Assembly: GCA_017608045.1 (NCBI GenBank) | Contig: JAFCGN010000003.1 | Span: 1-54,465 of the forward strand | Reading direction: 5' to 3' | Length of the DNA: 54,465 nucleotides | From: Candidatus Parvarchaeota archaeon | Lineage (GTDB): Archaea; Nanobdellota; Nanobdellia; JAFCGN01 | Part shown: one piece after another, positions 1 to 54,465 of the stretch | How positions within the stretch are numbered: the first letter of the stretch is position 1 | Layout: each line of letters begins with the position of its first letter | The notes under the pieces: generated by a model | Told to the model about the DNA's origin: nothing | The model's database searches: none | Seen by the model: only the letters and a program-made list of their open reading frames with translations | Made by a program: the position numbers and the translations under genes

Positions 1-387
1 ATATGCTTCAGTATTTTTAGTATTAAAACCAAACACAAAATTTGGGTGTGTTGAGAAAAAACACAAAAACAAAATCAATGCTATCATTTTTTTATTTTCT
101 AATTTTACGAAAGGTCCTATTAAAAAACTAAGAGGCAACATTGCGTAAGCAATGGTTCTTACTGCATCTAATTGTTTTCTAAAAGGAACTAATACTGAAA
201 AGAATGCAAAGAGTATAAAAAAAGTAAGAATTTGAAAAAGAGTTTTTTTCTGAATTTTTTCTAATTCTTTTAAAAAATAAAAAAAAGAAAAGTATAAAGA
301 AAAAAAGTATTTTAAAGGAATTTCTTTAAAATAATAATTTGGAATTACTTTGAAGTTGAATAAGTATAAGATTATTAAAATTGAACT
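1..387 (-). pseudogene. C-terminal continuation (different frame, runs off window) of the 326..1384 membrane protein; frameshifted gene
   Basis: A minus-strand frame is open from 387 to 1 with no start codon. It encodes hydrophobic TM-like sequence (LIILYLFNFKVIPNYY...LDAVRTIAYAMLPLSFLIG...STHPNFVFG) and overlaps the end of ORF 326..1384. Confidence 0.7.
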
Positions 388-1384
388 TTATGTTTATCCT
401 ATTTATAACCTCGCACAATAAATAAAGAAGTAATAATCCAAAAATTAAACACATAAAAAAAATGATTTCATAAAATGGAATTAGATTTTTTAAATTCAAT
501 GCTTCTAACATTGCTTTAATGTTTTTAAACATGAAAGGATAAATTGTGTGAAACCAAAAAAAGTCAAGCGCGAACAGCAACGGAATTAAGTAAGACAAAA
601 AAAGAAAGTTTTTTTTCTTAACATCAGAATAAATAACAGGGATTATAAAGAAAAAACTAAAAATAAATGTTAAAGGATGAGTATTCATTAACAATACTCC
701 AAACAATAAAACAAGGAGTTTACTTAAGAGATTTTTTTTCAAAGCAAAATAAAACATTGAAACCATTAAAAATTCTGGAATGTTTGTTGAATGAGAATAA
801 ATATTATTGTAAAAACTTGCTATAATTCCAATGAATAAAACTGTTTTAAGACGTTCTTCCTCATTTAATTTGAATTCCTTTCCAATAAAATAAAATAACA
901 CAAGGATTAAAGGCCCGAATAAAATATTTCCAATCCATTTTTCAACAAAAAAAGCACTTAATCCTGTTAATTTGCAAATAATTGCTTCAACATAATAATG
1001 GAAAGGCCAACTCACGTGCGCGTTCTCAGGATGTTGCATTACTTGCAAAGGCACTTTTCCTGTTTTTAAAACAATGTCTATTATGTAAGCATTACTCCAC
1101 ACATTATTAGTGTAAAGATAAGGAGTTCTAAGCAAAGGATAACTCCTGATTAAGAAGCTTGTTAGAATTATAAAAAAAAGAGACAACCTATCTTTTTTAA
1201 TGATTAAATTAATCAAAGGAATGAACATGAAAAACATGCTTAAAAAAGAAAAATACTGCACCCAACTTATTCTTCTTGAAATTAGTAAATAAATAATGCT
1301 AAGTAAAAACAAGGAAATGAAGCTAAGACGATTTACTAAATTTTGTTTTGAGCATTTCATAAATATTTTCATATGTTTTAGCAT
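326..1384 (-). CDS. Multi-pass membrane protein, GT-C-like (5' part of frameshifted gene)
   Basis: Many TM segments, a 'SWPFHYY' loop and an 'NTHPLT' motif; located in the glycosylation cluster; premature stop at 326-328. Confidence 0.55.
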   Translation of the reverse strand: MLKHMKIFMKCSKQNLVNRLSFISLFLLSIIYLLISRRISWVQYFSFLSMFFMFIPLINLIIKKDRLSLFFIILTSFLIRSYPLLRTPYLYTNNVWSNAYIIDIVLKTGKVPLQVMQHPENAHVSWPFHYYVEAIICKLTGLSAFFVEKWIGNILFGPLILVLFYFIGKEFKLNEEERLKTVLFIGIIASFYNNIYSHSTNIPEFLMVSMFYFALKKNLLSKLLVLLFGVLLMNTHPLTFIFSFFFIIPVIYSDVKKKNFLFLSYLIPLLFALDFFWFHTIYPFMFKNIKAMLEALNLKNLIPFYEIIFFMCLIFGLLLLYLLCEVINRINIKFNFNNLILIQLQSNSKLLF

Positions 1385-2492
1385 GTTTCTTCCAAGAATA
1401 ATTTTTTGCTACTGTTTTATAAGCGTTTTCAGATATTTTTTTCCTTAATTTTTTTTCATTAATAATTTTCTTTATTGCTTCTTTCATTTCTTCAGCGTTT
1501 TCGCAAGAAACAAGCAAAGCGTTTTCTTCATTTTTCAGCACTTCTTTGATTTCAGGAAGATTATTGCTTATTATTGGTTTTTTAACAGCCATATATTCAA
1601 AAATTTTTAACGGACTGAACCCATAAGCTTGTCTAAAATAAGGAGCAATTAAGATATCTGCTTTGCTTAATTCAAGAGGCACTTTCTCATGCAATACCTC
1701 TTTTTTTATTCTAACATCTAATTTATTTTCCTTAATGAATTCTTTTAGGTTTTCATAAAGTTCAGGCCAAAAATCCAATCCTGATAAAATTAAAGTGCAT
1801 GAAACACTAACACCTTCTTTTTTCAGTAATTTCATTGCTTCCAAAATAGTATTTATATCATACCAAGCACCCATCGCGCCCATAAACAAGATTTCCGGGT
1901 TTTTTTTATTAAAAGGCTGTGGTCTTATTTTTGAAAACAATTTAATATCAACCCCGTTAGGATTAACAATTATCTTGTTTTTGTTTATCTTATACTCTTT
2001 TTTAATTTTTTCAGCAAGTGTTCTGCTAACAGGCACTAACACATCCGCTGTTTGAAACATTTTTTTAACCCATAATTTAAGAAAAGGTTTTAAAATTGTA
2101 AAAAAGTTTCTTGAACGCACGAACGCTTCAACCCAATCCCCGTCTATTTGAAGAATAACAGGCTTCTTGTGTTTTTTAATGAGTTTATGCAAAGTTCCAA
2201 CGCAGAACAAATCACCCCTATCATGTATTATATCGCATGTTTCATAATTTTCATTAATTTTTTTAAAACAATCTTTAAGCAATCTAATTCCTGATAGAAT
2301 ACCATATTTATCTCGCTTAACGCGAATGATTCTAACATTTTCTTTTTTAAAACTTCCTTGCACTATCCAATTTATCTCTATTTTTTTGCTTAAATTTTTA
2401 ACAATATTTATTTGGTGAATTGTGTTTCCTGCATTCACATTTAAGTTAACAAAAGGTGTTATCATTAAAACCTTAATCATTAAATAAATCAA
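1323..2492 (-). CDS. Glycosyltransferase family 4
   Basis: GT-B motifs 'NPNGVD' and 'FSPLKIFEYMAVKKPIISNN'; start probably MIKVLM. Confidence 0.9.
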   Translation of the reverse strand: MIYLMIKVLMITPFVNLNVNAGNTIHQINIVKNLSKKIEINWIVQGSFKKENVRIIRVKRDKYGILSGIRLLKDCFKKINENYETCDIIHDRGDLFCVGTLHKLIKKHKKPVILQIDGDWVEAFVRSRNFFTILKPFLKLWVKKMFQTADVLVPVSRTLAEKIKKEYKINKNKIIVNPNGVDIKLFSKIRPQPFNKKNPEILFMGAMGAWYDINTILEAMKLLKKEGVSVSCTLILSGLDFWPELYENLKEFIKENKLDVRIKKEVLHEKVPLELSKADILIAPYFRQAYGFSPLKIFEYMAVKKPIISNNLPEIKEVLKNEENALLVSCENAEEMKEAIKKIINEKKLRKKISENAYKTVAKNYSWKKHAKTYENIYEMLKTKFSKSS

Positions 2493-2554
2493 TAATTTAA
2501 GTAATTAAATTATTTTGCTTAAATTTAAAAAGAAAGGTTTTAGTATATTTTATA

Positions 2555-3649
2555 ATGGAAAAACACGAATTCGTTTTAACACTAACTATAATTTTATCCT
2601 TATCTGCAATAGCTCTTTTATTGCATACAAAAACACCTGTTTCTTATTCTGAATATTACATTGTGCCAAGCTCCTACAATAATTATGTGAATACACCTCA
2701 AAATTATTCTTTTGAGTATGTAATTAAAAATCATGAAGGAAAAAAAATGGATTATAACATAAAAGCAGTTTTTAACAATGAAACTTTTTATGAAAAAGAA
2801 ATTGAATTAAATAATAATACCACATTCACTGACACGCCTTTTCTTGAGATAAACTCTCTTCCAAAAAATTCAAGAATTTATTTGAACATAAACAATGGTG
2901 TTGAGAATAAATCATTATGGATAAACTTGTTCAACAAAATTAGTAAAATCAATGATTTTATTATAAAACCAAAAGAAAAGCTTATTATTGATGAAAAAAA
3001 ATTTATTAATTCAGAGATTAGTTTTAATATTGAAATCGCGGACAATGAAGTAAATAATTATTATTACAAAGTCTTAAATGAGGATTATGAAATTTTTAAA
3101 GAAAACTTGATTAAGAACAATCTTACTTCAAAAAATGAACTCACCATTAATTTCAAAAAAACAATTTTAGTTCCTTTAAATTCTTACAATAACTTCTCAG
3201 TTGAACTCTATAATAATGATAACTTGGTTGACAAAGTCTTAATGCCTGAAAATTATTTTGCATTAATTAAATTAGGAAGGATGAACATGCCAGAAACTGT
3301 TTTTAATGGAAGTATGTTAACTAATTTAACAAAGAACACAGTAAGCATAACCCTTATTAATAATAAGAATACTTCAGTTCTTTTTAATATCACTCTTGAA
3401 AGTGTTTCTAAAAAATGTGTTGCAAATGCAATGAGTTCTTGCAGTGCTGATTTCACTTTCTACAAAACAAATGAGACTTCATTTAAAGTTCCTTTAAAAA
3501 TAAGATTAATTGAAAATAAAACAATGAACCCTGTTTTTAACATAACAATGATAGAAGGATGCACTAACTTATCTTCAATTGGTTTAACAATAAAAGAAAG
3601 ATTATATGAATTAGATTTTTCAAAAACGAAAATTATTCTACGCAGTTAA
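2555..3649 (+). CDS. Membrane-anchored exported Asn-rich glycoprotein (DUF1616-like N-terminal domain)
   Basis: N-terminal TM helix, 'YSEYYIV...IKNHEGKKMDYNI' motif and numerous N-x-S/T sequons. Confidence 0.55.
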   Translation: MEKHEFVLTLTIILSLSAIALLLHTKTPVSYSEYYIVPSSYNNYVNTPQNYSFEYVIKNHEGKKMDYNIKAVFNNETFYEKEIELNNNTTFTDTPFLEINSLPKNSRIYLNINNGVENKSLWINLFNKISKINDFIIKPKEKLIIDEKKFINSEISFNIEIADNEVNNYYYKVLNEDYEIFKENLIKNNLTSKNELTINFKKTILVPLNSYNNFSVELYNNDNLVDKVLMPENYFALIKLGRMNMPETVFNGSMLTNLTKNTVSITLINNKNTSVLFNITLESVSKKCVANAMSSCSADFTFYKTNETSFKVPLKIRLIENKTMNPVFNITMIEGCTNLSSIGLTIKERLYELDFSKTKIILRS

Positions 3650-3694
3650 AAAAAATTACTAACTTTTTTAATTAATAATTAGTTTAAATTATGT

Positions 3695-5581
3695 ATGTCT
3701 GAAAATTCAAAAAATAAAAAAGAGTTTAACTACTTATTTTTGATTATCCTCTTAATTGCTTTTGCATTACGCTCATTTACTCTTTTTCAGCCATGGTTCT
3801 TGAATGCAAGCAGCGACCCCTTCTTTCATTACGCGTTTGCAAGAGAATACCTTAAAGACCATAACCTAACTTATTCCTTAGATGGTAACAGACCAATCAC
3901 TCAATTGCTTGGAATGTATTGGATTCCAATAATTCTGAGTTTCACTCCAGGAATCTCCTTGCTTTTCGCATTTAAATTAATCCCAATACTACTTGGTGTT
4001 TTAACAGTTTATCTCGCGTACAAATTACCTGAAAATAAGAAAGTAGCGGTTTATTTTTCTTCTTTGCTTGCTGTTTGCCTTCCATTCATTCATAGAACAA
4101 TAAGTGGGAATTACAGGGGGGAAATATATGTTATTGTCTTACTTCTTTACTCCTTGTTAATTTATAAAAAAATGCCAAAAACTTCCTTACTTGTTTCCTT
4201 ACTCTCCATGTTTTTTTGGAATGGCTATGTTTTCGTTTACCTTGTTTTCCTCTTAAACATTTTTATTATTTCAATAATCAAGTTTTTTGAAAAAAAAGAT
4301 TTCTCCCAAGATATTAAACATTTAATTTTATCAATATTCTCTTTTGAAGCACTTTACTTGATTTTAAGAAAAACAAAAATAATTTATTTAAAATCAATAC
4401 TCTTTGAACTAAACCAACCATTTTTTTATTTTGCATTCACACTCCCGCTTTTTTTAGTTTTATTAAAAAATGAAAAACTCTTGAAAAAGAAAAAAATTAT
4501 AATAACAATAAGTGTTAGTGCAGTTGTTCTTGGCTTTTTTATTTTAAAAACAAAATTAGAAGATTTACTCTCAATTATTTATGCAAACCAAGAATTTTAT
4601 AAGATAATAGGCGAGCTTAAAGAAATCACACTCCTAACTTTGTGGCAAAATTATTATTTGATTTTTCCATTAGCGTTAATAGGTCTTTTCTTTTATTTTA
4701 AAAATATTAAAAAAGAAAATTTGTTTTCATGGGTGCTTGCCTCTTTTTTTCTTTTATTCGCAGGAAACAGGTTTTTGTTTTTAACAAGCATACCTTTTTG
4801 CTATCTTGCAGGCTTAACACTAAGCAAAGTAGATATTAAAAAAGAATATGTTTTATTTTTAATTCTAACATTTCAAACAAGTGCTATACTCCCTGACCTG
4901 CTTCTTCATAAAGGACTTGCTAATGAATGGTTGAATGCATTAAATTGGATAAAAGGAAATACTCCTAAAAACTCTACTTTTTTTTGCGATTGGTCTTATG
5001 GAAGCAAAATACAAGCCGTTTCTCAAAGACAAACAATTACAGACAGTGTTCTTGGACAAAATGTAAAAGCAATTAAATCCTTTGCAAATTTTTCTATAAG
5101 CAATACGAACACGCTTAAAAAAATTGATTTTGATTACTTACTCTTAACAATTGATGATTTTTATCAATTCCCAAATTATTACCTTATGTTAAATAAAACT
5201 TTTCCAGGGTTTCAAGTGCTTAAAGAACCAAAAGAAACTGTTTTTAACAATTTTCCTGCAATAGAATATAACGGGGATTCTGGCAAGGTCATAATGATGC
5301 AAACGAAACCCTTGTTAGCAATATTTTTTTATAAAAATGCTGAATACATTAATAAAACAATTATTTATCAAAACGGGAATTATTCAGAATTCGTGTTGCC
5401 AAAAGAAGCGAATCCAATTCCCGGATGTTTTGTCTTACTTGATAATGGTGCTTTATTTTTAAGTCCAGAAGTATGCGATTCAAACTATGTGAAACTATTC
5501 TTCTTTGAAAACTCGCAAAATTGGTTGCCTTACGAACTTGTTTACAAAAATGATAAAATCAAAATTTTTGAGAAATTTTAA
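3695..5581 (+). CDS. STT3/AglB-like GT-C paralogue with degenerate WWDYG motif
   Basis: 'SSDPFFH', 'ISGNYRGE', a TM bundle, and 'ALNWIKGNTPKNSTFFCDWSYGSKIQ', which aligns to AglB 'AFEWIKNNTPQDAVFFHWWDYGYWIQ'. Confidence 0.75.
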   Translation: MSENSKNKKEFNYLFLIILLIAFALRSFTLFQPWFLNASSDPFFHYAFAREYLKDHNLTYSLDGNRPITQLLGMYWIPIILSFTPGISLLFAFKLIPILLGVLTVYLAYKLPENKKVAVYFSSLLAVCLPFIHRTISGNYRGEIYVIVLLLYSLLIYKKMPKTSLLVSLLSMFFWNGYVFVYLVFLLNIFIISIIKFFEKKDFSQDIKHLILSIFSFEALYLILRKTKIIYLKSILFELNQPFFYFAFTLPLFLVLLKNEKLLKKKKIIITISVSAVVLGFFILKTKLEDLLSIIYANQEFYKIIGELKEITLLTLWQNYYLIFPLALIGLFFYFKNIKKENLFSWVLASFFLLFAGNRFLFLTSIPFCYLAGLTLSKVDIKKEYVLFLILTFQTSAILPDLLLHKGLANEWLNALNWIKGNTPKNSTFFCDWSYGSKIQAVSQRQTITDSVLGQNVKAIKSFANFSISNTNTLKKIDFDYLLLTIDDFYQFPNYYLMLNKTFPGFQVLKEPKETVFNNFPAIEYNGDSGKVIMMQTKPLLAIFFYKNAEYINKTIIYQNGNYSEFVLPKEANPIPGCFVLLDNGALFLSPEVCDSNYVKLFFFENSQNWLPYELVYKNDKIKIFEKF

Positions 5582-6499
5582 TTAATTTTTAATTAAATAC
5601 ATCAAATATTTTTCAATTCCTTTTTCAGTATTGTTTTCAATCCTCCATCCAAGCCTCTTGAGTTTTGAATTATCAAGAAGAAAATTAGTTACATCTCCCT
5701 TCCATGTTTCTGTAAACTTGTAAACAGGGTTTACACCTAAAATTTTGCTTATTGTTTTTGCTATTCCTTTCACACTCATTTGTTCATCACTACCAACATT
5801 AAAATAATTGCACCCACTTACTTCTCCTTCAACCATTTTATAAAAAACAAGAATAAATGCTTTTACGCAATCATCAATGTAAACATAAGATTTTGATTGA
5901 TTCCCATCTCCTAAAATCTCAAGTTCTTTTTGGTTTTTTTTCAATTTATTATAAAAATCATAAATAACTCCTTTTTCATTTCCTGGACCATAAATATTTG
6001 CTAAAATAAGCGAGGAAATATTCATGTTATACATGTTAGCATAGGAATTCAAATACAAGTCAACAGAACCTTTGCTTGCACCATAAGGGCTTACAGGAAA
6101 TAGTTTGTCCTTTTCCCTGCAGTACCCGCGATTTCCATAAACAGTGCTTGAACTTGCAAACAATACGTACTTAATCTTATTTTTCCTGCATTCTTCGAGA
6201 ATGTTCAAACTCCCTACTACATTACTTTCAAAATTATCATAAGGATTTTTAACACTTTCAGACACACTTGTTTTTGCTGCTAAATGAAAAACTGCTTTGA
6301 ATTTTTCTTTTTTAAAAACTTCTTCTAAAAATTTTTTATCTAATAAGTCTCCCACAAAGTATTTTACTTTTTTATTCTCCCCTTTTTTTAAATCAATAAC
6401 ACTTACTCTATGATTTTTATCAACTAATGCATTAACTAAATGAGAACCAATAAACCCGCTTCCACCAGTAACTAAGATTTTCATTTTTTTCACTCCCAA
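5582..6499 (-). CDS. NAD-dependent epimerase/dehydratase (UDP-glucose 4-epimerase-like); likely start 6484
   Basis: 'VTGGSGFIG', 'SSSTVYG' and YxxxK 'YGASK'; SD GGAGTGA precedes ATG 6484. Confidence 0.9.
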   Translation of the reverse strand: MGVKKMKILVTGGSGFIGSHLVNALVDKNHRVSVIDLKKGENKKVKYFVGDLLDKKFLEEVFKKEKFKAVFHLAAKTSVSESVKNPYDNFESNVVGSLNILEECRKNKIKYVLFASSSTVYGNRGYCREKDKLFPVSPYGASKGSVDLYLNSYANMYNMNISSLILANIYGPGNEKGVIYDFYNKLKKNQKELEILGDGNQSKSYVYIDDCVKAFILVFYKMVEGEVSGCNYFNVGSDEQMSVKGIAKTISKILGVNPVYKFTETWKGDVTNFLLDNSKLKRLGWRIENNTEKGIEKYLMYLIKN

Positions 6500-7659
6500 T
6501 ACTTACTATTCATTAATTCTTCTTGTTCAATACCTAACAAGTCATTTCTAAGAATTAAGTCCTCAATAATGTTATCCCTTGTTTTTACAAAAGGCCATAT
6601 TTTTGAATTTTTAACTAATCTATTATTAACTTCACTCTTATAACCAATTATACTATTTTCAATTGTGCTATGTTTTTTAACTAAAACATTAGCATCTATT
6701 ACAGAATCCGAAATTTCACTATTATTTCCAATCTCAACATTTTCAAAAATTATTGAATTTTTAATAATACTATTATTCCCAATAACCGCTCCTTTCATTA
6801 CTTGCACATTCGGTCCAATAACGCTTCCTTTTTTAATTACAACGTTTTTATCAATTAATACTGGTGGTATCATAGTAATATTTGGGTAAAAAGGGAGTTG
6901 GTTGAAAATTTTTAAAGCATGTTCATTCACTTTTATATAATTTTTATGAGTTCCAATATCCCACCATCGTCCTTTAAATTCAAAAGCATTTAAATAAATT
7001 TTATCTGCAAAATACTGCCACATTTCCCCAAGATTATCTGGTTTTTCTCCTTTTCCTTTCTTATAACTTAAGTATTCCTCCAAATATTTACTAAAAAATT
7101 CCTTATTAATAGCATAAAACATTACGCTTGACAATTGTGATTTTGCTTCTTTCATTGAAGGTTTTTCTTGAAATTCAACAATTCTTCCATTTTTTACAAG
7201 AGCAACTCCTGTGTGAATTACCATCTCCTTATTTGGCAAAGCATATAATGCAAGAGTAACAAGTTTCCCGGATTTCTTATGCGCTTCCATGAATTCTTTA
7301 ACATTAAGTCCATCAAAAAAATTATCCCCTCCAATCACTAAATAGTCATCAACACCAATTTTGTCAACCACATATTTTAATCCACCAACAGCACCAAGTT
7401 TGTTTGAATCCTCTGTAGTTATTTCTTCTATATAAGTTATCTTTGCACCATGATTATTTCCATCTTTAAAAAAGTCCTTTACTTTTTTTTGCGTGGAATT
7501 CAAAGAAATAATAATGTCTTTAATTCCTGCTTTAACTAAACTCTCAATTATTCTTTCTAAATTACTTTTCCCTCCAATAGGTAAAAGACACTTTGGGGTT
7601 CTCAAACTAATTGGCTGCAATCTTGTAGCATAACCCCCAACCATTATTATTGCTTTCAT
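6490..7659 (-). CDS. Sugar-phosphate nucleotidyltransferase with C-terminal left-handed beta-helix (mannose-1-P guanylyltransferase-like)
   Basis: 'GGYATRLQP...PKCLLPIG', 'EFQEKP', 'WWDIG' and hexapeptide repeats. Confidence 0.85.
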   Translation of the reverse strand: MKAIIMVGGYATRLQPISLRTPKCLLPIGGKSNLERIIESLVKAGIKDIIISLNSTQKKVKDFFKDGNNHGAKITYIEEITTEDSNKLGAVGGLKYVVDKIGVDDYLVIGGDNFFDGLNVKEFMEAHKKSGKLVTLALYALPNKEMVIHTGVALVKNGRIVEFQEKPSMKEAKSQLSSVMFYAINKEFFSKYLEEYLSYKKGKGEKPDNLGEMWQYFADKIYLNAFEFKGRWWDIGTHKNYIKVNEHALKIFNQLPFYPNITMIPPVLIDKNVVIKKGSVIGPNVQVMKGAVIGNNSIIKNSIIFENVEIGNNSEISDSVIDANVLVKKHSTIENSIIGYKSEVNNRLVKNSKIWPFVKTRDNIIEDLILRNDLLGIEQEELMNSKYWE

Positions 7660-7676
7660 TTAAAACACCTAAAAAA

Positions 7677-8516
7677 TCATTCACTTAATCCTTTCCATTC
7701 TTTAATTGCTTTTTCATATCTTTCTTGAGAATCTGTACTAAACCATTGTCCTGCAAAGACATAACCACTAACTTTTCCTTCTTTCACTAATTTTGGAAAA
7801 ACATCCTTCTCAATACTGCTTTTATTTTCTGGAATTCTCTCAAGAATCTCTGGTTCGATTATGTAAACCCCTGCATTAATTAAATTGCTTGGTGCAGTAC
7901 CTTTTTTTGGTTTTTCAACAAAATCAATTATCTTGCTTCCTTTAAGCAAAACAACGCCATAAGAGTAAGGGTCTTCAACAGCTGTGAGTGCTATAGTAAT
8001 AGGCCTATTATTTTTTTTATGGCTTTCATACATTTCATCCAAGTCAAGGTCTATTAAATTATCTCCATTAATCATTATAAAAACATCATTAAACAAATGT
8101 TTTGCATTTCCTAATGCACCACCTGTCCCAAGAGGTTCTTGTTCTTCAACATAAGTTATGTTTACACCAAATCTTTTCCCATCTCCAAAGTATTCTCTTA
8201 TTTTATTACCTAAATATCCTATGCTGATTACAATATCCTTTATGCCATACTTTCTTAATTGTTCGATATGATATTGAAGTATGGGTTTTCCTTTAACTGG
8301 AATCATTGGTTTTGGAACTTCATAAGTGATTGGACGCAGTCTCGTTCCTTTGCCTCCTGCAAGAATAAATGCTTTTTTAAGTCTTTTAATTCCAAGAGCT
8401 TTTTTAAGCAGAAATTCTACTATGTGGCTTCTACTTCTGAATTTGTCGCCATCTATTTTTAAGTCAATCTTTCTAATTATATCTTCATCAATAGTTAATG
8501 AAATCCTCTCTTTCAA
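7677..8516 (-). CDS. Ribbon-helix-helix DNA-binding domain fused to sugar nucleotidyltransferase
   Basis: N-terminus 'MKERISLTIDEDIIRKID...RSRSHIVEFLLKKAL' is an RHH pattern, followed by 'ILAGGKGTRLRPITYEVPKPM'. TTG start with SD AGGTGG. Confidence 0.85.
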   Translation of the reverse strand: MKERISLTIDEDIIRKIDLKIDGDKFRSRSHIVEFLLKKALGIKRLKKAFILAGGKGTRLRPITYEVPKPMIPVKGKPILQYHIEQLRKYGIKDIVISIGYLGNKIREYFGDGKRFGVNITYVEEQEPLGTGGALGNAKHLFNDVFIMINGDNLIDLDLDEMYESHKKNNRPITIALTAVEDPYSYGVVLLKGSKIIDFVEKPKKGTAPSNLINAGVYIIEPEILERIPENKSSIEKDVFPKLVKEGKVSGYVFAGQWFSTDSQERYEKAIKEWKGLSE

Positions 8517-8647
8517 AAAATAACCACCTAATATTTATATTTGCTCTAATTTAATAATTGTTTGTATTGTTTATAAGTTTTTGTGAATTTGTTTAAAAAT
8601 TAATAAAAAACAAAATTTAAAACATAAAAATACTTTGAAAACATTAA

Positions 8648-10396
8648 ATGAACAGGGAAAAAGAACTTTTGGTTTTTGCGTTTTCTTATATTGTTTTTGT
8701 TTTCCTGAATTTGTTGATAACGCATTACGAGTTTTATTATGATGGTGCAAGAAATGAGAATGTGATGATTGAATTTGCAGAACACAATACATTAACTCTT
8801 TACGCTTTTCCTTACGTGAATAACCCTCCAATATACTTTATTTTAGGCGGGTTTATTATTAAACTTTTTGGAGAGAAACAAATTGTTTTCAAAATCATGG
8901 AATTAACTCTTTACTTTATTGCTGGTTTGCTCGTTTATTTATTTCTTTCAAAAAATAAAATAAAAAAAACACTTTCGTTTTTTGCTTTTTTTTTGTTTCT
9001 TACAGATGTTGCATTAATACACTTGCATAACATTGATTATGTGGGAATAATATGCTTGTTAACAATTCTTGCATTAATAACATATCATGATTTTAACAAA
9101 AAACCAACATTAAAAAATTCGATTATCTTCGGGATAGTTGGGGCTTTTTCATTCTTAACAAAAAGTTCTTTCTTGTTTGTTTTTCTGCCAATTTATTTTC
9201 ATGCGTTTTTCAATAATCTTAATAATCCAAAAAAATTGAAACTAATTTTTTTGTCAGGAATTATTCTTTCTTTAGGACAATTCCTTTGGGAATGTTATTT
9301 ATATGTAAATCATTTACCTTTAATCCCGAATCTTGCAGAATTAAGTGGGAATATTGAATGGAGTGTTAAGAAAACATTTAATCCTTTTAGCGCCTTTCTT
9401 TATTCAATTAAGAAATGGAATGTGTTATATATTCTTGCTTTATTGCTTGTTATCATAAAAAGAGATTACAAAAGTGTTCTTTCATATCTCCTTTTTTTAA
9501 CACCTTTATTAACAAGCATTGTTTTAAAAGTGTATCCTGAAGAATCAATGACTTCTATAATGGTTTTTTCAATAATTTACATATTTGAAAACTTTAATTT
9601 TAAAAAAAATATGAAAGCGTTTTTGTTTATTGTTTTTGTTTTATTCGTGTTCAGAGTATTCGCATTTGAGAAAAGTGATTTTGTTTTTTACAAAAACTCA
9701 ATAAGATATGAATGCCCTTATTTTGTTTTTGCAGAAAACCTGTCAGAACATGATGTTTTGCTTGATACCATTAATTATGCTTATTTAAATCTTTTAAGTC
9801 CAGCATATGTTGATTATAATTATTTGATTGAAAAAGAAATAACACCCTTACTTGCTCTTGACATAAATTATGTTTCTTTTTTTGAAAAAGAAAAACATCT
9901 TATAGAAGACCCTATTTCTGTTTCCTTTGGCATTATTTATCCTGAAAATTATTTTAAACAATTAAAAAAATTTAATTGTTTTTGCAACAAAACTAATAAA
10001 ACAATTTATGTTTATTCTTTTAACTCAACTTCTTTTTATTCAGATTTAGGGATTAAATACTATTTTGATGTTAAAATAAATAATTTCAAAAAAAACATAA
10101 ATTCTCAATCTTTGATTCGTGTGACAGGAAACAATTTTACAGCAACTTATTTTACAAACAAGATTGGAGAAAAAAGAATTTTTGTAAATAAACCTGGCGT
10201 TTATCATTTAACCATAATAAAAACAGGGTATAAAGTAGGGGAATACAATGTTTTTGTCCCTATCAGTGGATATGCTAAAATAATAGTTTCTAATGAACTA
10301 AAAAATCCTGAGAATATTACACTTTCTAACATTATTGAAATAAATTTAACAAAAGGAAATGCTTTTTTTCATAATGTTTCTGAATTAAGATATTAA
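8648..10396 (+). CDS. GT-C glycosyltransferase (ArnT/PMT-like)
   Basis: External-loop Asp 'YYDGA', 'NNPPIYF', 'LTKSS', about 11 TM helices and a C-terminal extracellular domain. Confidence 0.7.
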   Translation: MNREKELLVFAFSYIVFVFLNLLITHYEFYYDGARNENVMIEFAEHNTLTLYAFPYVNNPPIYFILGGFIIKLFGEKQIVFKIMELTLYFIAGLLVYLFLSKNKIKKTLSFFAFFLFLTDVALIHLHNIDYVGIICLLTILALITYHDFNKKPTLKNSIIFGIVGAFSFLTKSSFLFVFLPIYFHAFFNNLNNPKKLKLIFLSGIILSLGQFLWECYLYVNHLPLIPNLAELSGNIEWSVKKTFNPFSAFLYSIKKWNVLYILALLLVIIKRDYKSVLSYLLFLTPLLTSIVLKVYPEESMTSIMVFSIIYIFENFNFKKNMKAFLFIVFVLFVFRVFAFEKSDFVFYKNSIRYECPYFVFAENLSEHDVLLDTINYAYLNLLSPAYVDYNYLIEKEITPLLALDINYVSFFEKEKHLIEDPISVSFGIIYPENYFKQLKKFNCFCNKTNKTIYVYSFNSTSFYSDLGIKYYFDVKINNFKKNINSQSLIRVTGNNFTATYFTNKIGEKRIFVNKPGVYHLTIIKTGYKVGEYNVFVPISGYAKIIVSNELKNPENITLSNIIEINLTKGNAFFHNVSELRY

Positions 10397-10446
10397 AACA
10401 ACTTTTATAAAAAAACTTTAAAACTAATTGTTTTTATCTTAATACT

Positions 10447-11523
10447 ATGAAGTCAAAAGTCGCGGTCATTAAAACAACGCCAAGAACTGTTATTGATGAT
10501 TATCAAAAACTTCTTAAATTAAGTGATTTCAAAAAAGAGATTAATAAAGATTATTTAACTCTTCTTAAACTCAATTTAAGTTGGACTTTATTCTACCCTG
10601 CTTGTTCAAGTCCTCCATGGCAAGTGGATGGTGTTGCTAAATTTTTAAGAGACAATAATTATGAGGATGTTGTTGCTGTTGAAAATAAAACTGTTGTGAC
10701 AAAACCAATAAAAGGAGCAATTAATAACAAATGGTTAAGCGTTCTTAACAAATATAAAATAAAATTTCAACCTTTAACTAATGTTGAATGGACTGTTTAT
10801 AAACCAAAAGCAGAGATGCTTGCATTAGACAGAATCTTTGATGACTATAAAATACCAAAAATGTTTATTGGAACAAATGTTATTCATTTTCCTACGATTA
10901 AAACACATGGACACACGACAATGACAGGTGCTATGAAAAACGCTTTTGGTGGATTAATTACAGAAAGAAGGCATCATTGTCATAAGTACATACACGAAGT
11001 TCTTGTTGACTTGCTTCAAATTCAGAAAGAAATTCATAAAGGGGTTTTTGCAGTCATGGATGGTTCAGTGGCGGGTAATGGTGCAGGCCCAAGAACAATG
11101 ATTCCAGTAATAACAAATCTTTTGCTTGCAAGCAATGATCAAGTAGCTATTGACGCAGTATCCGCGCGAATAATGGGTTATGATCCAATGAGTATAAAAT
11201 TTATTAAACTCTCGCATGATTTAGGTCTTGGAAACGGGGATCTTAAACAAATTGAAATAGTTGGAGATTTTGATTCTTATGAAAAACTTCCTAACCACAA
11301 ATTCCATACTAAAAAATCTTTAGTTATTTTTTCTGACCAATTAACAAGAAAAGGTGCTTTAAGTTTTATAGAACCATTACTTTACCATGGTCCCTTGTTT
11401 AATTTATGCATTGCAGGGAGTGCAATATACCATGATGCATTCTGGTATAATACTATTGGAAGAAAAAGAATAAAAGAATTTATGAAAACAAAATGGGGGC
11501 AAAAGTTTAAGTCTTATGAGTAA
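10447..11523 (+). CDS. DUF362 domain protein
   Basis: 'LLKLNLSW', 'PTIKTHGHTTMTGAMKNAFG' and 'SNDQVAIDAV' motifs. Confidence 0.8.
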   Translation: MKSKVAVIKTTPRTVIDDYQKLLKLSDFKKEINKDYLTLLKLNLSWTLFYPACSSPPWQVDGVAKFLRDNNYEDVVAVENKTVVTKPIKGAINNKWLSVLNKYKIKFQPLTNVEWTVYKPKAEMLALDRIFDDYKIPKMFIGTNVIHFPTIKTHGHTTMTGAMKNAFGGLITERRHHCHKYIHEVLVDLLQIQKEIHKGVFAVMDGSVAGNGAGPRTMIPVITNLLLASNDQVAIDAVSARIMGYDPMSIKFIKLSHDLGLGNGDLKQIEIVGDFDSYEKLPNHKFHTKKSLVIFSDQLTRKGALSFIEPLLYHGPLFNLCIAGSAIYHDAFWYNTIGRKRIKEFMKTKWGQKFKSYE

Positions 11524-11534
11524 GGGCGTGATTA

Positions 11535-13130
11535 ATGAAGAAGAACACGTTTTACTTTATTTCATTATTATTTCTCTTATTCATTACAAGATTCCTTAAT
11601 CTTAATGAAGCACCTCCAGGCATTAATGATGATGAAGTGATTAATTTACAACCAGTAACAAAATTATTAAACAATCATGAATTCTTCTGGTTTATTGAAG
11701 ACGAGAGAGAACCTTTATTCTATTATTTATTATCATTTTACTTTTTGTTCTTCCCGAGAACAATGTTTTTTGTGAGATTATTCCCAGCTTTCATTGGGTC
11801 TCTTACAGTGCTTCTTACTTATTATTTATTAAGACGACTCTATGATACAAGAACAGGTTATTATTCTGCTGTGATTCTTGCAATAAGTAATTGGCATTAT
11901 CATTTCAGCAGGCTTCTTTACAGAGCAATACTAACACCAATCACTATGTTATTAGTATTATATTTAACAAAGAATTTTTATGAAAAGAAAAAAAACACAT
12001 GGTTCCTTGCTATCATAACCTCTTTCTTCGTATTTTATACTTATGGTCCTGCAAAATTCTTAGTCTTAGTCCCTATTACTTATTATTTATTCACGCAAGA
12101 AATTAATAAGCATTCATTAGTAAGAACAATCAAGCTTTACGCAATAATAATACTTATTTCATTACCAATAATCATTCCTAACATCTTCTTTGATAAGGGA
12201 ATGGATAGAACGCACAAAGTCGTTTACATCTTTAAGAATTACTTAAGCGTGAATCAAAAAATCATGATGTTTTTTAACCTCATGCTTGATTATGTTAAAA
12301 TGTTATTCTTTTTTGGTTGCGTTTCATGGCAATACAATTACCCCTTACATCCTTTATTATCCTTGTTTGAATTCATTTTCTTCCCACTTGGCTTATTCTT
12401 TTCAACGAAGAACAAGAAAGAATTCTTCTTACTCTGCCTTCTGCTTTTCTTCGGTGCTTTCACTGAATTCATTAGTTTTGACAGCCCTAATGCTGTTCGT
12501 TCCTTACAAATAACACCAATAATTGCTTTAATATCAGCAAAGGGCTTCACTTCATTAATTAATCTTAATTTTTTTAAAAAAAATTTTTCCAAAAAACAAC
12601 GCAGTAATTATCAACACTCATTTTTTATTTTATTAATGATTCTCAGTCTTACCCTTAATTTAAAGAATTATTATGCATGGAGTGATGAGCATGGAACAGG
12701 AGTCACTTTTCACTCGAATTACATTAATAATATTGAAGAATTTTTTGAGAACCCATTATTGAATAACATTCATTATGTGATTAAATTACCTTACAATCAA
12801 TCAAGAACGCTTATGACAATGTACCTCAACTTTTTTGATCCAAAGAATGAAACGAAGTACATGATAGTTAAGAATTATGATGAGATTAAACAAGACACTC
12901 CTTTCTTCGTTCTTCTTGAATTAAGTAATGGATTAAAAGTAACTTGTTATGATGCTTTACTTATTAAGAACTCTAAGGAATTCTGGTTAGGTTGGTTCAC
13001 TATTGTTAAGAAGTACTTTAAGAATCAAGAGGAGTATAATATTTTTTATGAAGAACTGAATAACTCCTGTTATAATGACACTGGAATTAAAAGTATTAAA
13101 TACTTTAAGGATTACATAATGATAAAATAA
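11535..13130 (+). CDS. GT-C glycosyltransferase (ArnT/GT39-like)
   Basis: 'PPGINDDE', 'EPLFYY', 'VRLFPA...YHFSR' and multiple TM helices. Confidence 0.8.
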   Translation: MKKNTFYFISLLFLLFITRFLNLNEAPPGINDDEVINLQPVTKLLNNHEFFWFIEDEREPLFYYLLSFYFLFFPRTMFFVRLFPAFIGSLTVLLTYYLLRRLYDTRTGYYSAVILAISNWHYHFSRLLYRAILTPITMLLVLYLTKNFYEKKKNTWFLAIITSFFVFYTYGPAKFLVLVPITYYLFTQEINKHSLVRTIKLYAIIILISLPIIIPNIFFDKGMDRTHKVVYIFKNYLSVNQKIMMFFNLMLDYVKMLFFFGCVSWQYNYPLHPLLSLFEFIFFPLGLFFSTKNKKEFFLLCLLLFFGAFTEFISFDSPNAVRSLQITPIIALISAKGFTSLINLNFFKKNFSKKQRSNYQHSFFILLMILSLTLNLKNYYAWSDEHGTGVTFHSNYINNIEEFFENPLLNNIHYVIKLPYNQSRTLMTMYLNFFDPKNETKYMIVKNYDEIKQDTPFFVLLELSNGLKVTCYDALLIKNSKEFWLGWFTIVKKYFKNQEEYNIFYEELNNSCYNDTGIKSIKYFKDYIMIK

Positions 13131-13173
13131 AACAGTTACACTATTAACTGAGAATAGTATTAAACGCAGAACA

Positions 13174-14049
13174 TTAAGCTAAGTAAAAAGATATGAAGCA
13201 TATTAACAACCAAAACAAAACCCCGCAAACAATGTATTTGTCAAACAGGATTAATTCCGTATTTCTTCCTGCTTTATGATTTGACAGAACTAAGTGCAAA
13301 TATCTTTGTAAAATAAAAACAACAATAGGGATTGTAAGCATCATTAAATTATTGCTTGTGCTTGCTAAAAACGTGTAAAAAGAATATGTTGAAAGAAGCA
13401 TTGCTGTTATAATTGTAATATAATTTTTGAGAAGGTCTTCAGTGTAAAAAGCATAAACTTTTTTATGTTTTTCAGGATTTTTTCCTAAAATTTTTTTATC
13501 ACTTAATCTTTTGCTCAATCCTAAAAATAATGCAAGCAAATACACCATAACTAAAAGCCACGGACTACTGCCAACATTAATCGCGTTCATCCCGCTTACA
13601 GTTCTTATAATAAAGTTTAATGCAATGAATTGCAAATCAATTAAAGGAACATTTTTAGCGAACAAAGAGTATGTTAAAGTGCTTAAAAACAATAATGTTG
13701 GGAATACAAAAAACAAATTATTTATGAAAAACGAAAAATAAATTGAAAGACTAAAAAAAATAATAACAAGGAGTTTAGCAAATTTTTTACTAATTTTCTT
13801 GCTTGCTAAAACCCTATGTTTTTTTTCAGGATGCTTTTTGTCTTTTTCATAATCTATTAAGTCATTAATTATGTAATTTGTTGAACTCATGAAACAAAGT
13901 GCAATAAAACCAATAAAACTAAATGAAAAACTCTTAAAATTGAAAAGATTTTTACTAAAAAAAATCGGAAGAAAAATAACTAAATTTTTATACCATTGCC
14001 TAATGCGCATTAAGTTTATTATGTTCTTTAATTTTTGAATTATTCTCAT
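13174..14049 (-). CDS. UbiA-family polyprenyl-phosphate phosphoribosyltransferase (DPPR synthase-like)
   Basis: 'LMRIRQWYKNLVIFLP', 'YIINDLIDYEKDKKHPEKKHR' and 'FLGLSKR' are typical of the Rv3806c-type subfamily. Confidence 0.85.
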   Translation of the reverse strand: MRIIQKLKNIINLMRIRQWYKNLVIFLPIFFSKNLFNFKSFSFSFIGFIALCFMSSTNYIINDLIDYEKDKKHPEKKHRVLASKKISKKFAKLLVIIFFSLSIYFSFFINNLFFVFPTLLFLSTLTYSLFAKNVPLIDLQFIALNFIIRTVSGMNAINVGSSPWLLVMVYLLALFLGLSKRLSDKKILGKNPEKHKKVYAFYTEDLLKNYITIITAMLLSTYSFYTFLASTSNNLMMLTIPIVVFILQRYLHLVLSNHKAGRNTELILFDKYIVCGVLFWLLICFISFYLA

Positions 14050-14134
14050 TTAAAATTAATATTTTTGTTTAATTTTTAAGTTTTGTGAGTTAAGCAATAA
14101 TTCTTATAAAGAGTAATTAAAGGATTATTATTTA

Positions 14135-14989
14135 ATGAAGGCAATAATTCCTGCTGCAGGCAAGGGGACGAGATTACTTCCAAATACACTTGGTGCTCCA
14201 AAAGAATTAATAACTTTTCTTGGCAAGCCTTCAATAGAGTGGGCAATTGATTACTTAAAAGAAAACAACATAAACGATATAACAATAATAACAGGCTATA
14301 AAAAGTCAGCTCTTTTTGATTATTTAGGTACTGGCAGTTTTTTTAATGTTAAAATTGATTATGCATTACAACATAATCCAAAAGGGTTGGGGCATGCAAT
14401 TCTTTGTGCTAAAAACAATATTTTAGAAGATGATTTCATTGTTTATTTAGGGGACACTATTATTGTTCCGAAAAACAATCCTTTTGGGAAATCGCATGAC
14501 TTAGAGGAACTTGTAAAATTGCATTTAGAAAAAAACGCGTTTGCAACAATGCTGCTTGAAGAAGTTTTAAATCCAGAAATATATGGTGTTGTGCGTTTTG
14601 ATAAAAAAAGCAAACTTATAACAGATATTTATGAAAAACCAAAAGATGAAAAAGTTAAGAAAAGGTTTAGATTAAAGAACGGTAAATACTTAGCAATTTC
14701 AGGAATTTATGTTTTTAACAAAGAAATTTTTGATTATCTTAAAAAATTGAAACCAGGATTAAATAATGAAATTCAATTAACAGACGCAATATTAAATGCA
14801 TTGAAAGATGAAAATCTTGTTTATGGAAGGATTTTAAATGGAATGAGAGTGGATATAGGAAACTTTAACTATTTAAAACATGAACAAGAAGTATATGGCA
14901 TGCTTAAAAATGAACAATTAGAAGCATGGATTAATGAGAGGGAAGCTCTTGGAAAAAAAATAAAGAGGGAAGTTTATAATGAAAAATAA
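14135..14989 (+). CDS. UTP/dTTP-glucose-1-phosphate nucleotidyltransferase (GalU/AglF/RmlA-like)
   Basis: 'AAGKGTRLLP...PKEL', 'PKGLGHAI', 'YEKP' and 'EIQLTDAI'. Confidence 0.9.
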   Translation: MKAIIPAAGKGTRLLPNTLGAPKELITFLGKPSIEWAIDYLKENNINDITIITGYKKSALFDYLGTGSFFNVKIDYALQHNPKGLGHAILCAKNNILEDDFIVYLGDTIIVPKNNPFGKSHDLEELVKLHLEKNAFATMLLEEVLNPEIYGVVRFDKKSKLITDIYEKPKDEKVKKRFRLKNGKYLAISGIYVFNKEIFDYLKKLKPGLNNEIQLTDAILNALKDENLVYGRILNGMRVDIGNFNYLKHEQEVYGMLKNEQLEAWINEREALGKKIKREVYNEK

Positions 14990-15959
14990 AATTGAGAACA
15001 AAACACTGCTTATAACAGGAGGGGCAGGATTTCTCGGAAGCCACTTGTGCGAATTTTATCTTAATAATAACAGAGTAATATGCGTTGATTCTTTAGCAAG
15101 CGGGAGAATAGAAAATATTAATCATTTATTAAAAAACAAGAATTTTGTTTTTATGAACCATGATGTAATTGAATCAATGCCAAAAATACTTGAAGACGTG
15201 GATTACGTGCTTCATTTCGCAAGCAGAGCAGCACCTGAAGAATATCAAAAACATGCGATGCATACTTTAAAAACAAATTCAATTGGAACAATGAATATGC
15301 TTGAATTTGCATGGCAAAAAAAAGCAATTTTTTTATTTGCATCCACAAGCGAGATTTACGGGCAACCAAGCATGGTTCCAACACCTGAAACTTATTATGG
15401 TTATGCGAATACAATTGGTCCAAGGTCTTGCTATGATGAAAGCAAGAGATTTGGTGAAACAATTTGTAAAACTTATGCAGAGTCTTATAATGGTTTGGAT
15501 GTTAGGATAATCAGGATTTTCAATACTTTTGGTCCAAGAATACGGCATGATGTTCATTATGGAAGAGCATTACCAAGATTTATTTATCAAGCATTAACAG
15601 GAAAAGACATAACAATTTATGGAGATGGAAGTCAAACAAGGAGTTTTATGTATGTTTCTGATTTAGTGAGTGCAGTTAACATAATTTTAAGACAAAAAGG
15701 ACCAAAAAAGGTTTCACATAACGGTCATGTGTATAATGTGGGGAATCCTCAAGAAGTTAGTATAAAAAAACTTGCAGAAAAAATTATTGAATACACTAAT
15801 TCAAAATCAAAAATAACGTATTCCTCTCTTCCTAAAGATGACCCTTTAAGAAGGGTTCCGGACATTACTAAAATGAAATCCTTAGGATGGGAGCCAAAAG
15901 TTCATTGGGAAGATGGCTTAAAATTAACAATTAAATGGTTTAAAGAAAAAATGGTATAA
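14979..15959 (+). CDS. uxs: UDP-glucuronate decarboxylase (UDP-xylose synthase)
   Basis: 'TGGAGFLGSHL', 'STSEIYG', 'GPRSCYDESKR' and 'DDPLRRVPDI'. Confidence 0.9.
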   Translation: MKNKIENKTLLITGGAGFLGSHLCEFYLNNNRVICVDSLASGRIENINHLLKNKNFVFMNHDVIESMPKILEDVDYVLHFASRAAPEEYQKHAMHTLKTNSIGTMNMLEFAWQKKAIFLFASTSEIYGQPSMVPTPETYYGYANTIGPRSCYDESKRFGETICKTYAESYNGLDVRIIRIFNTFGPRIRHDVHYGRALPRFIYQALTGKDITIYGDGSQTRSFMYVSDLVSAVNIILRQKGPKKVSHNGHVYNVGNPQEVSIKKLAEKIIEYTNSKSKITYSSLPKDDPLRRVPDITKMKSLGWEPKVHWEDGLKLTIKWFKEKMV

Positions 15960-15963
15960 TGAA

Positions 15964-17124
15964 TTATTTCTTTCTGATTTCTTTTGTTTTTTCAAGATAT
16001 TCATCATATTTTTTTGTGAAAACCTTCCAATCATATTTTCTTACATGCTTTCTTGCTTCTTCTCCCATTTTTTTATGCTTTCTTGTATTTTTTATTAGTT
16101 CTTCCATTTTTTCAGCAATTGCTTCTGGCGTTGCATCCACGAGAAAACCTGTTTTATTGTGAAGAACAGATTCTTTTGGTCCTCCTTCATTCACACTAAT
16201 AACTGGTTTTGCACAACTCATTGCTTCTAAAGGAACAATGCCCCAATCCTCATCTTTTGCAGTGAAAAGCATTGCATAACAATTGCTGAAATAATCTCTT
16301 AATTCTTTTCTTGAAACACTTATATGGAAATCAACAGGAAGTCCTTCAGCCTCTTTTTTTAAAAAATCAAGTATTGGTTTATCCTTAGGCATTAAATGTC
16401 CTACGATTTTTAACCTAAATTTTCTTATTTTTTTCTTTTTGTATAAAATTTTGAATGCTCTTATGCTTAATTCTATTCTTTTATACCATTGAATTCTTCC
16501 TGGAGCTAAAAAATATTTTTTATACTTACCAGGTACAAAATCATCAACATTCACGCCTGGATTTAAAACAAATATTCTTTCTGGGTCTATCACTTTTGCT
16601 CTAATTATCCTCCCTCTTGTGTTCTCACTATTACATAATGTTAAGTCAATGTATTTCCAAGCTATTTTTTCAAGCACTCTATAACCATGCACTGCTCCAA
16701 TAAAAAATGGTTTTTTCCACCCCTTGAATTTTGTTTTTTTGTATTCCTCATACATTTCATGAGCAGGTCTTAGAATTGTATGGCAAAAAGCCATTATTGG
16801 AATGGAATGGTTTCTTAAAGTAATTAATTCTCCAATTCCCGCAGTTGCTATGTTAAAAACATCAAATGATTTCAAATTAGGTATTTTTGTAAACAAAGCT
16901 GCTCTTCCAAAATTAACTCCTCTTTGAATTATTCCTTTAACTTTTATACTCTTTTTACTTAATGACTGTATGTTAAACTCTTTTAATTCTTCAAACGTGT
17001 TTTCTTTATCATAATTGAAAGTGAAGACAGTAAATTCATGTTTTGAACCCTTCAATGTTTCTAATAAAACTTTTTCAGCACCGCCTTTGCTTACAATCCA
17101 CGGATAATAATACGCAACTTTCAT
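15964..17124 (-). CDS. Glycosyltransferase family 4
   Basis: 'GGAEKV', 'CNSENT' and 'EDWGIVPLEAMSCAKPVI'. Confidence 0.9.
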   Translation of the reverse strand: MKVAYYYPWIVSKGGAEKVLLETLKGSKHEFTVFTFNYDKENTFEELKEFNIQSLSKKSIKVKGIIQRGVNFGRAALFTKIPNLKSFDVFNIATAGIGELITLRNHSIPIMAFCHTILRPAHEMYEEYKKTKFKGWKKPFFIGAVHGYRVLEKIAWKYIDLTLCNSENTRGRIIRAKVIDPERIFVLNPGVNVDDFVPGKYKKYFLAPGRIQWYKRIELSIRAFKILYKKKKIRKFRLKIVGHLMPKDKPILDFLKKEAEGLPVDFHISVSRKELRDYFSNCYAMLFTAKDEDWGIVPLEAMSCAKPVISVNEGGPKESVLHNKTGFLVDATPEAIAEKMEELIKNTRKHKKMGEEARKHVRKYDWKVFTKKYDEYLEKTKEIRKK

Positions 17125-17125
17125 T

Positions 17126-18598
17126 TTAACCTCTGAGTGTTAGTTTGCTTTTTAATGTTTTTAAAAATTTCTTATCCTCTTTATCAAAGAAGTTTAACTT
17201 ATACAATGCGCCAGAATATAACATTACACCTATTACGCCTCCAACACTTAATAATAAAAATCCATTAAGATAATTTTTTAATAAAAGAACAGGAAGAATT
17301 GAAATTCCTGCTATTAATGATTTGAATAAATATTTGTATGGGAAAAACTTTTCATTTAATTTTAAATACAAATAAAATCCTTCAAAAAAACAAGTTATTA
17401 AATAAACTAAACTTGCGCCAACAGCACCATATCCAATTTTGCTTAAAGAAGGTATGAATATTAAAGACGCAATCACGCTTATTATTGCAAGAAGTGATCT
17501 CATTTTTGAAAAAAGTTTTGCTTTTCCAAATCCAAGAGCAATATTATTCCATAAAGTTAATACTCCATAAATCATGCTCGCTATTGAACAAACAATCAAA
17601 GAAGGAGTTGAAGGAAGATAAGCATCTTTATAGAAAAAAAGAATTAACTCCTTTCTAAAAATAATTGCTAAAAACCCTAATGGAATTGTTACAATAAAAT
17701 TGTATTTAAAGAATCTTGGCAATGTTTTTTTTAATTCTTCTTTATTCGAACTTGTTATAAATGGTTGTAATACTGTTCCTAATGTTATGCTTAAAAGAAA
17801 AATCATGCTTGTAATGCTTATGCTTATTCCAAAAAAAGCTACTTGTGAGGAATCTGCAAATTTTCCGAGAATAAGAGGAGTGAGTTTGTTGTAGAAAACC
17901 ATCATTATTAAACCAGAATAAATAAAACCAGAGTATTTGAAAAATGTTTTTTTATTAATTTTTTTAAACCCATTTTCTTTTGGATAAACAAACCACATTA
18001 AAACTATGCTAAAAATTAAGGATAAAACAAAACCTGAACTAAAACCAACATAAATGAAATGACTTCCATAAAGAATAAGGAATAAAACAGCAAAGATTCT
18101 TGGAAGTGTTTGAGAAAGGTCAAGAAGAACTGCTTTTCCAACTCGTTTAAATGCAATAAGAGCTGAACTAAAAAATGTTAGGAGTGAATAAGAGAAATTG
18201 CTTATGCTAAAAATAATTAATGGTGCTTTTAATTCCGGCATATTATAAAACTTGCTTATTGTGCCAGCGAATAAAATTAATAAAAAACTCGTGATTGATG
18301 TTATAAACAATCTTATTCTAAAAGCATAGTTTAAATAAGATTTCGTTTCTTGAGGCGATTTTGAACTTGGTATAAAAAAAGTAATTGTTTGGTTTAATCC
18401 AAAATCATTAATTAATTGTAATGTCATTATTATTCCTAATGCTAATGAAAATATTCCAAAAGAATTTGGACCCATCCACCTGGCAAGCAAAGCCATTAAA
18501 ACAAAATTTGTAACTAAGTATAATATTTTTCCAATAAAATAAATCCCTGTTCCCTTTATGACCTTGCTTACCTGCATATGGAAGAAATACAACAACAA
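17126..18598 (-). CDS. Oligosaccharide flippase (Wzx/AglR-like); likely start 18577
   Basis: About 14 TM helices, 'ARWMGPNSFGIFS' and 'GYGAVGAS'. Confidence 0.85.
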   Translation of the reverse strand: MLLYFFHMQVSKVIKGTGIYFIGKILYLVTNFVLMALLARWMGPNSFGIFSLALGIIMTLQLINDFGLNQTITFFIPSSKSPQETKSYLNYAFRIRLFITSITSFLLILFAGTISKFYNMPELKAPLIIFSISNFSYSLLTFFSSALIAFKRVGKAVLLDLSQTLPRIFAVLFLILYGSHFIYVGFSSGFVLSLIFSIVLMWFVYPKENGFKKINKKTFFKYSGFIYSGLIMMVFYNKLTPLILGKFADSSQVAFFGISISITSMIFLLSITLGTVLQPFITSSNKEELKKTLPRFFKYNFIVTIPLGFLAIIFRKELILFFYKDAYLPSTPSLIVCSIASMIYGVLTLWNNIALGFGKAKLFSKMRSLLAIISVIASLIFIPSLSKIGYGAVGASLVYLITCFFEGFYLYLKLNEKFFPYKYLFKSLIAGISILPVLLLKNYLNGFLLLSVGGVIGVMLYSGALYKLNFFDKEDKKFLKTLKSKLTLRG

Positions 18599-18651
18599 TA
18601 ATTAAAAAACCTTGTGAAAAAATTCATAAATCTCTATAAAATTAAACAATT

Positions 18652-19590
18652 ATGCAAAAAAATCCGAGTGTTAGTGCAATAATCCCATTTTATAATAATG
18701 AGAGGTTTTTCAAAAAAAATATTGAATCAATTCTTAATCAAACTTATCCAATAAAGGAAATAATTCTTGTTAATGATGGCAGCAAGCAAAGAGATGCGCA
18801 ATTAGCAAGAGAATACGCTAAGAAATATAAAAAAATAAAGTTAATAGAATTTAAAGAAAACAAAGGTCAGTCTTTTGCAAGAAATGCAGGACTGAAATTG
18901 TCTAAATCAGATATTGTTTTTTTTGTAGAAGGAGACGCTGTTTTTGATAAAAACTATTTGAAAAACATTGTGGAACAATTAGTAAAAAATAAGGATAAAA
19001 AAGTTGCAGGCAGTTTAGGCATTAGAGTTCCAATTGATTATAATCCAAAAAATATTGTTCAAAGAATGAGCAAAGATGTTTTTGAGCTTTTACCAAAAAT
19101 AAGAGCTCCTTTAAATGTTTGGGTGTATTGGAGAAAAGTTCTTGAAGAAGTTGGGGGTTTCAGTGAAAAAATAACAAGAGTTGGTGAAGATGTTGAAATG
19201 GCGGACAGGATAAAAAAATTAGGGTATGAAATGTATTGGTGTGAAAAAAGCAAGTTTTATCATGATGAACCAAAAACTCTTTGGCAAGTAATTAAATCAG
19301 CGTATAGGAATGGTAAGAAGATACTCCCATTTTATTTGAAAAACTACAAAAACCCTTTTTATTATAAGAATAATTTATTTCATTTTCTTTGGCTGATTAG
19401 TTTCTTTTTAACGCCTATTTCATTAATCCCATTTATTTTCTTTACTTCTTTATGGATTTATTTTTACTTCAAAAGAATTAAAACCTTTTTATTAGTTGAT
19501 AAGAATTGGAGAATTTTGTTATTTCCAATTATTGATTCAATACGTTCTTTTGCAAATATTTTTGGGATATTAGTTTCTTTATTTTCTTAA
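18652..19590 (+). CDS. Glycosyltransferase family 2
   Basis: 'SAIIPFYN', 'VNDGS', 'ARNAG', 'EGD' (DxD variant) and 'GEDVE'. Confidence 0.9.
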   Translation: MQKNPSVSAIIPFYNNERFFKKNIESILNQTYPIKEIILVNDGSKQRDAQLAREYAKKYKKIKLIEFKENKGQSFARNAGLKLSKSDIVFFVEGDAVFDKNYLKNIVEQLVKNKDKKVAGSLGIRVPIDYNPKNIVQRMSKDVFELLPKIRAPLNVWVYWRKVLEEVGGFSEKITRVGEDVEMADRIKKLGYEMYWCEKSKFYHDEPKTLWQVIKSAYRNGKKILPFYLKNYKNPFYYKNNLFHFLWLISFFLTPISLIPFIFFTSLWIYFYFKRIKTFLLVDKNWRILLFPIIDSIRSFANIFGILVSLFS

Positions 19591-20469
19591 CTTTTTTCTC
19601 CACTTTTCTGCTATAAAAGAATTAGTTACAAATTTAACATTATAATTTTCTAATAATTTGTTTAAACTTTCTCTAATATTCTCATAAACTTTTTCGCATA
19701 ACCCATTTTCATTGAAATCATTTCCATAATTTCTGAACACATGCCCCTTAGCACTTATAACCCCATTATTTTCTGCAATTTCTTCCATTCTCTTATAATC
19801 ATTTTTTATTACATCCCAGTTTTGAGGAATATTTATTAAATTATTTACTAATGAAGGTTCTAACAAACTTACGTTTTTAAATCCTGTTTCTTTTACTAAA
19901 GCATTTTTTGTTATGGGTGTTATCACATCCGCGCTAATTCCTATGAATTTAAAGTTCAAATCTTTTAAAGAATTCAACAAGTTATTATTAAAACCCCACC
20001 CTGGAGGGCGAAAACCCATTACAAATTTTAGTTTTGCATTTTTCATTATCTTAATTGCTGTTTTCAATCTAAAAATGCACTCAGCATAATTTAATGAAGT
20101 GAATTCAGCACCTTGAGGGTTTTCTTCTTGAAAATGATATAAACCATGTATTGCAATTTCAAATTTTTGTTTATTTAACCATTTCACCCAATCCTTGTGT
20201 TTATCTAACCTGAATGGTTCGTCTTCCCAAACTTTTACTGTTTTCATTTTTAAGAATTTTCGTAAATAGTATTTTATCCCATTAAACCCACTATAATACC
20301 TCCAATTAGGTGTTGCGTAAAAAGTAATTTTTAATTTTGGAAACTCTTCTTTTAGTTTTAACACCCATCTTAAAACACCTTTTTCTTTATCACCACCACT
20401 ATCACTTATGTGATTACTTGTTTCAGGATGCAAATCATCAAAATTCAAATTAAAATAAACTTTCTTCAT
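19579..20469 (-). CDS. Polysaccharide deacetylase/DUF2334-like protein
   Basis: 'FDDLHP', 'IHGLYH' and 'GFRPPGW' (NodB-like motifs). Confidence 0.75.
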   Translation of the reverse strand: MKKVYFNLNFDDLHPETSNHISDSGGDKEKGVLRWVLKLKEEFPKLKITFYATPNWRYYSGFNGIKYYLRKFLKMKTVKVWEDEPFRLDKHKDWVKWLNKQKFEIAIHGLYHFQEENPQGAEFTSLNYAECIFRLKTAIKIMKNAKLKFVMGFRPPGWGFNNNLLNSLKDLNFKFIGISADVITPITKNALVKETGFKNVSLLEPSLVNNLINIPQNWDVIKNDYKRMEEIAENNGVISAKGHVFRNYGNDFNENGLCEKVYENIRESLNKLLENYNVKFVTNSFIAEKWRKKLRK

Positions 20470-20488
20470 TAAAAGAAAGAGAACAAGA

Positions 20489-21433
20489 TTATCTTAATAA
20501 ATTTTCACTTTTAATTAATTTTTTTTTAATAAAACCAATAAAAACTGCAAATGATTGGAATATGTCAATAAATGGAACTAATAGGGAATATGGAAGGTAT
20601 TTTGCACCTGTGTTCTTTATTGTTCTTATTAAACTAAAGAAAAAAATAAATGCAAATGGAATTAAAAAATAACTGCTTAATAAAGAAAAAGGCAAGAGTA
20701 AGATACTAACACCATAAACTATAATCTTTATTAATGGTAGAAAATTTTTGCTTTCTTTAACATACTTTTCAATGCTTTTCCCATACCATATTCCTTGCTT
20801 CCATAATCTCTTAAAACTCTTAATATTACTATCCACTAATCTATATCCTTTCACAATTCCTATTTTTCTGCTTCTCTTTATCACTCTTATTGCTAAATCC
20901 CTGTCTTCACCAAAAACAAGTTTTTCATTGAATCCATTAACTTCATTTAAAATACTACGCCTATATATTTCAGGAAGATGTCTTCTTACATCACTGTATA
21001 TTCCAAAGCTTTTTATGTTTACAACAGAACGCAAGATTTCTTTATTCACTAATGGCAAATATTTTATTCTTGCACAATCAGTTTTTTTGTCAAAACTTTC
21101 AACCATTCTTGATAATAAAGTTTTGTCAAAAACTTCTTTACTTATATCAGCATCACTGAAAACAACGAATTCTCCGCGCGCTTTTTTTAATCCAAGATTT
21201 CTTGCCACAGCTGTTCCTTTTCCAATGTCATTTATTAAAGAAACTTTTTTTGTTTTTTTCATAATTTTTTTTATTATTTTTCTTGTATTATCTTTAGAAT
21301 CATCAACAATGATTATTTCTTTTTTTGGATAATCTTGATTAAGCCAATAATTTATGGCATTTTCTATATTCTTTTCTTCATTTCTGCTTGGTATTATTAT
21401 TGAAACAAGTCCTTTAACTTCTTTTGTTTTCAT
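20489..21433 (-). CDS. Glycosyltransferase family 2
   Basis: 'SIIIPSRNE', 'VDDS', 'SDAD' and 'GEDRDL'. Confidence 0.9.
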   Translation of the reverse strand: MKTKEVKGLVSIIIPSRNEEKNIENAINYWLNQDYPKKEIIIVDDSKDNTRKIIKKIMKKTKKVSLINDIGKGTAVARNLGLKKARGEFVVFSDADISKEVFDKTLLSRMVESFDKKTDCARIKYLPLVNKEILRSVVNIKSFGIYSDVRRHLPEIYRRSILNEVNGFNEKLVFGEDRDLAIRVIKRSRKIGIVKGYRLVDSNIKSFKRLWKQGIWYGKSIEKYVKESKNFLPLIKIIVYGVSILLLPFSLLSSYFLIPFAFIFFFSLIRTIKNTGAKYLPYSLLVPFIDIFQSFAVFIGFIKKKLIKSENLLR

Positions 21434-21507
21434 TAATTATTCTGAGTTAATCTGTTTTTTTAAATTTAATTAAATTAGCAAATTTTTTAATAATACTATT
21501 CTTTTTC

Positions 21508-22716
21508 ATGACTATGAAATTGCTTTATGTTACATCAAACGTAAGTATTCCAGGAACAAGTGGTGATGCAACACATGTTATAGAAGAATGCACTGCTCTT
21601 GCTAAACAAAGAATAGGAAAAGAACCTGTTGAAGTTTTTAATATCACTTATCAAAAAAAAGGCCAAAAAAACAAGGAAGTTATTAACAATTTTACAACAT
21701 ATAGGATTAAGAAAACAAAGTTTTTACCTCCTTTATTCTTGTTTTTTCAAACATTCCTTCTTTCTTTTTGGTTGATTTTAACTAAAAAAATTGATGTTGT
21801 TTATGAAAGAGGAAAGCTTTTTGGAGGAGGAGGATTATTAGCTGGTTTTTTAACTTTTAAAAAAAGATATCTTGAATTTAATGAACCCATAATTGATGCA
21901 TTAATTTTTGAAGGAAGATTAAAGAAAGGAAGTTTAAAGGAGAGAATCTTGTCATTTTGGATGAATTGGAACATTTGCATAAGCAATGCTGTAATTGGAA
22001 CTCATGAAAGTATTTTTAAAGGCATTAAAAAAAAGCATTTTATTATTCATTGGGGTGCAAACACTGAAAAATTTAATCCAAATAATGAAAAAGCAGAAAA
22101 AACAAAAAAAATCAAAAAAAAACTCAAATTAAATGGAATAACTTTTTATTATATTGGGAGTTTTGCACCATGGCATCTTGTTGAAAACATTGTTTTAGCA
22201 GGAGGAGATATTGTTAAAAAATATCCTAAAGTGAAATTTGTTTTAATTGGAAAAAAAGGAGAAAAAGGCAGGAAAGTTGAAGAATTAATCAAAAAAAATA
22301 AACTTGAAAAAAATTTTGTTCTCATTGAAAAAATCCCATACAAAGATGTTCCTTTTTGGACAGCTTCTTCAGATGCATGCCTTGCTCTTTTTGATGCAAA
22401 TTACCCTCCTTTCAAAAAGTTCAGTTTTTTTTATTCACCAATTAAAATTCATGAATATTTAGCAAGCGGGAAACCCGTAATAACTACGAACATTGGCAAT
22501 CTTAAAAAAATAATTAAAGACAATTATAATGGTTTATTAGTTAGTGGTAATGATTTAGATTCTTTAAAAAATGCAATGATTAAAATAATTAAAAACAAGA
22601 AATTAAGAGAGCAACTTTCAAAAAATGCAAGAATTTCTGCACTTAAAACATACTCATGGGATGTTGTTGCAAGGAAAACAATAAATTTTTTCACGCAAAA
22701 GAATCTAAGAAAATGA
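21508..22716 (+). CDS. Glycosyltransferase family 4
   Basis: 'YSPIKIHEYLASGKPVI' and 'YSWDVVA'. Confidence 0.9.
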   Translation: MTMKLLYVTSNVSIPGTSGDATHVIEECTALAKQRIGKEPVEVFNITYQKKGQKNKEVINNFTTYRIKKTKFLPPLFLFFQTFLLSFWLILTKKIDVVYERGKLFGGGGLLAGFLTFKKRYLEFNEPIIDALIFEGRLKKGSLKERILSFWMNWNICISNAVIGTHESIFKGIKKKHFIIHWGANTEKFNPNNEKAEKTKKIKKKLKLNGITFYYIGSFAPWHLVENIVLAGGDIVKKYPKVKFVLIGKKGEKGRKVEELIKKNKLEKNFVLIEKIPYKDVPFWTASSDACLALFDANYPPFKKFSFFYSPIKIHEYLASGKPVITTNIGNLKKIIKDNYNGLLVSGNDLDSLKNAMIKIIKNKKLREQLSKNARISALKTYSWDVVARKTINFFTQKNLRK

Positions 22717-22729
22717 CTATAAAAAATCT

Positions 22730-23836
22730 TTAAATTAAATTTTTCATAACTTCATAATATTCTTTGCTCGCATTTTTTAAGTCATGCTTCTTTTTCCATT
22801 CCTTGCAATTCTTTATTGATAATCTCTGTAATTCCTTGTTCTGCAAGACTTCAATAATCTTATTTCCTAATGCCTTTCCATCTTCGGGTTTGCATAAAAG
22901 TTTTTTTGGCAGAAAGTATTTTACCATTCCAATACTCCCACCAATAATTATTTTTTCAGCAGCAATATACTCCAAAAGTTTCATAGGACACCTTCCCTCA
23001 TCAATTTCCATGTTTTTCATAGGCATTAAACAAATATCACTTGAAAAAATATAATTTGGGACTTCTTCAAAATTTATCCAATTCGTAAATTTTACATTTT
23101 TTGAAACATTTTTTTCTTTTGCATAATTCTTGAATTTCTCTAATGCTTCCCCTCCTCCTACAACAAGGAGTTTCAAATTTTTGTTTTTTTTCAAACCATG
23201 CGCTAATGCCTCAATTGCTAAATCAACATCCGCATCTTTTGTTAAACTACCTATGTAAAACAACACTTTATCTTTTTTTAAATACCCTAATTCTTTTCGA
23301 ATATTTTTAGCATTTTTAAATCTCTCAGTTGGTATTCCAAAAGGAATTAATTTATATTTTCCATTTTTCCGCTTCTTTTTATCAAAAAATTTTTTATAAA
23401 GGAATTTGCTTGCGCAAATCACTCCATCACTTTTTTTAATAACAAATTTTTCAATAAATCCCATTACAAAACCCTGTAGTCTTCCATGTCTCTTTGTTGT
23501 AATCGCTTTTTCATAATCATCAATTAAAACACATGTTTTTTTTCTTTTTAGAAAACTTGCAAACAATGCAGGAAATCCAGTGTAAGGACTTGCCTTTATT
23601 ATCCAAAAAATATTGCTATCATCTTTTAGAAGTTTTTTAAATAATGAAAAACTTGCTTTTATCTTATTTCCTTTGCAAGAAACTACATTTTTTTCTTTCG
23701 TTTTTTTGTTATCAAAAATGTATAATTTGAATGGAATGCCCATTTTTTCAAATTCTCTTTTAATATACCTTATTTGTAATGTTGTTGCCGCATTATAATG
23801 AAAACCGCAGAAAGCACTTACTTTTATTTTTTCCAT
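22730..23836 (-). CDS. Glycosyltransferase family 4
   Basis: 'RCPMKLLEYIAA' and 'YIGSL'. Confidence 0.85.
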   Translation of the reverse strand: MEKIKVSAFCGFHYNAATTLQIRYIKREFEKMGIPFKLYIFDNKKTKEKNVVSCKGNKIKASFSLFKKLLKDDSNIFWIIKASPYTGFPALFASFLKRKKTCVLIDDYEKAITTKRHGRLQGFVMGFIEKFVIKKSDGVICASKFLYKKFFDKKKRKNGKYKLIPFGIPTERFKNAKNIRKELGYLKKDKVLFYIGSLTKDADVDLAIEALAHGLKKNKNLKLLVVGGGEALEKFKNYAKEKNVSKNVKFTNWINFEEVPNYIFSSDICLMPMKNMEIDEGRCPMKLLEYIAAEKIIIGGSIGMVKYFLPKKLLCKPEDGKALGNKIIEVLQNKELQRLSIKNCKEWKKKHDLKNASKEYYEVMKNLI

Positions 23837-23876
23837 AGAAAATCTTATTTAATCTTTATTTATAAATTTAATTTTA

Positions 23877-25406
23877 ATGACAAAAGAAGAAACAACACTT
23901 TTAGAGGATAAAGTTAAGACTTTTTTTAACAATGTTGTTAAAAGATTGACTTTTTTTGACTATGTTTTTATTTTTTTACTCATAATAATTGGTGTTTGGA
24001 AAATTTCTTTAATAAAACATTGTTTGTGGATAGATGAAGCAAGAGAGTTATTTATAACACGAAATTTTCTGAGAACAGGGCATTTCACTTTTTTTGGAGA
24101 AGAATACATGCAACATCCTTTCGGATTCTACATTTCATTAGCGCTTGCTTCTTTTTTTACAATGGGCTTGAAAGATGTAACAGGAGAAATTGTTGTTTTC
24201 ATTTTTGGACTAATTGGAATTATAATGACTTACTTGTTAGGCAAGGAATTGCGAAATAGGACAACAGGAATTATTGCATCTTTATTCGTGGCTTTTCAAC
24301 CAACATATGCTTTTATTTCTGGAAGAATTCTTAATGACGTGCCAATGATTTCAATGCTCATAACTGCTTTTTACTTTTTTTTAAGAGGAGAAAAAAGAAA
24401 TGAAATAAGAAGCACTTATTTAGCAGGGTTTTTTTCAGCATTAGCAATGCTTATGAAGATAAGTTCAATAGCAGTAATGCCAAGCATTGTTATATATCTT
24501 ATTTGGAAAAAAAAGTTAAAGTGGCTGAAAGAAAAAAAATATTGGATTATGTTTTTAGTTTTTATTTTAACATTCAGCACGTGGATTATAAGAAATATTG
24601 TTGTTGGAAAAGAATTTTTTCCATTCAGTCTATATTTTGGAAGGTTAGAACCTGGAGAACACACGCTTGATGTTGAACCTCCAACATATTATATAAAAAA
24701 TTTTATTCCAATGTTCAGTATTATATTAACAATTCTGTTCTTACTGAGCTTGTTTTTAGGTTTAATTAATTCTTATAAAAAACAAGAGCTTCTAATCATT
24801 TGGTTTTTTCTATTCTTTATTTTAATAACCTTGCAAACTGTTAAAGTGCCGAGGTACTTGCTTCCTGTTCTTCCAGCTATTGCTTTAATAAGCGCGTATA
24901 ACCTTGATTTAATTACAAATATTTTTAAAAAAAATCTTCTCATAAAATATGTTTTAATTATTTTTATACTAACATTGTATGTTGTGCCTAATTTTAAGTA
25001 TTCTACCACTCTTATTAAAGAAAGAGCAAGTGGTTTTTGCGGTTTAAAAGAAATGGGAGAATTATTGAATCTTATTACAAATCCAAACGAGACAATAATG
25101 TGCGCAAGCAATACGCAAATGCATTGGTATTCTGATAGAAATGTTGTAAGTTTCCCTGAAAATGAAACCAATTTTGATTCATTTATTGAGGAAAACAATG
25201 TGTCCTACATTGTAGTAGATATTTGGGAAAGAACAGCACCGAAATATGTTTTTAATAATGGTAAAATTTGGATGCCTTATTTTTTGAACAATTCAAAATA
25301 TCCTTTTACAGGATGGGCGTATCCCATCTCAAACAATACTTACGCAATTTTCATATATGGTGTTGCTAATAAAACATCATTTAATTTTTTGAATGAAACA
25401 CTATAA
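23877..25406 (+). CDS. GT-C glycosyltransferase (ArnT/PMT-like)
   Basis: 'LWIDEA', 'QHPFG', 'ILND' and 'PRYLLP'. Confidence 0.85.
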   Translation: MTKEETTLLEDKVKTFFNNVVKRLTFFDYVFIFLLIIIGVWKISLIKHCLWIDEARELFITRNFLRTGHFTFFGEEYMQHPFGFYISLALASFFTMGLKDVTGEIVVFIFGLIGIIMTYLLGKELRNRTTGIIASLFVAFQPTYAFISGRILNDVPMISMLITAFYFFLRGEKRNEIRSTYLAGFFSALAMLMKISSIAVMPSIVIYLIWKKKLKWLKEKKYWIMFLVFILTFSTWIIRNIVVGKEFFPFSLYFGRLEPGEHTLDVEPPTYYIKNFIPMFSIILTILFLLSLFLGLINSYKKQELLIIWFFLFFILITLQTVKVPRYLLPVLPAIALISAYNLDLITNIFKKNLLIKYVLIIFILTLYVVPNFKYSTTLIKERASGFCGLKEMGELLNLITNPNETIMCASNTQMHWYSDRNVVSFPENETNFDSFIEENNVSYIVVDIWERTAPKYVFNNGKIWMPYFLNNSKYPFTGWAYPISNNTYAIFIYGVANKTSFNFLNETL

Positions 25407-25452
25407 CTTATTGTTCAATAAAATTAAATATTAATTATGTCAATTATTCAAT

Positions 25453-26268
25453 ATGGTTTTAGAATCTTTGATTAACCCTTACCAAGCAAAGAAAAGTCCA
25501 ACAAGTTTGTTTTTGCTCGGATTATTGTATTCAACATTTGCAGTTTTGCTTTCGCTTACAATTTTTCCTGAAGACCCTTCACTAACAATCGTTTTTTTGA
25601 CTGTTATGGGAGCACTCCCTCTTTTTGTGAACACAATAAAATCTGAACAAAGAAAAGATTATAGAAGAGTTCCTTTAATCAAAGAGCATACAGACATTTT
25701 TCTTGTATTCCTCTTTCTTTTTCTTGGAATTCTTTTTGGTTATATATTCTGGGATTCCATTCTCCCAAACCAATTATTCATGGTTCAAGAAAAAACAATT
25801 GAATCAATTAATAATGAATTTTCTTCACAAATTGCATTTACAGGCAGTGCTGTTAATTTGAAAGCGTTTTCAATTATTTTGTTAAACAATATTAAGGTTC
25901 TTGCATTTTGTTTTCTTTTTTCTTTCCTTTATGGAAGCGGAGCATTATATATTCTTACGTGGAATGCAAGCGTGATTGCAACAGCAATAAGTCAATTAAT
26001 ACAGAGTGAGATGATTGCTCTTGCACCATCATTAATTAATTATTTTAAAGCAATTAATGTTGGCTTAGGCTCTTATTTAATTCATGGCATACCAGAAATA
26101 CTTTCTTATTTTATTGCAGCAGTTGCAGGCGGTATTATTAGTGCAGCAGTAATAAGACATGATTACAAGAGCAAAGAATTTAAAAATACATTAATTGATA
26201 GTATTGATTTAATAGCCATGTCATTAATTATATTATTAGTGGCAGGATTTATTGAAATCATAATTTAA
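25453..26268 (+). CDS. SpoIIM/DUF95-family membrane protein
   Basis: 'IILLNNIKV', 'WNASVI' and 'HGIPEI'. Confidence 0.8.
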   Translation: MVLESLINPYQAKKSPTSLFLLGLLYSTFAVLLSLTIFPEDPSLTIVFLTVMGALPLFVNTIKSEQRKDYRRVPLIKEHTDIFLVFLFLFLGILFGYIFWDSILPNQLFMVQEKTIESINNEFSSQIAFTGSAVNLKAFSIILLNNIKVLAFCFLFSFLYGSGALYILTWNASVIATAISQLIQSEMIALAPSLINYFKAINVGLGSYLIHGIPEILSYFIAAVAGGIISAAVIRHDYKSKEFKNTLIDSIDLIAMSLIILLVAGFIEIII

Positions 26269-26279
26269 GGTGTGTTTTT

Positions 26280-29153
26280 TTGGAAGAAAAGAAAAACGAT
26301 GACTTGGAAGAATTAACTTTAAAGGATTTAAGAAATAATCAATTATTAATTGGTTTTTTCTTACTTATTATAAGCTTTATTCTTTATTTTGTAAAAGATG
26401 TTTATGGTGTGATTCTTGGCATTGTTTCTTTAATACTTATTATTGCATCCAAGGAATCCATAAATTTGATAGCATCTTTTATTGAAGAAGATGCAAAAAA
26501 AGAGAAAAAAGTAATTAAGAAAAATCAAGAAATCGCAAAAATTGCAAAAGAAATAAAAGAAGAAATAAAAGAAGAAGTTAATGAAGACGAAGAGTTTGAT
26601 TTGAAAAGAATTATTGATTTTTTTACGCAAAACAAAAAAAGAGTTTTTTATTTTTTGATGATAATTATTGTTTTTGTTGGTTTTTTCATAAGAATAAGCA
26701 ACTTAAAAAACTTAGATGATAAATTGCTTGGGTTAGACCCTTACATTTTTTATAGATATGCTAATTATGTAGTGAATGATGGAAGAATTCCTGCAAATGA
26801 TACACTGAGGTATTATCCTTTTGGATTTAATACAAGACTTGAAGGAACATTGCATTCTTATGTTATTGCATACTCCTATGAAGTTTTAAAAAATTTTTTT
26901 CCGTTGAAATACTTTTTTCCAAACCTGACATTAATGAGGGTTATGCAACTTTATCCAGCGTTTTCTGCTTTGCTTGCATTCATTGTTTTTTTCTTTTTGG
27001 TTCAAGAATTATTTTCTAACTATTACATATCCTTGACAGCAACTGCTTTTTTAACAGTTACACACGGATTCTTGTTTAGAACATCTGCAGGCTTTGCTGA
27101 TAAAGAACCTATTGCGATTCTGCTCATTTTTTTGTCTTTTTTCTTTTATGTAAAATCTTTAAAAACAATAGGAAAGAAGAAGTATTTATACGCTTTTCTT
27201 GCAGGATTATCAACAGGTTCTTGTGGGTTGTCTTGGGGTGGAATAATCTTTGTTTTTATGAGTATTAGTTTGTATGCTTTGTTTGAGATTGCGTTTGACA
27301 GATTATCAAAAGAGAATTTATACGCATTTTTGATTTGGTTTTCAATTTTATCTCCCATGTTCATTTTTATGACTGACAGGTATGGAGGTCTTGATTTCCT
27401 CCAAAATTTTATGGTAGTTCCTGTTGTTTTTGCTATGTTCTCAGGAGTTTTCAGAGAGTTTGTTTATAACAAATTTTTAAGAAAATATTTTGATAAAAAA
27501 TTCAATAAGATTCCAACAGGCATAATTGTTTTTTCATTATCATTAATTCTTGGAATCCTTTTTTCAATTGTTTTTTTTGGACCAAATTATTTAGTAAGAA
27601 ATCTTAAATCTGCTTTAACTATTTTTGAAGTAGGAGAGAGAACAGTTCATGCGGAAACAGTATCTGAGAACATAGAACCTTTTTTCATAAGTGATTCAAC
27701 ATCTACAACTTGGACAGCATCAATAAACTTGTTTATTCTTCTTGCTTATATTGTTGGTATTTTTTATTTAACTAAGGACTTGTTCAATAAATTTAAAGAG
27801 TATAAGTCTCTTCTAGCCTCATTCATGCTTTTGTTCATAATAACTCTTTTTTTGACAAATTTCAGTGATGAACCAAAATTTTCTTGGATAAACGATTATT
27901 TTGGGAAATCATATCTTTTAATGTTTGGCATTTTTATTGCTGTTTTGTTTTACTTTTATTCTAAAGTGTGGAAACACAAGAAAAGATTGAATTCCTTGAA
28001 ACCAGAATGGTTGCTTTTAATAATGTGGTCCTTGCTTTCAATTCTTGCAGGAAGAACTGCTGTCAGAAATATTTTTTCAGCAACACCTCCAATTGTGATA
28101 ATCGCATCCTATTTCTTAATAAAACTTGAAGAAATTGTAAGAAGTTCTATAAAAGACAGGTTTTATATTAATGTAACAAGAGCTCTTTTAATTCTTTTAA
28201 TTATTTCTATTTATTTTTATGAGGGTTTCGGGACAAACCAAAAAAATCCAGGAGCATATTACATAGTTAGTGAGGGTTATCATCCAAGCGTCATACCTGA
28301 TTTGGAAAAAGCATTTGAATGGATAAAAAACAATACTCCTCAAGATGCTGTATTCTTTCATTGGTGGGATTATGGGTATTGGATACAGGCAATCGCAAAT
28401 AGAACAACAGTTCTTGATGGCGGAAATTTTGAAGCACCAAATTATGCTGCAGAACATTTTTTCACAAGCAATAATTCAGAAGAATATGTTCAAGTGCTTG
28501 AGCATTACAATAAACCTGATTACTTACTCTTCGTTGATGATGACATCCCTAAATTTGCAGCAATAGCAAAAATAGGCTTAAAGAACATATGGTATTCTGT
28601 TTATACTATAAAAGGTGTTCAAGAAAATACAATACCTAATGAGGAAGCATATCAACAAATGATTGTTTATGATCCTTCAAGTTATGCAAAACTTTCTGAA
28701 GACCTTATAATTAATAATCAATTGTTTAGCAAGGATTCAAGTTATATTGTGAGTATTCTTGTTCCAATTAATAATACTAATATTGGAGAACCCTATGCTT
28801 ACGTCATAGACACTGAAAGAAAAGCAGGAACATTATTACCGTTTAATTATGCATGCAAAAAAAATGTTGGATGCAAAAAAATAATTGATGAAGGAGTGCC
28901 TGAAGGGATTTTTGTTTTAACAGAAATGAATGCAACGAATGCAACAAAAATTCCTCAAAGCTTTATTATTATTCCAGAAATTGGAATGAATATGATAACT
29001 ACAAGACTTTTAATATTTAATGAAAGTGTTCCTGGCTTTGATTTAGTGTATGATAACGGAGTTAAAATGGATGCTCAAAGCGTGTTAAGTGATTCAAAAA
29101 CAAATGTGCGCATATGGAAAATCAATTATGATTATTTGGAGGGAGAAGAATGA
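26280..29153 (+). CDS. aglB: Oligosaccharyltransferase AglB (STT3)
   Basis: 'GLDPY', 'AGFADKE' and 'WWDYG' (28362-28376); TTG start after AAGGTG. Confidence 0.95.
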   Translation: MEEKKNDDLEELTLKDLRNNQLLIGFFLLIISFILYFVKDVYGVILGIVSLILIIASKESINLIASFIEEDAKKEKKVIKKNQEIAKIAKEIKEEIKEEVNEDEEFDLKRIIDFFTQNKKRVFYFLMIIIVFVGFFIRISNLKNLDDKLLGLDPYIFYRYANYVVNDGRIPANDTLRYYPFGFNTRLEGTLHSYVIAYSYEVLKNFFPLKYFFPNLTLMRVMQLYPAFSALLAFIVFFFLVQELFSNYYISLTATAFLTVTHGFLFRTSAGFADKEPIAILLIFLSFFFYVKSLKTIGKKKYLYAFLAGLSTGSCGLSWGGIIFVFMSISLYALFEIAFDRLSKENLYAFLIWFSILSPMFIFMTDRYGGLDFLQNFMVVPVVFAMFSGVFREFVYNKFLRKYFDKKFNKIPTGIIVFSLSLILGILFSIVFFGPNYLVRNLKSALTIFEVGERTVHAETVSENIEPFFISDSTSTTWTASINLFILLAYIVGIFYLTKDLFNKFKEYKSLLASFMLLFIITLFLTNFSDEPKFSWINDYFGKSYLLMFGIFIAVLFYFYSKVWKHKKRLNSLKPEWLLLIMWSLLSILAGRTAVRNIFSATPPIVIIASYFLIKLEEIVRSSIKDRFYINVTRALLILLIISIYFYEGFGTNQKNPGAYYIVSEGYHPSVIPDLEKAFEWIKNNTPQDAVFFHWWDYGYWIQAIANRTTVLDGGNFEAPNYAAEHFFTSNNSEEYVQVLEHYNKPDYLLFVDDDIPKFAAIAKIGLKNIWYSVYTIKGVQENTIPNEEAYQQMIVYDPSSYAKLSEDLIINNQLFSKDSSYIVSILVPINNTNIGEPYAYVIDTERKAGTLLPFNYACKKNVGCKKIIDEGVPEGIFVLTEMNATNATKIPQSFIIIPEIGMNMITTRLLIFNESVPGFDLVYDNGVKMDAQSVLSDSKTNVRIWKINYDYLEGEE

Positions 29154-30172
29154 TTGAATTAGTTATTACTTTAATCCTATCTTTCTTCATTGTTCTCATA
29201 GTTGGGGAATCTTTAATCAATTTTTTAAAGAATGCAGGCATTATTGGTGTTGATCAACAAAAAAAAAATAAACCAGTGCTACCTACAAGCGGTGGTTTGA
29301 TTATTGCAGTTTCTTTTGTTCTTTCTGTTTTCATTTTTATTACACTTAATACTTTCTTATTAAAGAGAGAATTAAATCTTCTTGAAGTCTTTGCAGTAAC
29401 AAGTTCTGTTCTTGTCATAACATTCATAGGATTAGTGGATGACATGGCAGTTGAAAAGAAAAAAATAAAGAATAAAGGTTTAAAGGATTACAGGAAGGGG
29501 CTTAGTCAAAGATTGAAACCAGCACTAACTTTTTTTGGAGCAGTGCCTCTTATGGCTGTTGCTGTTGGAACCACAACAATGAATTTTCCAATTATTGGAG
29601 CTGTTAATTTTGGAGTGTTATTCCCTCTCGTAATTGTTCCGTTAGCTGTTGTGTTTGTTAGCAATGCTTATAATATGTATGCTGGCTTGAATGGGTTGTC
29701 AGAGGGTTTAGGAATTGTTATTTTTATGAGTTCAGGAATTTTTTCAATTTTAAATAATGAGTTCGAAGCCGCACTCATTAGTTTCACAGTTGTTGGAGCC
29801 TTAATTGCGTATCTTAAGTATGGGTGGTATCCTGCTAAAATCCTTGTTGGAGATTCCATGACTTATTTGTTAGGTGCTTTATTTGTTTCAGTAGCTGTTG
29901 TAGGAAATATAGAAAAATTCTCTGCCTTATGCTTTACTCCATGGATTATTGAATTCATTCTTAAAGCAAGAAGCGGGTTTAAAGCAAGAAGTTTAGGGGA
30001 TTTACAAAAAGATGGAACACTAAAAGCTCCTTATGAAAAAATTTATTCAATGACTCACATTCCAATGAAGTTGTTTAAGATAACAGAAGAAAAAGCAACT
30101 CTTTTTTTAATTGGAATACAAATTATTGTGTGCTTGACTTCTTTTTTCTTGTCAATTCTTAAAATTATTTAA
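29150..30172 (+). CDS. aglH: UDP-GlcNAc:dolichol-P GlcNAc-1-phosphotransferase (MraY/GPT family)
   Basis: 'GLVDD', 'NAYNMYAGLNGL' and 'ILVGDS'; ATGA overlap with aglB. Confidence 0.85.
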   Translation: MIELVITLILSFFIVLIVGESLINFLKNAGIIGVDQQKKNKPVLPTSGGLIIAVSFVLSVFIFITLNTFLLKRELNLLEVFAVTSSVLVITFIGLVDDMAVEKKKIKNKGLKDYRKGLSQRLKPALTFFGAVPLMAVAVGTTTMNFPIIGAVNFGVLFPLVIVPLAVVFVSNAYNMYAGLNGLSEGLGIVIFMSSGIFSILNNEFEAALISFTVVGALIAYLKYGWYPAKILVGDSMTYLLGALFVSVAVVGNIEKFSALCFTPWIIEFILKARSGFKARSLGDLQKDGTLKAPYEKIYSMTHIPMKLFKITEEKATLFLIGIQIIVCLTSFFLSILKII

Positions 30173-30221
30173 ACCTGGAATTTACTAAACTTTATAAGAA
30201 TCAGGTTTTAATCAATAAATT

Positions 30222-31091
30222 ATGCATTCAGTTATTATAAGATACAGTGAGCTTGGATTGAAAAGCAATTTTGTGAGAAAAATGTTTGAAAAAAAATTAG
30301 TTGAGAACTTAAAAAAACATTTTCATAAAGAAGGAGCAGTTTTTGAAAAAATACTAAGATTTCATTCAAGAATAGTTATTTTAACAAGAAATCCAAGAAA
30401 GATTATGAAAATTTCATTAAATACTTTTGGTGTAAAAAATGTTTCAATTTCAAAAAGGATTTCAAATGATTTAGAAGTTATTAAGAAAGAAAGTGCAAAT
30501 CTTTTGAAAAAAAGAAAGTTTAAAACATTTAGAATAACTACTCAAAGAATTTACAAGAAATATCCTTACACTAGCATGGAAGTAAATAAGGAAGTTGGAG
30601 CATATATTTTAAAGAAAATCAATAAAGCAAGAGTAAGACTTGAGAATCCAAACATAAATATTGGAATAGAAATCCTGGAAAAAGATGCTTTTCTATTTTT
30701 TGAAAAGAAAAAAGGAGTAGGTGGTTTGCCTGTTGGTGTGGAAGGAAGGGTTTTGTGTTTAATTCAAAACAATAGGCAAGCGAGTTTGAAAGATAGCATA
30801 ATAAGTGCTTTACTTCTTATGAGAAGAGGGTGTTCTATTGATGTTGTTAGTTTGAACAAAAAATACGAAATAGGTGTTTTAAAAAAATTTTCTCCTGAAA
30901 AAATAAATTATTTTGTTTCTGCTAAATCAAAATTAAATGACTTAGTTAAGGAATATGATGCATTTGTTACAGGAGAAAAAATTAATAATTTGAAAGAATG
31001 GCATAAAATTGATGACATTATTGAAGCAATTGTTTTAAGACCTTTATGCGTTGTTCCTCGTTCTTATTTTGAAAAAATTTTCAAAATTTAA
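30222..31091 (+). CDS. thiI: ThiI-like THUMP-domain protein with degenerate PP-loop
   Basis: 'IIRYSELGLKS...FEKKL', THUMP region, 'GGLPVG' and 'LRPL'; the SGGxDS motif is disrupted. Confidence 0.75.
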   Translation: MHSVIIRYSELGLKSNFVRKMFEKKLVENLKKHFHKEGAVFEKILRFHSRIVILTRNPRKIMKISLNTFGVKNVSISKRISNDLEVIKKESANLLKKRKFKTFRITTQRIYKKYPYTSMEVNKEVGAYILKKINKARVRLENPNINIGIEILEKDAFLFFEKKKGVGGLPVGVEGRVLCLIQNNRQASLKDSIISALLLMRRGCSIDVVSLNKKYEIGVLKKFSPEKINYFVSAKSKLNDLVKEYDAFVTGEKINNLKEWHKIDDIIEAIVLRPLCVVPRSYFEKIFKI

Positions 31092-32277
31092 CATCAGTGC
31101 AAATAATTTTTCCATTTTTCATGAATTCTTTCTCATCAACATAAACATTTGGGTTTAATAAAACAAGATCCCAATGTATTGTTGCTTTATTCTTTCCTCC
31201 ATACCCTCTATTCTCTCCAATAGCAATATGAATGCTCTTCATTACTTTTTCATCAATTAATGTGTATCCTATTGGCTTAGCAAAAGGATTTAATCCTATT
31301 CCCCATTCAGCAATAAACTCTTTATCTCCATGAGCATTTTCAATTGCTCGTTCAAAAACTTCCTTTCCTTTTTCAGCATTAATATTAATAATCCTACCGT
31401 TTTCAAATGTTAATTCAAGATTTTTTATTTCTTTTCCTTTATAATATGTTGGACAATTAAAAATAATTTTTCCATTTGCACTGTCTTCTATTGGTGCAAC
31501 GAAAACCTCGCCACTTGGAAGGTTTAATCCAGTATCTCCTTCTTTAACATTCTCTTCACTTATTGTTCCATCATCAACATTTATTCTTCTATTTTCAATA
31601 CTGAATGTTAAATCAGTTCCATTTGAGTGTGTAATTCTTACCTTCTTCTTGCCTATTAAAAAATTTTTTATTTTTTTGCATGTTTTTTCAAGTTGCTTAT
31701 AATCTATGTTCAACATTTTAAGATACATGTTTTTTAATTCATCATAAGGAATATTGTATGCTTCCGCCATTTTTTTAGTTGGGTATCCAAGATAAAGCCA
31801 TTTAATGCCTCTTTCTACAATCTTATCCCATATTGGTTCGTTTGCTTTTCTTCTTGCACCAATTTTTGATTCACTCACATCTTTCAACAAGAAAGGATTT
31901 TCATAAGGCTCGATTGCAATTCTAACATCAAGTTCATTAAACAACCCTAATAAGTGTTTATGCACTTTTTCTAAATTTTTTTCACGTACTTCTGAAAAAA
32001 TTCTTTTAGTATAATCATCGCTTGTTGCACTGATTAAAGGCGTTGCACCAACTTTATAACAATTTATTGCAATTTCTTCAGCAAAATCAATATTATGCAA
32101 GCCACTCACAATTAAAACAGAATCATTTTCATTTATTTTTAAACATTCTTTAACTATTTTTTCAGATATTTCAGCTAAAAATTTTTTCATACTAAAATTA
32201 AAAACTTCTCTTCTAATATATTTTTTTTGGATTTTATTGCTCAATCTTATAATGTTTTCTTGCTTTGCCAGGATCAA
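31081..32277 (-). CDS. Aminopeptidase, M29 (thermophilic metalloprotease) family; likely start 32190
   Basis: 'NLPSGEVFVAP', 'IDEK...HIAIG' and 'IHWDLV'. Confidence 0.9.
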   Translation of the reverse strand: MILAKQENIIRLSNKIQKKYIRREVFNFSMKKFLAEISEKIVKECLKINENDSVLIVSGLHNIDFAEEIAINCYKVGATPLISATSDDYTKRIFSEVREKNLEKVHKHLLGLFNELDVRIAIEPYENPFLLKDVSESKIGARRKANEPIWDKIVERGIKWLYLGYPTKKMAEAYNIPYDELKNMYLKMLNIDYKQLEKTCKKIKNFLIGKKKVRITHSNGTDLTFSIENRRINVDDGTISEENVKEGDTGLNLPSGEVFVAPIEDSANGKIIFNCPTYYKGKEIKNLELTFENGRIININAEKGKEVFERAIENAHGDKEFIAEWGIGLNPFAKPIGYTLIDEKVMKSIHIAIGENRGYGGKNKATIHWDLVLLNPNVYVDEKEFMKNGKIICTDVKF

Positions 32278-32530
32278 TTAATTCCAAGTTCGCTAAAGCA
32301 TCTAATAATCCAAAAATATAAACACAAAGTTCAAATGCTTCAAAATATTTTTTATTTTTCAAAAAATATTCAGCGTCTTCCTTATAACTCATTACTAATT
32401 CCATCACTCTTCCCGCTCTTTTATTCAAAACTTTGAGTTCTCTTATTGCAAAATCCACTCTATTAAATTCTTTTTCAGCCTCTTCTTTCAGAAATTCTTC
32501 ATCACTCTTTTTTAATTTCATTTTTAACAA
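32234..32530 (-). CDS. DUF357 family protein; likely start 32521
   Basis: 'SYKEDAEYFL...YIFGLLDA'. Confidence 0.8.
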   Translation of the reverse strand: MLKMKLKKSDEEFLKEEAEKEFNRVDFAIRELKVLNKRAGRVMELVMSYKEDAEYFLKNKKYFEAFELCVYIFGLLDALANLELIDPGKARKHYKIEQ

Positions 32531-33500
32531 CCTCTTTTATTTTTTCAATTAAAATACATGTTTTGCAAATTTCCCCGCTTGTTGGTTCCCCACAAATTTT
32601 GCATTCTTTTAATTCACTGCTTTTTATTTTATGATTTCTTAGTTTTTTACTTAAAATTGCGTCAAACCAATTTAATATGTTTAATTTAAAATCATATCTC
32701 CTACTTTTCCAAACATACTTGTTTAATGCATTCCTCAATCTATTTCTGTAAGCATCACTTATATTTGGACAACTTCCTTCTATTGTTTTAAAATTATTAA
32801 CTAAAAAATACGCCATACTCTCCTTTTCACTTACTAAACGATAAGGTTTTATTCTTGGTATAAACCCTTTTGGAAAATCTTTTGGTTTAATCCCATTATT
32901 AAATTTGTAATACCCTGTTATTGCACTGCAACGCATTAACTTTTCAAAATCATTTTGAAAAATATTCATAAATATGCTTTGAACCTCATCATCAAGCGTG
33001 TGCGCTGTTGCGAGCCTAACATCATCATATTTTTTATTCATTTTTTTAGCAAACTTATTTATTAACTGCCTGCGAAGCACACCACAATAACTGCATGGTT
33101 TAAGAGGAAATTTATTCATGATTCTTACAACATCATCCATACTAAACCCATATTCTTTTTTAAATTCAATCACGTAATGTTTTACACCAAATTCTTTCGC
33201 ATATTTTTTGGCAAAAAAGATTGATTCATCCCTATACCCTTTAATCCCTTCATTCACGCTCACAGCAATGATTTTGTTTTCAAAATTTTTTGAAAGAACA
33301 TGCATTAATGAAATTGAATCCTTCCCGCCTGAGAGTGCTATTAAGATTGTCGTATTTTTTGAAATCAAACCATATTTTTTAACAGCAAGCTTTACTTTTT
33401 TAGAAACATCTTCAACTAAATGTTTTTCACATAATGATATTTTTTTAGTTGGAGTACTTGCTTCAAAAACTGCTTCTTTATTGCAAAACACGCATTTCAT
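32502..33500 (-). CDS. ttuA: tRNA 2-thiouridine synthase TtuA/Ncs6 (TIGR00269-like)
   Basis: PP-loop 'SGGKDS', 'PCSYCGVLRR', 'TAHTLDDE', and N- and C-terminal Zn-finger CxxC motifs. Confidence 0.9.
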   Translation of the reverse strand: MKCVFCNKEAVFEASTPTKKISLCEKHLVEDVSKKVKLAVKKYGLISKNTTILIALSGGKDSISLMHVLSKNFENKIIAVSVNEGIKGYRDESIFFAKKYAKEFGVKHYVIEFKKEYGFSMDDVVRIMNKFPLKPCSYCGVLRRQLINKFAKKMNKKYDDVRLATAHTLDDEVQSIFMNIFQNDFEKLMRCSAITGYYKFNNGIKPKDFPKGFIPRIKPYRLVSEKESMAYFLVNNFKTIEGSCPNISDAYRNRLRNALNKYVWKSRRYDFKLNILNWFDAILSKKLRNHKIKSSELKECKICGEPTSGEICKTCILIEKIKEVVKNEIKKE

Positions 33501-33502
33501 TT

Positions 33503-33664
33503 TTAACCTCTGCTCACAAAATTAATTATTTCTATTTTATCTCCTTTTTTTATTAATTTGTCGCTTGCTACAAGTTTACCATTTATAGTTATAAGTGCGG
33601 TTTCTGGATTTATTTTATTAATTTTCATATACTCTTTAACACTCATTTGTTTTTTAATTTTCAT
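33503..33664 (-). CDS. ThiS/MoaD/TtuB-like ubiquitin-like sulfur carrier, 53 aa (absent from ORF track)
   Basis: Translates MKIKKQMSVKEYMKINKINPETALITINGKLVASDKLIKKGDKIEIINFVSRG*, with a beta-grasp pattern 'INPE...NG.....L..GD.IEII..VS.G'. It lies 2 nt upstream of the ttuA start. Confidence 0.85.
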   Translation of the reverse strand: MKIKKQMSVKEYMKINKINPETALITINGKLVASDKLIKKGDKIEIINFVSRG

Positions 33665-33713
33665 AAGCAAATTATTTAATTACAAACTTTTAATTATTAT
33701 GTTGTGAATTAAA

Positions 33714-34379
33714 ATGGCAACAAATTTAATACAACCAACAGAAGCAGCATTAACGAACTTGTGGACATCAATACAGGGATTTTTTCCTAATCTTATTGGA
33801 GCCCTATTAGTCCTTATTGTTGGAATCCCAATCTCAAATTTTATGCAAAAAGTTGTAAGCAAACTTTTAACAAAAGCAAGATTAGATGATTGGGCAAGAA
33901 AAAATGGACTTGAAAAAGCACTTTTTCACACAAGTTTAACAGACATTTTAGCAGCATTTACAAAATGGGTTTTATTGCTTATTTTCTTTACACAAGCAAG
34001 CACGACTTTAGGTTTAACAACATTGACTGACTTCTTGGTCGGATTTTTGCAAGCAATACCAAACATAATTGTTGGAGCATTAATAGTAGTGATTTCACTT
34101 ACTTTAGGCGACTTTTTTGAGAGGTCAGTTAAAAGCAAAGCATTTGCTTTTTCAGAAATTTTTGCAGCAGGAGTGTATTTTTTAACAGTATACTTTGGTA
34201 TTGTCTTAGCGCTTCCAAAATTCGGGATTACAAATGTTGAAATCTTAGTAAATGGATTTAATTACATTATTGCAGGAATAAGCGTGGGAATAGCAATTGC
34301 TTTAGGATTGGGAGTTGGTCTTGCACTGAAAGACCCAATAGCAAAATTAATTACAAAGGGTTCCAAGAAAAGAAGATAA
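33714..34379 (+). CDS. MscS TM-helix/CmpX-like membrane protein
   Basis: 'FFPNLIGALLVLIVG', 'LQAIPNIIVGA' repeats and 'AIALGLG...LKD'. Confidence 0.75.
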   Translation: MATNLIQPTEAALTNLWTSIQGFFPNLIGALLVLIVGIPISNFMQKVVSKLLTKARLDDWARKNGLEKALFHTSLTDILAAFTKWVLLLIFFTQASTTLGLTTLTDFLVGFLQAIPNIIVGALIVVISLTLGDFFERSVKSKAFAFSEIFAAGVYFLTVYFGIVLALPKFGITNVEILVNGFNYIIAGISVGIAIALGLGVGLALKDPIAKLITKGSKKRR

Positions 34380-34383
34380 ACAA

Positions 34384-35415
34384 TTAAAAAAAACTTGACA
34401 AACTTTTTTGTTTTTTATTATTTTTAAAAGCTTTTTCAATTCTTGATGCAATTCTTTCTTCACTGAATTCATATTCATCTACAAGAATTCTTTTTATTTT
34501 TTCTTCATCAAACACTTCTTGTTTAATTGTATAATTTTTTTCAACAACCGGATTTAAAAAATAGTCAAGAATCTCTCTCGCATCAATATCAAAGTTCCAA
34601 TTAACTCTTTTTAAAATATTATTCAAGTTTTTTTCTTCTCTTACTAATTTAAGTGCTTTTGCAGGACCAATCCCCTTTACGCCTCCTGGATTATAATCAG
34701 TTCCTACAAGAATTGAAGCAATTATTAATTGCTCTCTTGTAAGACCTAAATTTTTAAGCCATTCCTTGCTTGCAATTATTACAGGTTCTATTTTAATGTA
34801 AATATTTCTTCCCGGGACTTTTCTTTTTCCAACAATATTTATATTTTTTATGAGACGCTCACAACCAAAAAGCACAGAATCTATGTCTTGGCTTGCAACA
34901 GCCCATACATCCCCTTTTTGATTTATGTATGCTGCTTGTGCTTCTCCTTCTTCAGGTGCTTGTATCACGCTTATTCCCATTGCTTTAAGAAGCTCTTTTG
35001 ACTGCTTTACAATTTCTTCGTTTATGCTAACCCCTTGTTGCGCCCATTTTTTAGCAGAAACATAATCTTTTTCTTTAATTGCTTCTTGATACTCTTTTTG
35101 AGCATGTTTTCTTCTTTCAATTCTCTCTTTCAGAACTGATTTAAAAGAGGGCGGTTTTCCATCAAAAACATAGATTAATTTAATGCCTTTTTCCAACAAA
35201 TTCATATTCCTGTAAAACAACCCGCTTAAATGACTTGTAATCCTTCCTTTACTATCCATTAAAGGAGTTCCATCATATTGTCTTATCGTGCTAATAAATT
35301 GGTATATTGTGTTAAATGCATCAACACCAATACGTTTTCCTTTTAAACTGTTCAAACTTATTTCATGACCTTTAACTATTTTTTTTAAACTAACACCCAT
35401 ACATACTTTTAACAA
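34384..35415 (-). CDS. fen: Flap endonuclease 1; likely start 35400
   Basis: 'DAFNTIYQFISTIRQYDGTPLMDSKGRITSHLSG', 'EGEAQAA', 'GTDYN' and a C-terminal PIP box 'QKSLSSFF'. Confidence 0.97.
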   Translation of the reverse strand: MLKVCMGVSLKKIVKGHEISLNSLKGKRIGVDAFNTIYQFISTIRQYDGTPLMDSKGRITSHLSGLFYRNMNLLEKGIKLIYVFDGKPPSFKSVLKERIERRKHAQKEYQEAIKEKDYVSAKKWAQQGVSINEEIVKQSKELLKAMGISVIQAPEEGEAQAAYINQKGDVWAVASQDIDSVLFGCERLIKNINIVGKRKVPGRNIYIKIEPVIIASKEWLKNLGLTREQLIIASILVGTDYNPGGVKGIGPAKALKLVREEKNLNNILKRVNWNFDIDAREILDYFLNPVVEKNYTIKQEVFDEEKIKRILVDEYEFSEERIASRIEKAFKNNKKQKSLSSFF

Positions 35416-35504
35416 AATACACTATTTATTTATTGCGCGACAATTTGAATGAAAAATATTATGGGAAAACTTATTAACTTTTAAAATTTCTACTATTTAT
35501 TAAT

Positions 35505-36563
35505 ATGGGCTTGTTTGACGATACTTTAATGAGTGATGAAACATTGTTTAGAGATGACAGTGTTCTTGATTTTGATTTTATCCCACCAAAACTTCTTTAT
35601 AGGGAGGATTTAATCAACACTATTGCTTATGGAATTAAACTTTTATTCTTTAATCAAAGACCTAATAATTTTTTTGTTTTTGGCGTTCCAGGAATCGGGA
35701 AAACTGCGAGCATAAAATACATTTTAAAAGAATTAGAAGAAAAAACAGATGAGATTAAACCTCTTTACATAAATTGTTGGAGAAATGCAACAACGCATTC
35801 CATTTTTGTTGAAATTGCAAGGCAATTAAATCTTCCATTTCCAAATAAAGGCGTGAGCACAGAGACGATTATACAAACAATCTTTACAAAATTGAAAAAT
35901 AAAAAAGGCGTGGTGCTTGTTCTTGATGAGATAGATAAAAGCAATGACCAGGATTTCCTTTACGAGTTTGTGGAGAATCTTGGAAAAAAAGTATGCGTTA
36001 TTTTAATAACAAACAATAAGGAATTCATTGTGAATCTTGATGAAAGAATTACTTCAAGATTATGTCTTGAAAACCTTGAATTCCCCCCATATTCTTTTGA
36101 TGAAACAAAAGGAATTTTGAATGAAAGAATTAAATACGCGTTTAATCCTGGCGTTGTTGAAGAAGACGTGCTTGATTTAATAACAGGAAAAGCATTTGAG
36201 AAAAAAGACATAAGACTCGGACTTTTTCTTCTTTTGAAATCAGGGAAGATTGCGGAAAAAGAAGCAAGTAAGAAAATACTTAAGAATCACTATGAAAAAG
36301 CAGTTGATTTATTAGCTGAATTTAAGATTAAGATTTCAAACGAGAATTTGAATGAAACTCAAAAACAAATCTTAGACCTTATTAAGAATAAGCCAGGCAA
36401 GATTACAGGATATTATTACGCACTTTTTTTAGAAAAAGGAGGGAAACTAACTCAACGAGCATTCAGGAATCATCTTAAATTTCTTGAAAAAAATTACTTG
36501 ATAAAATTTGAAGAAACAGGAAAAGGGTTTAGAGGAAGAAGTAGGAAGATAATTCCTATTTAA
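35505..36563 (+). CDS. cdc6: Orc1/Cdc6 replication initiator
   Basis: Walker A 'GVPGIGKT', Walker B 'LVLDEID', 'YINC' and a winged-helix C-terminus. Confidence 0.92.
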   Translation: MGLFDDTLMSDETLFRDDSVLDFDFIPPKLLYREDLINTIAYGIKLLFFNQRPNNFFVFGVPGIGKTASIKYILKELEEKTDEIKPLYINCWRNATTHSIFVEIARQLNLPFPNKGVSTETIIQTIFTKLKNKKGVVLVLDEIDKSNDQDFLYEFVENLGKKVCVILITNNKEFIVNLDERITSRLCLENLEFPPYSFDETKGILNERIKYAFNPGVVEEDVLDLITGKAFEKKDIRLGLFLLLKSGKIAEKEASKKILKNHYEKAVDLLAEFKIKISNENLNETQKQILDLIKNKPGKITGYYYALFLEKGGKLTQRAFRNHLKFLEKNYLIKFEETGKGFRGRSRKIIPI

Positions 36564-37200
36564 ACTTATTTTTTAAAAGTACTTTTAAAATTCTTAATCC
36601 ATCCTTCCACGCATTTAATTTTGATTCACCTATTCTTTCAGTGTATTTGATTGGCACTTCTTTTACTTTAAGACCTTTCTTCATGCATTGTATATGAAGT
36701 TCTGTTTCAATTTCAAAACCTGTTGATTTTAATTCAAGATTATTAAAATCTTTTGTTTTAAAAACTCTTAAACCAGTAAGCAAGTCATTTGTTTTTCCAT
36801 AAAGCACGCTTGCTATAAATGAAAAGAATTTATTACCCAGTAAATGAAGAAAACTCATGCCTTTTATCTTTGTTCTTGAACCAATAACAACATCTGCTTC
36901 ATTTTTTTCTAAAATATCCAACATTTCATCAAATTTATCCGTAGGATAAGTTCCATCGCCGTCAATAAATGCAAGATATTTTGTTTTCACATGCTTTCCT
37001 GCTTCCCTCATAGCATTACCTTTTCCTTTGCTTTTTTGCAAAATCACTTTTGCTCCTGCTTTTTCAGCAATTTCAGCAGTTTTATCTTCTGATTTATCTA
37101 TTACAAGAACATCAAATTTTTTTGGAATGCTCTTAATCACTTTTTTTATTCCTTTTCCTTCATTTCTTGTTGGGATTATTACTGTTAATTTTTTCTTCAT
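36556..37200 (-). CDS. GT2, dolichol-phosphate glycosyltransferase (DPM1-like)
   Basis: 'GKGNA', 'DGDGTYP', 'VIGSR', 'GFEIETE' and 'GESKL'. Confidence 0.88.
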   Translation of the reverse strand: MKKKLTVIIPTRNEGKGIKKVIKSIPKKFDVLVIDKSEDKTAEIAEKAGAKVILQKSKGKGNAMREAGKHVKTKYLAFIDGDGTYPTDKFDEMLDILEKNEADVVIGSRTKIKGMSFLHLLGNKFFSFIASVLYGKTNDLLTGLRVFKTKDFNNLELKSTGFEIETELHIQCMKKGLKVKEVPIKYTERIGESKLNAWKDGLRILKVLLKNKFK

Positions 37201-37251
37201 GTGTTAAATAAAGAGTAAAGATATAAAAAATCTTTTTGTTTAAAATAAGAA

Positions 37252-38223
37252 GTGAAAAATAATAATTTTAAAAAAATAACAAGATTAATCTTTGGCTTAG
37301 TTTTTGCTTTTGTATTAATTTATTATGTTTTCAGAAACGTAAATTTTGGAGAAGTTTTAATCTTAATTAAAGGCATAAAGTTCGAGTTTTTAATTCCAGC
37401 AGTTTTAATTGTTTTATTCTTAATTCCTTACAGGGGTTTAAGGTGGTTTGAGTATTTAAACATAATAAAGTATAAACCAAAAAAGAGCAGTGTTATAAAA
37501 CTTTATGGTTCAGGCGTTTTCCTTAATTTAACATTATTTGCTAATGTAGGAGATTTATTCAGGCTTGTTGAATCAAAAAAATTGGGGATGAATAGAAGCA
37601 GAGTTCTTTCCACAATTTATTTTGAAAGATTATTTGATTTAATTTTAATGTTCTCACTCATGCTCTTAACATTACCATTTGCTGGCTTTTTTGATAAACA
37701 AATTCAGAATTTAATCTTAATCATAAGCGTTCTTGTCATACTCTTAGTAAGCGGTGCTTTTTTCATAATTTTTGCAGAAAAATTTGGTAAGAAAATAATC
37801 AAAATTTTATTTAACCTACCATTTATTAAAAATTATGAAAAAAAATTGGAGGACATGTATGACGAACTTGTTTTCGGGTTCAAACTTTTTTGGAATAAAA
37901 AAATATTCCTAATATTCTTAATGAGTCTTTCTTTATGGATGATGGAATCCCTTGTTTTTTATTTTGTCTGCAAGAGTTTAAGCATGAACACTACTTTTCT
38001 TTTTGCAGTTTTTATGACAATAAGTGCAAATTTATTTTTTGCAATACCTATTAGTCCTTCAGGATTAGGTCTTGTAGATTCTTATCTTCAAATTGTCCTC
38101 TCCCAACTCTTTCTTCCTGAACTCGCAACAGCAGTAATACTTGTTTACAGGTCCATGAAACTCATAGGAGAGATTGGAACAAGTTTTATGCTTTTTACCC
38201 TGAGACAATTAGAATCTCAATAA
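37252..38223 (+). CDS. Lysylphosphatidylglycerol-synthase-TM / UPF0104 flippase-like membrane protein
   Basis: 'NVGDLFR', 'ERLFD', 'PISPSGLG' and 'LVYRS'; GTG start. Confidence 0.85.
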   Translation: MKNNNFKKITRLIFGLVFAFVLIYYVFRNVNFGEVLILIKGIKFEFLIPAVLIVLFLIPYRGLRWFEYLNIIKYKPKKSSVIKLYGSGVFLNLTLFANVGDLFRLVESKKLGMNRSRVLSTIYFERLFDLILMFSLMLLTLPFAGFFDKQIQNLILIISVLVILLVSGAFFIIFAEKFGKKIIKILFNLPFIKNYEKKLEDMYDELVFGFKLFWNKKIFLIFLMSLSLWMMESLVFYFVCKSLSMNTTFLFAVFMTISANLFFAIPISPSGLGLVDSYLQIVLSQLFLPELATAVILVYRSMKLIGEIGTSFMLFTLRQLESQ

Positions 38224-38296
38224 GCTAATAATTTTTACCAAATCTAACATGATGTTATGAAAATATTTAAAAAAAGACTTTTTCATTATAAAAATT

Positions 38297-38569
38297 ATGG
38301 ACATGCCTGATTGGATTGAATTTAAAGAATACTATGGGAAAAAATGCTATTTAATTTTGAATGGATTTGGTTTTAGAAGAGATGGCGACGGTTATAAAAG
38401 AATTTCTTCTTTAGAAATGGATGCAACTCCTGTAAATGAATCCAATCAACTTTTAAATTTAGAAAACTGCATTATTCATACCCCTCCTTTTAGGGGGCAT
38501 TGTAAAAAATGTTCTATAAATAAAAATTATTTAGTTGGGATTTTTGAATTGGAAGAGGAAAAAAAATAA
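38297..38569 (+). CDS. Hypothetical 90-aa protein with possible Zn-binding C-x2-H...H-C-x2-C
   Basis: Clean ORF filling the gap; 'NCIIHTPPFRGHCKKC'. Confidence 0.5.
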   Translation: MDMPDWIEFKEYYGKKCYLILNGFGFRRDGDGYKRISSLEMDATPVNESNQLLNLENCIIHTPPFRGHCKKCSINKNYLVGIFELEEEKK

Positions 38570-38612
38570 TAAGAAATTCTTTTAAGTAATTATTTTTAGT
38601 ATATTTAATTAA

Positions 38613-38723
38613 GCGAGGGTGGCAGAAGAGCTATGCGACCGGCTGCAGAAACTGGTAAGAAGATGGCATGGCCAAATGACTTGCAGTTACCGGTTTAACC
38701 GAGTGCGACTCTCGGCCCTCGCT
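38613..38723 (+). tRNA. tRNA-Cys(GCA) with 40-nt intron at 37/38 (38649-38688)
   Basis: Acceptor GCGAGGG/CCCTCGC, anticodon stem ACCGG/CCGGT, CT-GCA-G loop, T arm CCGAG-TGCGACT-CTCGG and discriminator U. BHB: CTGC/GCAG helix with AGA and TTA bulges. CCA is not encoded. Confidence 0.95.
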
Positions 38724-38815
38724 TTTCTTCTTATTTATTAATTTTTGCAAAACGTTTCTAAAAAATGAATGATTGCACTAAAAAGAAGTTTTCATAAGAA
38801 ATATTTTTTTGAAAG

Positions 38816-38921
38816 TCAGGGGTGTCATAAGTTACCACTCATAATCATTTAGCTGAACTTCCAAGCCCGAAAGCAAGGAGTTTTCAAGCTATCATTTGGT
38901 GTTCACTTAATCATTCACCCT
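38816..38921 (-). ncRNA. Box C/D-like guide sRNA with variant boxes (C/C' AUGAUUA, D/D' AUGA)
   Basis: Terminal stem GGGUG/CACCC, two perfect kink-turns, 12- and 13-nt guides, and an internal UUCG hairpin. Confidence 0.8.
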
Positions 38922-38955
38922 CAAAGAAAAAGTTTTTGATGAGTTAAAAAGTTAT

Positions 38956-39330
38956 TTATTGATAGCTTAAAATTAATTCATCATTATTCTTTAAAGAAGT
39001 GTATAAATCATCAATATATTCTTTATTAAGAAAAACTTTCCATGAACCCCCGGTTTCATTATTTTTGCAATAATTTGCTAAACATTCAATGCCAGAAGAT
39101 GAGAAATTAATATTTTGAAAATTTGATTTTAAAAATGCGTAAATGCTTGCTTTTTCTTCAAGCACTACTTCCTCTTCTTGAGATTTAAACCCATTCACAT
39201 AAATTTTTAAAGTAATTTTAGAACTGCTTTTTTTATAAAGAAAAACACTAAACATGCTAAAAATCATTAAAGAAGCAAGAAAAACCATCATTGTTTTTTT
39301 TATTTTTTCCTCACTTATTTTTTTCTTCAT
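38956..39330 (-). CDS. Membrane-anchored DUF4430-like (beta-grasp) protein
   Basis: N-terminal TM helix; 'GIECL...GGSWKVFLN...LKNNDELILSY'. Confidence 0.65.
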   Translation of the reverse strand: MKKKISEEKIKKTMMVFLASLMIFSMFSVFLYKKSSSKITLKIYVNGFKSQEEEVVLEEKASIYAFLKSNFQNINFSSSGIECLANYCKNNETGGSWKVFLNKEYIDDLYTSLKNNDELILSYQ

Positions 39331-39425
39331 GATTTTTATATCTTATTTACATTTTTATTACTTTTTGGGTTTTCAAGAAAAACTTTCGATAGAGTTAAAA
39401 AAACTTGAACATTATATTATACTTG

Positions 39426-39914
39426 ATGAGAAAAAAACTATTATTTTTTGCAATTCCTCTTTTTTTAAACATAGCATTAGCACAATATTATTACCCTTTT
39501 CAACAATCAAGAACCTCTGAGTTAATAAATACTTTTTTAATGAACAATCAAAAACTTGTTTTAAGTCTTGTGTTTGGAATGCTTACTGCTGTTTTTGTTA
39601 ATTTTGCTCTTAGTGGAAAAGACAATCCTTGGAAGAATAATTCACAAAAACAAAATCTTGCTCTTGCTCTTGGGCTTGCTGTTTTTGCTTTCACTTATTT
39701 TTCCACACCTCAGATTCAAATGCCAGCTATTAACATGAGTATTGTAATGAGTTTTTTTATTCTATTATTAATTGGGTATATTGTTTTTAGAATTCTTAAA
39801 AGCGAGAATCTTTCATCACCTGGAATGCTTTTATTCTTAGGGATTTTGCTCATACTTTTTGCAATTCTTGTTCAATACTTGAACACTGGAAGATTTCAAT
39901 TTTCTATTGAGTAA
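39426..39914 (+). CDS. Signal-peptide-bearing multi-TM membrane protein (ORF track start 39405)
   Basis: MRKKLLFFAIPLFLNIALA-like signal peptide followed by about 4 TM helices. Confidence 0.65.
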   Translation: MRKKLLFFAIPLFLNIALAQYYYPFQQSRTSELINTFLMNNQKLVLSLVFGMLTAVFVNFALSGKDNPWKNNSQKQNLALALGLAVFAFTYFSTPQIQMPAINMSIVMSFFILLLIGYIVFRILKSENLSSPGMLLFLGILLILFAILVQYLNTGRFQFSIE

Positions 39915-39987
39915 AAATTCTTTTTTTAAATATGAGGGTCTTAACAATATTTTTAAATTGGATTGGTGTTAATATTTTTGATAGAAC

Positions 39988-42972
39988 ATGAATTTAATTG
40001 GGGCATTGCTTCCATTTATAGGTTTAACAGGAGCTGTTTTAATAGTTGCTGCTATTATTAAGAGTTTTGGTTCTAATAGAAGTGAAGATAATAGTGACGG
40101 TGCAAATGTTGATTTAAGTGGTGTTGAAAATGCAATAAATAATGTTAATACCAGAATTGATAATATTGTTAATGAATTACAAACTAATAGAACTCAAATA
40201 GAGAACAATAATAATGAAATAATTGCTTCAAGAGATGCTGTTGTTCAAGAAGTGACTAATCTTGCTACAACAATGAATGCAAGATTTGATCAAGTTGATA
40301 CAGCAATAAATGATTTGAGAAATGACATAACCTCTCGTTTTAACAATATTGATAATAATATTGCAACTTTAAGCACTTCTATTAATGAAGTTAATACGCG
40401 TAGCAGAGCAATGAATCAGGTTATAAGAACTTTGCCGCGAAGATTTCATGAAGTTCATAGGCATATGCAGAGCAATTTAAGAAATCTGCGCCAACACATA
40501 ACTCAAACAAGTACAATTACTGATGATTTAATCACTCAACTTATCACAGATTTATACAATTCAATCATGAATAATGTTTATAATCCACTGACTACTCAAA
40601 TAAATGATTTTAGGAATGGTGTTGTTAATTTTTTAGGCCATAACATTATTCCTGCAATTACATCATTTTCTCAAAGTTTAACTCAAATTCTTACTGATTT
40701 AACGAATTTTAGCAACAGATTTAACAATTTCACTACAAATGATTTTCAAACACTTGTTAATACAGTCAATAACTTAAATTCTTTTGTTACATCTGATTTA
40801 AGTGAAGCAGTTGAAAGAAACAGAAGCATGGTTGGCGACGTGTATAATGAATTAATTAATGTTCAAACAAGTCTTTCTGAAAATATAAACAATGCATTGA
40901 GAGACATTCAATCAGAATTAAATGATTTAAGAACTAATGCGGGAGACGCAGAAACTCGTTTTGACAATATTGAGGATGCATTAAATAATATTAATGATGC
41001 AATAAATAATGTGTCTAATACTTTACAACCCCATATTAACAATGTTTCTAAAAATTTTGATGCTGTTAAAAAATCGCTTGGTAAATTAGAAAAAGAACAG
41101 AAAAATGCTAAAAAAGAGTTTGAAAAATTAAACAAATCATTTAAAACTTTTAAAACAAGTGAGTTTCCTAACGCAATTAATGATTTGAAAACAAACATTG
41201 CGCAACTTTCTGCTAAGATTGAACAAGCAATTAAAGATGGCAATAAGGACGTGATTAATGAATTAAAGACTGAAATAAGTGATGCTGAGAATAGGCTTAA
41301 ATCATTAATTAATAATCTGCCTAATGAAATTAAAGAGAGTTTTAATGATGAATTTGAAAAAATAGGAGCAGACTTAAAGGATCTTAAAAAAGGAGTTGAA
41401 GAAAATAAAAAACTAATTGAAAAACATGATAGAGAAATTAAAGATTTTTTGAAAGATATTTTGTCAAGTATTGCAAGTCTTGAAAAAACATTAAGTGGTT
41501 TATCTGAAGATTACAAAAAGCTTGTTGAAGATTACAAGAATGCTATGGAAAAACAAAACCAATTAGGAGAAGAAATTGTGAAATTGTTAAAGGGAATTGA
41601 TGCTAATAAGCTTAATGAGAATATAACAAAACTTGAAGAACTTATTAAACAATTAGAATCTCTTAAAGCTCAAGCGGAATCAGTTAAGAAATCAGAAAGC
41701 ACTGCTGAAGCCGGAGATGTTATTAATAATTATATAGATAACTCTACTAAGATTATTAATAATATTAATAATCAAATTATTGTTATTACTGAATTTTATT
41801 CAACCACAAGAGAGAAGATTCCAAAAATAATTGGTGGTTCAAAATTAACGCAAGAAGAAGAAAAAGAAGTTACGAACTTGGTGTCTCAACTTTTTACAGC
41901 ATTAAGTATAATGGATTCAATAACTGATGAAGTATTGCCTGAAGGTGCAGAATTTCTTATTAACATAAAAAAACTTCTTAAAACTTATTCCAAACAAATG
42001 AAGAAATTGCACGAAACTGCTGTGAATAATTTAAAAGAATATAAAAAAGAAAAATCCAAATCAAATTCTGAAGAAGCAAATAAACTTCATTATTTGTTTG
42101 ATTTTGATTTATTTAAACATGCATTAGACACTCTTGATAGCATGAATTCTAGATTGGACAAAATAAGAAAAATAGAAATAAGGATGGGTTCGCGACGACA
42201 AGTTGAGAGAACCGCTGAAAGAATGGAAGAAGGAAGAACAAGAACAGCGCTTTCAGAAGAAAGTGTTTTAGAAGAAAGTTATTCAATAAAAAAGATGTTC
42301 TACGAAATTGAAGAGAATGTTGTTGGAAGTTTTGAAAGAGTTGTTAGAATTTCTTCTGTTGAAAATTATATTGAGAACCTGCAAGAGTGGTTTTATTTAA
42401 CACAACAAGCGAGTTTTAATCTTAAGTATTTGGAGAGAAGATTAAAAGGAAGTCTTCTTCCCATTACTGAAAATGAGGTTGATTCTTTAAAAGATTTAAT
42501 AGATGAAGAAAAAAATAGATTAAGTAAATCAAAAAAAGATTTTGAAAAAATCACTGGTGAAAATAATCCTAATGAAGAAGAAATAAGTAATGCTATAAAC
42601 GCGCTTACAGAAACAATTGATTATAAAGATGAAGAAAAAACATTTAAGCATTTTGAAACAGTTTTAAAGGAAAACATAAATGAGAAAATAAGGGATTATG
42701 AGGTTTTCACAGAATTCATGACAACATACAAGGACTTGTTGGTTCGCTTGTTTAATTCTTTTGTTATTGATGTTCTTATAAAACACGGAAATAAGAATAA
42801 AGAAGATTATGTTAAATTTTATTTTAAAAAAGCGAGAAGAAGAGGGGATATTGAATCTTCTGACTTAAAAACTGTTTTCGGACACAAGAAATTAAATGTG
42901 TCGGGTGCAAGAATAAATTCTAGGAAATGGAAGAAGCTTACTAAATGGAGCAAAGTAAAAAAAGCAATTTAA
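39988..42972 (+). CDS. Giant (994 aa) N-terminally anchored coiled-coil protein
   Basis: Hydrophobic aa 1-24, then heptad/hendecad repeats (RFDQVDTAIND, RFNNIDNNIAT, RFDNIEDALNN), then K/E-rich helices. Confidence 0.85.
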   Translation: MNLIGALLPFIGLTGAVLIVAAIIKSFGSNRSEDNSDGANVDLSGVENAINNVNTRIDNIVNELQTNRTQIENNNNEIIASRDAVVQEVTNLATTMNARFDQVDTAINDLRNDITSRFNNIDNNIATLSTSINEVNTRSRAMNQVIRTLPRRFHEVHRHMQSNLRNLRQHITQTSTITDDLITQLITDLYNSIMNNVYNPLTTQINDFRNGVVNFLGHNIIPAITSFSQSLTQILTDLTNFSNRFNNFTTNDFQTLVNTVNNLNSFVTSDLSEAVERNRSMVGDVYNELINVQTSLSENINNALRDIQSELNDLRTNAGDAETRFDNIEDALNNINDAINNVSNTLQPHINNVSKNFDAVKKSLGKLEKEQKNAKKEFEKLNKSFKTFKTSEFPNAINDLKTNIAQLSAKIEQAIKDGNKDVINELKTEISDAENRLKSLINNLPNEIKESFNDEFEKIGADLKDLKKGVEENKKLIEKHDREIKDFLKDILSSIASLEKTLSGLSEDYKKLVEDYKNAMEKQNQLGEEIVKLLKGIDANKLNENITKLEELIKQLESLKAQAESVKKSESTAEAGDVINNYIDNSTKIINNINNQIIVITEFYSTTREKIPKIIGGSKLTQEEEKEVTNLVSQLFTALSIMDSITDEVLPEGAEFLINIKKLLKTYSKQMKKLHETAVNNLKEYKKEKSKSNSEEANKLHYLFDFDLFKHALDTLDSMNSRLDKIRKIEIRMGSRRQVERTAERMEEGRTRTALSEESVLEESYSIKKMFYEIEENVVGSFERVVRISSVENYIENLQEWFYLTQQASFNLKYLERRLKGSLLPITENEVDSLKDLIDEEKNRLSKSKKDFEKITGENNPNEEEISNAINALTETIDYKDEEKTFKHFETVLKENINEKIRDYEVFTEFMTTYKDLLVRLFNSFVIDVLIKHGNKNKEDYVKFYFKKARRRGDIESSDLKTVFGHKKLNVSGARINSRKWKKLTKWSKVKKAI

Positions 42973-43032
42973 AGAATAAATAATAATGAATAAACATAAA
43001 ATAAATAAATTATGTTTTTCTTTTGATTATCA

Positions 43033-45216
43033 ATGACAATATCAATTATTTCAGTAATTTCTGCAATTGGCTTAACAGCATTAGGAGGTGCTGGCTTATA
43101 CGCTGCTTATAAATGGGTTGTTAAACACCCTGCAGGAAAGAAAATACGAGTTAAAACAAGAAGAGCGAGCAAGCAGGAGAGAAAGAAAGCAAAGAAAATA
43201 GCTAAAAAAATTCTTAAAGGAAGTTGGAAACTTCTTTCTAGTACTGGCAGGGGAGTGTATTATGTTGCGCCAAGAATATGGCGTGGAACTAAAAAAAGTG
43301 CGAAAACAATAACAGGATCAAGCAAAAAAATTTTTAAAAAAAGTTATAAAACTCTTAAAAACATTTCTTCTTCACTCAAGAAAATCAAGTTCAATAAATT
43401 AAGAAAATTTGTTAAAAAAAAGCAATCAAAAGAAGCATTAGAAGAAACTCAAAAACTTGAAAAAGAAATTAATGAATTAAAAAAAGAAGTTGATGAAATA
43501 TTAGAAGAATTAAAAAATAAGCCTTTTGAAAAAAAAAGTGCAGAAGTAGAAAATATTTCTAATGAATTAGGAGGATTAAGCCGAGGAGTAAGTGCTATTG
43601 AAAACCAAGTAATGGGGAAAGAAAGTATTTCAGACGAGGAATCACAAGTATTATTAGAAGAAATTAAGAAAGTAGAAGAGAGTAAAGAAACATTTGAGAA
43701 GAATTTAGAGAAAGCAATAGAAAGAATAAATGAGTTAGATGAATTAGGAGTAGAATCAGAAGAAGAAAGAGAAATGGAAGAAGAGCAAGAAGGAGTAGGC
43801 AGGAAAACCGAGAGATTGTTAGGTTATTATGAGGGAAGAAGAGGAGAACTTGAAAAAACAAGTTTTGTCATAGAACCTGATGAGAGGATAAGAGATTATA
43901 TTTTAAGAGTGAAAAAAGATTTTGAAAAATTATTCTTTCCATTAATTTTTATTGACCCTTCTGATAATGAAAAAAAATTCAGGGAAGAAGAGTTCAGGTA
44001 CTCTGTTGAAGGATTCAATGCATTAAATGTTGATAATGAAGATTTTATTGAAATTGCTTCAGAATTAGCAACTTCTTTATTGTTTTCCATTATTGAATTA
44101 ATTTCTTCAGAAGAAATCATGAAAAGCAAAATAAAGGAATTGCAGGAGAACCTTGATAAGTTGAAAGAATTTGTTAATGAAAATGAGGATAAAGTTAATA
44201 ATAAAGAAAATGTTTTAAAACTTCTTCAACAATTAATTACTTCTTTAGAGCCTTATGCTAATACCTCGTTTAAAAAAATATACTTTGAAGGAGGAGAGAT
44301 TACCTTAGGAAATTATAAAAAACAATTACGCGATGTTGTAGAATTAATTTGTAATTATAAAAGTTCAGAAGAAACTTCAAGTAAGAATTATAAAGAGGAC
44401 ATAAAAAGTAGTTTAAAAAGAGTTTATAAACACTTTCTTAAAGTGCAAGAGGATTACTTAAAGTTAAAACATTGGGCTGAGAAGAATTTATCATGGTTTG
44501 AAACTCTTGCTAATTCCTTCAAAAATAATGCAGTATTCATGAGTGGTGAAAAAGAAATTAGTGAAAAAGAACCTAAAAAAGAAGCATCAGATAAAGTGAA
44601 GAAAGAAGTTTCAACTTTGATTGAGCAAATAATAACTCAACTTAATGAAATAAAGTTTTATGATGGAAGCGTTCAGGATTATCGTAAATTATTAGAACAT
44701 GTTAAAGAAGGCAGAGGAGGTATTACAGCGAATACTCTTGATGATGTAAAAAATAATATTATTAGACCCATTGATGTTTTAGGAGGATTTTATTATGGAT
44801 ATGATTTCAAAAGTCTTTTACGATTAAACATAAAAACCCTGCCTGAAAAATCAGAAGAGTATATTAAAGAATTCATTAATCAACTTCAAGAAAAAGTAAT
44901 TAAAGGAATGCTTAAGAAAGATGTTGAATTAATAACAGAAGTTATTACTAAAAATCCTTTAATTAATAAAAAAATCAAAAAATCTGTAAATGAATTGAAG
45001 GAAATTGCTTTAAATGCTTTAAAGGGTTATGAGAAGTACTTAAGTTCTTGTGATATTCCTTTATACAAAAAAAGAAGACTGATTTATCTTGATAATAAAA
45101 ATCTTTCTAAACTAATTGGTATTAATTATAAAAAGAAAAGTTTTTTTCCTAAAACACATAAAATATTAAGTGAATGGTTTAGGAAGGAAGCACAAGTTAA
45201 TAAAAAAAACACTTAA
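43033..45216 (+). CDS. 727-aa N-terminally anchored protein with basic region and acidic coiled coil
   Basis: Gly/Ala-rich hydrophobic N-terminus, K/R-rich aa ~28-135, then E-rich heptads. Confidence 0.85.
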   Translation: MTISIISVISAIGLTALGGAGLYAAYKWVVKHPAGKKIRVKTRRASKQERKKAKKIAKKILKGSWKLLSSTGRGVYYVAPRIWRGTKKSAKTITGSSKKIFKKSYKTLKNISSSLKKIKFNKLRKFVKKKQSKEALEETQKLEKEINELKKEVDEILEELKNKPFEKKSAEVENISNELGGLSRGVSAIENQVMGKESISDEESQVLLEEIKKVEESKETFEKNLEKAIERINELDELGVESEEEREMEEEQEGVGRKTERLLGYYEGRRGELEKTSFVIEPDERIRDYILRVKKDFEKLFFPLIFIDPSDNEKKFREEEFRYSVEGFNALNVDNEDFIEIASELATSLLFSIIELISSEEIMKSKIKELQENLDKLKEFVNENEDKVNNKENVLKLLQQLITSLEPYANTSFKKIYFEGGEITLGNYKKQLRDVVELICNYKSSEETSSKNYKEDIKSSLKRVYKHFLKVQEDYLKLKHWAEKNLSWFETLANSFKNNAVFMSGEKEISEKEPKKEASDKVKKEVSTLIEQIITQLNEIKFYDGSVQDYRKLLEHVKEGRGGITANTLDDVKNNIIRPIDVLGGFYYGYDFKSLLRLNIKTLPEKSEEYIKEFINQLQEKVIKGMLKKDVELITEVITKNPLINKKIKKSVNELKEIALNALKGYEKYLSSCDIPLYKKRRLIYLDNKNLSKLIGINYKKKSFFPKTHKILSEWFRKEAQVNKKNT

Positions 45217-45286
45217 TTTCCTTCAATTAATTAAAATTACTTTTTTTTAGTTAATTATTTAAGCAATAATTATTTATTTCTAAAAT

Positions 45287-45811
45287 ATGGCAGGACCATT
45301 AGAACTTGCAATACAAGGACTTAAAGAACTTGGTTTTTTTAATGTTCTCTTGCCATTTCTTCTTGTATTCACAGTCATTTATGGCATTCTTGAAAGAACA
45401 AAAGTGTTTGGAGACAAGAAACACGATATTAATGCAGTAGTAGCGTTCACCATAAGCATGATGGTTATTGGGACAACATGGGTTGTGGGAGCAATAACAA
45501 ATTTTTTACCCTATGTTGGAATGATTAGCATTGTTGTTGTAAGCTTGCTTTTACTTGCAGGAATGATGTTTTCAAATAATCTTGAAGGACTCTTTAATGA
45601 AAAATGGTTTCAAACAGGCGGTGTTATTGTTATTATTATTGCCATATCCTTAAGTTTAATGTATGTTTTTGGATTAGAATTAACAACAGGCGGGGGTTAT
45701 ATTTTAGGAATACCTGTTAATGATTTTGCTACAATAATGGGTTTAATCCTGTTTTTTGCACTTATTGTATGGATGGTAAGGCCTGAAAGTTCGAATGGAG
45801 GAAGCAAATAA
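45287..45811 (+). CDS. Small multi-TM membrane protein (paralogue 1)
   Basis: 'LPFLLVFTVIYGILERTKVFG...INAVVAF'. Confidence 0.8.
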   Translation: MAGPLELAIQGLKELGFFNVLLPFLLVFTVIYGILERTKVFGDKKHDINAVVAFTISMMVIGTTWVVGAITNFLPYVGMISIVVVSLLLLAGMMFSNNLEGLFNEKWFQTGGVIVIIIAISLSLMYVFGLELTTGGGYILGIPVNDFATIMGLILFFALIVWMVRPESSNGGSK

Positions 45812-46392
45812 TGAGTAGTGTCTCAGAATTTTTTAAATTAATGTTTGCTTCTGTAGGTGCATTAGCGCCTGCTGGAATAGACCCAACTCTTTTTTTTACA
45901 ACATTCTTTGTTGTTTTTGCAATAATTTTCACTGGTTTAAGCACGGTTAAAGTGTTTGGGAACGCAACTAATAACAATAAAATAAGAGCGATATTCGCTT
46001 TTGTTGCAGCATATTTCACAGCAACAAGCGCGTTCGCAACAGTTATGATAAGCAAACTTTTTCCAAATCTTGGAGTTGTTTTAATCAGTGTTATTGTAAT
46101 GCTTGTTGTAACTTCATTTGTTAGTGGTTCAGGAAAACCTGTTAGTGGAGGTTTTTTAAAAGTTATAATGCTCTTGCTTGTTGCATGGATTATTTGGAAT
46201 TCATGGAACAGTGCAACTTGGGAAGTATACGGGTATAAAACACAAGTTCAAGTTTCAATGCAAGATATAGCGGATATAGTGTTAGTCATAATTTTTATTA
46301 TTATTTTTCTTAAAGTGCTTGGTGTTGGCGGAGACAAGAGTGGAGGAAACTCTACTCTAAAAGAGTTCCTAGGAGATTTGCTGAAAAGTTAA
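45811..46392 (+). CDS. Small multi-TM membrane protein (paralogue 2)
   Basis: 'FFVVFAIIFTGLSTVKVFG...IRAIFAF...LFP'; 1-nt overlap with the upstream gene. Confidence 0.8.
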   Translation: MSSVSEFFKLMFASVGALAPAGIDPTLFFTTFFVVFAIIFTGLSTVKVFGNATNNNKIRAIFAFVAAYFTATSAFATVMISKLFPNLGVVLISVIVMLVVTSFVSGSGKPVSGGFLKVIMLLLVAWIIWNSWNSATWEVYGYKTQVQVSMQDIADIVLVIIFIIIFLKVLGVGGDKSGGNSTLKEFLGDLLKS

Positions 46393-46451
46393 TTAAAAAA
46401 GATTAAATACAAGGATTAAAAAATAAAAAATATAGAGGTGAAAAAAATAAA

Positions 46452-47015
46452 ATGGCAGAAGAAACATTCCTTCAAGCAGTAGGATTATTAGATTATCTTG
46501 GCTTTGAATATTTTTTAGTTCCCTTATTCATATTCACTCTTCTCTTTGCAATACTTCAAAAATACAAGATAATAAGTGAAAAAATGGATGCAAACGCAGT
46601 TATTGCTTTTGTTTTAGCAATGCTCACAGCAATGTTTCCTGATTTAAGCACGTTTATTTACAGGTTATTGCCTTTATTCGTTGTTTTTTTGATAGTAGGT
46701 TTTTCAGTAATGCTTTTTTTTATGTTTTTTGGATTAAAACAAAACGAAGTTGTTGATTTTATAAAAAAACCAGGCATAGTTATCATCATTTTTGCTATAA
46801 GCATTATAATATTCGCAAACGTGTTTAGTTCTCAATTTGGTTCAGCATTCACGCCCGGAGAATTTGAACCAACAAACGAGTCCTCATACACTGGAACAGG
46901 AACACAAGTATTTGCAAGAATTTTAGCCCACCCAAAAGTTCTCGGCACAATAATTCTTTTAGTACTTCTTGCTTTAAGCACGTATTTAGTGGCGCACAGC
47001 ACATTAGAAAACTAA
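46452..47015 (+). CDS. Small multi-TM membrane protein (paralogue 3)
   Basis: 'VPLFIFTLLFAILQKYKII...ANAVIAF...LLP'. Confidence 0.8.
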   Translation: MAEETFLQAVGLLDYLGFEYFLVPLFIFTLLFAILQKYKIISEKMDANAVIAFVLAMLTAMFPDLSTFIYRLLPLFVVFLIVGFSVMLFFMFFGLKQNEVVDFIKKPGIVIIIFAISIIIFANVFSSQFGSAFTPGEFEPTNESSYTGTGTQVFARILAHPKVLGTIILLVLLALSTYLVAHSTLEN

Positions 47016-47026
47016 CTCTTTCGTTA

Positions 47027-47704
47027 TCATTTACTTTTTTTACCCTTCTCAACTAAATTGCGGAGTTGTTGAATATTATCACTAAGCGCAGGAATTAATT
47101 TACTCATTGCTTTCTCAACAGCTTGAATTTCTATTTTTGAATCTGTTATTGCCTTTCCATATTCCTCTACTTTCTGCATTGTTTGAGCTTGAATCATATC
47201 CAATCTTGTTTTTAAATCCTTTACTTTATCATTTAAACTATTCACCATGCTTTCTGTTTTATTTCTCCAAACATTAAATCTTTCCATTTCAGATTCTACT
47301 TCCTTCCACCTCTCTCTTATTATTTCTTCAAGTATTCTTTCTATCTCATTCACATCTAATTTTTTCCCACCAACATCACTTACGGGTGCAGTACTTGTTG
47401 GCGCTGTAATTGTTTCAACAGGTGCTTCAGTATTTATTGGACTTGTTGGCGCTGTAGGTGCTTGCTCTATAGGACTTAAATCATTAATGCTTGTTATTTG
47501 TGAACGCAAGTCAAGTTGAGCAAGAGCATCTCTTATTTGTGAAAAAGAATAACCCTGTGCTTTTAATTGATTAATTATTTGTTCATTATTCATTCCACTA
47601 CTTCTTAGAGCTGCAGCTTCTTTTAAAGGAAGCGCGCCTGGAGGAGGCGGACTAACACCACTTATTGCTGCAACTTTCTCCTTTTTTCTTCCAAACAAAC
47701 CCAT
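47027..47704 (-). CDS. Coiled-coil protein with small N-terminal helical bundle and P/T-rich linker
   Basis: MGLFGRKK, SPPPPG, 'QIINQLKAQGYSFSQIRDAL' and C-terminal heptads. Confidence 0.8.
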   Translation of the reverse strand: MGLFGRKKEKVAAISGVSPPPPGALPLKEAAALRSSGMNNEQIINQLKAQGYSFSQIRDALAQLDLRSQITSINDLSPIEQAPTAPTSPINTEAPVETITAPTSTAPVSDVGGKKLDVNEIERILEEIIRERWKEVESEMERFNVWRNKTESMVNSLNDKVKDLKTRLDMIQAQTMQKVEEYGKAITDSKIEIQAVEKAMSKLIPALSDNIQQLRNLVEKGKKSK

Positions 47705-47743
47705 TTTTCATCCCTTTTTTAAACTATAACTCATTAAGTATTA

Positions 47744-48145
47744 TTAATTTTTCTTTTTACGCACTTTTTTTCTTTCAAAAAGTTTTTCAGCATCCGCTAA
47801 TGTTAAAAATCTTGTTGGATCAAATAAATCAACATACTTTTCTAAAACTTTTAAATCACTGATTTTCGCACTTGTTTCCGCTTCTTTAATTAAATGTCTT
47901 GTTGTTTCTCGAATATCCTTATAATTCTTATTTAATTCTTCAATTTGAATAGAATTCTCTGTAATAAGCTCCTTCAACTCATTTGTTCTTCTTAAAAGGT
48001 TTTGATCTGTTGCCTTTAACTTTTCTCTAAGTTGTTCAAACTTTTCTTCTAATAATCTAACCCTATTACTTAAATCACTAATTTTATCGCTCGCAAATTT
48101 TAAAAATTCTTCACTAATAGGTTGTTGAGTTGGCATTTTCATCAC
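47744..48145 (-). CDS. Small coiled-coil protein (start probably 48142 or 48136)
   Basis: Continuous heptads; C-terminus 'KVLEKYVDLFDPTRFLT'. Confidence 0.8.
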   Translation of the reverse strand: MMKMPTQQPISEEFLKFASDKISDLSNRVRLLEEKFEQLREKLKATDQNLLRRTNELKELITENSIQIEELNKNYKDIRETTRHLIKEAETSAKISDLKVLEKYVDLFDPTRFLTLADAEKLFERKKVRKKKN

Positions 48146-48211
48146 ACAAAATTTCTTTTTTCCTCTTTCTTAACTAAACTATAACAATTTTCTCTTATAT
48201 ATTTATTTATA

Positions 48212-48360
48212 AGTAAGAACCTCCAGCGGGTTCACTAATCACAAAGTGATTGTGCCCAAGTTACCCCAGTAACTTAGGGCTTACTAACTCCCTTATTATA
48301 TGTTTATGTTCTTTGGGGTAACTTACACCTTTCTTACAAGAAAGGAGCAGAGTCAGAATC
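48212..48360. other. GC-enriched structured intergenic element (perfect four-way junction plus alternative long-range pairing); candidate ncRNA/regulatory leader
   Basis: Helices AGTAA/TTACT, GAACC/GGTTC, AC-AATCAC/GTGATT-GT, GCCCAAGTTAC/GTAACTT-GGGC and CCTTTCT/AGAAAGG; AAGTTACCCCA (48258-48268) is complementary to TGGGGTAACTT (48314-48324). Confidence 0.65.
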
Positions 48361-48422
48361 ATTTAAATTTTTGTAATATAATATTTAAATGTGCAATTTT
48401 TTAATTAGTTATAGGTGCAGAG

Positions 48423-50711
48423 ATGGTTGAGAAAAAAAAATTATATTCTTATGAGATAGAGATAGAAGGTAATACAAGAAATCTTGTTATAAATTGTGTG
48501 GGAAGTCTTTATTACCCAAGCATTGAAGATAATGAGTTTTACATGAGCATGGTAATAGGCTATCTCATAGAAACTGGTTTTGTGAATAACATAACATTAG
48601 CAGGGGAAAGAAACTACATTTATACAGAAGAGCAAGCGCAGATGCTTTATGAAATTGCTCAAGCATACACTCATTTAATAAGACAAGAGAAAATAATAAG
48701 TATTGCAAAATTAGGTCCAACAGATTCTGAAAAAAAATTTTTGCCTGAAAGAATTAATACAATGCGTTCCATTGTTTTAGAACTTTTGAGAAGCGATCCA
48801 GTGAGCGCATATGTTAAAGCAATAAGAACATTGCGCGAGCAGAAAGTGAAAATGGAGGCGCTTCCTTTAAAACAAAGATTTATTTTCAAAACTTATGTAA
48901 ATGCTTTAGAAACAGTAATAACTTTACTAGAAAAAACAAGACTAATAAAAAAAGCAAAACCTTTTATTGCAGGACACAAAATAGGGGACAGGGCAATTTA
49001 TAGAGAATTGTTTGAACCTATAATAAAACCAAACTTTATGCTTACACGCCTCATGGCTGAAGCACCACTGAAAGGAGAGGAAGTTGATTCATACAATATT
49101 GGCAAATTCGAGAAAAGCACTGTAGTCATTTACAAACTTCCAAATACTGTTCGGTTAAAATATCATATAAGTCCGCCAGAGTTTAATCTAACTGAAGAAG
49201 AAAACACTCTTTTAACTGATGCGCAAAAAGTATTAAGCAGGTACAAACCAAAAGGCGCGGAATTTGTTGATCCTTCTCGCATGAGAATGGTTTTTTATAA
49301 CATTGCTAAAGACCTTCTTGATGAACTTGCTGTAAGTAAAGGATTGCATATGAAATACAATGAAATTGAAGAGCTTTCAAGAATTCTTGTAAGGCTCACA
49401 GTCGGTTTTGGTTTAATTGAGGTTCTGCTTGAAGACCCTTACATAGAAGACATTTACATTAATGCACCAATTGGACAAACACCTATTTTTTTGAAACACG
49501 CGAAATACGGGGAATGCGAAACAAATATTATTCCAAACATACGAGAGGCGGAAGCATGGGCTTCAAGATTTAGAATGATAAGTCAAAGACCTCTTGATGA
49601 AGCAAATCCTGTTTTAGACACAGAATTATTTTTACCTGCTGCTAGAACAAGAGTTGCAATAATCCAAAGACCCTTGAGTCCGCAAGGTTATTCTTTTGTA
49701 TATAGAAAACACAAACCCACACCATTCACGTTTCCAATGTATATTAATTACAAGTTTTTATCTCCATTAGCAGCAGGATTGCTTTGGTTTTTAACAGATG
49801 GTGCAAGAACAATGATGATTGCAGGCACAAGAGGCACTGGAAAATCAAGTTTGCTTGGATGCATAATAGGAAATATAATGAGAAAATACAGGATAATCAC
49901 TGTTGAAGACACTCTTGAACTGCCCGTGGAGTATTATAGAAAACTTGGTTTTAACATAATACCAATGAAGGTAAGAAGTGCTATTTTAGGAGAGAAATCA
50001 GAACTTAGTGCAGCAGAAGGAGTAAGAACTTCTTTGCGTTTAGGGGATAGTGCGTTAATTGTTGGTGAAGTAAGAAGTAAAGAAGCTCTCGCTCTTTACG
50101 AAGCAATGCGTGTAGGCGCATTAGCTAATGTTGTTGCAGGCACGATTCATGGTGATAGCCCGTACGGTGTTTTTGACAGAGTTGTAAATGATTTAGGAGT
50201 GCCAAGAACAAGTTTTAAAGCAACAGATATAATAATGGTTGCAAATAAAATAAGAGGCGCAGGTCAATTAACAGAAAATAGAAGATTAACTACAATTGCA
50301 GAAGTAAGAAAGCATTGGGAAGAAGACCCTCTTAAAGAACAAGGATTTGTGCATCTCATGGAATATGACTCAAAGAAAGACATGATTATGCCAACAAGTG
50401 CTCTTCTTGATGGGGATTCTGAGGTTGTAAAAAGCATTGCAGGAAAAGTTAGGGATTGGGTTGGAAATTGGGACAGGGTTTGGGATAACATTGTTTTAAG
50501 AGGGAAGATAGCAAAACTAATGGCTGATTATGCTAAGAAACCTGGAAACTCATGGATACAAGAAGCAGATTTTGTTGTGGTTGGAAATGATAATTTTCAC
50601 AAAATATTTGGAGAATTAAAAGAAGAAAGTGGGTATCCAGATAGCAAAGATGTTTTGTTTCAGTTTGAGAATTGGCTTAAAACACAGATAAGAATGAGAA
50701 AGAAAAGGTGA
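48423..50711 (+). CDS. Type IV pilus/type II-IV secretion ATPase (VirB11/TadA/ArlI family)
   Basis: Walker A 'AGTRGTGKSS', Asp box 'ITVEDTLEL', Walker B 'LIVGEVR' and His box 'GTIHG'. Confidence 0.93.
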   Translation: MVEKKKLYSYEIEIEGNTRNLVINCVGSLYYPSIEDNEFYMSMVIGYLIETGFVNNITLAGERNYIYTEEQAQMLYEIAQAYTHLIRQEKIISIAKLGPTDSEKKFLPERINTMRSIVLELLRSDPVSAYVKAIRTLREQKVKMEALPLKQRFIFKTYVNALETVITLLEKTRLIKKAKPFIAGHKIGDRAIYRELFEPIIKPNFMLTRLMAEAPLKGEEVDSYNIGKFEKSTVVIYKLPNTVRLKYHISPPEFNLTEEENTLLTDAQKVLSRYKPKGAEFVDPSRMRMVFYNIAKDLLDELAVSKGLHMKYNEIEELSRILVRLTVGFGLIEVLLEDPYIEDIYINAPIGQTPIFLKHAKYGECETNIIPNIREAEAWASRFRMISQRPLDEANPVLDTELFLPAARTRVAIIQRPLSPQGYSFVYRKHKPTPFTFPMYINYKFLSPLAAGLLWFLTDGARTMMIAGTRGTGKSSLLGCIIGNIMRKYRIITVEDTLELPVEYYRKLGFNIIPMKVRSAILGEKSELSAAEGVRTSLRLGDSALIVGEVRSKEALALYEAMRVGALANVVAGTIHGDSPYGVFDRVVNDLGVPRTSFKATDIIMVANKIRGAGQLTENRRLTTIAEVRKHWEEDPLKEQGFVHLMEYDSKKDMIMPTSALLDGDSEVVKSIAGKVRDWVGNWDRVWDNIVLRGKIAKLMADYAKKPGNSWIQEADFVVVGNDNFHKIFGELKEESGYPDSKDVLFQFENWLKTQIRMRKKR

Positions 50712-52837
50712 TTTTTTTGGCAAAAAAGAAAACCAATGATAAGAATAAACAAGATTATGCAGAAAATGATAATTTGCCTAATTATGAAGGGGTTACTGAT
50801 GAATTAGTTGAAAAATTATTTAAAAAATATGGAGCAAATAAGCCAACAGAAGAAGAAATGAAGATGTCTGCTGAAACATACATTAGGAGTAGAGAATACA
50901 AAATTTTTACAAAAAGAGAAGAGAATAAGTGGGTAAGAAGGTATGAAAAATGGTGCGCTAAAGCACAGAAAATTTTACCAGTAAGTGTTACTGAAGAAGA
51001 AAAAAAAATTGTTAATAAGGCAATTGAAATAAGTGATTTAAAAGTTACTCCAGAAGGTGTTGCAAGTTTTAGTTTTATTGTTTTTGCTATTTTCTTAGTT
51101 TTTTCTTTGATAACTGCACTAATCTCGCCTTTATTTATGATTTTATTTGCTGTTATAGGATATGCTGTATTCAATTATTTAAAAAAATATCCTAAAAAAG
51201 CTGTTGAAAATGCGCAAGTAAAGGCAAGCGGTGAAACAATTCTTGCTGTTTTATATCTTGTTATTTACATGAGGCACACGCCAAATATGGAGGCTGCGGT
51301 TAAATTTGCAAGCGATAATCTTACAGGTCCTCTTGCTAATAGTTTCAGAAAGCTTTTATGGGATGTTCAATCGAGAAAATATAAAAATATTAGCGAAGCA
51401 TTAGATGCTTACACAAAAGAATGGGGGGAGTTTAATAAACCATTTACTGATGCCATATACTTGATTGAATCTTCAATGTATCAGACAAAAGAAGAGCACA
51501 GAAAGGATTTACTTAATCGCGCTCTTGATAGGATTCTTGACGGCACATTTGAAAGAATGAGCACGTACGCGCATTCATTGAAAACCCCTGTTGACACTAT
51601 TTATACAATGGGTATTATCCTGCCAGTATTAGGATTAGTTATGTTTCCAATGCTTGCTGCTTTTATGAGTGACATGGTTAAACCGCAAACCATTGCTATT
51701 TTTTATAATATCATGCTCCCCATTTTTGTTTTATTTTTTGAAAAATTAATTTTTATGAAAAGACCTGTTGGATTCCCAACTCCTGACATAAGTAATCATC
51801 CTGATATGCCTAAAAAAGGATGTTTTAAAATGGGGGGTAAAAATGTAAAAGCATGGCCTATAAGTTTGTTAATCCTTTTAATTGGCGTAATACCATTTAT
51901 TATGTATTTAACAAATGCACCATCTCAACCATCTGAAAAAGACATATTCATTAGTTTACTCCCTATTTTTGGAATTGCTTTTAGCATATGGTTTTATACA
52001 AAAAACATTAGTGCTCCAAGACTCAAAATTTTGAAAAAAGTAACAAGTGTGGAAAAAGAATTAGCAGATGCGCTTTTTCAATTAGGGATGAGAATTGGAG
52101 AAGGCAATCCACCGGAAATTGCAGTTCAAAAAGTTGCTGCAGTGATGAGGGAAAGTGAAACAGCAATGTTTTTTAAGAAAATCACAGTGAATATGAAAAG
52201 ATTAGGATATAGTTTTGAAAGAGCAATATTTGATGAAAATTATGGAGCAATACTTTTTTACCCTTCTCCAATGCTTAAAAGCGTGATGGAAGTTTTAGTA
52301 AGTTCAAGCAATAAAAGTCTTGAAGTTGCCGCAGTTAGCATGATAAATATTGCAAGATATTTGCAAAACATTGGAAGAATAAATGACAAAGTTGTGGATA
52401 TACTAAGTGATACTGTTTCTGGAATTAAATTTCAGGCAAGCGTTATTACGCCTATTGTTAGTGGAGTTGTTGTTGGATTAACTTCTTTAATAATAATTAT
52501 TTTATCCTTGCTTTCTTCCAAAATGGAAGAACTTAGTGCATTAAGCGGAGGAGATTTAGGTCCCTGGGCATTAGGCATGTTTAGTATGAGTGGTTCAGTG
52601 CCACTTTATTTGTTTCAGCCAATAGTTGGCATTTATTTAATAGAGATTGTGCTCTTAATTGGTTCCCTTGATGCTGATATTGAAACAAATGGTCATCCCT
52701 TATATAGAAACAATATAATTTCTAAATTAATCCTTCCCGCAGTTATTATCTATGCAATTGTTGGTGTTGCTTTAACAGTTATTTTTGGAGGATTAGGAAA
52801 AGCTGCTTTAGCAATAGGAGGCTCTTTTGGTGTTTAA
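50708..52837 (+). CDS. Type IV pilus membrane platform protein (TadC/ArlJ-like, two T2SS-F-like domains); likely TTG start 50717
   Basis: Multi-TM protein with 'PNMEAAVKFA', 'ELADALFQLG...GNPPE'; overlaps the ATPase stop; SD AGGTGA. Confidence 0.85.
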   Translation: MIFLAKKKTNDKNKQDYAENDNLPNYEGVTDELVEKLFKKYGANKPTEEEMKMSAETYIRSREYKIFTKREENKWVRRYEKWCAKAQKILPVSVTEEEKKIVNKAIEISDLKVTPEGVASFSFIVFAIFLVFSLITALISPLFMILFAVIGYAVFNYLKKYPKKAVENAQVKASGETILAVLYLVIYMRHTPNMEAAVKFASDNLTGPLANSFRKLLWDVQSRKYKNISEALDAYTKEWGEFNKPFTDAIYLIESSMYQTKEEHRKDLLNRALDRILDGTFERMSTYAHSLKTPVDTIYTMGIILPVLGLVMFPMLAAFMSDMVKPQTIAIFYNIMLPIFVLFFEKLIFMKRPVGFPTPDISNHPDMPKKGCFKMGGKNVKAWPISLLILLIGVIPFIMYLTNAPSQPSEKDIFISLLPIFGIAFSIWFYTKNISAPRLKILKKVTSVEKELADALFQLGMRIGEGNPPEIAVQKVAAVMRESETAMFFKKITVNMKRLGYSFERAIFDENYGAILFYPSPMLKSVMEVLVSSSNKSLEVAAVSMINIARYLQNIGRINDKVVDILSDTVSGIKFQASVITPIVSGVVVGLTSLIIIILSLLSSKMEELSALSGGDLGPWALGMFSMSGSVPLYLFQPIVGIYLIEIVLLIGSLDADIETNGHPLYRNNIISKLILPAVIIYAIVGVALTVIFGGLGKAALAIGGSFGV

Positions 52838-53297
52838 AAAAATGAATAAAATGTTAATTAGTTTAACTGCAAGGTCTCAAATAAACGTTGATTTGGTTGT
52901 GATAATTATGAGTATAGTAATTTTAGCCATGTCCATTGCTGTTGTTCTTTTTATTGCAGGGCCTTCTTTGAAAGATAAAGGCGGGTGCAATAATAATTGC
53001 ATATGTGAAGATAGTTTGGTTGATCCTTCTTTAAAAGGCACAGAAAATGACAGGCATGAAACAAAATATAATTGTTTCCCCCCTTTTTCAAATGATTGTT
53101 GCAAAGACGATGATGAAAATGTTTTTGATTGTGTTGATATTAATAAGATATCCCCAATGGATTATGATCCTGCGTGTTTTGATACAGTAACAATTTTTGA
53201 TAATGACGGCGTGTGCAGTTATTTTGAACCTTGTGATTCAATTGATTGTTCAAATAAGGACAACAAAGGCGCAAGTAGGTGCTATCCAACAGATTAA
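52827..53297 (+). CDS. Pilin-like protein with class III-like signal and 12-Cys acidic head
   Basis: 'ARS|QINVD' followed by a hydrophobic helix; 12 Cys in the C-terminal ~100 aa. Confidence 0.65.
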   Translation: MVFKKMNKMLISLTARSQINVDLVVIIMSIVILAMSIAVVLFIAGPSLKDKGGCNNNCICEDSLVDPSLKGTENDRHETKYNCFPPFSNDCCKDDDENVFDCVDINKISPMDYDPACFDTVTIFDNDGVCSYFEPCDSIDCSNKDNKGASRCYPTD

Positions 53298-53321
53298 AAA
53301 ATTTAAATTAAGTGATGAAAT

Positions 53322-53441
53322 ATGGAATTTGAGGAACTTGGAAAATGGGTGCTTACTGTTGTAGCAATAAGTGTTTTAATAGGTTTAGTAATACTCTTTT
53401 ATGGCTTTATAAAAGAAATAGGAACAGGTGGTTTTTTTTGA
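53322..53441 (+). CDS. 39-aa pilin-like peptide (absent from ORF track)
   Basis: MEFEELGKWVLTVVAISVLIGLVILFYGFIKEIGTGGFF*. SD-like GTGAT precedes it, and its stop overlaps the next TTG start. Confidence 0.7.
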   Translation: MEFEELGKWVLTVVAISVLIGLVILFYGFIKEIGTGGFF

Positions 53442-54465
53442 ATAAAAAAAGTGCAAGCATATACATGATAGCTGGCATTGTTGGAGCAATTATTTCTGTT
53501 TCAATGATCCTCATATTTGTAGGTGGAAGCCTGTATTTTACTAAATATGCTGGAAGTGCAACAGTAAGCACAATAACTTCTTTGAGAGCAAGAGTAGCAA
53601 GTGTTTTATGGGATCCAGATGATGGGATAGGAGACTTTCAATTTCTTAAACAATTTAAACGCACTGTTTTTAACTATATTATGGACAAACTTTATGTTCC
53701 TGTTCCCTCTGTAGAAGGTTTTTCTTTTGAACCTCTCATAAGCGAGTATAAGAATGTTGAAGAAGAAATTTTAAATGAAGAAGGGAATAAAATTAAAGTT
53801 ATGGTTTCACAGAATTCAGGCGTGCTGCAAATTGCAGGAGACATACTAACAACATGGAATGCTTTTCATGGAAACAAAGATTATGATATGCTTTATGAAA
53901 CGCCTGAAAACAAGATTGACAATCCTTTTTTGTTTTCAATGTTCTCCTTCTATCTTAAAGGAGAACCCATAAGATTCTCAGATATTATAACTAATGCATC
54001 AAAACTAAATGGCAAGGATGTAAATATTGTTGTTAAAACAACAGATGGCTTAACTTTGTTTAATAATTTAAATAATATTTATGGAAATGTTTCCATAGAT
54101 TTTTACTTAACGCAAGGAAATAGTGATGATGAAAATTATTACAATAGGTATAGGTTTTTTTACGGTTATTTTGATTACGGGCCTAAATGGTGCGGAATAC
54201 ACGAGAATAAAATGAATGAAAGCGCTGATGTAAAAGAATATGGAGCTTATTTTTACTGTAATAAGATTGATGACAAAGAATTTGGTTTTAATTCAAGCAG
54301 AAATTATTTGCCCCAAATATATAAGAAATTTAGACTTTTAAAAGGCTTAAATTTTATTTATTATGTTAGTGAGTCAAGTAATGTGGGCGGGACTGTTGAG
54401 TTTGTTAGTGATCCCTATAATGATAAAAGCATTAATCATAAAGGAAAAGACGCGGTTCTTGTAGG
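53438..54465 (+). CDS. Exported pilin/adhesin-like protein, 3'-partial (absent from ORF track)
   Basis: TTG start after AGGTGG; 'NKKSA|SIYMIAGIVGAIISVSMILIFVGG' followed by a soluble domain; the frame is open to the window end. Confidence 0.75.
   Translation, partial: MNKKSASIYMIAGIVGAIISVSMILIFVGGSLYFTKYAGSATVSTITSLRARVASVLWDPDDGIGDFQFLKQFKRTVFNYIMDKLYVPVPSVEGFSFEPLISEYKNVEEEILNEEGNKIKVMVSQNSGVLQIAGDILTTWNAFHGNKDYDMLYETPENKIDNPFLFSMFSFYLKGEPIRFSDIITNASKLNGKDVNIVVKTTDGLTLFNNLNNIYGNVSIDFYLTQGNSDDENYYNRYRFFYGYFDYGPKWCGIHENKMNESADVKEYGAYFYCNKIDDKEFGFNSSRNYLPQIYKKFRLLKGLNFIYYVSESSNVGGTVEFVSDPYNDKSINHKGKDAVLV

Follow-up and report, generated by a model that had tools for sequence, protein, structure and literature searches.

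Four closely spaced genes occupy positions 8648–14049 of the 54,465-nt stretch analysed here (hereafter the window). Three are encoded on the + strand: a GT-C glycosyltransferase (GT-C 1, 8648–10396, 582 aa), a DUF362 subfamily protein (10447–11523, 358 aa) and a second GT-C glycosyltransferase (GT-C 2, 11535–13130, 531 aa). They converge on a − strand gene (13174–14049, 291 aa) for a UbiA-superfamily protein, which matches to NCBIfam models, the PDB and ligand-contact residues place among polyprenyl-phosphate 5-phosphoribosyltransferases of the PPPRS/DPPRS-like type. The genes are separated by 50 bp, 11 bp and, at the convergent junction, 43 bp. The arrangement agrees exactly in its coordinates with the preliminary description of this DNA, and genes called independently on near-identical contigs of two further metagenomes encode these four proteins in unchanged order.

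The two GT-Cs had been called ArnT-like, a label that stands at the level of Pfam PMT_2 and does not extend beyond it. GT-C 2 scores 51.3 bits against PMT_2 and 31.4 bits against PMT, and GT-C 1 scores 27.5 bits against PMT_2, marginal relative to the cut-off of 26.1, and 19.7 bits with an HMM of the GT-C neighbour cluster. From its hydropathy, GT-C 1 has about 8 transmembrane helices in its first 340 residues, and the remaining 240 or so form a soluble C-terminal domain; a sequence search of the PDB gave no match for it. GT-C 2 evolves quickly, with only 5 homologues at E<1e-5, and its AF2 model (pLDDT 45) is too poor for use. We regard GT-C 1 as a candidate extracytoplasmic pentofuranosyltransferase and GT-C 2 as a candidate for a second such enzyme.

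A predicted PRPP-dependent UbiA enzyme

The UbiA protein matches Pfam UbiA at 79.1 bits, and its best NCBIfam models are three for decaprenyl-phosphate phosphoribosyltransferase (DPPR synthase), at 193, 140 and 98 bits, the first of these lying below the equivalog cut-off of 234 bits. Its best PDB match is 8j8j, Rv3806c of Mycobacterium tuberculosis (E 7.7e-18). Ten of the 12 residues that contact PRPP or Mg in Rv3806c are identical in the window protein, and 9 of those 10 are invariant or nearly so among 24 DUF362-linked UbiA orthologues. R15, K21, Y59, N62, D66, K76, R79, Y127 and K132 correspond to ligands of PRPP, the 5′-phosphate and Mg in Rv3806c; K197 (Rv3806c K208) is identical in the window and variable in the family. 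Y157 is replaced by Phe, as in some mycobacteria, and the ribose-O3 ligand Gln135 of Rv3806c by Thr.

The motifs of the mycobacterial enzyme that the preliminary description had seen are thus borne out by conserved PRPP-binding residues, and assignment as a PRPP-dependent polyprenyl-phosphate phosphoribosyltransferase, with lipid-P-ribose-5-P as its predicted product, is well supported by sequence. An ordinary prenyltransferase, with a lipid, a quinone or some other compound as its substrate and placed only incidentally beside DUF362 in a glycosylation island, would be consistent with the score below the equivalog cut-off, with the Thr in place of Gln135 and with a large bacterial clade in which similar UbiA proteins adjoin mevalonate-pathway genes and no glycosylation genes. 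We consider this highly improbable: the top family matches are all DPPR synthases, the phosphoribose- and pyrophosphate-binding residues that separate Rv3806c from prenyltransferases are kept, and the gene is found repeatedly in operons that also encode a phosphatase, a flippase and a GT-C.

DUF362 and UbiA are linked across genomes

Linkage was assessed in one DUF362-anchored locus set of 83 species-level genomes that carry the DUF362 subfamily and span more than 10 phyla. UbiA is much the most frequent neighbour of DUF362: it lies within 300 bp in 38 of the 83 loci and within 3 kb in 60, in variable order and orientation. The linked pair is carried by DPANN archaea, methanogens, Thermoplasmatales, Altiarchaeota, Firmicutes and others. 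Because the neighbourhood recurs so often, the four-gene arrangement is far beyond chance, and this linkage is the key new result of our analysis. The preliminary description had allowed that DUF362 might prove unlinked to UbiA and GT-Cs elsewhere; the opposite was found, the linkage being strong and phylogenetically wide. The system is not confined to archaea, since its core is also present in Peptococcaceae and other bacteria.

Around the constant pair of DUF362 and UbiA, the remaining components are exchanged between lineages: a PHP or PAP2 phosphatase (35 of 83 loci, some within single operons), a flippase-like protein of the LPG_synthase_TM, SMR or MOP type (30 of 83) and a GT-C (also 30 of 83). 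At least 9 further loci combine UbiA with PAP2 or PHP and a GT-C or GT2 and lack DUF362. DUF362 is therefore optional in the pathway, as expected of an auxiliary sugar modifier.

These neighbourhoods bear on what DUF362 does. The pathway could hold with DUF362 acting on the same intermediate as a metal-dependent hydrolase or other enzyme, for instance as a 5′-phosphatase or as a pyrophosphatase that draws the UbiA reaction forward; it could also be another kind of modifier, working for example by oxidation or by dehydration, with ribofuranose or a novel derivative as the sugar transferred. Bacterial UbiA>DUF362>SMR>GT-C operons contain no other phosphatase and so leave room for a hydrolase role, and no PHP or PAP2 protein for the 5′-phosphatase step was found in the window. 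On the other hand, the 35 loci noted above have DUF362 together with a PHP or PAP2 phosphatase, and one methanogen operon, UbiA>PHP>LPGs>DUF362, holds both PHP and DUF362, so that DUF362 is not simply the phosphatase. The DPPR phosphatases named in the literature, moreover, belong to the PAP2 and HAD families. On this evidence and that of the fold, below, we judge such alternatives to be unlikely.

DUF362 has a LarA-like fold

The DUF362 protein (Pfam PF04015, 91.6 bits) is soluble, with no transmembrane segment by hydropathy, and its AF2 model is of high quality (pLDDT 89, pTM 0.90). Three observations uphold the relationship to LarA-type folds that the preliminary description had suggested. 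First, Pfam clan CL0471 holds both DUF362 and LarA_N. Second, the top Foldseek matches of the model are the LarA-like nickel-pincer (NPN) enzymes 9q3j and 4nar (E 2e-4), with the highest TM-score for 4nar. Third, the Pfam DUF362 model itself matches bona fide LarA proteins, at 25.8 bits, above its threshold of 24. A D-gluconate 2-epimerase of Thermotoga maritima is a member of the LarA superfamily, and 4nar is presumably that protein. HMMER with purpose-built profiles did not detect the DUF362–LarA relationship.

At the level of residues the correspondence is partial. In an hhalign alignment, itself weak (P 0.057), DUF362 His154 falls on the catalytic His174 of LarA and Lys164 on the cofactor-tethering Lys184, with the same 10-residue spacing in both. 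The alignment gave no clear counterpart in DUF362 for LarA Arg75 (an NPN phosphate contact), His108 or the Ni ligand His200, which lies inside a LarA-specific insertion; plausible counterparts thus exist for 2 of 5 key LarA residues in this weak alignment. His154 and Lys164 are retained in a second DUF362 paralogue, and in the wider family (45 sequences) they occur in 31 and 23 sequences, respectively, with Asp205, Asp231 and Asp236 universal. No NPN biosynthesis genes (larB, larC or larE) were seen among the recurrent neighbours of DUF362 loci. In some relatives, DUF362 paralogues are paired with an FAD oxidoreductase.

Within the subfamily, a PTxK-THGH...K motif is invariant, and many residues of the conserved core are His or Asp (THGH, RHHxH, HE, D188, D205, D231 and D236). 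Inteins are inserted at K152|T153 in relatives, and such homing marks the motif as the functional core of the protein. Orthologues from 80 genomes are 54–83% identical. At about 60% identity, DUF362 is more conserved than UbiA (27–49%), which is unusual for an accessory epimerase and counts against that reading. A hydrolase or other non-epimerase would fit the His/Asp-rich core and the three LarA residues that were not recovered; the fold and clan relatives, in contrast, are racemases and epimerases rather than hydrolases, and the pairs with FAD oxidoreductases point to redox chemistry.

A putative lipid-linked pentofuranose pathway

With moderate confidence, we propose that these genes form the core of a lipid-linked pathway of pentofuranose glycosylation that depends on PRPP, with DUF362 as a putative epimerase of lipid-linked ribose. 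Such a pathway would be the archaeal equivalent of the bacterial three-component systems and of mycobacterial DPR/DPA synthesis. UbiA would move 5-phosphoribose from PRPP to polyprenyl or dolichyl phosphate at the cytoplasmic face, the step best grounded in sequence. By analogy with relatives, a phosphatase, of PHP or PAP2 type in related genomes, would then remove the 5-phosphate. The soluble, LarA-clan DUF362 protein, presumably cytoplasmic, would modify the polyprenyl-P-(5-P)-ribose ahead of export, most likely by epimerising C2 or C3 without net redox change, from the ribo to the arabino or xylo configuration, via transient hydride abstraction, as LarA enzymes perform on 2-hydroxy acids and sugar acids, and would thereby replace the DprE1/DprE2 or SDR epimerase of bacterial systems. 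The donor may be exported by a flippase (a MOP protein here, LPG_synthase_TM or SMR in relatives), and both flanking GT-Cs, to judge from their family, would place pentofuranose on surface glycans outside the membrane. The parts of this proposal differ in strength: DUF362 probably remodels lipid-linked ribose and epimerase chemistry is plausible; that it epimerises with arabinose as the product, we infer only.

The mycobacterial DPA pathway comprises the DPPR synthase Rv3806c, the phosphatase Rv3807c, the 2′-epimerase DprE1/DprE2, Rv3789 and the Emb and Aft GT-Cs. The first enzyme is homologous in the two systems, with conserved ligands of PRPP, Mg and the 5′-phosphate. A PAP2 phosphatase adjoins UbiA in some relatives, as does Rv3807c, which we take to be of the PAP2 family; an SMR-type flippase occurs in certain bacterial relatives, and GT-Cs are the end users in both. 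The systems differ in that the window has one soluble DUF362 protein, and no DprE1 (FAD_binding_4) or DprE2, where the two-enzyme epimerase would stand, and in the lipid carrier, here presumably dolichyl or another polyprenyl phosphate.

The LarA superfamily (DUF2088), which comprises NPN racemases and epimerases including D-gluconate 2-epimerases, shares the clan and fold, and the removal of a hydride from a secondary alcohol carbon and its return on the other face is the chemistry that conversion of ribose to arabinose or xylose needs. DUF362 nonetheless belongs to a different Pfam family, ends not in a LarA_C domain but in a helical extension of about 70 residues, and its substrate would be a lipid-linked sugar rather than a 2-hydroxy acid.

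A further close parallel is provided by the three-component extracytoplasmic pentofuranose systems of Citrobacter youngae O1 and O2, ORF15-ORF14-ORF12 with or without ORF13 (Kelly et al., PNAS 2024, PMC11127046). Both use a PRPP-dependent UbiA-type phosphoribosyltransferase, 5-phosphate removal, a flippase and a GT-C, and in both an optional auxiliary enzyme, dispensable for the basic pathway, would set the identity of the pentose. Unlike those systems, DUF362 loci occur in archaea (DPANN, methanogens and others) and anaerobic Gram-positive bacteria, and they have a PHP or PAP2 phosphatase rather than a fused HAD domain, an LPG_synthase_TM, SMR or MOP flippase rather than MATE, and PMT_2-type rather than GT136 GT-Cs. 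The locus thus appears to match the bacterial systems with LarA-clan DUF362 in the auxiliary-epimerase slot, in place of an SDR or DprE1/DprE2. A tiny-genome archaeon would then have membrane enzymes to make a lipid-linked ribose donor from PRPP and transfer it to surface glycans, tightly coupled, here and across numerous archaea and certain bacteria, to a very conserved, uncharacterised protein resembling lactate racemase. Overall, the observation made in the preliminary description is confirmed and its interpretation is partly supported.

Other genes in the window

The reported lack of DprE1 and DprE2 was reproduced: a scan of ORFs of 100 aa or more across the 54 kb window, two small ones of 124 and 133 aa excepted, gave no DprE1-like (FAD_binding_4) or DprE2-like protein. 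A GalE-like SDR epimerase/dehydratase (5582–6499, − strand, 305 aa) matches Pfam Epimerase at 188 bits and NCBIfam galE at 163 bits, under the cut-off for the latter. It is a rival candidate for the role of lipid-pentose epimerase, on the model of Citrobacter ORF13, or may simply act on nucleotide sugars as an ordinary epimerase. Were such an SDR responsible for any epimerisation, DUF362 would assist UbiA in an accessory, regulatory or scaffolding role and have no sugar-modifying chemistry of its own. The bacterial prototype lends this some weight: ORF13 of C. youngae O2 is an SDR-type lipid-pentose epimerase, and the SDR alone converts undP-Ribf to undP-Xylf (PMC11127046). GalE-like SDRs are present in 17 of the 83 DUF362 loci, and that of the window lies 2 kb upstream. 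This linkage is, however, far looser than that of UbiA (17 versus about 63 loci), and the SDRs are usually distant, among nucleotide-sugar genes and next to NTP-transferases, a placement typical of ordinary UDP-sugar epimerases. DUF362 is also extremely conserved, keeps an invariant polar motif and contains the site of intein homing, all of which argue for a catalytic protein. We therefore think it quite improbable that an SDR takes this step, and retain DUF362 as the putative epimerase.

Two flippase-like proteins are encoded in the window. A MOP/Wzx-type protein (17126–18598, − strand, 490 aa; Pfam Polysacc_synt and Polysacc_synt_3), 3 kb from UbiA, scores 392 bits against an HMM of the MOP cluster found directly beside UbiA in loci L011, L028 and L034. 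It is a candidate flippase for the lipid-linked pentose, although it may just as well belong to the island's oligosaccharide pathway. An LPG_synthase_TM/TIGR00374 flippase-like protein (37252–38223, + strand; 101.7 bits with the locus-cluster HMM, 85 bits with TIGR00374) is divergent from a Dol-P-sugar-synthase-like GT2 (36556–37200); its family is common to the methanogen UbiA-PHP-LPGs-DUF362 operons, and here it lies 23 kb away.

Finally, a sugar-1-P nucleotidyltransferase (14135–14989, + strand) and a UDP-xylose synthase (14979–15959, + strand) lie next to UbiA. The latter is genuine (human UXS1 is its best PDB match at 282 bits, with the next PDB family at 147), and its ORF begins 930 bp from the UbiA start, as the roughly 0.9 kb first reported. 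It had been read as a pointer to a pentose-rich glycocalyx, but UDP-xylose supplies a nucleotide-sugar route distinct from this module, on which it sheds little light; neither gene is required for the PRPP route.

A four-gene locus within an archaeal glycosylation island

The module consists of four open reading frames, which we found where the preliminary description had placed them: GT-C1 (8648–10396, + strand, 582 aa), DUF362 (10447–11523, + strand, 358 aa), GT-C2 (11535–13130, + strand, 531 aa) and, converging on them, UbiA (13174–14049, − strand, 291 aa). Gaps of 50 and 11 bp separate the three genes on the + strand, and a further 43 bp lie between this trio and the convergent UbiA gene. 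Independent gene calls return the same genes with identical lengths on near-identical contigs of two other metagenomes, and the closest genome, a DPANN ('Parvarchaeota') metagenome-assembled genome, has the same gene order. The surrounding window (28% GC) is one long archaeal glycosylation island, in which AglB/STT3, Orc1/Cdc6 and FEN1 are also encoded.

Pfam matches to DUF362 (91.6 bits) and UbiA (79.1 bits) are strong. For the two proteins on either side of DUF362, the GT-C fold is assigned from Pfam and hydropathy: both score above the PMT_2 cut-off of 26.1 bits, GT-C1 barely (27.5 bits) and GT-C2 at 51.3 bits with a further PMT match (31.4 bits), and each has a multi-spanning N terminus, with at least 8 and at least 6 transmembrane helices, respectively, by crude hydropathy, followed by a soluble C terminus. 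Neither matches a PDB sequence, so the description 'ArnT-like' cannot be refined further. The AlphaFold2 model of GT-C2, built from 5 detectable homologues, has a pLDDT of 45. A search of 5.8 billion proteins detects no further homologue of GT-C2 at E<1e-5; the adjoining DUF362, by contrast, is around 60% identical across phyla, an extreme difference in rate inside one operon.

Other sugar-related genes lie nearby. A MOP flippase (17126–18598, − strand), 3 kb from UbiA, scores 392 bits against the MOP gene found directly beside UbiA in other DPANN loci and was called its orthologue. The UDP-xylose synthase noticed close to the module is genuine (14979–15959; 282 bits to human UXS1); like a GalE-like SDR (5582–6499), it sits among nucleotidyltransferases, as ordinary nucleotide-sugar genes do. 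The scan of the window revealed no FAD oxidoreductase, DprE1 or DprE2, the last two in agreement with the preliminary description, and no PHP, PAP2 or HAD phosphatase candidate was detected within its 54 kb.

UbiA carries most PRPP-binding residues of a mycobacterial phosphoribosyltransferase

The top three NCBIfam models for UbiA are all decaprenyl-phosphate phosphoribosyltransferases (DPPRS; 193, 140 and 98 bits), and the protein falls under the equivalog cut-offs of all three (193 against 234 for NF008977; 140 against 207 for NF008978). It is a distant branch of the DPPRS family and is predicted from its sequence to work like it. Its sole real match in the PDB is Rv3806c, the DPPR synthase of Mycobacterium tuberculosis (8j8j, E 7.7e-18), whose PRPP- and Mg-binding residues are listed in the structure paper and whose phosphoribose ligands are not common to ordinary UbiA prenyltransferases (PMC10994848).

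Carrying these ligand positions over through a HMMER alignment, we found ten identical pairs (Rv3806c/window: R22/R15, K28/K21, Y70/Y59, N73/N62, D77/D66, K87/K76, R90/R79, Y138/Y127, K143/K132 and K208/K197), which bears out the earlier remark that UbiA has the motifs of the mycobacterial enzyme. All but K197 are invariant or nearly so among 24 orthologues from DUF362-linked loci. The NDxxDxxxD motif of TM2 and cytoplasmic loop 1 (N73, D74, D77 and D81 in Rv3806c) is present on a UbiA fold as N62, D63, D66 and D70, invariant in the 24 orthologues. The pyrophosphate-binding cluster (R22, K87, R90, K143, Y138 and K208) corresponds to R15, K76, R79, K132, Y127 and K197, and again only K197 varies appreciably within the family. 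Two of the 5′-phosphate ligands, K28 and Y70, are kept as K21 and Y59; the third, Y157, is F146, with Phe also found in some mycobacteria. The ribose O3 ligand Q135 is T124, at a position where the family has T, S or N. Because nine ligand positions are invariant or nearly so across the orthologues, PRPP-dependent phosphoribosyl transfer to a lipid phosphate is a well-supported prediction for UbiA.

DUF362 and UbiA are neighbours in most of the genomes surveyed

DUF362 belongs to a large and highly conserved group. More than 8000 clusters (90% identity) match it, the best 120 of these being 61–98% identical. Relatives 54–83% identical occur in archaea (DPANN, Altiarchaeota, Methanosarcinales, Methanomicrobiales, Methanobacteriales, Methanocellales and Thermoplasmatales) and, in the same range, in bacteria (Peptococcaceae, Desulfocucumis, Acetothermia, Aminicenantes and Actinomycetota). 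Scanning species-representative genomes with a DUF362 alignment yielded at least 586 relatives, from which the best 80 loci and three others were analysed.

The commonest neighbour of DUF362 in these 83 loci is a DPPRS-like UbiA, which lies no more than 300 bp away in 38 of them and no more than 3 kb away in 60. Linkage to UbiA in other genomes had been named beforehand as a test of the module, and it is present. The genes occur in many different orders and orientations, a diversity that favours selection for closeness over inheritance of a single ancestral arrangement. About 8 of the 19 UbiA-negative loci have short flanks. An incidental presence of UbiA at the locus is unlikely.

When the neighbours were clustered without bias and the clusters scanned with Pfam and NCBIfam, further partners emerged. 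A phosphatase is found in 35 of the 83 loci (a PHP-domain phosphoesterase in 31 and PAP2 in 4, the latter without PHP), a flippase-like protein in 30 (LPG_synthase_TM/TIGR00374 in 20, SMR in 4 and MOP in 7) and GT-C proteins of several sub-families in 30. Methanogen operons read UbiA>(GT-C)>PHP>LPGs>DUF362 or DUF362>UbiA>PHP>LPGs, and the Peptococcaceae operon reads UbiA>DUF362>SMR>GT-C; DPANN loci combine DUF362 and UbiA, in some cases with PHP or PAP2 and in some with MOP. Non-orthologous proteins take over the phosphatase and flippase roles from one lineage to another, and DUF362 and UbiA are retained. Clusters resembling LarB/C/E are not among the recurrent neighbours up to 6 kb from DUF362 in the 83 loci, and a regular-expression search of every fetched locus turned up no LarA-like protein. 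An apparent DUF362–UbiA fusion of the Rosetta-stone kind (locus L057, 8838–10574) proved to be an artefact, in which a masked run of N bridges two genes.

Seven DPANN loci (L006, L013, L014, L035, L044, L050 and L060) also encode a second, divergent DUF362 paralogue (Npun_F2552-like, 82 bits) and a FAD amine-oxidase/phytoene-desaturase-like protein (PRK07233-like, 230 bits). This pair, absent from the window, directly adjoins UbiA and the primary DUF362; the two proteins may make up a redox module with the same lipid-linked sugar as its substrate.

The reverse scan covered 80 metagenome loci anchored on UbiA. In 43 of them (within L091–L164), UbiA lies in an unrelated bacterial context (TlyA<UbiA>GHMP kinase>IPK) that contains no glycosylation genes. 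These 43 represent a large bacterial clade of DPPRS-like UbiA proteins with the conserved order TlyA-like methyltransferase < UbiA > GHMP kinase > isopentenyl-phosphate-kinase-like > HD > GreA, which suggests a different, isoprenoid-linked housekeeping role. Glycosylation genes accompany UbiA in around 23 loci; DUF362 is present in 11 of these and absent from at least 9 that keep PAP2 or PHP together with GT-C or GT2. As far as these roughly 23 informative loci go, the basic pathway can therefore do without DUF362, which is what one would expect of an auxiliary enzyme that modifies the sugar.

DUF362 shares a fold with the N-terminal domain of LarA

The kinship between DUF362 and LarA, the nickel-pincer-nucleotide (NPN) racemase/epimerase, which the preliminary description had proposed, is correct on three counts. 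DUF362 and DUF2088/LarA belong to one Pfam clan, CL0471 (PMC11770544). The AlphaFold2 model of DUF362, a protein with no transmembrane segment, is confident (pLDDT 89, pTM 0.90) and finds LarA-like NPN enzymes as its best PDB folds in Foldseek (9q3j, E 2e-4; 4nar, TM 0.42; and 9q3k), at a distance (E 2e-4 to 2e-3, TM 0.27–0.42). The Pfam DUF362 model (PF04015) also matches genuine LarAs, over LarA residues 82–245 (25.8 bits against a threshold of 24). Fold and clan are shared with the LarA N-domain, and the full LarA architecture is not: genuine LarAs have both Lar_N (PF09861) and LarA_C (PF21113), and PF04015 alone was detected in the window DUF362. Its single sequence found only noise among PDB sequences, and its profile found nothing there.

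An N-domain alignment of DUF362 with LarA came only from hhalign with broader alignments; a narrow DUF362 alignment against a single LarA sequence, and HMMER profiles of both paralogues or of 45 diverse DUF362s against LarA, gave nothing useful. The reference was Lactiplantibacillus plantarum LarA, 100% identical to 5huq_A, so that the published numbering (R75, H108, H174, K184 and H200) is valid. The broad profile–profile alignment is weak (P = 0.057, 127 columns) and agrees in topology with the Pfam mapping. It pairs His154 with the catalytic His174, and Lys164 with the Lys184 that tethers the cofactor; the spacing is 10 residues in both proteins. In the same weak alignment, three LarA residues have no equivalent: Arg75 (NPN phosphate) aligns to L48, His108 (the second catalytic His) to a His-free stretch, and His200 (a Ni ligand) lands in a LarA-specific insertion. 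The nearby His176, His177 and His179 could conceivably substitute. His154 and Lys164 are invariant in the UbiA-linked subfamily and, with His179, common to the second DUF362 paralogue; across the wider family these three are not universal, and Asp205, Asp231 and Asp236 are invariant.

Inteins point to the same region. In six relatives (P0242, P0243, P0250, P0252, P0253 and P0254) and probably in a seventh (P0249), an intein splits the invariant PTxK–THGH motif precisely at the K152/T153 boundary, with junctions '...PTxK–C(V/C)HP(E/D)TE' at the N-terminal side and '...HN–THGH' at the C-terminal side (the dash marks the splice point). Some are mini-inteins of around 175 aa and others span 410–530 aa. 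Inteins home into catalytic cores, which argues that this motif is functionally central. DUF362 appears to be an unlisted intein host protein.

A predicted PRPP-dependent pentofuranose pathway

The functional slots in DUF362 loci are those of bacterial three-component pentofuranose systems and of the mycobacterial DPA pathway (PMC11127046). The bacterial systems set a polyprenyl-phosphate phosphoribosyltransferase (PPPRS), a flippase and a GT-C together; in the window, UbiA abuts two GT-Cs close to the MOP gene, and relatives, such as the Peptococcaceae operon and the methanogen operons with GT-C, hold the set in single operons. The module is likely a PRPP-dependent pentofuranose pathway, which would lead from PRPP through a lipid-linked pentofuranose to GT-C, and DUF362 is probably a dedicated enzyme of it, acting on cytoplasmic lipid-linked ribose(-5-phosphate).

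Two slots differ from the characterised systems. The phosphoribose 5-phosphatase, there a HAD PRP domain or a separate enzyme, has no counterpart in the window and may be supplied in relatives by PHP or PAP2. A core rich in His and Asp, and operons without another phosphatase, would suit a rival reading of DUF362 as a hydrolase or other modifying enzyme. Its narrower form, a 5′-phosphatase, ranks lower, as PHP or PAP2 lies beside DUF362 in single operons. The auxiliary epimerase, in the characterised systems either the SDR ORF13 or DprE1/DprE2, is likewise missing, and the conserved auxiliary position is held by DUF362 instead. A competing explanation makes an SDR the true epimerase and DUF362 an accessory protein; the window does encode a GalE-like SDR, which is not specifically linked to the module.

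Several considerations make epimerisation the likeliest chemistry for DUF362. First, the only relatives it has by structure and clan are racemases and epimerases that shuttle hydride, sugar-acid 2-epimerases among them. Second, it holds the position taken by an SDR or DprE1/DprE2 in characterised systems. Third, it is optional. Fourth, dedicated phosphatases coexist with it. Even so, we put the assignment of DUF362 as an epimerase forward tentatively, at somewhat below even chances. More speculative, and in our view rather doubtful, is a specific form in which UbiA-linked DUF362 would be a single-protein lipid-sugar epimerase with a lysine-tethered, hydride-accepting cofactor (NPN-like or new), making an arabino- or xylo-furanose donor from polyprenyl- or dolichyl-phosphate-ribofuranose and replacing DprE1/DprE2.

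The literature we searched contains no link of DUF362, PF04015 or COG2006 to UbiA or PPPRS, and no account of the pathway in archaea. The type of pathway is already known; what is new is its archaeal spread, the PHP phosphatase, the LPG_synthase_TM flippase and, most of all, the conserved partner from the LarA clan. If the proposal is true, many archaeal lineages would join mycobacteria and a few Gram-negative O-antigens in the range of PRPP-dependent lipid-linked pentofuranose synthesis; a DUF362 subfamily of very high conservation, around 60% identical from DPANN to Firmicutes, would gain a testable role; DprE1/DprE2, the epimerase pair hit by anti-tuberculosis drugs, would have a non-homologous replacement; and the LarA-type fold would extend from 2-hydroxy acids to membrane-bound sugar donors. 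The single-protein epimerase, if real, would further imply a wide occurrence of surface glycans with D-arabinofuranose or xylofuranose among DPANN archaea, methanogens and some anaerobic bacteria, and would give this uncharacterised subfamily a function. Cultured carriers of DUF362 exist (Methanocella conradii, Methanospirillum stamsii, Methanobacterium oryzae, Methanolobus bombayensis and Desulfocucumis palustris), so the hypothesis is directly testable.

Other features of the island

A canonical N-glycosylation block at 23877–30172 encodes a third GT-C (PMT_2/GT22, Agl23-like), a membrane protein similar to SpoIIM, an AglB/STT3 of 957 aa and a phosphosugar transferase of the GT4 family (PF00953), so that the island has genes for an AglB pathway in addition to the proposed PRPP/GT-C pathway. 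At 36556–38223, 23 kb from the module, two divergent genes encode a 214-aa GT2 resembling Dol-P-sugar synthases (− strand) and a 323-aa flippase-like protein of the LPG_synthase_TM/TIGR00374 family (+ strand); together they have the appearance of a synthase and a flippase serving a lipid-linked hexose.

Upstream of the module, a sugar-1-phosphate nucleotidyltransferase (7677–8516, − strand) has an N-terminal extension of around 45 aa resembling a ribbon-helix-helix (CopG) DNA-binding domain, a weak match (18.3 bits against a cut-off of 20.5); the protein may be an enzyme–regulator fusion. A 628-aa protein with at least 8 transmembrane helices (3695–5581, + strand) has no Pfam family and resembles STT3 only faintly; it may be another divergent GT-C or an oligosaccharyltransferase-like enzyme. 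Two proteins of 352–364 aa (2555–3649, + strand, and 326–1384, − strand), also inside the island, belong to no family at all.

Finally, the regions 39988–45216 and 48423–52837 contain two very large proteins (994 and 727 aa) with low-specificity, coiled-coil-type Pfam matches, followed by small open reading frames of no known kind, a 762-aa secretion/pilus ATPase of the T2SSE family and a partner of 709 aa that belongs to no family; the products may form a surface-filament or attachment apparatus of the DPANN cell.

Follow-up and report, generated by a model that had tools for sequence, protein, structure and literature searches.

The means by which DPANN archaea locate their hosts and stay attached to them are largely unexplained, with type IV pili (T4P) as the leading candidates. 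The stretch of DNA analysed here (the window, 54,465 nucleotides) comes from a tiny symbiotic-type archaeon of a DPANN/Woesearchaeota-like kind, and its region from 48.4 to 54.5 kb is an archaeal T4P locus. The question raised by this locus is which of the genes around the pilus motor belong to the machine. In a previous, sequence-only reading of this DNA, all of them had been joined into one apparatus for host contact or fusion, with two giant coiled-coil proteins (cc994 and cc727) as extracellular stalks, a ring of membrane proteins and a retractile pilus as the driving part. All the ORFs named in that reading are present at their coordinates (Table 1), and at 28% G+C the length of those of 700–1000 codons makes a chance origin impossible. 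The region from 45.3 to 54.5 kb encodes T4P or type IV filament machinery of the sort typical of Woesearchaeota/Nanoarchaeota-type DPANN archaea.

Table 1. Features of the pilus locus and its upstream neighbours, with coordinates in the window.
Feature	Coordinates	Strand	Description
o39405	39405..39914	+	169 aa (162 aa from ATG at 39426); signal-like N-terminus, 3–4 hydrophobic segments
cc994	39988..42972	+	994 aa; one N-terminal TM anchor, coiled coil
cc727	43033..45216	+	727 aa; N-terminal TM, ~125 K/R-rich residues, then acidic coiled coils
tm174	45287..45811	+	174 aa, 5 TM; first of tandem triple
tm193	45811..46392	+	193 aa, 5 TM; second paralogue, start overlaps tm174 stop
tm187	46452..47015	+	187 aa, 5 TM; third paralogue, convergent with cc225, 11-bp gap
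cc225	47027..47704	-	soluble coiled-coil protein, no TM
cc133	47744..48145	-	soluble coiled coil, heptads 10–95; no TM; divergent from ATPase
Divergent intergenic region	48146..48422	.	277-bp spacer between cc133 and ATPase
ATPase	48423..50711	+	762 aa; type IV filament assembly ATPase, PilB/GspE2/ArlI/CpaF family
Platform candidate	50708..52837	+	709 aa, ~10 TM; overlaps ATPase stop codon
p156	52827..53297	+	156 aa; pilin-like, class III-type N-terminus (..TARS/QINVDLVVIIMSIVILAMSIAVVLF..), 12-Cys C-terminal domain
Miniprotein	53322..53441	+	39 aa, single TM; gene call also in L007 and L011
Last ORF	53438..54465	+	runs off the window; class III-type N-terminus (LNKKSA/SIYMIAGIVGAIISV...)

The core of the locus encodes a type IV pilus motor

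The T4P locus contains an ATPase of the PilB/GspE2/ArlI type, a very divergent putative platform protein with ~10 TM segments and products whose signal peptides are of class III (prepilin-type). The ATPase was matched by Pfam T2SSE (E 4.9e-18) and has a Walker A motif (GTRGTGKS, at 468), a Walker B-like motif (LIVGEVR, at 545) and a His-box (GTIH, at 573). It had been named a VirB11 ATPase; it is a secretion ATPase, but it is closer to archaeal GspE2 (PDB entry 2OAP, E 1.6e-27), CpaF (1e-22) and FlaI (3.8e-20) than to VirB11 (~3e-5), and it is extended at both ends relative to FlaI and GspE2. A look-up of its exact sequence returned no record.

That the parts resemble neither an archaellum nor a classical secretion system, as the sequence-only reading had stated, was borne out for the archaellum and for the type IV secretion system (T4SS). 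Pfam and NCBIfam gave no KaiC-like, ArlF/G or archaellin match in the locus, and the NCBIfam FlaI model scored 126 bits on the ATPase against a cut-off of 550. Likewise, no T4SS family was detected in the locus beyond the weak VirB11 likeness of the ATPase (54 bits, with the cut-off at 250). No Pfam match to a prepilin peptidase (PibD/FlaK/EppA, A24) was obtained among the window ORFs of at least 110 aa. As the gene for such a peptidase commonly lies in another part of the genome, its absence here does not speak against a T4P locus. Scans of the window for tRNAs and Rfam families found nothing.

The ATPase and platform candidate genes are translationally coupled. From this context, we infer that the second one encodes a very divergent platform of the TadC/ArlJ type; in related loci its gene lies directly 3′ of that for the ATPase in 38 of 42 cases, and weak T2SSF matches were obtained for 6 of 38 orthologues (best E 6e-4). 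The window protein itself had no match in Pfam, NCBIfam or, with single-sequence and profile searches, the PDB, and no internal repeat was detectable in it, with no match between its N- and C-terminal halves in hhalign. Otherwise, Pfam and NCBIfam scans of all the locus proteins, and of the platform, cc225 and cc133 alignments member by member, yielded only heptad-repeat noise and weak T2SSF hits.

Both promoters, for the ATPase and for the divergent cc133, are presumably sited in the intergenic region between them. This spacer contains an insert of ~150 nt, richer in G+C, which is also present in the sister contig L007, partly in L011 and not in L012 or L013. Fold z-scores are −2.9 and −2.4, and no Rfam family matches.

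Proteins with class III signals follow the platform

The genes after the platform had been described as pilins. Proteins with class III signal peptides do follow it, but the counterpart of the last "pilin" in L007 is a protein of 752 aa. Both p156, which probably starts at the ATG at 52842, and the last ORF pass the test of [KR][GAS] followed by hydrophobic residues and thus have predicted class III signals. The next gene in L007 belongs to a pilin-like family whose members start with MDKKG or MKKG. In the related loci, class III-like N-termini were found in 63 of the 166 ORFs downstream of the platform but in just 7 of the other 325 ORFs (Fisher p 3e-26), and the canonical form, M(N/D)KKG followed by hydrophobic residues, was frequent among them. 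By these signals, the proteins are predicted to be filament or filament-associated substrates.

Five accessory genes recur beside the motor in related archaea

Gene order was compared around the ATPase orthologues of 48 species-level relatives (Woesearchaeota/Nanoarchaeota; 41–70% identity, with inteins in some of the ATPases), the denominators given here being the loci long enough to judge. An order was recurrent in which the three paralogous membrane-protein genes converge on cc225 and cc133, and these two are in turn divergent from the ATPase and platform genes. Next to the ATPase, cc133 was found in 32/39 loci, always divergent, and cc225 in 31/39, and the membrane triple was next to cc225 in 24/32 loci. 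The same layout was recovered in searches that started from cc225 (L062, L063) or from the membrane-protein family (L001–L005), and this block of seven genes persists while the flanking genes change between subclades. By this recurrence, the triple, cc133 and cc225 truly accompany the pilus motor and are specific to the lineage. Synteny, the check proposed with the earlier reading, upheld the association of the triple and the two small coiled-coil genes with the ATPase and platform, but not that of cc994, cc727 and the 169-aa protein (0/48), an outcome that had been named in advance as refuting the proposal.

The triple and cc225, perhaps with cc133 and a PRC-barrel gene, might instead constitute an independent membrane module, for example in division, membrane organisation or the cytoskeleton, and its position beside the pilus genes would then reflect conserved gene order or shared regulation and not shared machinery. 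The triple is missing beside the ATPase in 8/32 loci, L061 keeps the triple and cc225 without ATPase, cc133 or platform within 7 kb, and L006 has two tandem paralogues of the membrane proteins and no ATPase. In addition, the gene directly 5′ of the triple encodes a PRC-barrel protein, of a family tied to archaeal cell division, in L062 and in 15 loci. However, the PRC-barrel gene was seen only where TraB, M50-like and Hef neighbours are shared as well, which points to general synteny within one subclade; in the window, the PRC-barrel, TraB and M50-like neighbours of the relatives are absent. Moreover, cc133 and cc225 are divergent from the ATPase in ~80% of the loci, across subclades with differing flanks. 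The partial arrangements also speak against a separate module, since four loci (L025, L030, L045 and L056) have cc225, cc133 and the ATPase without the triple, which points to cc225, common to these and to L061, as the link between the triple and the ATPase. An independent module is thus rather unlikely, and from the gene order we infer a functional link of the accessory genes to the pilus. Given the family members that occur without an ATPase (L006, L061), the membrane triple could have a function of its own.

The membrane triple is an undescribed family

The paralogy of the three membrane proteins was detected by BLASTP, with E 7e-6 and 31% identity between tm174 and tm187, and E 0.007 and 22% identity between tm174 and tm193. 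They constitute a DPANN-specific, undescribed membrane-protein family: no relative was found in Pfam or NCBIfam, and sequence and profile searches of the PDB returned nothing (best NuoJ, E 0.17). The AlphaFold2 model of tm174 (pLDDT 76.7) shows six helices and had no Foldseek match in the PDB at E ≤ 0.001, and no relation between the family and the platform was found with hhalign. Neither the triple nor the small coiled coils match a known unrelated family. Of the families that had been named in advance as refuting the proposal (SMC, chemoreceptors and ATP synthase subunits), none was matched above its cut-off.

Two other identities were considered. A role of the triple as prepilin peptidases was rejected by the absence of conserved Asp residues in the paralogues, and the idea of an ATP-synthase stalk or proteolipid was rejected by the family scans.

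The distribution of K/R residues (6.1 per protein in cytoplasmic loops and tail compared to 1.4 outside) predicts an N-out/C-in topology for the family. The external segments are short, of ~14 and ~22 residues, which makes a large outer ring of these paralogues unlikely.

The small coiled-coil proteins are predicted to be cytoplasmic

The AlphaFold2 model of cc225 consists of a three-helix N-terminal domain (27–74), a disordered P/Q-rich linker and a single helix of 107 residues (118–224). At least 133 homologues of this protein were found, and all the hits with an organism name are from DPANN (Woese-, Nano- or "Parv"-archaeota). In cc133, the C-terminal motif AKKEDVKVLEKYIxLWxPxxFVT is conserved. 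The two proteins aligned weakly with each other in hhalign (61% probability), and cc133 scored 17 bits with vATP-synt_E against a cut-off of 24.2, a match that was not recurrent among 38 family members.

Signal peptides, class III signals and TM segments are lacking in both cc133 and cc225, and on this basis the two are predicted to be cytoplasmic proteins. The region had been said to contain only envelope genes, which does not agree with this prediction, with the cytoplasmic ATPase or with the probably cytoplasmic cc727.

Searched against the PDB, the cc133 profile gave reovirus sigma-1 (6GAO, E 1.4e-4) as its best match, and the cc133 and cc225 profiles also matched a phage short tail fibre (7.6e-7) and the coronavirus S2 heptad repeats. 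By its shared 6GAO match and its gene setting, cc133 is probably the "CCP" described beside CpaF/TadC in cluster-2 DPANN by Hamm et al. (2024; Nat Commun 15:6449, PMC11291902), where CCPs are likened to reovirus sigma-1 with the same entry cited. Such matches to viral fibre and fusion coiled coils, the best that either protein has, would suit exported, sigma-1-like trimeric fibres acting as adhesins on or beside the pilus. However, the matches are confined to heptad-repeat helices, as any long coiled coil gives, and Foldseek found nothing in the PDB at E ≤ 0.001 for the cc225 model. As both genes are also transcribed away from the pilin genes and their products have none of the export signals mentioned above, exported fibres are very unlikely, and a cytoplasmic location is preferred for both proteins.

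The giant coiled coils are strain-variable and lie outside the conserved machine

Heptad patterns cover 67% of the length of cc994 and 47% of that of cc727, compared to 6% and 8%, respectively, in shuffles. Between strains, residues 1–400 of cc994 are conserved, whereas residues ~600–994 form a hypervariable allelic cassette. Identity in residues 600–994 is 24–39%, compared to 98–99% in the flanking genes, and dS there is 0.9–2.0 against a background of 0.05–0.07. For cc727, identity between strains is 87–91%, and that of the neighbouring genes is 96–99%. A single full-length homologue of cc994 (67% identity) was found among 1.84 billion representatives, and a single one of cc727 (87% identical).

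Two further explanations for cc994 were rejected. As an SMC, Rad50 or EzrA protein it scored 43.5, 40 and 31.8 bits against cut-offs of 567, 1000 and 556, respectively; these low scores, like that of vATP-synt_E with cc133, arise from heptad-repeat matches only. A diversity-generating retroelement was discarded as the source of its variability, with no template/variable repeat pair, divergence over ~3 kb and saturated dS.

The 169-aa product of o39405 is 98% identical in the sister strain L060, has no family above cut-off in Pfam or NCBIfam and is probably encoded by a flanking gene outside the conserved system. In searches of 5.8 and 1.8 billion proteins, cc994, cc727 and o39405 had homologues only in sister strains. 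Thus, cc994 and cc727 are orphans that vary between strains, a pair inserted in front of the conserved machine and no part of it.

The apparatus for host contact or fusion proposed for the whole region can be judged with these data. The genes are adjacent, and those from cc994 to tm187 are co-oriented with short spacers. The hypervariability of cc994 and cc727 between strains is of a sort often seen in proteins that face a host or a virus. Furthermore, DPANN archaea are host-attached symbionts, and their CCP/T4P loci have been put forward as candidates in the interaction (PMC11291902). However, none of the 48 related species loci contains cc994, cc727 or o39405. The charge of cc727 (14 K/R to 1 D/E in the 30 residues after the anchor, and 43 K/R within residues 1–150) predicts an N-out/C-in protein with a cytoplasmic body, and not a stalk that reaches the host. 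The membrane paralogues would expose only the short segments described above, the locus encodes a single ATPase and no second one for retraction, and nothing fusogen-like is present in it, which leaves the term fusion apparatus, and likewise cytoplasmic bridges, unsupported. An apparatus made of all these parts is therefore very unlikely.

Comparison with known systems

The locus is of a known kind, to which an undescribed membrane-protein family is added. According to Hamm et al., whose reference CCPs are NAR1_01690 and NAR1_03220, the Woese-, Pace-, Nano-, Nanohalo- and Aenigmarchaeota have one or two DPANN-specific CCPs encoded beside a T4P ATPase and platform (PMC11291902). Proteins of a CCP/CpaF/TadC locus were detected there by proteomics in Ca. 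Nanohaloarchaeum antarcticus, and CCPs and T4P genes were put forward as candidates for host interaction. The loci analysed here resemble those in the DPANN-specific coiled-coil genes next to a CpaF-like ATPase and a putative TadC-like platform, in 6GAO as the top match of cc133 and in the intein of the ATPase in some members. Two locus tags away from the CCP of Ca. Nanohaloarchaeum antarcticus is a FlaI-like ATPase that carries an intein, and likewise in L001, L004 and L056. In contrast, CCPs were read in that study as attachment-like, whereas the sequences of cc133 and cc225 predict cytoplasmic proteins. The three paralogous membrane proteins are unmentioned in its main text, and the word "transmembrane" is absent from its preprint version.

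Adhesive T4P of archaea include Aap and Ups of Sulfolobales, PilB/PilC of Haloferax and Epd of Methanococcus (census in Makarova et al., 2016; PMC4858521). With these, the present locus shares an operon of ATPase and putative TadC-like platform followed by class III signal-peptide proteins, fast-evolving pilins and the lack of archaellum-specific genes. It differs from them in a platform too divergent for Pfam T2SSF, an ATPase longer at both ends, five lineage-specific accessory genes and pilin-like products that are large (752 aa) or Cys-rich. A soluble coiled-coil protein in a T4P locus also has a precedent in halobacterial loci of subclade 4F, which encode the cytoplasmic coiled-coil protein arCOG07564 (PMC4858521), a likeness of description.

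As a working analogy, coiled-coil or membrane accessories around ATPase and platform are also found as ArlX in Crenarchaeota, ArlC/D/E in Euryarchaeota and the alignment complex PilM/N/O in bacteria. However, homology to these is undetectable, FlaC_arch being matched by only 3/38 members at E ~0.01. The locus also departs from the archaellum in its absence of ArlH, ArlF/G and archaellins, and the membrane anchors of the archaellum and of PilMNO are bitopic, whereas in this locus three polytopic paralogues would take that place.

Proposed role and significance

In the arrangement favoured here, which is rather likely as a whole, the five lineage-specific accessory genes are linked physically to the T4P core. 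Their long helices most likely let cc133 and cc225 pair in the cytoplasm, as a scaffold or a regulator at the motor base, for which the three membrane paralogues would provide a hetero-oligomeric membrane anchor. By analogy and not by homology, such an accessory scaffold would correspond to ArlX, ArlC/D/E or PilM/N/O. A more specific proposal is tentative and, taken as a whole, rather unlikely: that the triple, cc225 and cc133 are an undefined subcomplex of the DPANN pilus motor (an anchor, stator or regulator replacing PilMNO/ArlX parts), and that cc994 and cc727 are a strain-specific partner or virus determinant swapped by recombination. A role of T4P in adhesion is known in other archaea and in episymbiotic bacteria. 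From the lifestyle of these archaea, and not from the present sequence, this pilus is probably a means of attachment to surfaces or to host cells.

For the published "viral attachment-like" coiled-coil proteins, of which cc133 is probably one, these data would correct the expected localisation, as a place in the cytoplasm is predicted from the sequences of cc133 and cc225. Where giant coiled coils flank a locus of this kind, they may be cargo specific to a strain, and models of the machine should leave them out. The conserved block consists of seven genes and not of an ATPase and a platform alone, recurs in most sequenced Woesearchaeota/Nanoarchaeota and includes a membrane-protein family without relatives in Pfam, NCBIfam or the PDB. 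With it, multimer modelling, proteomics and cryo-ET have a definite list of parts to work from.

Gene content of the region

The window has a G+C content of 28% and is an archaeal contig with Cdc6/Orc1, FEN1 and AglB/STT3 genes; all of its close relatives with an organism name were Woesearchaeota or Nanoarchaeota (DPANN). Every ORF listed in the sequence-only reading was present in the window. Features of the window and of related loci or contigs (L handles) are collected in the table. The ~30-kb protein-glycosylation and polysaccharide cluster also contains four PMT_2-type transferases, several GT1/GT2/GT4 enzymes, a flippase, sugar-nucleotide enzymes and three ORFs (352-628 aa) without a family match.

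Features of the window and of related loci (TM, transmembrane)
Feature	Coordinates (strand)	Description
Glycosylation cluster	1-30200	protein glycosylation and polysaccharide
SpoIIM-like membrane protein	25453-26268	in glycosylation cluster
AglB/STT3	26280-29153	in glycosylation cluster
o39405		membrane protein, 169 aa, 3-4 hydrophobic segments
cc994	39988-42972	giant coiled coil, one N-terminal TM segment, heptads over 67% of length (6% in shuffles)
cc727	43033-45216	giant coiled coil, one N-terminal TM segment, heptads over 47% of length (8% in shuffles)
Hypervariable block	41200-44500	cc994 residues ~400-994 and cc727 ~100-500
Counterparts in sister strain	L060:10001-12943; L007:89-2257
tm174	45287-45811 (+)	174 aa, 5 TM, tandem paralogue (TM triple)
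tm193	45811-46392 (+)	193 aa, 5 TM, tandem paralogue (TM triple)
tm187	46452-47015 (+)	187 aa, 5 TM, tandem paralogue (TM triple)
cc225	47027-47704	soluble coiled coil, strand opposite to TM triple
cc133	47744-48145	soluble coiled coil, strand opposite to TM triple
Spacer insert	48200-48365	~150 nt, G+C-richer
ATPase	48423-50711 (+)	762 aa, beyond 277-bp divergent spacer from cc133
Platform candidate	50708-52837 (+)	709 aa, ~10 TM segments, overlaps ATPase gene
Pilin-like protein	52827-53297	156 aa, Cys-rich
Miniprotein		39 aa, TM; followed by ORF running out of window
ATPases with inteins	L001:11330-15160; L004:12120-16603; L056:10001-14386	1276-1494 aa
PRC-barrel protein	L001:6960-7235; L004:9088-9378; L062:9304-9585	~91 aa
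TM triple with cc225	L061:7001-9372	GCA_025920735.1
Giant anchored proteins of other species	L004:1418-6997; L025:15109-22194; L033:92-4777; L050:4957-12051; L056:1262-7699	flanking, 1500-2400 aa

The pilus core

The ATPase matched the T2SSE domain (E 4.9e-18), with intact Walker A, Walker B and His-box motifs, and its nearest solved structures were Archaeoglobus GspE2 (2OAP, 1.6e-27), CpaF (1e-22) and FlaI (3.8e-20). Its earlier naming as a VirB11 ATPase was not upheld, as VirB11 structures matched at ~3e-5 compared to the value for GspE2; the protein fell below the NCBIfam cut-offs for both FlaI and VirB11. Inteins with LAGLIDADG endonucleases interrupt the orthologues in L001, L004 and L056 (one or two each), and one intein is also present in Halo_Nar1_01710, the orthologue-like ATPase (1249 aa) of Ca. 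Nanohaloarchaeum antarcticus; the window ATPase has none.

The 709-aa protein itself gave no Pfam, NCBIfam or PDB match. Its orthologue stood directly behind the ATPase in 38 of the 42 related loci of sufficient extent, and 6 of these 38 orthologues showed weak T2SSF matches. Because a PDB profile search, an NCBIfam scan of all family members and an internal-repeat test were negative, it is mainly on genomic context that this protein is read as a very divergent platform of the TadC/ArlJ type.

Class III-type N-termini were found on the 156-aa protein and on the last ORF, which in the sister contig reaches 752 aa and is followed by a gene of a pilin-like family. In related loci, such N-termini were present on 63/166 ORFs up to 8 kb downstream of the platform compared to 7/325 other ORFs (p 3e-26), many of the downstream ones with the canonical M(N/D)KKG/hydrophobic motif. 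The locus is a type IV pilus (T4P) locus. Archaellin, ArlH and ArlF/G were all absent from the window, as had been observed before, and no prepilin peptidase was found in it.

The 156-aa protein has 12 cysteines within ~110 extracellular residues, and no other gene of the locus is so poorly conserved among close relatives (70% identity in the related locus L011 compared to 88-93% for its neighbours). The insert in the cc133/ATPase spacer is common to the window and L007, partial in L011 and absent from two other related loci (L012, L013); its folding advantage over shuffled sequences is modest (z -2.9 for the + strand, z -2.4 for the - strand), no Rfam family was matched, and the window contains it only once.

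Conservation of gene order

Scanning with the ATPase, with one genome per species, gave 48 loci (41-70% identity), all ORFs of which were profile-searched; presence was counted in loci with enough flanking sequence. One layout recurred, in which three TM genes in one direction are followed by cc225 and cc133 in the opposite one, and then by ATPase and platform again in the first. The cc133 gene was present in 32/39 loci, cc225 in 31/39 and the TM triple in 24/32, and searches starting from the TM family (L001-L005) or from cc225 (L062, L063) returned the identical layout. Genes beyond the block varied by subclade, with PRC-barrel, TraB, M50-like and Hef genes upstream in one and quite different genes elsewhere. 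Therefore, the seven-gene block is retained for its own sake.

The PRC-barrel gene lies directly upstream of the TM triple, co-oriented, in 15 related loci plus L062, and the TraB/PrgY, M50-like and Hef genes lie farther out; none of these was present in the window. Several public records of metagenome-assembled genomes titled 'uncultured Methanosarcinales archaeon' (L025, L030, L035, L037-L039, L041, L051, L057) also carry the DPANN-type pilus locus, with ATPases 47-53% identical, and their labels are probably wrong.

Partial arrangements were also detected. In L025, L030, L045 and L056, cc225, cc133 and the ATPase occurred without the TM triple, and in L061 the triple and cc225 were convergent while cc133, the ATPase and the platform were all missing within 7 kb; thus, cc225 is the gene shared by both halves. 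A tRNA synthetase gene of L061 occupies the place expected for cc133. The main rival explanation, an independent function of the TM triple and cc225, is favoured by the L061 arrangement, by L006, in which only two TM paralogues were found, and by the PRC-barrel neighbour. Through conserved order and orientation, the five lineage-specific genes are tied to the T4P locus.

The giant coiled coils

Synteny with the pilus genes, the check proposed for the coiled-coil and membrane genes, held for the TM triple, cc225 and cc133 and failed for cc994 and cc727, which, like o39405, had no homologue in the 48 related loci. A single cc727 homologue (87% identity) was found in 5.8 billion proteins. For cc994, exhaustive search of 1.84 billion representatives gave one full-length homologue (67% identity) and two fragments, of which one matched residues 520-994 at 100% identity, the remaining matches being weak coiled-coil noise. 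The full-length homologue belongs to a sister strain (contig L060, joined by L007); its identity to the window is ~66% for cc994 and ~90% for cc727, compared to 96-99% for the other genes.

Between the strains, residues 1-400 of cc994 are 95-100% identical and residues 600-994 only 24-39% (dS 0.9-2.0, background 0.05-0.07); divergence is raised too in cc727 residues 100-500. In-place drift was rejected on this localisation and these dS values, and a diversity-generating retroelement because the required repeat pair is absent; the evidence indicates a ~3-kb allelic cassette replaced via recombination. In the sister strain, the metagenome assembly is interrupted exactly between cc994 and cc727. 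Scores of both proteins against SMC, Rad50 and EzrA were far below cut-offs. Neither is part of the conserved block; both are orphans that vary between strains.

Because of the excess of K/R after the anchor of cc727 (14 K/R compared to 1 D/E over 30 residues; 43 K/R in the first 150 residues), its body is predicted to be cytoplasmic by the positive-inside rule; charge gave no orientation call for cc994. Other species have mutually unrelated giant N-terminally anchored proteins beside the pilus locus, in the same kind of variable position as cc994 and cc727 have in the window.

The accessory proteins

None of the five accessory proteins (TM triple, cc225, cc133) matched a curated family above noise. 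A word-indexed search yielded only 36 relatives of the TM family, most without organism name and the named ones all Woese-, Nano- or Pacearchaeota. A motif at the N-terminus (..LLPFLLIFTIIFAILEKTKIFG..) is conserved in the family, and an AlphaFold2 model showed six helices (pLDDT 76.7), for which Foldseek returned nothing from the PDB; no relationship with the platform was detected. Over 65 members, loops 1 and 3 together with the C-tail carry 6.1 K/R per protein, compared to 1.4 in loops 2 and 4 and the N-terminus, from which an N-out/C-in topology with little exposed outside the cell is predicted.

In the cc225 model, a disordered linker rich in P/Q connects a three-helix domain (residues 27-74) to a single helix of 107 residues (pLDDT >90), with nothing significant by Foldseek; cc133 has a heptad helix and then a conserved C-terminal motif. 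Signal peptides and TM segments are lacking in both proteins, for which a cytoplasmic location is therefore predicted. Their PDB profile matches were viral fibre and fusion coiled coils (reovirus sigma-1, 6GAO, for cc133; phage tail fibre and coronavirus S2 repeats for cc225), taken as heptad-repeat similarity instead of homology.

Discussion

Archaeal T4P loci were catalogued by Makarova et al. 2016 (PMC4858521), who pointed out that halobacterial subclade 4F has a cytoplasmic coiled-coil protein and that ATPases of this subclade occur in nanoarchaea without identifiable pilins. Two conserved T4P-like loci were described across cluster-2 DPANN, including Woesearchaeota, with DPANN-specific coiled-coil proteins (CCPs) encoded beside CpaF and TadC; for the CCPs, a resemblance to sigma-1 (6GAO) was predicted, and proteomics of Ca. 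Nanohaloarchaeum antarcticus detected them (Hamm et al. 2024, PMC11291902). Because 6GAO is also the top match of the cc133 profile, and because an intein, as in several orthologues of the window ATPase, is borne by the Nha. antarcticus ATPase that lies two locus tags away from a CCP, cc133 and cc225 are regarded as probably the published CCPs. The TM triple is unmentioned in the text of Hamm et al., and no other description was found in the literature.

The genes had been correctly observed, and their interpretation holds in part: synteny failed for the giant coiled coils, and no support was obtained for retraction, a ring or fusion in the proposed host-contact apparatus. Rather, cc133 and cc225 may form a cytoplasmic scaffold or regulator at the motor, for which the TM triple would be a hetero-oligomeric anchor, by analogy with ArlX, ArlCDE or PilMNO, and the pilus would serve adhesion to surfaces or hosts. 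The locus is of a known kind, the DPANN CCP-associated T4P locus, to which the present analysis adds the definition of a seven-gene block, a membrane-protein family not described before (the TM triple), a predicted cytoplasmic location of the CCPs and a hypervariable anchored coiled-coil cassette adjoining the locus.

Follow-up and report, generated by a model that had tools for sequence, protein, structure and literature searches.

Lysine deserts have so far been known from eukaryotes and from high-GC Actinobacteria, where a low Lys content is partly mutational, and they have been tied to ubiquitin- or Pup-dependent proteolysis. In the ubiquitin-proteasome system (UPS) and in pupylating Actinobacteria, such deserts are conserved among homologues and have a selective rather than a mutational origin (Szulc et al. 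2023, PMC10665810; Kampmeyer et al. 2023, PMC10169902). The ricin A, cholera toxin A1 and pertussis S1 chains are Lys-depleted as well, with Arg retained, which has been read as an escape from Lys-directed tagging (PMC10665810). A literature search found no paper on lysine deserts in archaea, and PMC10665810 contains no mention of archaea (0 occurrences).

Here, we describe a Lys-free segment in a protein of a low-GC DPANN-type archaeon from hydrothermal sediment (genome 28% GC). The gene lies in a stretch of 54,465 nucleotides that was analyzed as a whole, hereafter the window. An earlier note on this DNA had pointed out the segment and read it as a fusogen- or adhesin-like stalk. Under the operational definition of Szulc et al. 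(2023), a continuous Lys-free stretch of at least 150 aa, it is a lysine desert of 329 aa in the window protein and its homologue P0001, and of 269 aa in the homologue P0002.

Results

Gene and protein architecture

The ORF encodes 994 aa (Table 1), with positions 39988-41049 corresponding to residues 1-354. No in-frame start lies upstream of its ATG, and an A/T-rich TATA-like box (TTTTTAAA) is found ~30 nt ahead of it. The product, which contains no Cys, is an orphan, N-terminally membrane-anchored, all-alpha protein with a conserved N-terminal module. As the earlier note had it, the N-terminus is hydrophobic: residues 1-24 form the sole hydrophobic segment, the 19-residue Kyte-Doolittle mean exceeding 1.2 nowhere else, and residues 1-25 are identical across the three sequences save for I19V. 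Lys and Arg are absent on the N-terminal side of this transmembrane (TM) segment, and its C-terminal flank carries two of them in two sequences and four, all Lys, in the third (P0002). Because these residues occur only on the C-terminal flank, an N-out/C-in topology is predicted, by the positive-inside rule only; in the window protein and P0001 the flank holds three acidic residues too, which leaves its net charge ambiguous. The exported proteins of the window (124-aa signal-anchored, pilin-like) possess a basic n-region, which the N-terminus of the 994-aa protein lacks.

Table 1. Positions in the window of the 994-aa gene, its parts and the adjacent genes.
Feature	Position	Strand	Basis
Upstream gene, small polytopic membrane protein, conserved beside the 994-aa gene	39405..39914	+	ORF, synteny
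Gene for the 994-aa all-helical orphan protein with N-terminal membrane anchor	39988..42972	+	ORF; two full-length homologues only
Single TM anchor (MNLIGALLPFIGLTGAVLIVAAII) and invariant K25, residues 1-25	39988..40062	+	Hydropathy, three-sequence alignment
Lys-free run, residues 26-354, 329 aa, window and P0001	40063..41049	+	Lys positions
Lys-free core common to the three homologues, residues 36-304	40093..40899	+	Alignment
Predicted bundle of four long helices, residues 44-390	40117..41157	+	AlphaFold2
Arg/His-rich patch (9 R, 4 H, no K), residues 138-170, distal end of helix 1	40399..40497	+	Sequence
K/E-rich helical (coiled-coil-like) middle region, residues 355-612	41050..41823	+	Composition; helical in low-confidence full-length model
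Polymorphic C-terminal cassette, window-type allele, residues ~613-966	41824..42884	+	Allele comparison
Downstream gene, 727 aa: N-terminal TM, 110-aa polybasic stretch, then E/K-rich helices	43033..45216	+	ORF
Three paralogous ~5-TM small membrane proteins (174, 193, 187 aa), end of the same-strand gene string	45287..47015	+	BLASTP, hydropathy

Lysine is avoided at the protein level

Lys occurs at position 25 and then only at positions 355, 361, 362 and onward. This bears out the earlier description of a Lys-free segment between K25 and K355, a run of 329 aa in a window whose proteome (44 ORFs) averages 10.2% Lys. Elsewhere among these ORFs, no Lys-free run exceeds 102 aa, the longest ones being those of polytopic membrane proteins. 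At the Lys frequency of the window, the probability of finding no Lys is 4e-16 for 329 aa and 3e-13 for the 269-aa core; zero Lys in 269 residues also exceeds ordinary depletion at interfaces, which speaks against an interface origin. The abrupt switch to K/E-rich coils that had been noticed at the end of the desert is likewise real, since 12 K fall within residues 351-400 and the remainder of the protein contains 14.5% K (and 12.5% E).

The desert is made up of 18.5% N, 10.0% T, 7.3% D, 6.7% R (window mean, 3.3%) and 4.9% Q. Ile, which the earlier note had listed with Asn, Thr and Asp as abundant, is not enriched (8.8%). Such an acidic, N/T/S-rich, K-poor make-up resembles that of archaeal surface proteins, an observation that weighs against a cytoplasmic module. 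In the core, enrichment is strongest for four residues, Q (x2.7), N (x2.7), T (x2.4) and R (x2.0), each a one-step neighbor of the Lys codons. Across the desert, AAA/AAG is found 50 times out of frame versus 0 times in frame and 138 of the 329 codons are one substitution away from Lys, and thus the avoidance acts at the protein level. An overlapping gene or RNA as its cause is ruled out: Rfam gave no match, out-of-frame AAA/AAG is normal, and no other ORF of at least 50 aa covers most of the desert, a 111-aa minus-strand ORF (40908-41243) overlapping the last ~140 nt with its 3' end alone. A diversity-generating retroelement target was also rejected, as no part of the gene is more conserved than the desert; the window holds no template-like repeat, and its 44 listed ORFs of at least 120 aa contain no reverse-transcriptase domain.

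Hydrophobic periodicity amounts to 3.55 for residues 26-150, 3.7 for 151-260 and 3.6 for 261-354. The desert therefore consists of amphipathic helices with heptad- to hendecad-like spacing. The two 11-mers quoted in the earlier note lie at residues 99-109 and 117-127, offset by 18 residues, and are examples of a loose RF[DN]x[VI][DE] motif rather than a tandem 11-residue repeat. Self-comparison of the protein gave no significant internal repeat, and at the DNA level there is just one weak 66-nt similarity.

Homologues conserve the Lys-free core

All homology searches together returned two full-length homologues, P0001 and P0002, and a fragment of the window's own gene. They comprised a word-indexed search (5.8 G proteins), an exhaustive HMM search in which an N-terminal profile was run against 1.84 G representatives, a search with a second profile built from the two C-terminal alleles, and scans of GTDB genomes and JGI metagenome contigs. 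A further 16 weak matches (E 1e-8 to 1e-3), are to RFxxVD-repeat proteins and phage tape-measure/tail proteins and are therefore compositional. Homologues with normal Lys content had been named beforehand as a refuting outcome, but both homologues keep the Lys-free state. In P0002, Lys is present at positions 31, 33 and 35 and then again from 305, so that K35 and K305 flank the core sharply.

Between the window protein and P0002, 0 of the 38 substitutions in core residues 36-304 involve K, versus 31 of 81 in residues 305-600 (Fisher p=8e-7). The new positive charges that do appear in the core are Arg (T232R and Q233R). The Arg/His-rich patch within it is the same in the window protein and P0002, and P0001 deviates at residues 151-152. 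The core also has the lowest dN/dS (0.27-0.29, compared to 0.5-0.9 elsewhere and 0.55-0.64 in middle region 355-612). These measures, taken on three sequences of which two are nearly identical across the desert part, show that selection keeps Lys out of residues 36-304, where the positive charges come from Arg, and single them out as the most conserved part of the protein. Because both homologues conserve the desert and selection acts against Lys in it, the desert is no compositional accident.

Predicted fold and family matches

AlphaFold2 modeled residues 30-400 with a mean pLDDT of 87.7 and a pTM of 0.67, as a monomer and on a three-sequence alignment. In this model the residues up to 390, that is, the core together with 305-390, are predicted to fold as a bundle of four long helices (44-174, 179-244, 251-316 and 318-390). 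Lys is tolerated on helix 4 and at the end of helix 3, both of which belong to this bundle in the model. Foldseek with the 30-400 model found no match in the PDB at E<1e-3 and a single match in BFVD (TM 0.23), to generic phage helical proteins only. The full-length model was unusable (pLDDT 44.5), and Foldseek on it meaningless.

Searches of Pfam, NCBIfam, PHROGs and PADLOC produced generic coiled-coil matches only (SMC, Rad50, EzrA, ZorA tail, LmuB, JetC, tape-measure). Membership in the EzrA family (PF06160) was rejected, the scores lying below threshold in both Pfam (21.4 vs 39.6 bits) and NCBIfam (31.8 vs 556). Two families scored above their cut-offs, Baculo_PEP_C (PF04513; 47.8 vs 38) and ATG17_like (PF04108; 55.4 vs 43), with scores summed over several Asn-rich coiled-coil stretches; unrelated RFxxVD-repeat proteins match both families too, and we treated these matches as compositional. 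A type IV pilus or archaellum component was discarded as well: the protein has no basic n-region, prepilin cleavage motif or family match, and its gene is set apart from the FlaI-like ATPase gene by 5.4 kb and two opposite-strand genes.

A dimorphic C-terminal cassette

The C-terminal ~380 aa exist as two alleles that are ~30% identical (E 3e-41). Those of P0001 and P0002 are identical at the DNA level, and it is the window allele that differs from them. The boundaries of the replacement lie at ~41830 and ~42885, and a relic of the window-type 3' end remains downstream in L001 and L002. Both alleles are present in the same vent metagenome runs; no silent copy of the alternative cassette was found within the window. 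A C-terminus that is dimorphic within a population is more typical of exposed proteins, and as an observation it counts against a cytoplasmic module.

Gene neighborhood

The gene string around the 994-aa gene is conserved in a related strain. The downstream 727-aa protein has one homologue, at the same position in that strain, and its polybasic 110 aa contain 32 K and 8 R against 2 acidic residues (net charge +38), a stretch that by the positive-inside rule must be cytoplasmic. Paralogy of the 994- and 727-aa proteins was rejected (E >= 0.03). The three small membrane proteins at the end of the string are related to each other (pairwise BLASTP E 1e-11 to 2e-5), keep their synteny in L004 and gave no family match. 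On a larger scale, the 994-aa gene has a 30-kb glycosylation island with AglB on one side and a type-IV-pilus-like ATPase locus on the other; the FlaI-like ATPase gene of this locus (48423-50711) is 5.4 kb downstream, past two opposite-strand genes.

Discussion

We tentatively favor, at something short of even confidence, a membrane-tethered conserved assembly module that bears a variable K/E-rich coiled coil. The bulk of the 994-aa protein would lie at the cytoplasmic face (N-out/C-in), as would its downstream polybasic partner. As to the reason for the Lys exclusion, we infer that the Lys-free module may serve as a base for assembly or docking, with most of its surface buried where helices pack in homo- or hetero-oligomers. 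Protein interfaces tolerate Lys least of all residues and favor Arg, and a surface buried in this way would thus explain the exclusion. Since Lys is tolerated on helix 4 and at the end of helix 3, burial of the whole surface cannot cover the entire bundle. The K/E-rich coiled coil and the dimorphic C-terminal domain would form an exposed, fast-evolving specificity end. The excess of Asn, Thr, Gln and Arg may be largely a by-product of the Lys ban in an AT-biased genome, where these residues would accumulate because they are single-nucleotide neighbors of AAA/AAG.

The same tethered cytoplasmic scaffold may instead exclude Lys to shield a module that is long-lived or close to an enzyme from Lys-directed covalent chemistry, an unlikely but credible account. 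Candidate chemistries are ubiquitin-like (SAMP/Urm1/TtuB-type) conjugation, whose evasion the earlier note had raised, acylation and cross-linking, and the segment would then be a true lysine desert as in UPS components. That the exclusion is absolute and Lys-specific, with Arg doubled, points to chemistry rather than charge, and the sharp core edges in P0002 fit the same account. Eukaryotic UPS proteins and pupylating Actinobacteria have deserts with the same proposed rationale (PMC10665810, PMC10169902), although these are mostly disordered and the present one is a confidently folded bundle. A ThiS-like beta-grasp ORF (33503-33670) lies beside a PP-loop ATPase 6 kb upstream, yet it ends in Arg-Gly, not Gly-Gly, and its neighbor suggests tRNA thiolation. 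The 54-kb window contains no E1-like, JAMM or proteasome gene, and the account gives no reason yet for protecting one protein among 44.

A type II (N-in/C-out) surface protein, with a membrane-proximal, Lys-free extracellular stalk and a dimorphic tip touching a variable partner (host cell or virus), is the adhesin-like half of the earlier idea and appears doubtful. Lys would be absent from it in response to Lys-reactive chemistry, Lys-specific proteases or cross-linking. The acidic, Asn/Thr/Ser-rich, Cys-free make-up would suit such a stalk, as would the pairing of one N-terminal module with two alleles, which is often seen in exposed proteins, and the position between the AglB island and the ATPase locus; once acidic residues are counted, the charges on either side of the TM would allow N-in in two of the three sequences. 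P0002, however, has four Lys directly behind the TM, there is no basic n-region ahead of it as in the exported proteins of the window, and the operon partner is clearly cytoplasmic by the charge of its polybasic stretch. Another 640 residues (14.5% K, 12.5% E) would also need export. An extracellular location was proposed earlier as a possible reason for the missing Lys, but this is insufficient alone: the external domain of AglB in the window contains 6.25% K, so being outside requires no desert, and the abundant Arg would still be cleavable by trypsin-like proteases. An N-glycosylated stalk was rejected, as sequons are not enriched (7 vs 10.9 +/- 2.7). A trimeric autotransporter adhesin, known by its C-terminal beta-barrel anchor, N-terminal signal peptide and YadA-type head/stalk motifs, was discarded given the all-helical prediction, the lack of such a Pfam or NCBIfam match and the fact that the organism is an archaeon without an outer membrane.

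Quite unlikely, in our estimate, is a broader scenario in which a host-dependent DPANN archaeon uses the Lys-free bundle to survive Lys-directed attack, the bundle lying next to a ubiquitin-like tagging machine or else at the cell boundary or outside it, with the dimorphic C-terminal domain setting specificity for a host or virus partner; it would be the first archaeal lysine desert in an interaction between cells.

The fusogen half of the earlier reading, with the Gly/Ala-rich N-terminus as fusion peptide and the Asn-rich heptads as HR1 in symbiont-host membrane merging, has very little probability left. DPANN archaea are known for intimate contacts with their hosts, and polar Asn/Gln/Thr/Ser-rich heptads beside a hydrophobic segment do recall class I HR1 and SNARE helices. 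Coronavirus HR1, HA2 and a designed t-SNARE are among the best PDB sequence matches, but these are weak and non-significant (E 0.015-0.9), Pfam CoV_S2 reaches 16.4 bits vs a cut-off of 40, and unrelated RFxxVD-repeat proteins match the same coiled-coil families. The structural comparison proposed for a fusogen found no viral fusion protein among the Foldseek matches (PDB or BFVD, E<1e-3). The protein has a single hydrophobic segment and thus no second or C-terminal anchor, no second heptad region for a two-membrane hairpin and no HR2-like partner. The ORF begins at the hydrophobic stretch, with no charged n-region, signal peptide or receptor-binding subunit ahead of it and no cleavage-exposed fusion peptide. 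The model consists of four separate helices, read as folding back on one another, with no single trimer-forming or stalk helix, and the topology is probably cytoplasmic. The marks of a class I viral fusion protein, namely a C-terminal anchor, similarity to the HR1/HR2 hairpin and a cleavable precursor with a signal peptide, are all absent.

A Lys-free run that arose by chance, or from composition alone, in a low-complexity Asn-rich coiled coil, without selection on Lys, has in its favor the low-complexity helical sequence and the small number of known sequences (three), but it is refuted by the substitution test and the probability and codon statistics (P ~4e-16, frequent out-of-frame AAA/AAG and 138 codons one step from Lys), and the flanks gain Lys freely in P0002; we consider it hardly credible at all.

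If the cause of the exclusion is chemical (tagging, acylation or cross-linking), it would point to an uncharacterized Lys-directed process in DPANN archaea; if it is structural, it would be an extreme example of a single amino acid being kept out by the demands of an interface. The segment further illustrates how banning one residue in an AT-biased genome can give rise to a sequence that looks Asn/Thr/Gln-rich and of "low complexity". With both C-terminal alleles coexisting, this orphan protein stands out as a target of diversifying or frequency-dependent selection, in a clade whose cell biology is almost unknown.

Among described systems, those that come close include N-terminally membrane-anchored cytoplasmic helical scaffolds such as the bacterial EzrA and FlaX, the crenarchaeal archaellum scaffold, which share with the 994-aa protein a short N-terminal TM with basic residues behind it and long helical bundles or coiled coils. 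The setting near a FlaI-like ATPase locus further recalls FlaX; the 994-aa protein is, however, much larger, and five genes, two of them on the other strand, separate its gene from the ATPase. To our knowledge, neither EzrA nor FlaX has a Lys desert. The conserved N-terminal body, the replaceable C-terminus and the displaced 3'-end relic downstream resemble CdiA-CT and Rhs-CT systems, but here the cassettes are homologous rather than unrelated toxin domains, and the gene has no immunity-like gene after it and no toxin family match. The catalytic chains of AB toxins are small enzymes delivered to a foreign cytosol, whereas the Lys-free part of the 994-aa protein is membrane-proximal and its distal end, the one likeliest to reach another cell, is Lys-rich. 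With the UPS and actinobacterial deserts, the present one shares a conserved Lys-free stretch of at least 150 aa within a protein that otherwise uses Lys. Those deserts are mostly disordered, lie beside activated ubiquitin or Pup, or belong to high-GC, Lys-poor proteomes, whereas this one takes the form of a helical bundle, modeled with confidence, in an archaeon of 28% GC and 10% Lys; given that genome, that proteome, the folded segment and the substitution evidence, base composition does not explain it.

A lysine-free run in a membrane-anchored archaeal protein

The window encodes a 994-residue protein with a single hydrophobic segment (residues 1-24), in which Lys occurs at residue 25 and next at residue 355. 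The desert that the earlier note had described between these two residues is confirmed: at the mean Lys content of 10.2% (44 window ORFs), a Lys-free run of 329 residues has a probability of 4e-16, and the next-longest such run in the window, in a polytopic membrane protein, spans 102 residues. The other 640 residues contain 14.5% Lys and 12.5% Glu. The avoidance of Lys is confined to the reading frame, as AAA and AAG occur 0 times in frame versus 50 times in the other two frames of the desert, where a single substitution would turn 138 of 329 codons into a Lys codon. The ORF begins at the first possible start codon 3' of the upstream stop, so that an N-terminal extension is not possible; a TATA-like A/T-rich element (TTTTTAAA) lies ~30 nt upstream, and both known homologues start identically. 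The source is an uncultured DPANN-type archaeon. Archaeal genes in the window include Orc1/Cdc6, FEN1, and an AglB/STT3 oligosaccharyltransferase, GC is 26-34%, no tRNA or Rfam matches were found in the window, and the gene sequence occurs in runs from hydrothermal-vent and marine-sediment metagenomes.

The most enriched residues of the core (residues 36-304) are Gln (2.7-fold), Asn (2.7-fold), Thr (2.4-fold), and Arg (2.0-fold), whose codons CAR, AAY, ACR, and AGR are all single-nucleotide neighbors of AAR. An Asn/Thr-rich appearance is therefore expected of an AT-biased genome in which Lys codons are forbidden, and we infer that the excess of these four residues is largely a by-product of Lys exclusion; the Asn content of the desert (18.5%) about equals Lys plus Asn across the window (16.8%). 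Such a composition need not mean a polar-zipper or glycosylation function. Ile, listed earlier among the abundant residues, is not enriched, and the two 11-mers that had been read as an 11-residue repeat are nontandem copies, 18 residues apart, of a loose RF[DN]x[VI][DE] motif. The helical amphipathic periodicity of the desert is real (3.55-3.7 residues).

Selection against lysine in the core

Only two full-length homologues, P0001 and P0002, turned up when 5.8 G clustered proteins were searched and a profile was run exhaustively against 1.84 G representatives, such that the known family has three members. P0001 is 65% identical to the window protein overall and 98% over residues 1-360, and the more distant P0002 60% and 82%, respectively. 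Conservation of the desert, on which the earlier proposal hinged, was borne out: P0001 keeps it entirely, whereas P0002 has Lys at residues 31, 33, and 35 and then from 305 onward, leaving the core Lys-free. The extra 50 Lys-free residues of the window protein and P0001 are lineage-specific.

Between the window protein and P0002, 0 of the 38 amino acid differences in the core involve Lys, as compared to 31 of 81 in residues 305-600 (Fisher p=8e-7). The synonymous divergence of the core (~0.3) indicates that there was time enough for change, and its dN/dS of 0.27-0.29 is below that of every other segment of the gene (0.5-0.9). Both positive-charge gains in the core are to Arg (T232R and Q233R), and Arg in the desert is doubled relative to the window (6.7% versus 3.3%) in spite of the AT-rich genome. 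From these sequence comparisons, we conclude that selection acts specifically against Lys at residues 36-304.

Predicted fold and topology

AlphaFold2 gave an all-helical but unreliable model for the full-length protein (pLDDT 44.5), and a confident one for residues 30-400 alone (mean pLDDT 87.7, pTM 0.67), in which the core and residues 305-390 are predicted to form a folded helical bundle. Judging by the lengths of its four long helices, helix 1 would pack against helices 2-4 with its second half, leaving the first half as a membrane-proximal stalk. The border between Lys-free and Lys-rich sequence lies off the helix borders, within helix 4 in the window protein and within helix 3 in P0002. 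Foldseek found no match for this model in the PDB at E<1e-3; the best PDB matches (designed helical bundles, XaxB, MakA, TolC-like barrels, chemoreceptors, and BDLP) all had TM <0.4, and the BFVD matches were limited to phage tail, tape-measure, and unnamed helical proteins. Helix 1 carries at its distal end an Arg/His-rich patch, TRSRAMNQVIRTLPRRFHEVHRHMQSNLRNLRQH, with 9 R, 4 H, and no K, within a 56-residue block (residues 120-175) that is invariant between the window protein and P0002; the patch is a possible phosphate- or metal-binding site.

The transmembrane segment is preceded by no Lys or Arg; the 11 residues after it contain two such residues in the window protein and P0001 and four in P0002. 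The positive-inside rule, which is used to predict topology, accordingly yields an N-out/C-in orientation. The same flank in the window protein and P0001 also carries three acidic residues, which renders its net charge ambiguous. Clearly exported window proteins have basic n-regions, namely, a 124-residue protein starting MKKKISEEKIKK and a pilin-like protein starting MVFKKMNK. The bulk of the 994-residue protein is probably cytoplasmic.

Two C-terminal alleles in one population

The window gene and that of P0001 are nearly identical over the N-terminal 400 residues (dS 0.05), whereas after residue ~612 identity drops to ~30% (dS 1.26, dN 0.65). Conversely, P0001 and P0002 have diverged over the N-terminal part (dS 0.28), yet their last 385 codons are DNA-identical, without a single synonymous difference. 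On the related contigs L001 and L002, a relic matching window 42885-43085 at 90-95% follows the alternative cassette, which indicates that this cassette was inserted into a window-type gene, displacing its C-terminal coding part. In a vent metagenome (run X1, Logan contigs), the N-terminal part formed a single contig (depth 79.8) that split at 41773-41824: one branch was the window-type cassette (depth 15.7), the other (depth 48.7) ran on into P0001/P0002 sequence, and the two merged again at 42885 (depth 66.4). A second run, X2, split in the same way. A single population hence carries two highly diverged homologous alleles behind a shared Lys-free module, and the dimorphism is a recombinational cassette replacement, maintained as a polymorphism.

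Coordinates of the features (window positions unless a contig or residues are named)
Feature	Position	Strand	Remarks
Glycan/protein-glycosylation island	326-31091		~30 kb, upstream of gene string
PP-loop ATPase	32502-33500		
ThiS/MoaD-like beta-grasp ORF	33503-33670	-	55 aa; weak PF02597 match on L001 counterpart
String gene 1	39405-39914	+	Small polytopic membrane protein, 169 aa; weakly related to genes 4-6
String gene 2, Lys-free protein	39988..42972	+	994 aa; interval noted earlier covers residues 1-354
Helices 1-4 (AlphaFold2, 30-400)	residues 44-174, 179-244, 251-316, 318-390		Lengths 131, 66, 66, 73
Arg/His-rich patch	40399-40497	+	Residues 138-170
C-terminal cassette	41824-42885; L001 11826-12943; L002 3017-4134		~380 aa; two homologous alleles, ~30% identity
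Window-type 3'-end relic	L001 13247-13449; L002 4355-4405		
String gene 3	43033-45216	+	Polybasic/coiled-coil protein, 727 aa
Polybasic stretch of gene 3	43108-43437	+	Residues 26-135
String genes 4-6	45287-47015	+	Tandem paralogous ~5-TM proteins, 174, 193, 187 aa; pairwise E 1e-11 to 2e-5
225-aa protein	47027-47704	-	Possible UBA/TS-N-like helix pair near residues 40-62 (Pfam UBA E 0.022, below threshold)
Type-IV-pilus/archaellum-like locus	48423-53297		FlaI/TadA-like ATPase, 709-aa polytopic protein, pilin-like protein

Gene neighborhood

The gene is one of six that form a string on the same strand, 0-73 nt apart; their order is kept in a related strain (contigs L001 and L004, joined by an identical overlap of 141 nt) and in L002 as far as that contig extends. 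The string proteins gave no family matches, and the small membrane proteins none in Pfam, NCBIfam, PHROGs, or PADLOC. The 727-residue protein resembles its Lys-free neighbor in design, with a transmembrane segment at residues 3-25 and no n-region, followed by 110 residues containing 32 Lys, 8 Arg, and 2 acidic residues (net +38). This polybasic stretch would hardly lie outside the cell, and a charge-complementary partnership of the two proteins is possible.

Next come two small coiled-coil genes on the opposite strand; one product, of 225 residues, combines the possible UBA/TS-N-like helix pair with a Pro/Thr-rich linker and a coiled coil, and the adjoining one has 133 residues. Beyond them, the pilus-like locus, to which a link of the string is possible, encodes a 762-residue ATPase with a ~300-residue N-terminal extension, a polytopic protein without family match at the expected platform-protein position, and a Cys-rich pilin-like protein of 156 residues with a basic n-region and a hydrophobic stretch. 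The glycosylation island comprises several GT1, GT2, and GT4 glycosyltransferases, NDP-sugar enzymes, a Wzx-like flippase, three PMT_2-type transferases, and AglB/STT3. The ThiS/MoaD-like ORF, directly upstream of the PP-loop ATPase, ends in VSRG, not Gly-Gly; the pair is probably a tRNA-thiolation sulfur-carrier system and does not count as evidence for protein tagging.

Interpretation and comparison with known systems

A membrane anchor, a conserved and selected Lys-free core, and a variable Lys-rich distal part are established. As a whole, we tentatively favor a reading in which the protein would be tethered to the cytoplasmic face, with the Lys-free module serving as an assembly or docking base whose surfaces would for the most part be buried by helices packing against itself or against operon partners, while the distal coiled coil and the dimorphic domain would form an exposed specificity end. 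At protein interfaces, Lys is the most disfavored residue and Arg among the most favored, which would explain the exclusion of Lys.

A chemical cause, such as avoidance of Ubl conjugation, acylation, or cross-linking, would suit an exclusion that is absolute and specific to Lys, but nothing points to a tagging system, and we consider this cause unlikely. We give similarly low weight to an extracellular stalk with a variable tip: composition and C-terminal polymorphism fit it, yet the transmembrane flanks, the Lys-rich remainder, the sequon count, and the partner protein speak against it. The class-I-like fusogen proposed in the earlier note is highly improbable, as the protein lacks three defining features of this class, and a chance Lys-free run is refuted.

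The protein scores above the Pfam gathering cut-offs of Baculo_PEP_C (47.8 bits; cut-off 38) and ATG17_like (55.4; cut-off 43), which are also precomputed annotations of its homologues; since unrelated RFxxVD-repeat coiled coils match both families too, these are likely compositional false positives. In architecture, it is like EzrA- and FlaX-type membrane-anchored helical scaffolds, but falls below their sequence thresholds. Lysine deserts have been defined, as at least 150 conserved Lys-free residues, for eukaryotic UPS proteins and pupylating Actinobacteria (PMC10665810, PMC10169902), and the run described here falls within that definition. This desert is genuine, statistically extreme, and under selection, and the same protein shows a population dimorphism at its C terminus. 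Unlike in the known cases, any tie to tagging is hypothetical here; the desert is predicted to be folded, lies in an orphan membrane protein, and belongs to a Lys-rich, AT-rich archaeal proteome.

Follow-up and report, generated by a model that had tools for sequence, protein, structure and literature searches.

A 149-nt element occupies positions 48212-48360 of the window, which is the whole 54,465-nt stretch of archaeal DNA that we analysed. It sits between two divergent promoters, upstream of an archaeal pilus-type ATPase gene. Its coordinates were picked by eye in an initial annotation, which saw there a tRNA-sized cloverleaf with a mutually exclusive second fold. Read together with related loci, the locus at 48146-48422 is composed of the following features:

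48146-48211, no strand assigned: AT-rich spacer adjoining the minus-strand gene at 47744-48145; outside the repeat and unchanged into strain L050.
48195-48202: TATA-like TTATATAT, within the left AT-rich spacer.
48212-48233, plus strand: left family module (A)GTAAGAACC-TCCAGCG-GGTTC, covering the 5′ arm and loop, together with most of the 3′ arm, of family hairpin GTAAGAACC..GGTTCTTAC.
48234-48280, plus strand: insertion of 47 nt that separates GGTTC from TTAC in the family hairpin.
48281-48292, plus strand: TTAC and the family word TAACTCCC.
48293-48307, plus strand: AT-rich, TATA-like spacer TTATTATATGTTTAT, the counterpart of TTATAATAT or TTATTATAT in other copies.
48308-48327, plus strand: "head" module GTTCTTTGGGGTAACTTACA, which contains TGGGGTAACTT, the 3′ partner of an 11-nt complement.
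48328-48345, plus strand: hairpin B, CCTTTCTT-ACAA-GAAAGG.
48346-48360, plus strand: tail AGCAGAGTCAGAATC, a variant of the family tail GGGGCAGA(A/G)TCA(G/A)AAC.
48361-48422, plus strand: ATPase-proximal spacer with a T5 run, TAATATAATATTTAAAT and GGTG ahead of the ATG; outside the repeat.

Positions 48212-48285 are predicted to fold into a four-way junction of -26.7 kcal/mol whose minimum free energy (MFE) and centroid structures coincide. On the plus strand this fold has z = -4.17, with 0 of 200 dinucleotide shuffles folding as well, and on the minus strand the same stretch reaches -26.0 kcal/mol (z = -2.85). The entire 149-nt element has a z of only -2.7, and since the coordinates were picked by eye all of these scores are somewhat inflated through selection. 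The junction had been described as lacking unpaired bases; in the MFE structure three are unpaired (A48234, C48235 and T48253), although a fully paired junction is possible when A48234 pairs with T48253 and C48235 with G48252, leaving T48236 bulged. The proposed downstream complement proved exact, in that AAGTTACCCCA (48258-48268) and TGGGGTAACTT (48314-48324) are complementary at 11 of 11 positions, and a perfect inverted repeat of at least 11 nt arose in 4 of 1000 shuffles. Indeed, a fold forced to contain this 11-nt helix has a predicted energy of -41.4 kcal/mol, equal to that of the MFE structure containing the cloverleaf. Direct reading likewise bore out the end repeat, with AGTAAGAACC and AGTCAGAATC matching at 8 of 10 positions, and TATA-like stretches do flank the element on both sides. 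The reported GC enrichment holds against the adjoining spacer (0.38-0.39 versus 0.21-0.28), but merely equals the level of neighbouring coding DNA. The sequence features first noticed at this locus are confirmed, with these qualifications.

The cloverleaf is a by-product of an insertion into a terminal hairpin of the family. This hairpin is found without interruption at L083 (GTAAGAACCTCCAGCGGGTTCTTAC) and with a TAC loop at L050/L065, L056, L066 and L085. In the window it is split by the 47-nt insertion, which contributes two hairpins of its own, AATCAC-AAA-GTGATT and GCCC-AAGTTAC-CCCA-GTAACTT-A-GGGC, and thereby turns a single stem into a four-way junction. The TTAC at 48281 is the end of the family hairpin and closes the junction with 48212-48216, while GGTTCTTACTAACTCCC is found again in L056, L065, L066, L083 and L085. 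The long-range helix has the same source: AAGTTACCCCA lies inside the insertion and repeats the downstream family word TGGGGTAACTT in inverted form, which is why a competing fold exists at all.

The locus was compared among strains and relatives, which bears directly on the suggestion that the element is a switch RNA controlling pilus expression. Such a cis-acting switch would form part of the 5′ leader of either the ATPase operon or the divergent gene, and the cloverleaf and the 11-bp helix would gate expression. The equal predicted energies of the two folds, the rarity of the complement in shuffles, the stability of the junction and the position between divergent promoters would all suit it. 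However, Woesearchaeota with 50-70% ATPase identity keep the divergent gene pair with a spacer of 75-100 nt and without the element, and blastn and nhmmer found no similarity to it at the orthologous spacer in 48 related loci (L001-L048). The orthologous spacer at L052 is 310 nt long and unrelated to the element, which is thus missing from this intergenic position in all sampled relatives. The same-species contig L050 encodes essentially the same ATPase (99% identity reported; the two share a 90%-identity cluster, and the L050 gene gives the queried protein on translation), yet carries a different mosaic at the same spot. Here a plain AGTAAGAACC-TAC-GGTTCTTACT hairpin, lacking the 47-nt insertion, is accompanied by further hairpin modules and three 76-nt tandem units, in which a promoter-like stretch and a hairpin are duplicated together. 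L049 differs from the window at four positions, all within 48286-48360, and one of them, a G>A change in TGGGGTAACTT (GGAG there), breaks the 11-nt complement with no compensating change.

Two sequencing runs extend this picture, X1 from the vent sample that yielded L050 and X2 from the sample of the window. In run X1, depth falls to 0 over 48224-48304 and the insertion is absent, with the plain hairpin present both at the window locus and at the L066 orthologue. In run X2, the cloverleaf sequence, TCCAGCGGGTTCACTAATCACAAAGTGATTG, insertion included, is found again at the L066-orthologous locus, a site unrelated to the pilus-type operon. The spacer at 48361-48422 is the same in the window, L049 and L050 bar one base just before the start codon, and because the ATPase TATA and GGTG stand downstream of the element, with the T5 run between, the element is probably outside the mRNA leader. 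Moreover, the same modules occur sense or antisense beside unrelated genes, with neither position nor orientation fixed. A pilus switch built on these modelled folds would thus be very unlikely. The alternative of a new ncRNA or ribozyme is similarly unsupported, given the lack of conservation at the locus and the presence of modules in both orientations beside unrelated genes. What the comparison does reveal is that tandem duplication, insertion and the exchange of modules have rearranged the family among strains at the ATPase locus. The cloverleaf itself is unvaried in its three sequences (the window, L049 and the X2 contig); its pronounced stability (z = -4.2) and its identity at two loci within one strain could be due to selection, and not only to gene conversion.

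Modules of the family recur beside unrelated genes, facing either way, in six or more further intergenic regions of this population. Neighbours of full mosaics, read by eye, include aIF2-alpha/L44e, dUTPase, TFE, SMC/CDC48 and FtsZ. The 20-mer CACCTTTCTTACAAGAAAGG (48326-48345) is exact in 33 metagenome loci, among them six contigs from the sample of L050, and L072 (sample Ga0190314), whose flanks match L056. Sequencing depth agrees with a multi-copy family: in run X1 the hairpin-B module has a depth of 990-1640 against 92-101 in its flanks, and at L066 the modules reach 250-1480 against 100 and 59. Module depth in the source metagenome is thus 10-17 times that of single-copy flanks, a ratio that may count copies from other genomes. 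At L066 in the same run the start of the repeat is joined to at least four distinct left flanks, ATAACAATTTTCTCTTATATATTTATTTAT being one of them, and the flanks ahead of left ends share no common motif or sequence. Assemblies break at the element. The window contains one cluster in 54 kb and no further copies, and represents only about 5% of the genome. Seven Woesearchaeal clusters have modules in common but differ in their number and order, whereas modules within one cluster all share one orientation. Folding z-scores of these clusters range from -0.35 to -5.5, and no consistent strand preference or excess folding was apparent across the seven. All copies are intergenic except one, which lies antisense within the intervening sequence of a tRNA gene. 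These data place the family at roughly ten or more sites in the genome of this Woesearchaeote, and it is absent from the other Woesearchaeota sampled.

We therefore consider it probable that the 149-nt element is a cluster of lineage-specific, short, hairpin-forming interspersed repeats, a mosaic of modules of about 10-50 nt that is REP/BIME- or MITE-like. Many genomic copies and a different arrangement in sister strains make selfish repeat DNA the most likely identity, rather than a dedicated pilus switch. Among the candidates offered at the outset, a palindromic mobile remnant came close, in that the family is multi-copy, modular and variable between strains.

The family shares several features with REP/BIME elements, as defined in PMC3733652 and PMC2817692. 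These too are short (20-40 nt) imperfect palindromes with a conserved single-stranded "head" beside the stem; they are extragenic, and both hairpin B and the GTAAGAACC..GGTTCTTAC hairpin are palindromes of this kind. Both form mosaic clusters of several module types whose number and arrangement vary by strain and at which assemblies break, and in both, complementary changes keep the stem of the core motif. On the other hand, one end of a REP bears a tetranucleotide tag, GTAG or CGTC (PMC3733652), and both AAAAGTTCTTTGGCCCACCTTTCTTACAAGAAAGGTGGG and the window element lack these tags in direct as well as complementary form, the head here being AAAGTTCTTTGG. Modules are co-oriented within a cluster while BIME REPs alternate, and the core is common to bacteria while a REP family is usually confined to one species. 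REPs also have a cognate RAYT (an HUH Y1 transposase) gene in the genome, often with repeats on its flanks; in this host, a DPANN archaeon, no RAYT was found, and a Y1-transposase probe, a weak test, had no phmmer match in about 350 kb of locus sequence. Copy number would differ too: the depth ratio suggests about 10-17 copies in the archaeon, which is low for classical REPs, with typically over 100, or hundreds.

Like MITEs, the repeats are small (under 500 bp), non-coding, multi-copy, intergenic, structured and lineage-restricted, and a census found a Woesearchaeal genome among the most MITE-dense archaeal ones, at 105 per Mb (PMC11602168). Unlike MITEs, they lack terminal inverted repeats: (A)GTAAGAACC stands at the left and ATCAGAAC(C) or GGGGCAG at the right, and these ends repeat directly (8 of 10 positions in the window). 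Nor was a target-site duplication, a parent insertion sequence or a transposase identified for them, the loci compared offering no empty site near enough to fix the boundaries, and the family is modular and variable rather than a fixed unit. A third comparison is with PATEs of the IS200/IS605 group, which move by single-strand transposition. Shared features are hairpins close to both ends, in the basic unit (L056 type) as well as in the 47-nt insertion, the lack of terminal inverted repeats and of a recognisable target duplication, nested and serial insertions, and the prominence of TTAC, which appears in the hairpin B loop and at the insertion point GGTTC^TTAC. However, no TnpA or TnpB gene lies near any copy, and the two end hairpins are unlike in sequence. 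PATEs use a fixed target tetra- or pentanucleotide 5′ of the left end, with TnpA acting in trans; the left ends compared here are preceded by no common sequence. Insertion of IS608 lies 3′ of its TTAC target; the 47-nt insertion is 5′ of TTAC on the top strand.

Several other identities were tried and set aside. As the initial annotation had held, no tRNA matches, and no Rfam family does either: ARAGORN returned no tRNA, split or intron-containing forms included, in either the window or the loci of the clusters, a reading of words resembling a T-arm and CCA broke down at the T-loop positions, and Rfam returned nothing at gathering score for the window and 21 related loci, with only noise at E up to 10. 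With tRNA-like RNAs, riboswitches and ribozymes the element shares a 74-nt four-way junction of tRNA size and an equal-energy competing helix; it differs in having no tRNA or Rfam match, in being unconserved at the locus and in owing its shape to insertion into a repeat hairpin. The integron attC cores R′/R″ (GTTRRRY / RYYYAAC) misfit GTTCTTT / AAAGAAC on direct reading, and the modules bear no more than a loose resemblance to DNA-invertase or Xer sites. Mimicry of SD or anti-SD sequences by hairpin B was rejected for its inconsistent orientation to genes, and an intrinsic terminator on the reverse strand (hairpin plus CCAAAGAACTTTT) fits the position of gene ends at only about half of the loci. 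A viral or plasmid origin was discarded as well: neither hairpin B nor the GTAAGAACC hairpin had a match in IMG/VR, a looser pattern gave three matches there, by chance and all without the hairpin, and phages gave no match and plasmids one weak match. A literature search by sequence returned unrelated primer matches only.

The 3′ module of the element, GTTCTTTGG plus the CACCTTTCTTACAAGAAAGG hairpin, reaches well beyond this archaeon, since it matches a high-copy repeat of about 40 nt found in unrelated bacteria. The core motif consists of AAAAGTTCTTTGGCC and the hairpin, and GTTCTTTGG, the first 9 nt of GTTCTTTGGGGTAACTTACA, is the conserved single-stranded head of this cross-phylum motif. 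In fact, the 29-nt core (the 9-nt head and the 20-mer) is identical between the archaeon and bacteria. Covariation is seen at the two base pairs lying beyond the search word (CG/AU/GC and CG/AU/UG/UA), and 0 of 500 shuffles reach the observed score. In a groundwater metagenome run the 40-nt motif has a depth of 250-343 against 7.7 in its flanks (30-45x). One host of the motif is bacterial, with an RsmH 70% identical to Omnitrophota and 66-67% identical to Aminicenantes entries; a second lineage, with a multiply interrupted tRNA gene, is probably archaeal. Orientation of the core relative to neighbouring genes is mixed.

The covariation bears on whether the modules could instead be protein-binding DNA sites, such as transcription-factor operators, nucleoid or insulator sites or origin-recognition-box-like (ORB) sequences, in which AGAACC/GGTTCT words and palindromes would be read double-stranded. 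These words do recur within clusters at irregular spacing and in both orientations, the palindromes lie between divergent promoters, and CCTCCAGCGGGTTC presumably bears a loose resemblance to archaeal ORB cores. Stem-base changes, however, keep complementarity and not sequence, which indicates a folded single strand or a copying mechanism, and the four different palindromes within the window element would require several different binders. All seven clusters adjoin at least one gene start, which is not unusual when about 0.75 per site is expected. Bacteria and archaea, which have the core in common, would not share such a regulator, and at least seven loci are too many for replication origins, for which reason ORB boxes were rejected. 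Binding sites would accordingly be an improbable account of the family.

A decayed or miniature CRISPR-like array is suggested by the opposite strand, where modules such as GTTCTGATTCTGCCCCTTTCTTGTAAGAAAG resemble CRISPR repeats: their reverse complements begin with GTT, end with GAAAG or GAAC and hold a small hairpin, and L050 has three regularly spaced units. Yet the L050 "spacers" are identical (97-100%) and thus point to tandem duplication and not to a CRISPR array. Other clusters are irregularly spaced, with modules that differ in length and sequence, and are dispersed over many loci; ten neighbouring proteins scanned (39988-53294) gave no match to a Cas family. On these sequence comparisons a CRISPR-like origin would be extremely unlikely.

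A further alternative is that the modules are small independent RNA genes, guide-RNA-like or sponge-like, the cloverleaf being a second such RNA. An AT-rich stretch, for example CTTTATTTTAATAT, would serve as an archaeal TATA promoter with a start near hairpin B, and the product would begin with a hairpin "handle" (CACCUUUCUUACAAGAAAGGGG) at its 5′ end, followed by GCAG and a 3′ tail that varies and ends in an oligo-T run. In keeping with this, a TATA-like stretch directly precedes GTTCTTTGGGG in all copies, runs of T5 or longer follow in the window, L066, L083 and L085, and the 76-nt unit of L050 duplicates its promoter-like stretch with the hairpin. Hairpin B is invariant while the sequence downstream of it varies, U-G wobbles at the stem base occur on the forward strand only (four bacterial copies), and independence of neighbouring gene orientation is as autonomous units would have it. 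But Rfam gave no match, no nuclease or RNA-binding gene adjoins any of the 33 loci, cluster folding has no consistent strand preference, and the bacterial copies have no recognisable promoter at a fixed distance. The copy antisense inside the intervening sequence of a tRNA gene is better explained by neutral insertion. We regard RNA genes of this design as unlikely.

We return to the interspersed repeat as the preferred reading. With respect to it, the AT-rich TATA-like stretch before the hairpin-B unit and the oligo-T after it also fit small transcription units. The modules may be non-autonomous selfish DNA of REP/BIME or MITE/PATE type, which would move from one intergenic site to another, or be homogenised across them, by way of single-stranded hairpin intermediates and a transposase acting in trans; gene conversion and template switching could act instead or in addition. 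Any effect on the pilus-type operon would be incidental, with the divergent promoters set further apart and extra TATA-like and oligo-T stretches introduced. A bolder proposal is that the unit of about 40 nt, AAAGTTCTTTGG plus CACCTTTCTTACAAGAAAGGTG, is an undescribed family and that a horizontally transferred enzyme recognises its hairpin, the Woesearchaeal mosaics, cloverleaf included, being its products. Occurrence of the near-identical unit in a DPANN archaeon, a probably archaeal lineage and several bacterial ones would imply such an enzyme; it might prove to be an HUH-type transposase of a new kind, or else a protein that binds RNA or is guided by it and for which the hairpin serves as a handle. 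Judged from sequence, we hold this proposal to be a possibility worth stating, though not the probable case.

These results remove an attractive but wrong lead, as the cloverleaf and its "switch" helix are by-products of repeat building and no regulator of the pilus operon. They also document, in a DPANN archaeon, a mosaic repeat of REP/BIME-like character whose make-up differs between close strains, and explain the assembly breaks. The unusual point is the 29-nt core, identical in the archaeon and in bacteria, and in the latter high-copy with a covarying stem. If one enzyme family recognises this core across domains, the core would provide a tractable example of how a non-autonomous element spreads between them, and it could serve to mark DNA exchanged by DPANN archaea with bacteria of the same habitats.

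The element at 48212-48360 lies within an AT-rich window (about 32% GC) whose genome is that of a member of the Woesearchaeota/Nanoarchaeota (DPANN); all of the closest public contigs encoding the downstream protein carry this label, and one related contig from the same population includes an archaeal SRP RNA. The immediate setting is as follows.

Spacer holding the element, 277 nt, between two divergent genes
47744-48145, minus strand: coiled-coil protein gene, 133 aa
48423-50711: T2SSE/FlaI-type ATPase gene, 762 aa (PF00437, E = 4.9e-18)
After the ATPase gene: polytopic membrane protein gene, 709 aa

Because the ATPase matches PF00437 and adjoins a polytopic membrane protein, 'pilus or archaellum-type operon' is a fair label, with the family match being for the ATPase only. 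Just upstream of the divergent pair, a row of three genes (45287-47015, plus strand) encodes small membrane proteins of 174, 193 and 187 aa that lack Pfam matches; the first and third, at least, start alike. Their order is kept in the same-species contig L049 and the related locus L052, and the products may belong to the ATPase apparatus as pilin-like or accessory parts. The products of the two genes at 39988-45216 (plus strand), of 994 and 727 aa, are very large coiled-coil proteins whose only family matches are weak and generic to coiled coils (ATG17-like, Baculo_PEP_C). Three ATPase homologues (P0041, P0093 and P0101; 1092-1281 aa) contain the intein domain PF14890, plus PF14528 in two; the intein is absent from the window's copy (48423-50711).

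The observation in the initial annotation was confirmed. Bases 48212-48285 are predicted to form a four-way junction in which MFE and centroid coincide (-26.7 kcal/mol, z = -4.17 against dinucleotide shuffles); the opposite strand is nearly as stable (-26.0, z = -2.85), and the entire 149-nt element is less exceptional (z = -2.7). The proposed long-range complement between 48258-48268 and 48314-48324 is exact over 11 nt, a perfect inverted repeat of that length arising in 4 of 1000 shuffles, and a fold constrained to this helix has a predicted energy of -41.4 kcal/mol, equal to that of the cloverleaf MFE. Likewise, the element ends form a direct repeat at 8 of 10 positions. The reported GC-richness (0.38-0.39) is real relative to the adjoining spacer (0.21-0.28) but merely equals neighbouring coding DNA. 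As anticipated, the element contains no tRNA, and Rfam gave neither a hit at gathering score nor a credible one at E up to 10.

It had also been suggested that the element is a regulatory switch or ribozyme, a reading that conservation does not support. We compared 48 loci from other Woesearchaeota, with ATPases mostly 46-70% identical. The closest retain the divergent coiled-coil gene with a spacer of only ~75-100 nt, in which no similarity to the element was found. In L052 (ATPase 69% identical) the equivalent spacer (L052:2690-3001, 310 nt) is unrelated in sequence; its composition looks coding-like, and in place of the repeat it may hold a short ORF encoding a hydrophobic peptide. The ATPase of three contigs falls in the window's 90%-identity cluster (99% to the window), and translation of the gene gave the queried protein in all three. 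L049 differs from the window at four positions, all within 48286-48360, and its GGGG>GGAG change disrupts the 11-nt complement with no compensating change. In L050, from a hydrothermal-vent metagenome, both gene-proximal AT-rich stretches are nearly unchanged and the arrangement between them differs from the window.

Plain hairpin: AGTAAGAACC-TAC-GGTTCTTACT
Additional modules: several other small hairpins
Tandem array: three copies of a 76-nt unit, comprising an AT-rich stretch and GTTCTTTGGGGCAACTTACACCTTTCTTACAAGAAAGGGGCAGAATCA(A/G)AAC

By sequence comparison, then, the element is not a conserved feature of the ATPase locus. Its absence from relatives, the rearrangement in L050, the broken complement and the dispersal of the element's modules among unrelated intergenic loci together make a leader switch of the ATPase operon very improbable; moreover, the ATPase gene has its strain-invariant TATA-like stretch and GGTG on the downstream side of the element, past a T5 run.

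Indeed, the element is a dispersed repeat. In a metagenome scan the 20-mer CACCTTTCTTACAAGAAAGG (48326-48345) occurred at 33 loci, six of them on contigs that share L050's sample, its low GC (0.28-0.33) and, where this was measured, its read depth; the flanks of L072, a locus of the companion sample Ga0190314, match those of another of these loci, L056. These contigs and L072 carry mosaics of the element's modules in other intergenic regions.

Hairpin GTAAGAACC-loop-GGTTCTTAC
TAACTCCC
GTTCTTTG(G/A)GGCAA
TCAGAACC-TACAT-GTTCCGATACCTCCAGCAACCA(A)TTAA(A/G)AAC
Hairpin B (48328-48345) followed by GGGGCAGA(A/G)TCA(G/A)AAC

Module number and order differ among clusters, and so does orientation, some clusters being sense and others antisense with respect to the gene downstream; by ORF reading we take the neighbours to be ordinary housekeeping genes (aIF2-alpha and L44e, dUTPase, TFE, SMC and CDC48, FtsZ). 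In X1, the vent run behind L050, depth at the ATPase locus rises from 92-101 in single-copy flanks to 990-1640 over 48305-48358, assembly stops at both element edges, and 48224-48304 has zero coverage. At the L066 locus, flanks of 100 and 59 enclose modules at 250-1480, and the GTAAGAACC module is joined to at least four distinct left flanks, one being the ATPase locus itself. These depths indicate ~10-17 copies per genome equivalent, compatible with the one cluster in this 54-kb window and a ~1 Mb genome; no copies were found in 359 kb from the 48 other Woesearchaeota. The earlier alternative of a mobile palindromic remnant was essentially right, the repeat being multi-copy and strain-variable. 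The main competing explanation takes the units to be small RNA genes with a handle-plus-guide-like layout, as TATA-like stretches before them, oligo-T runs after them and variable sequence 3′ of an invariant hairpin might suggest; against this, the neighbourhoods of the 20-mer loci contain no associated protein gene, and folding across clusters has no strand preference. We give low weight to protein-binding DNA sites or a decayed CRISPR array.

The cloverleaf itself can be traced to this family. L083 carries an uninterrupted hairpin, GTAAGAACC-TCCAGCG-GGTTCTTAC, whereas in the window the same hairpin has a 47-nt insertion (48234-48280) of two hairpins between GGTTC and TTAC, so that the cloverleaf consists of the old stem, its own loop hairpin and two inserted hairpins. 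The larger of these two carries a direct repeat of GTAACTTA and also AAGTTACCCCA, a perfect inverted copy of the family word TGGGGTAACTT, located downstream in the 'head' module (48308-48327). The mutually exclusive second fold is thus a consequence of inverted duplication of this word, and need not be explained by a designed switch. In X2, the low-depth run behind the window sample, TCCAGCGGGTTCACTAATCACAAAGTGATTG is present at the L066 orthologue too, while X1 has the plain TAC hairpin at both loci; copies within a strain are therefore more alike than orthologues, as expected of gene conversion or recent re-insertion. One X2 Logan contig terminates in CTGTCTCTTATACACATCT, which immediately follows window position 48280; this is a Nextera transposase adapter sequence, so those contigs contain adapter remnants.

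Outside of the Woesearchaeal contigs, 22 of the remaining loci have GTTCTTTGG 2-3 nt before the 20-mer (up to ~11 nt in a few), and the common unit is AAAAGTTCTTTGGCC-CACCTTTCTTACAAGAAAGGTG-GG. Whereas the search word fixes the 20-mer itself, the two base pairs immediately outside are free to vary and do covary (CG 8, AU 4, GC 4; CG 7, AU 4, UG 4, UA 3), with 92.5% of cells paired and 0 of 500 shuffles reaching the observed covariation. Read depth over the ~40-nt unit reaches 250-343 in a groundwater run, against 7.7 in its flanks, and several different flanks are joined to it. One host is clearly bacterial: the RsmH adjoining the unit is 70% identical to a Candidatus Omnitrophota-labelled protein and 66-67% to Aminicenantes entries. 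In two contigs of a GC-rich set the flanking genes are presumably obg and yhbY. Orientation relative to neighbouring genes is mixed. Six GC-rich (~0.6) bacterial loci (L057, L071, L074, L076, L077 and L081; alignment A2) have in common a ~150-nt composite, without an Rfam match, of which the 40-nt motif is the 3′ part.

Upstream of the motif: long T-rich/A-rich hairpin with covarying base GCGAC/GTCGC, GCCGC/GCGGC or GCACC/GGTGC
Upstream of the motif: second covarying stem, GGGATAAT..TTATCCC or GGGGAGTAT..ATACGCCCC
Downstream of the motif: conserved TTTCAATA..TCCTAT

At L062:972-1215 (plus strand), and also in L079, a tRNA-Met(CAT) gene has three intervening sequences.

988-1074, D-loop, 87 nt, with the GTTCTTTGG/hairpin-B motif antisense
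1095-1138, canonical 37/38 position
1162-1202, T-loop, with a TTTTTCTCTTTGCAAAAGAGAAA hairpin

The interrupted gene escapes both ARAGORN and Rfam; once the three intervening sequences were removed by eye, ARAGORN called a normal 72-nt tRNA-Met. They may be spliced bulge-helix-bulge introns or disruptive repeat insertions. At L053:13842-14558 (minus strand) a 51-nt unit, AGAACCCTTAACAAAAGTTCTTTGGCCACTAACCTCCTCCTCTTCCCCGAG, is repeated in tandem at least eight times; it has three words in common with the Woesearchaeal mosaic (AGAACC, GTTCTTTGG and ACTAAC(C)TCC), and the array has hairpin B at its end and one reading frame open throughout (VLWPLTSSSSPREPLTK repeats). The motif had no hairpin match in IMG/VR, phage and plasmid collections, none in Rfam, and none by sequence in a literature search.

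Taken together, the element is most likely a non-autonomous repeat of REP/BIME or MITE/PATE type, as these are defined in PMC3733652 and PMC2817692. Like them it combines short palindromes with a conserved single-stranded head in extragenic mosaic clusters, varies between strains, has multi-copy depth and breaks assemblies, keeps complementarity through paired changes, is indifferent to gene orientation, and is tolerated inside an intron-like insert (the tRNA-Met gene of L062/L079). A census has already placed one Woesearchaeal genome among the archaeal genomes densest in MITEs (PMC11602168). Unlike REPs, however, the repeat lacks a GTAG or CGTC tag; unlike MITEs, it lacks terminal inverted repeats; and unlike BIMEs, it has no alternating orientation of modules in the Woesearchaeal clusters. 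Target duplications were not definable, and a Y1-transposase probe of about 350 kb of sequence gave no hit, which is weak evidence because the window is only ~5% of the genome. We file the repeat as a new family of REP/BIME- or MITE/PATE-like elements, a known kind, rather than as a member of any one named class. Its copies could have spread through a single-strand hairpin transposase supplied in trans, through gene conversion and template switching, or by both routes. The feature most worth pursuing is the identity across domains of the 29-nt core, a 9-nt head plus the 20-mer.
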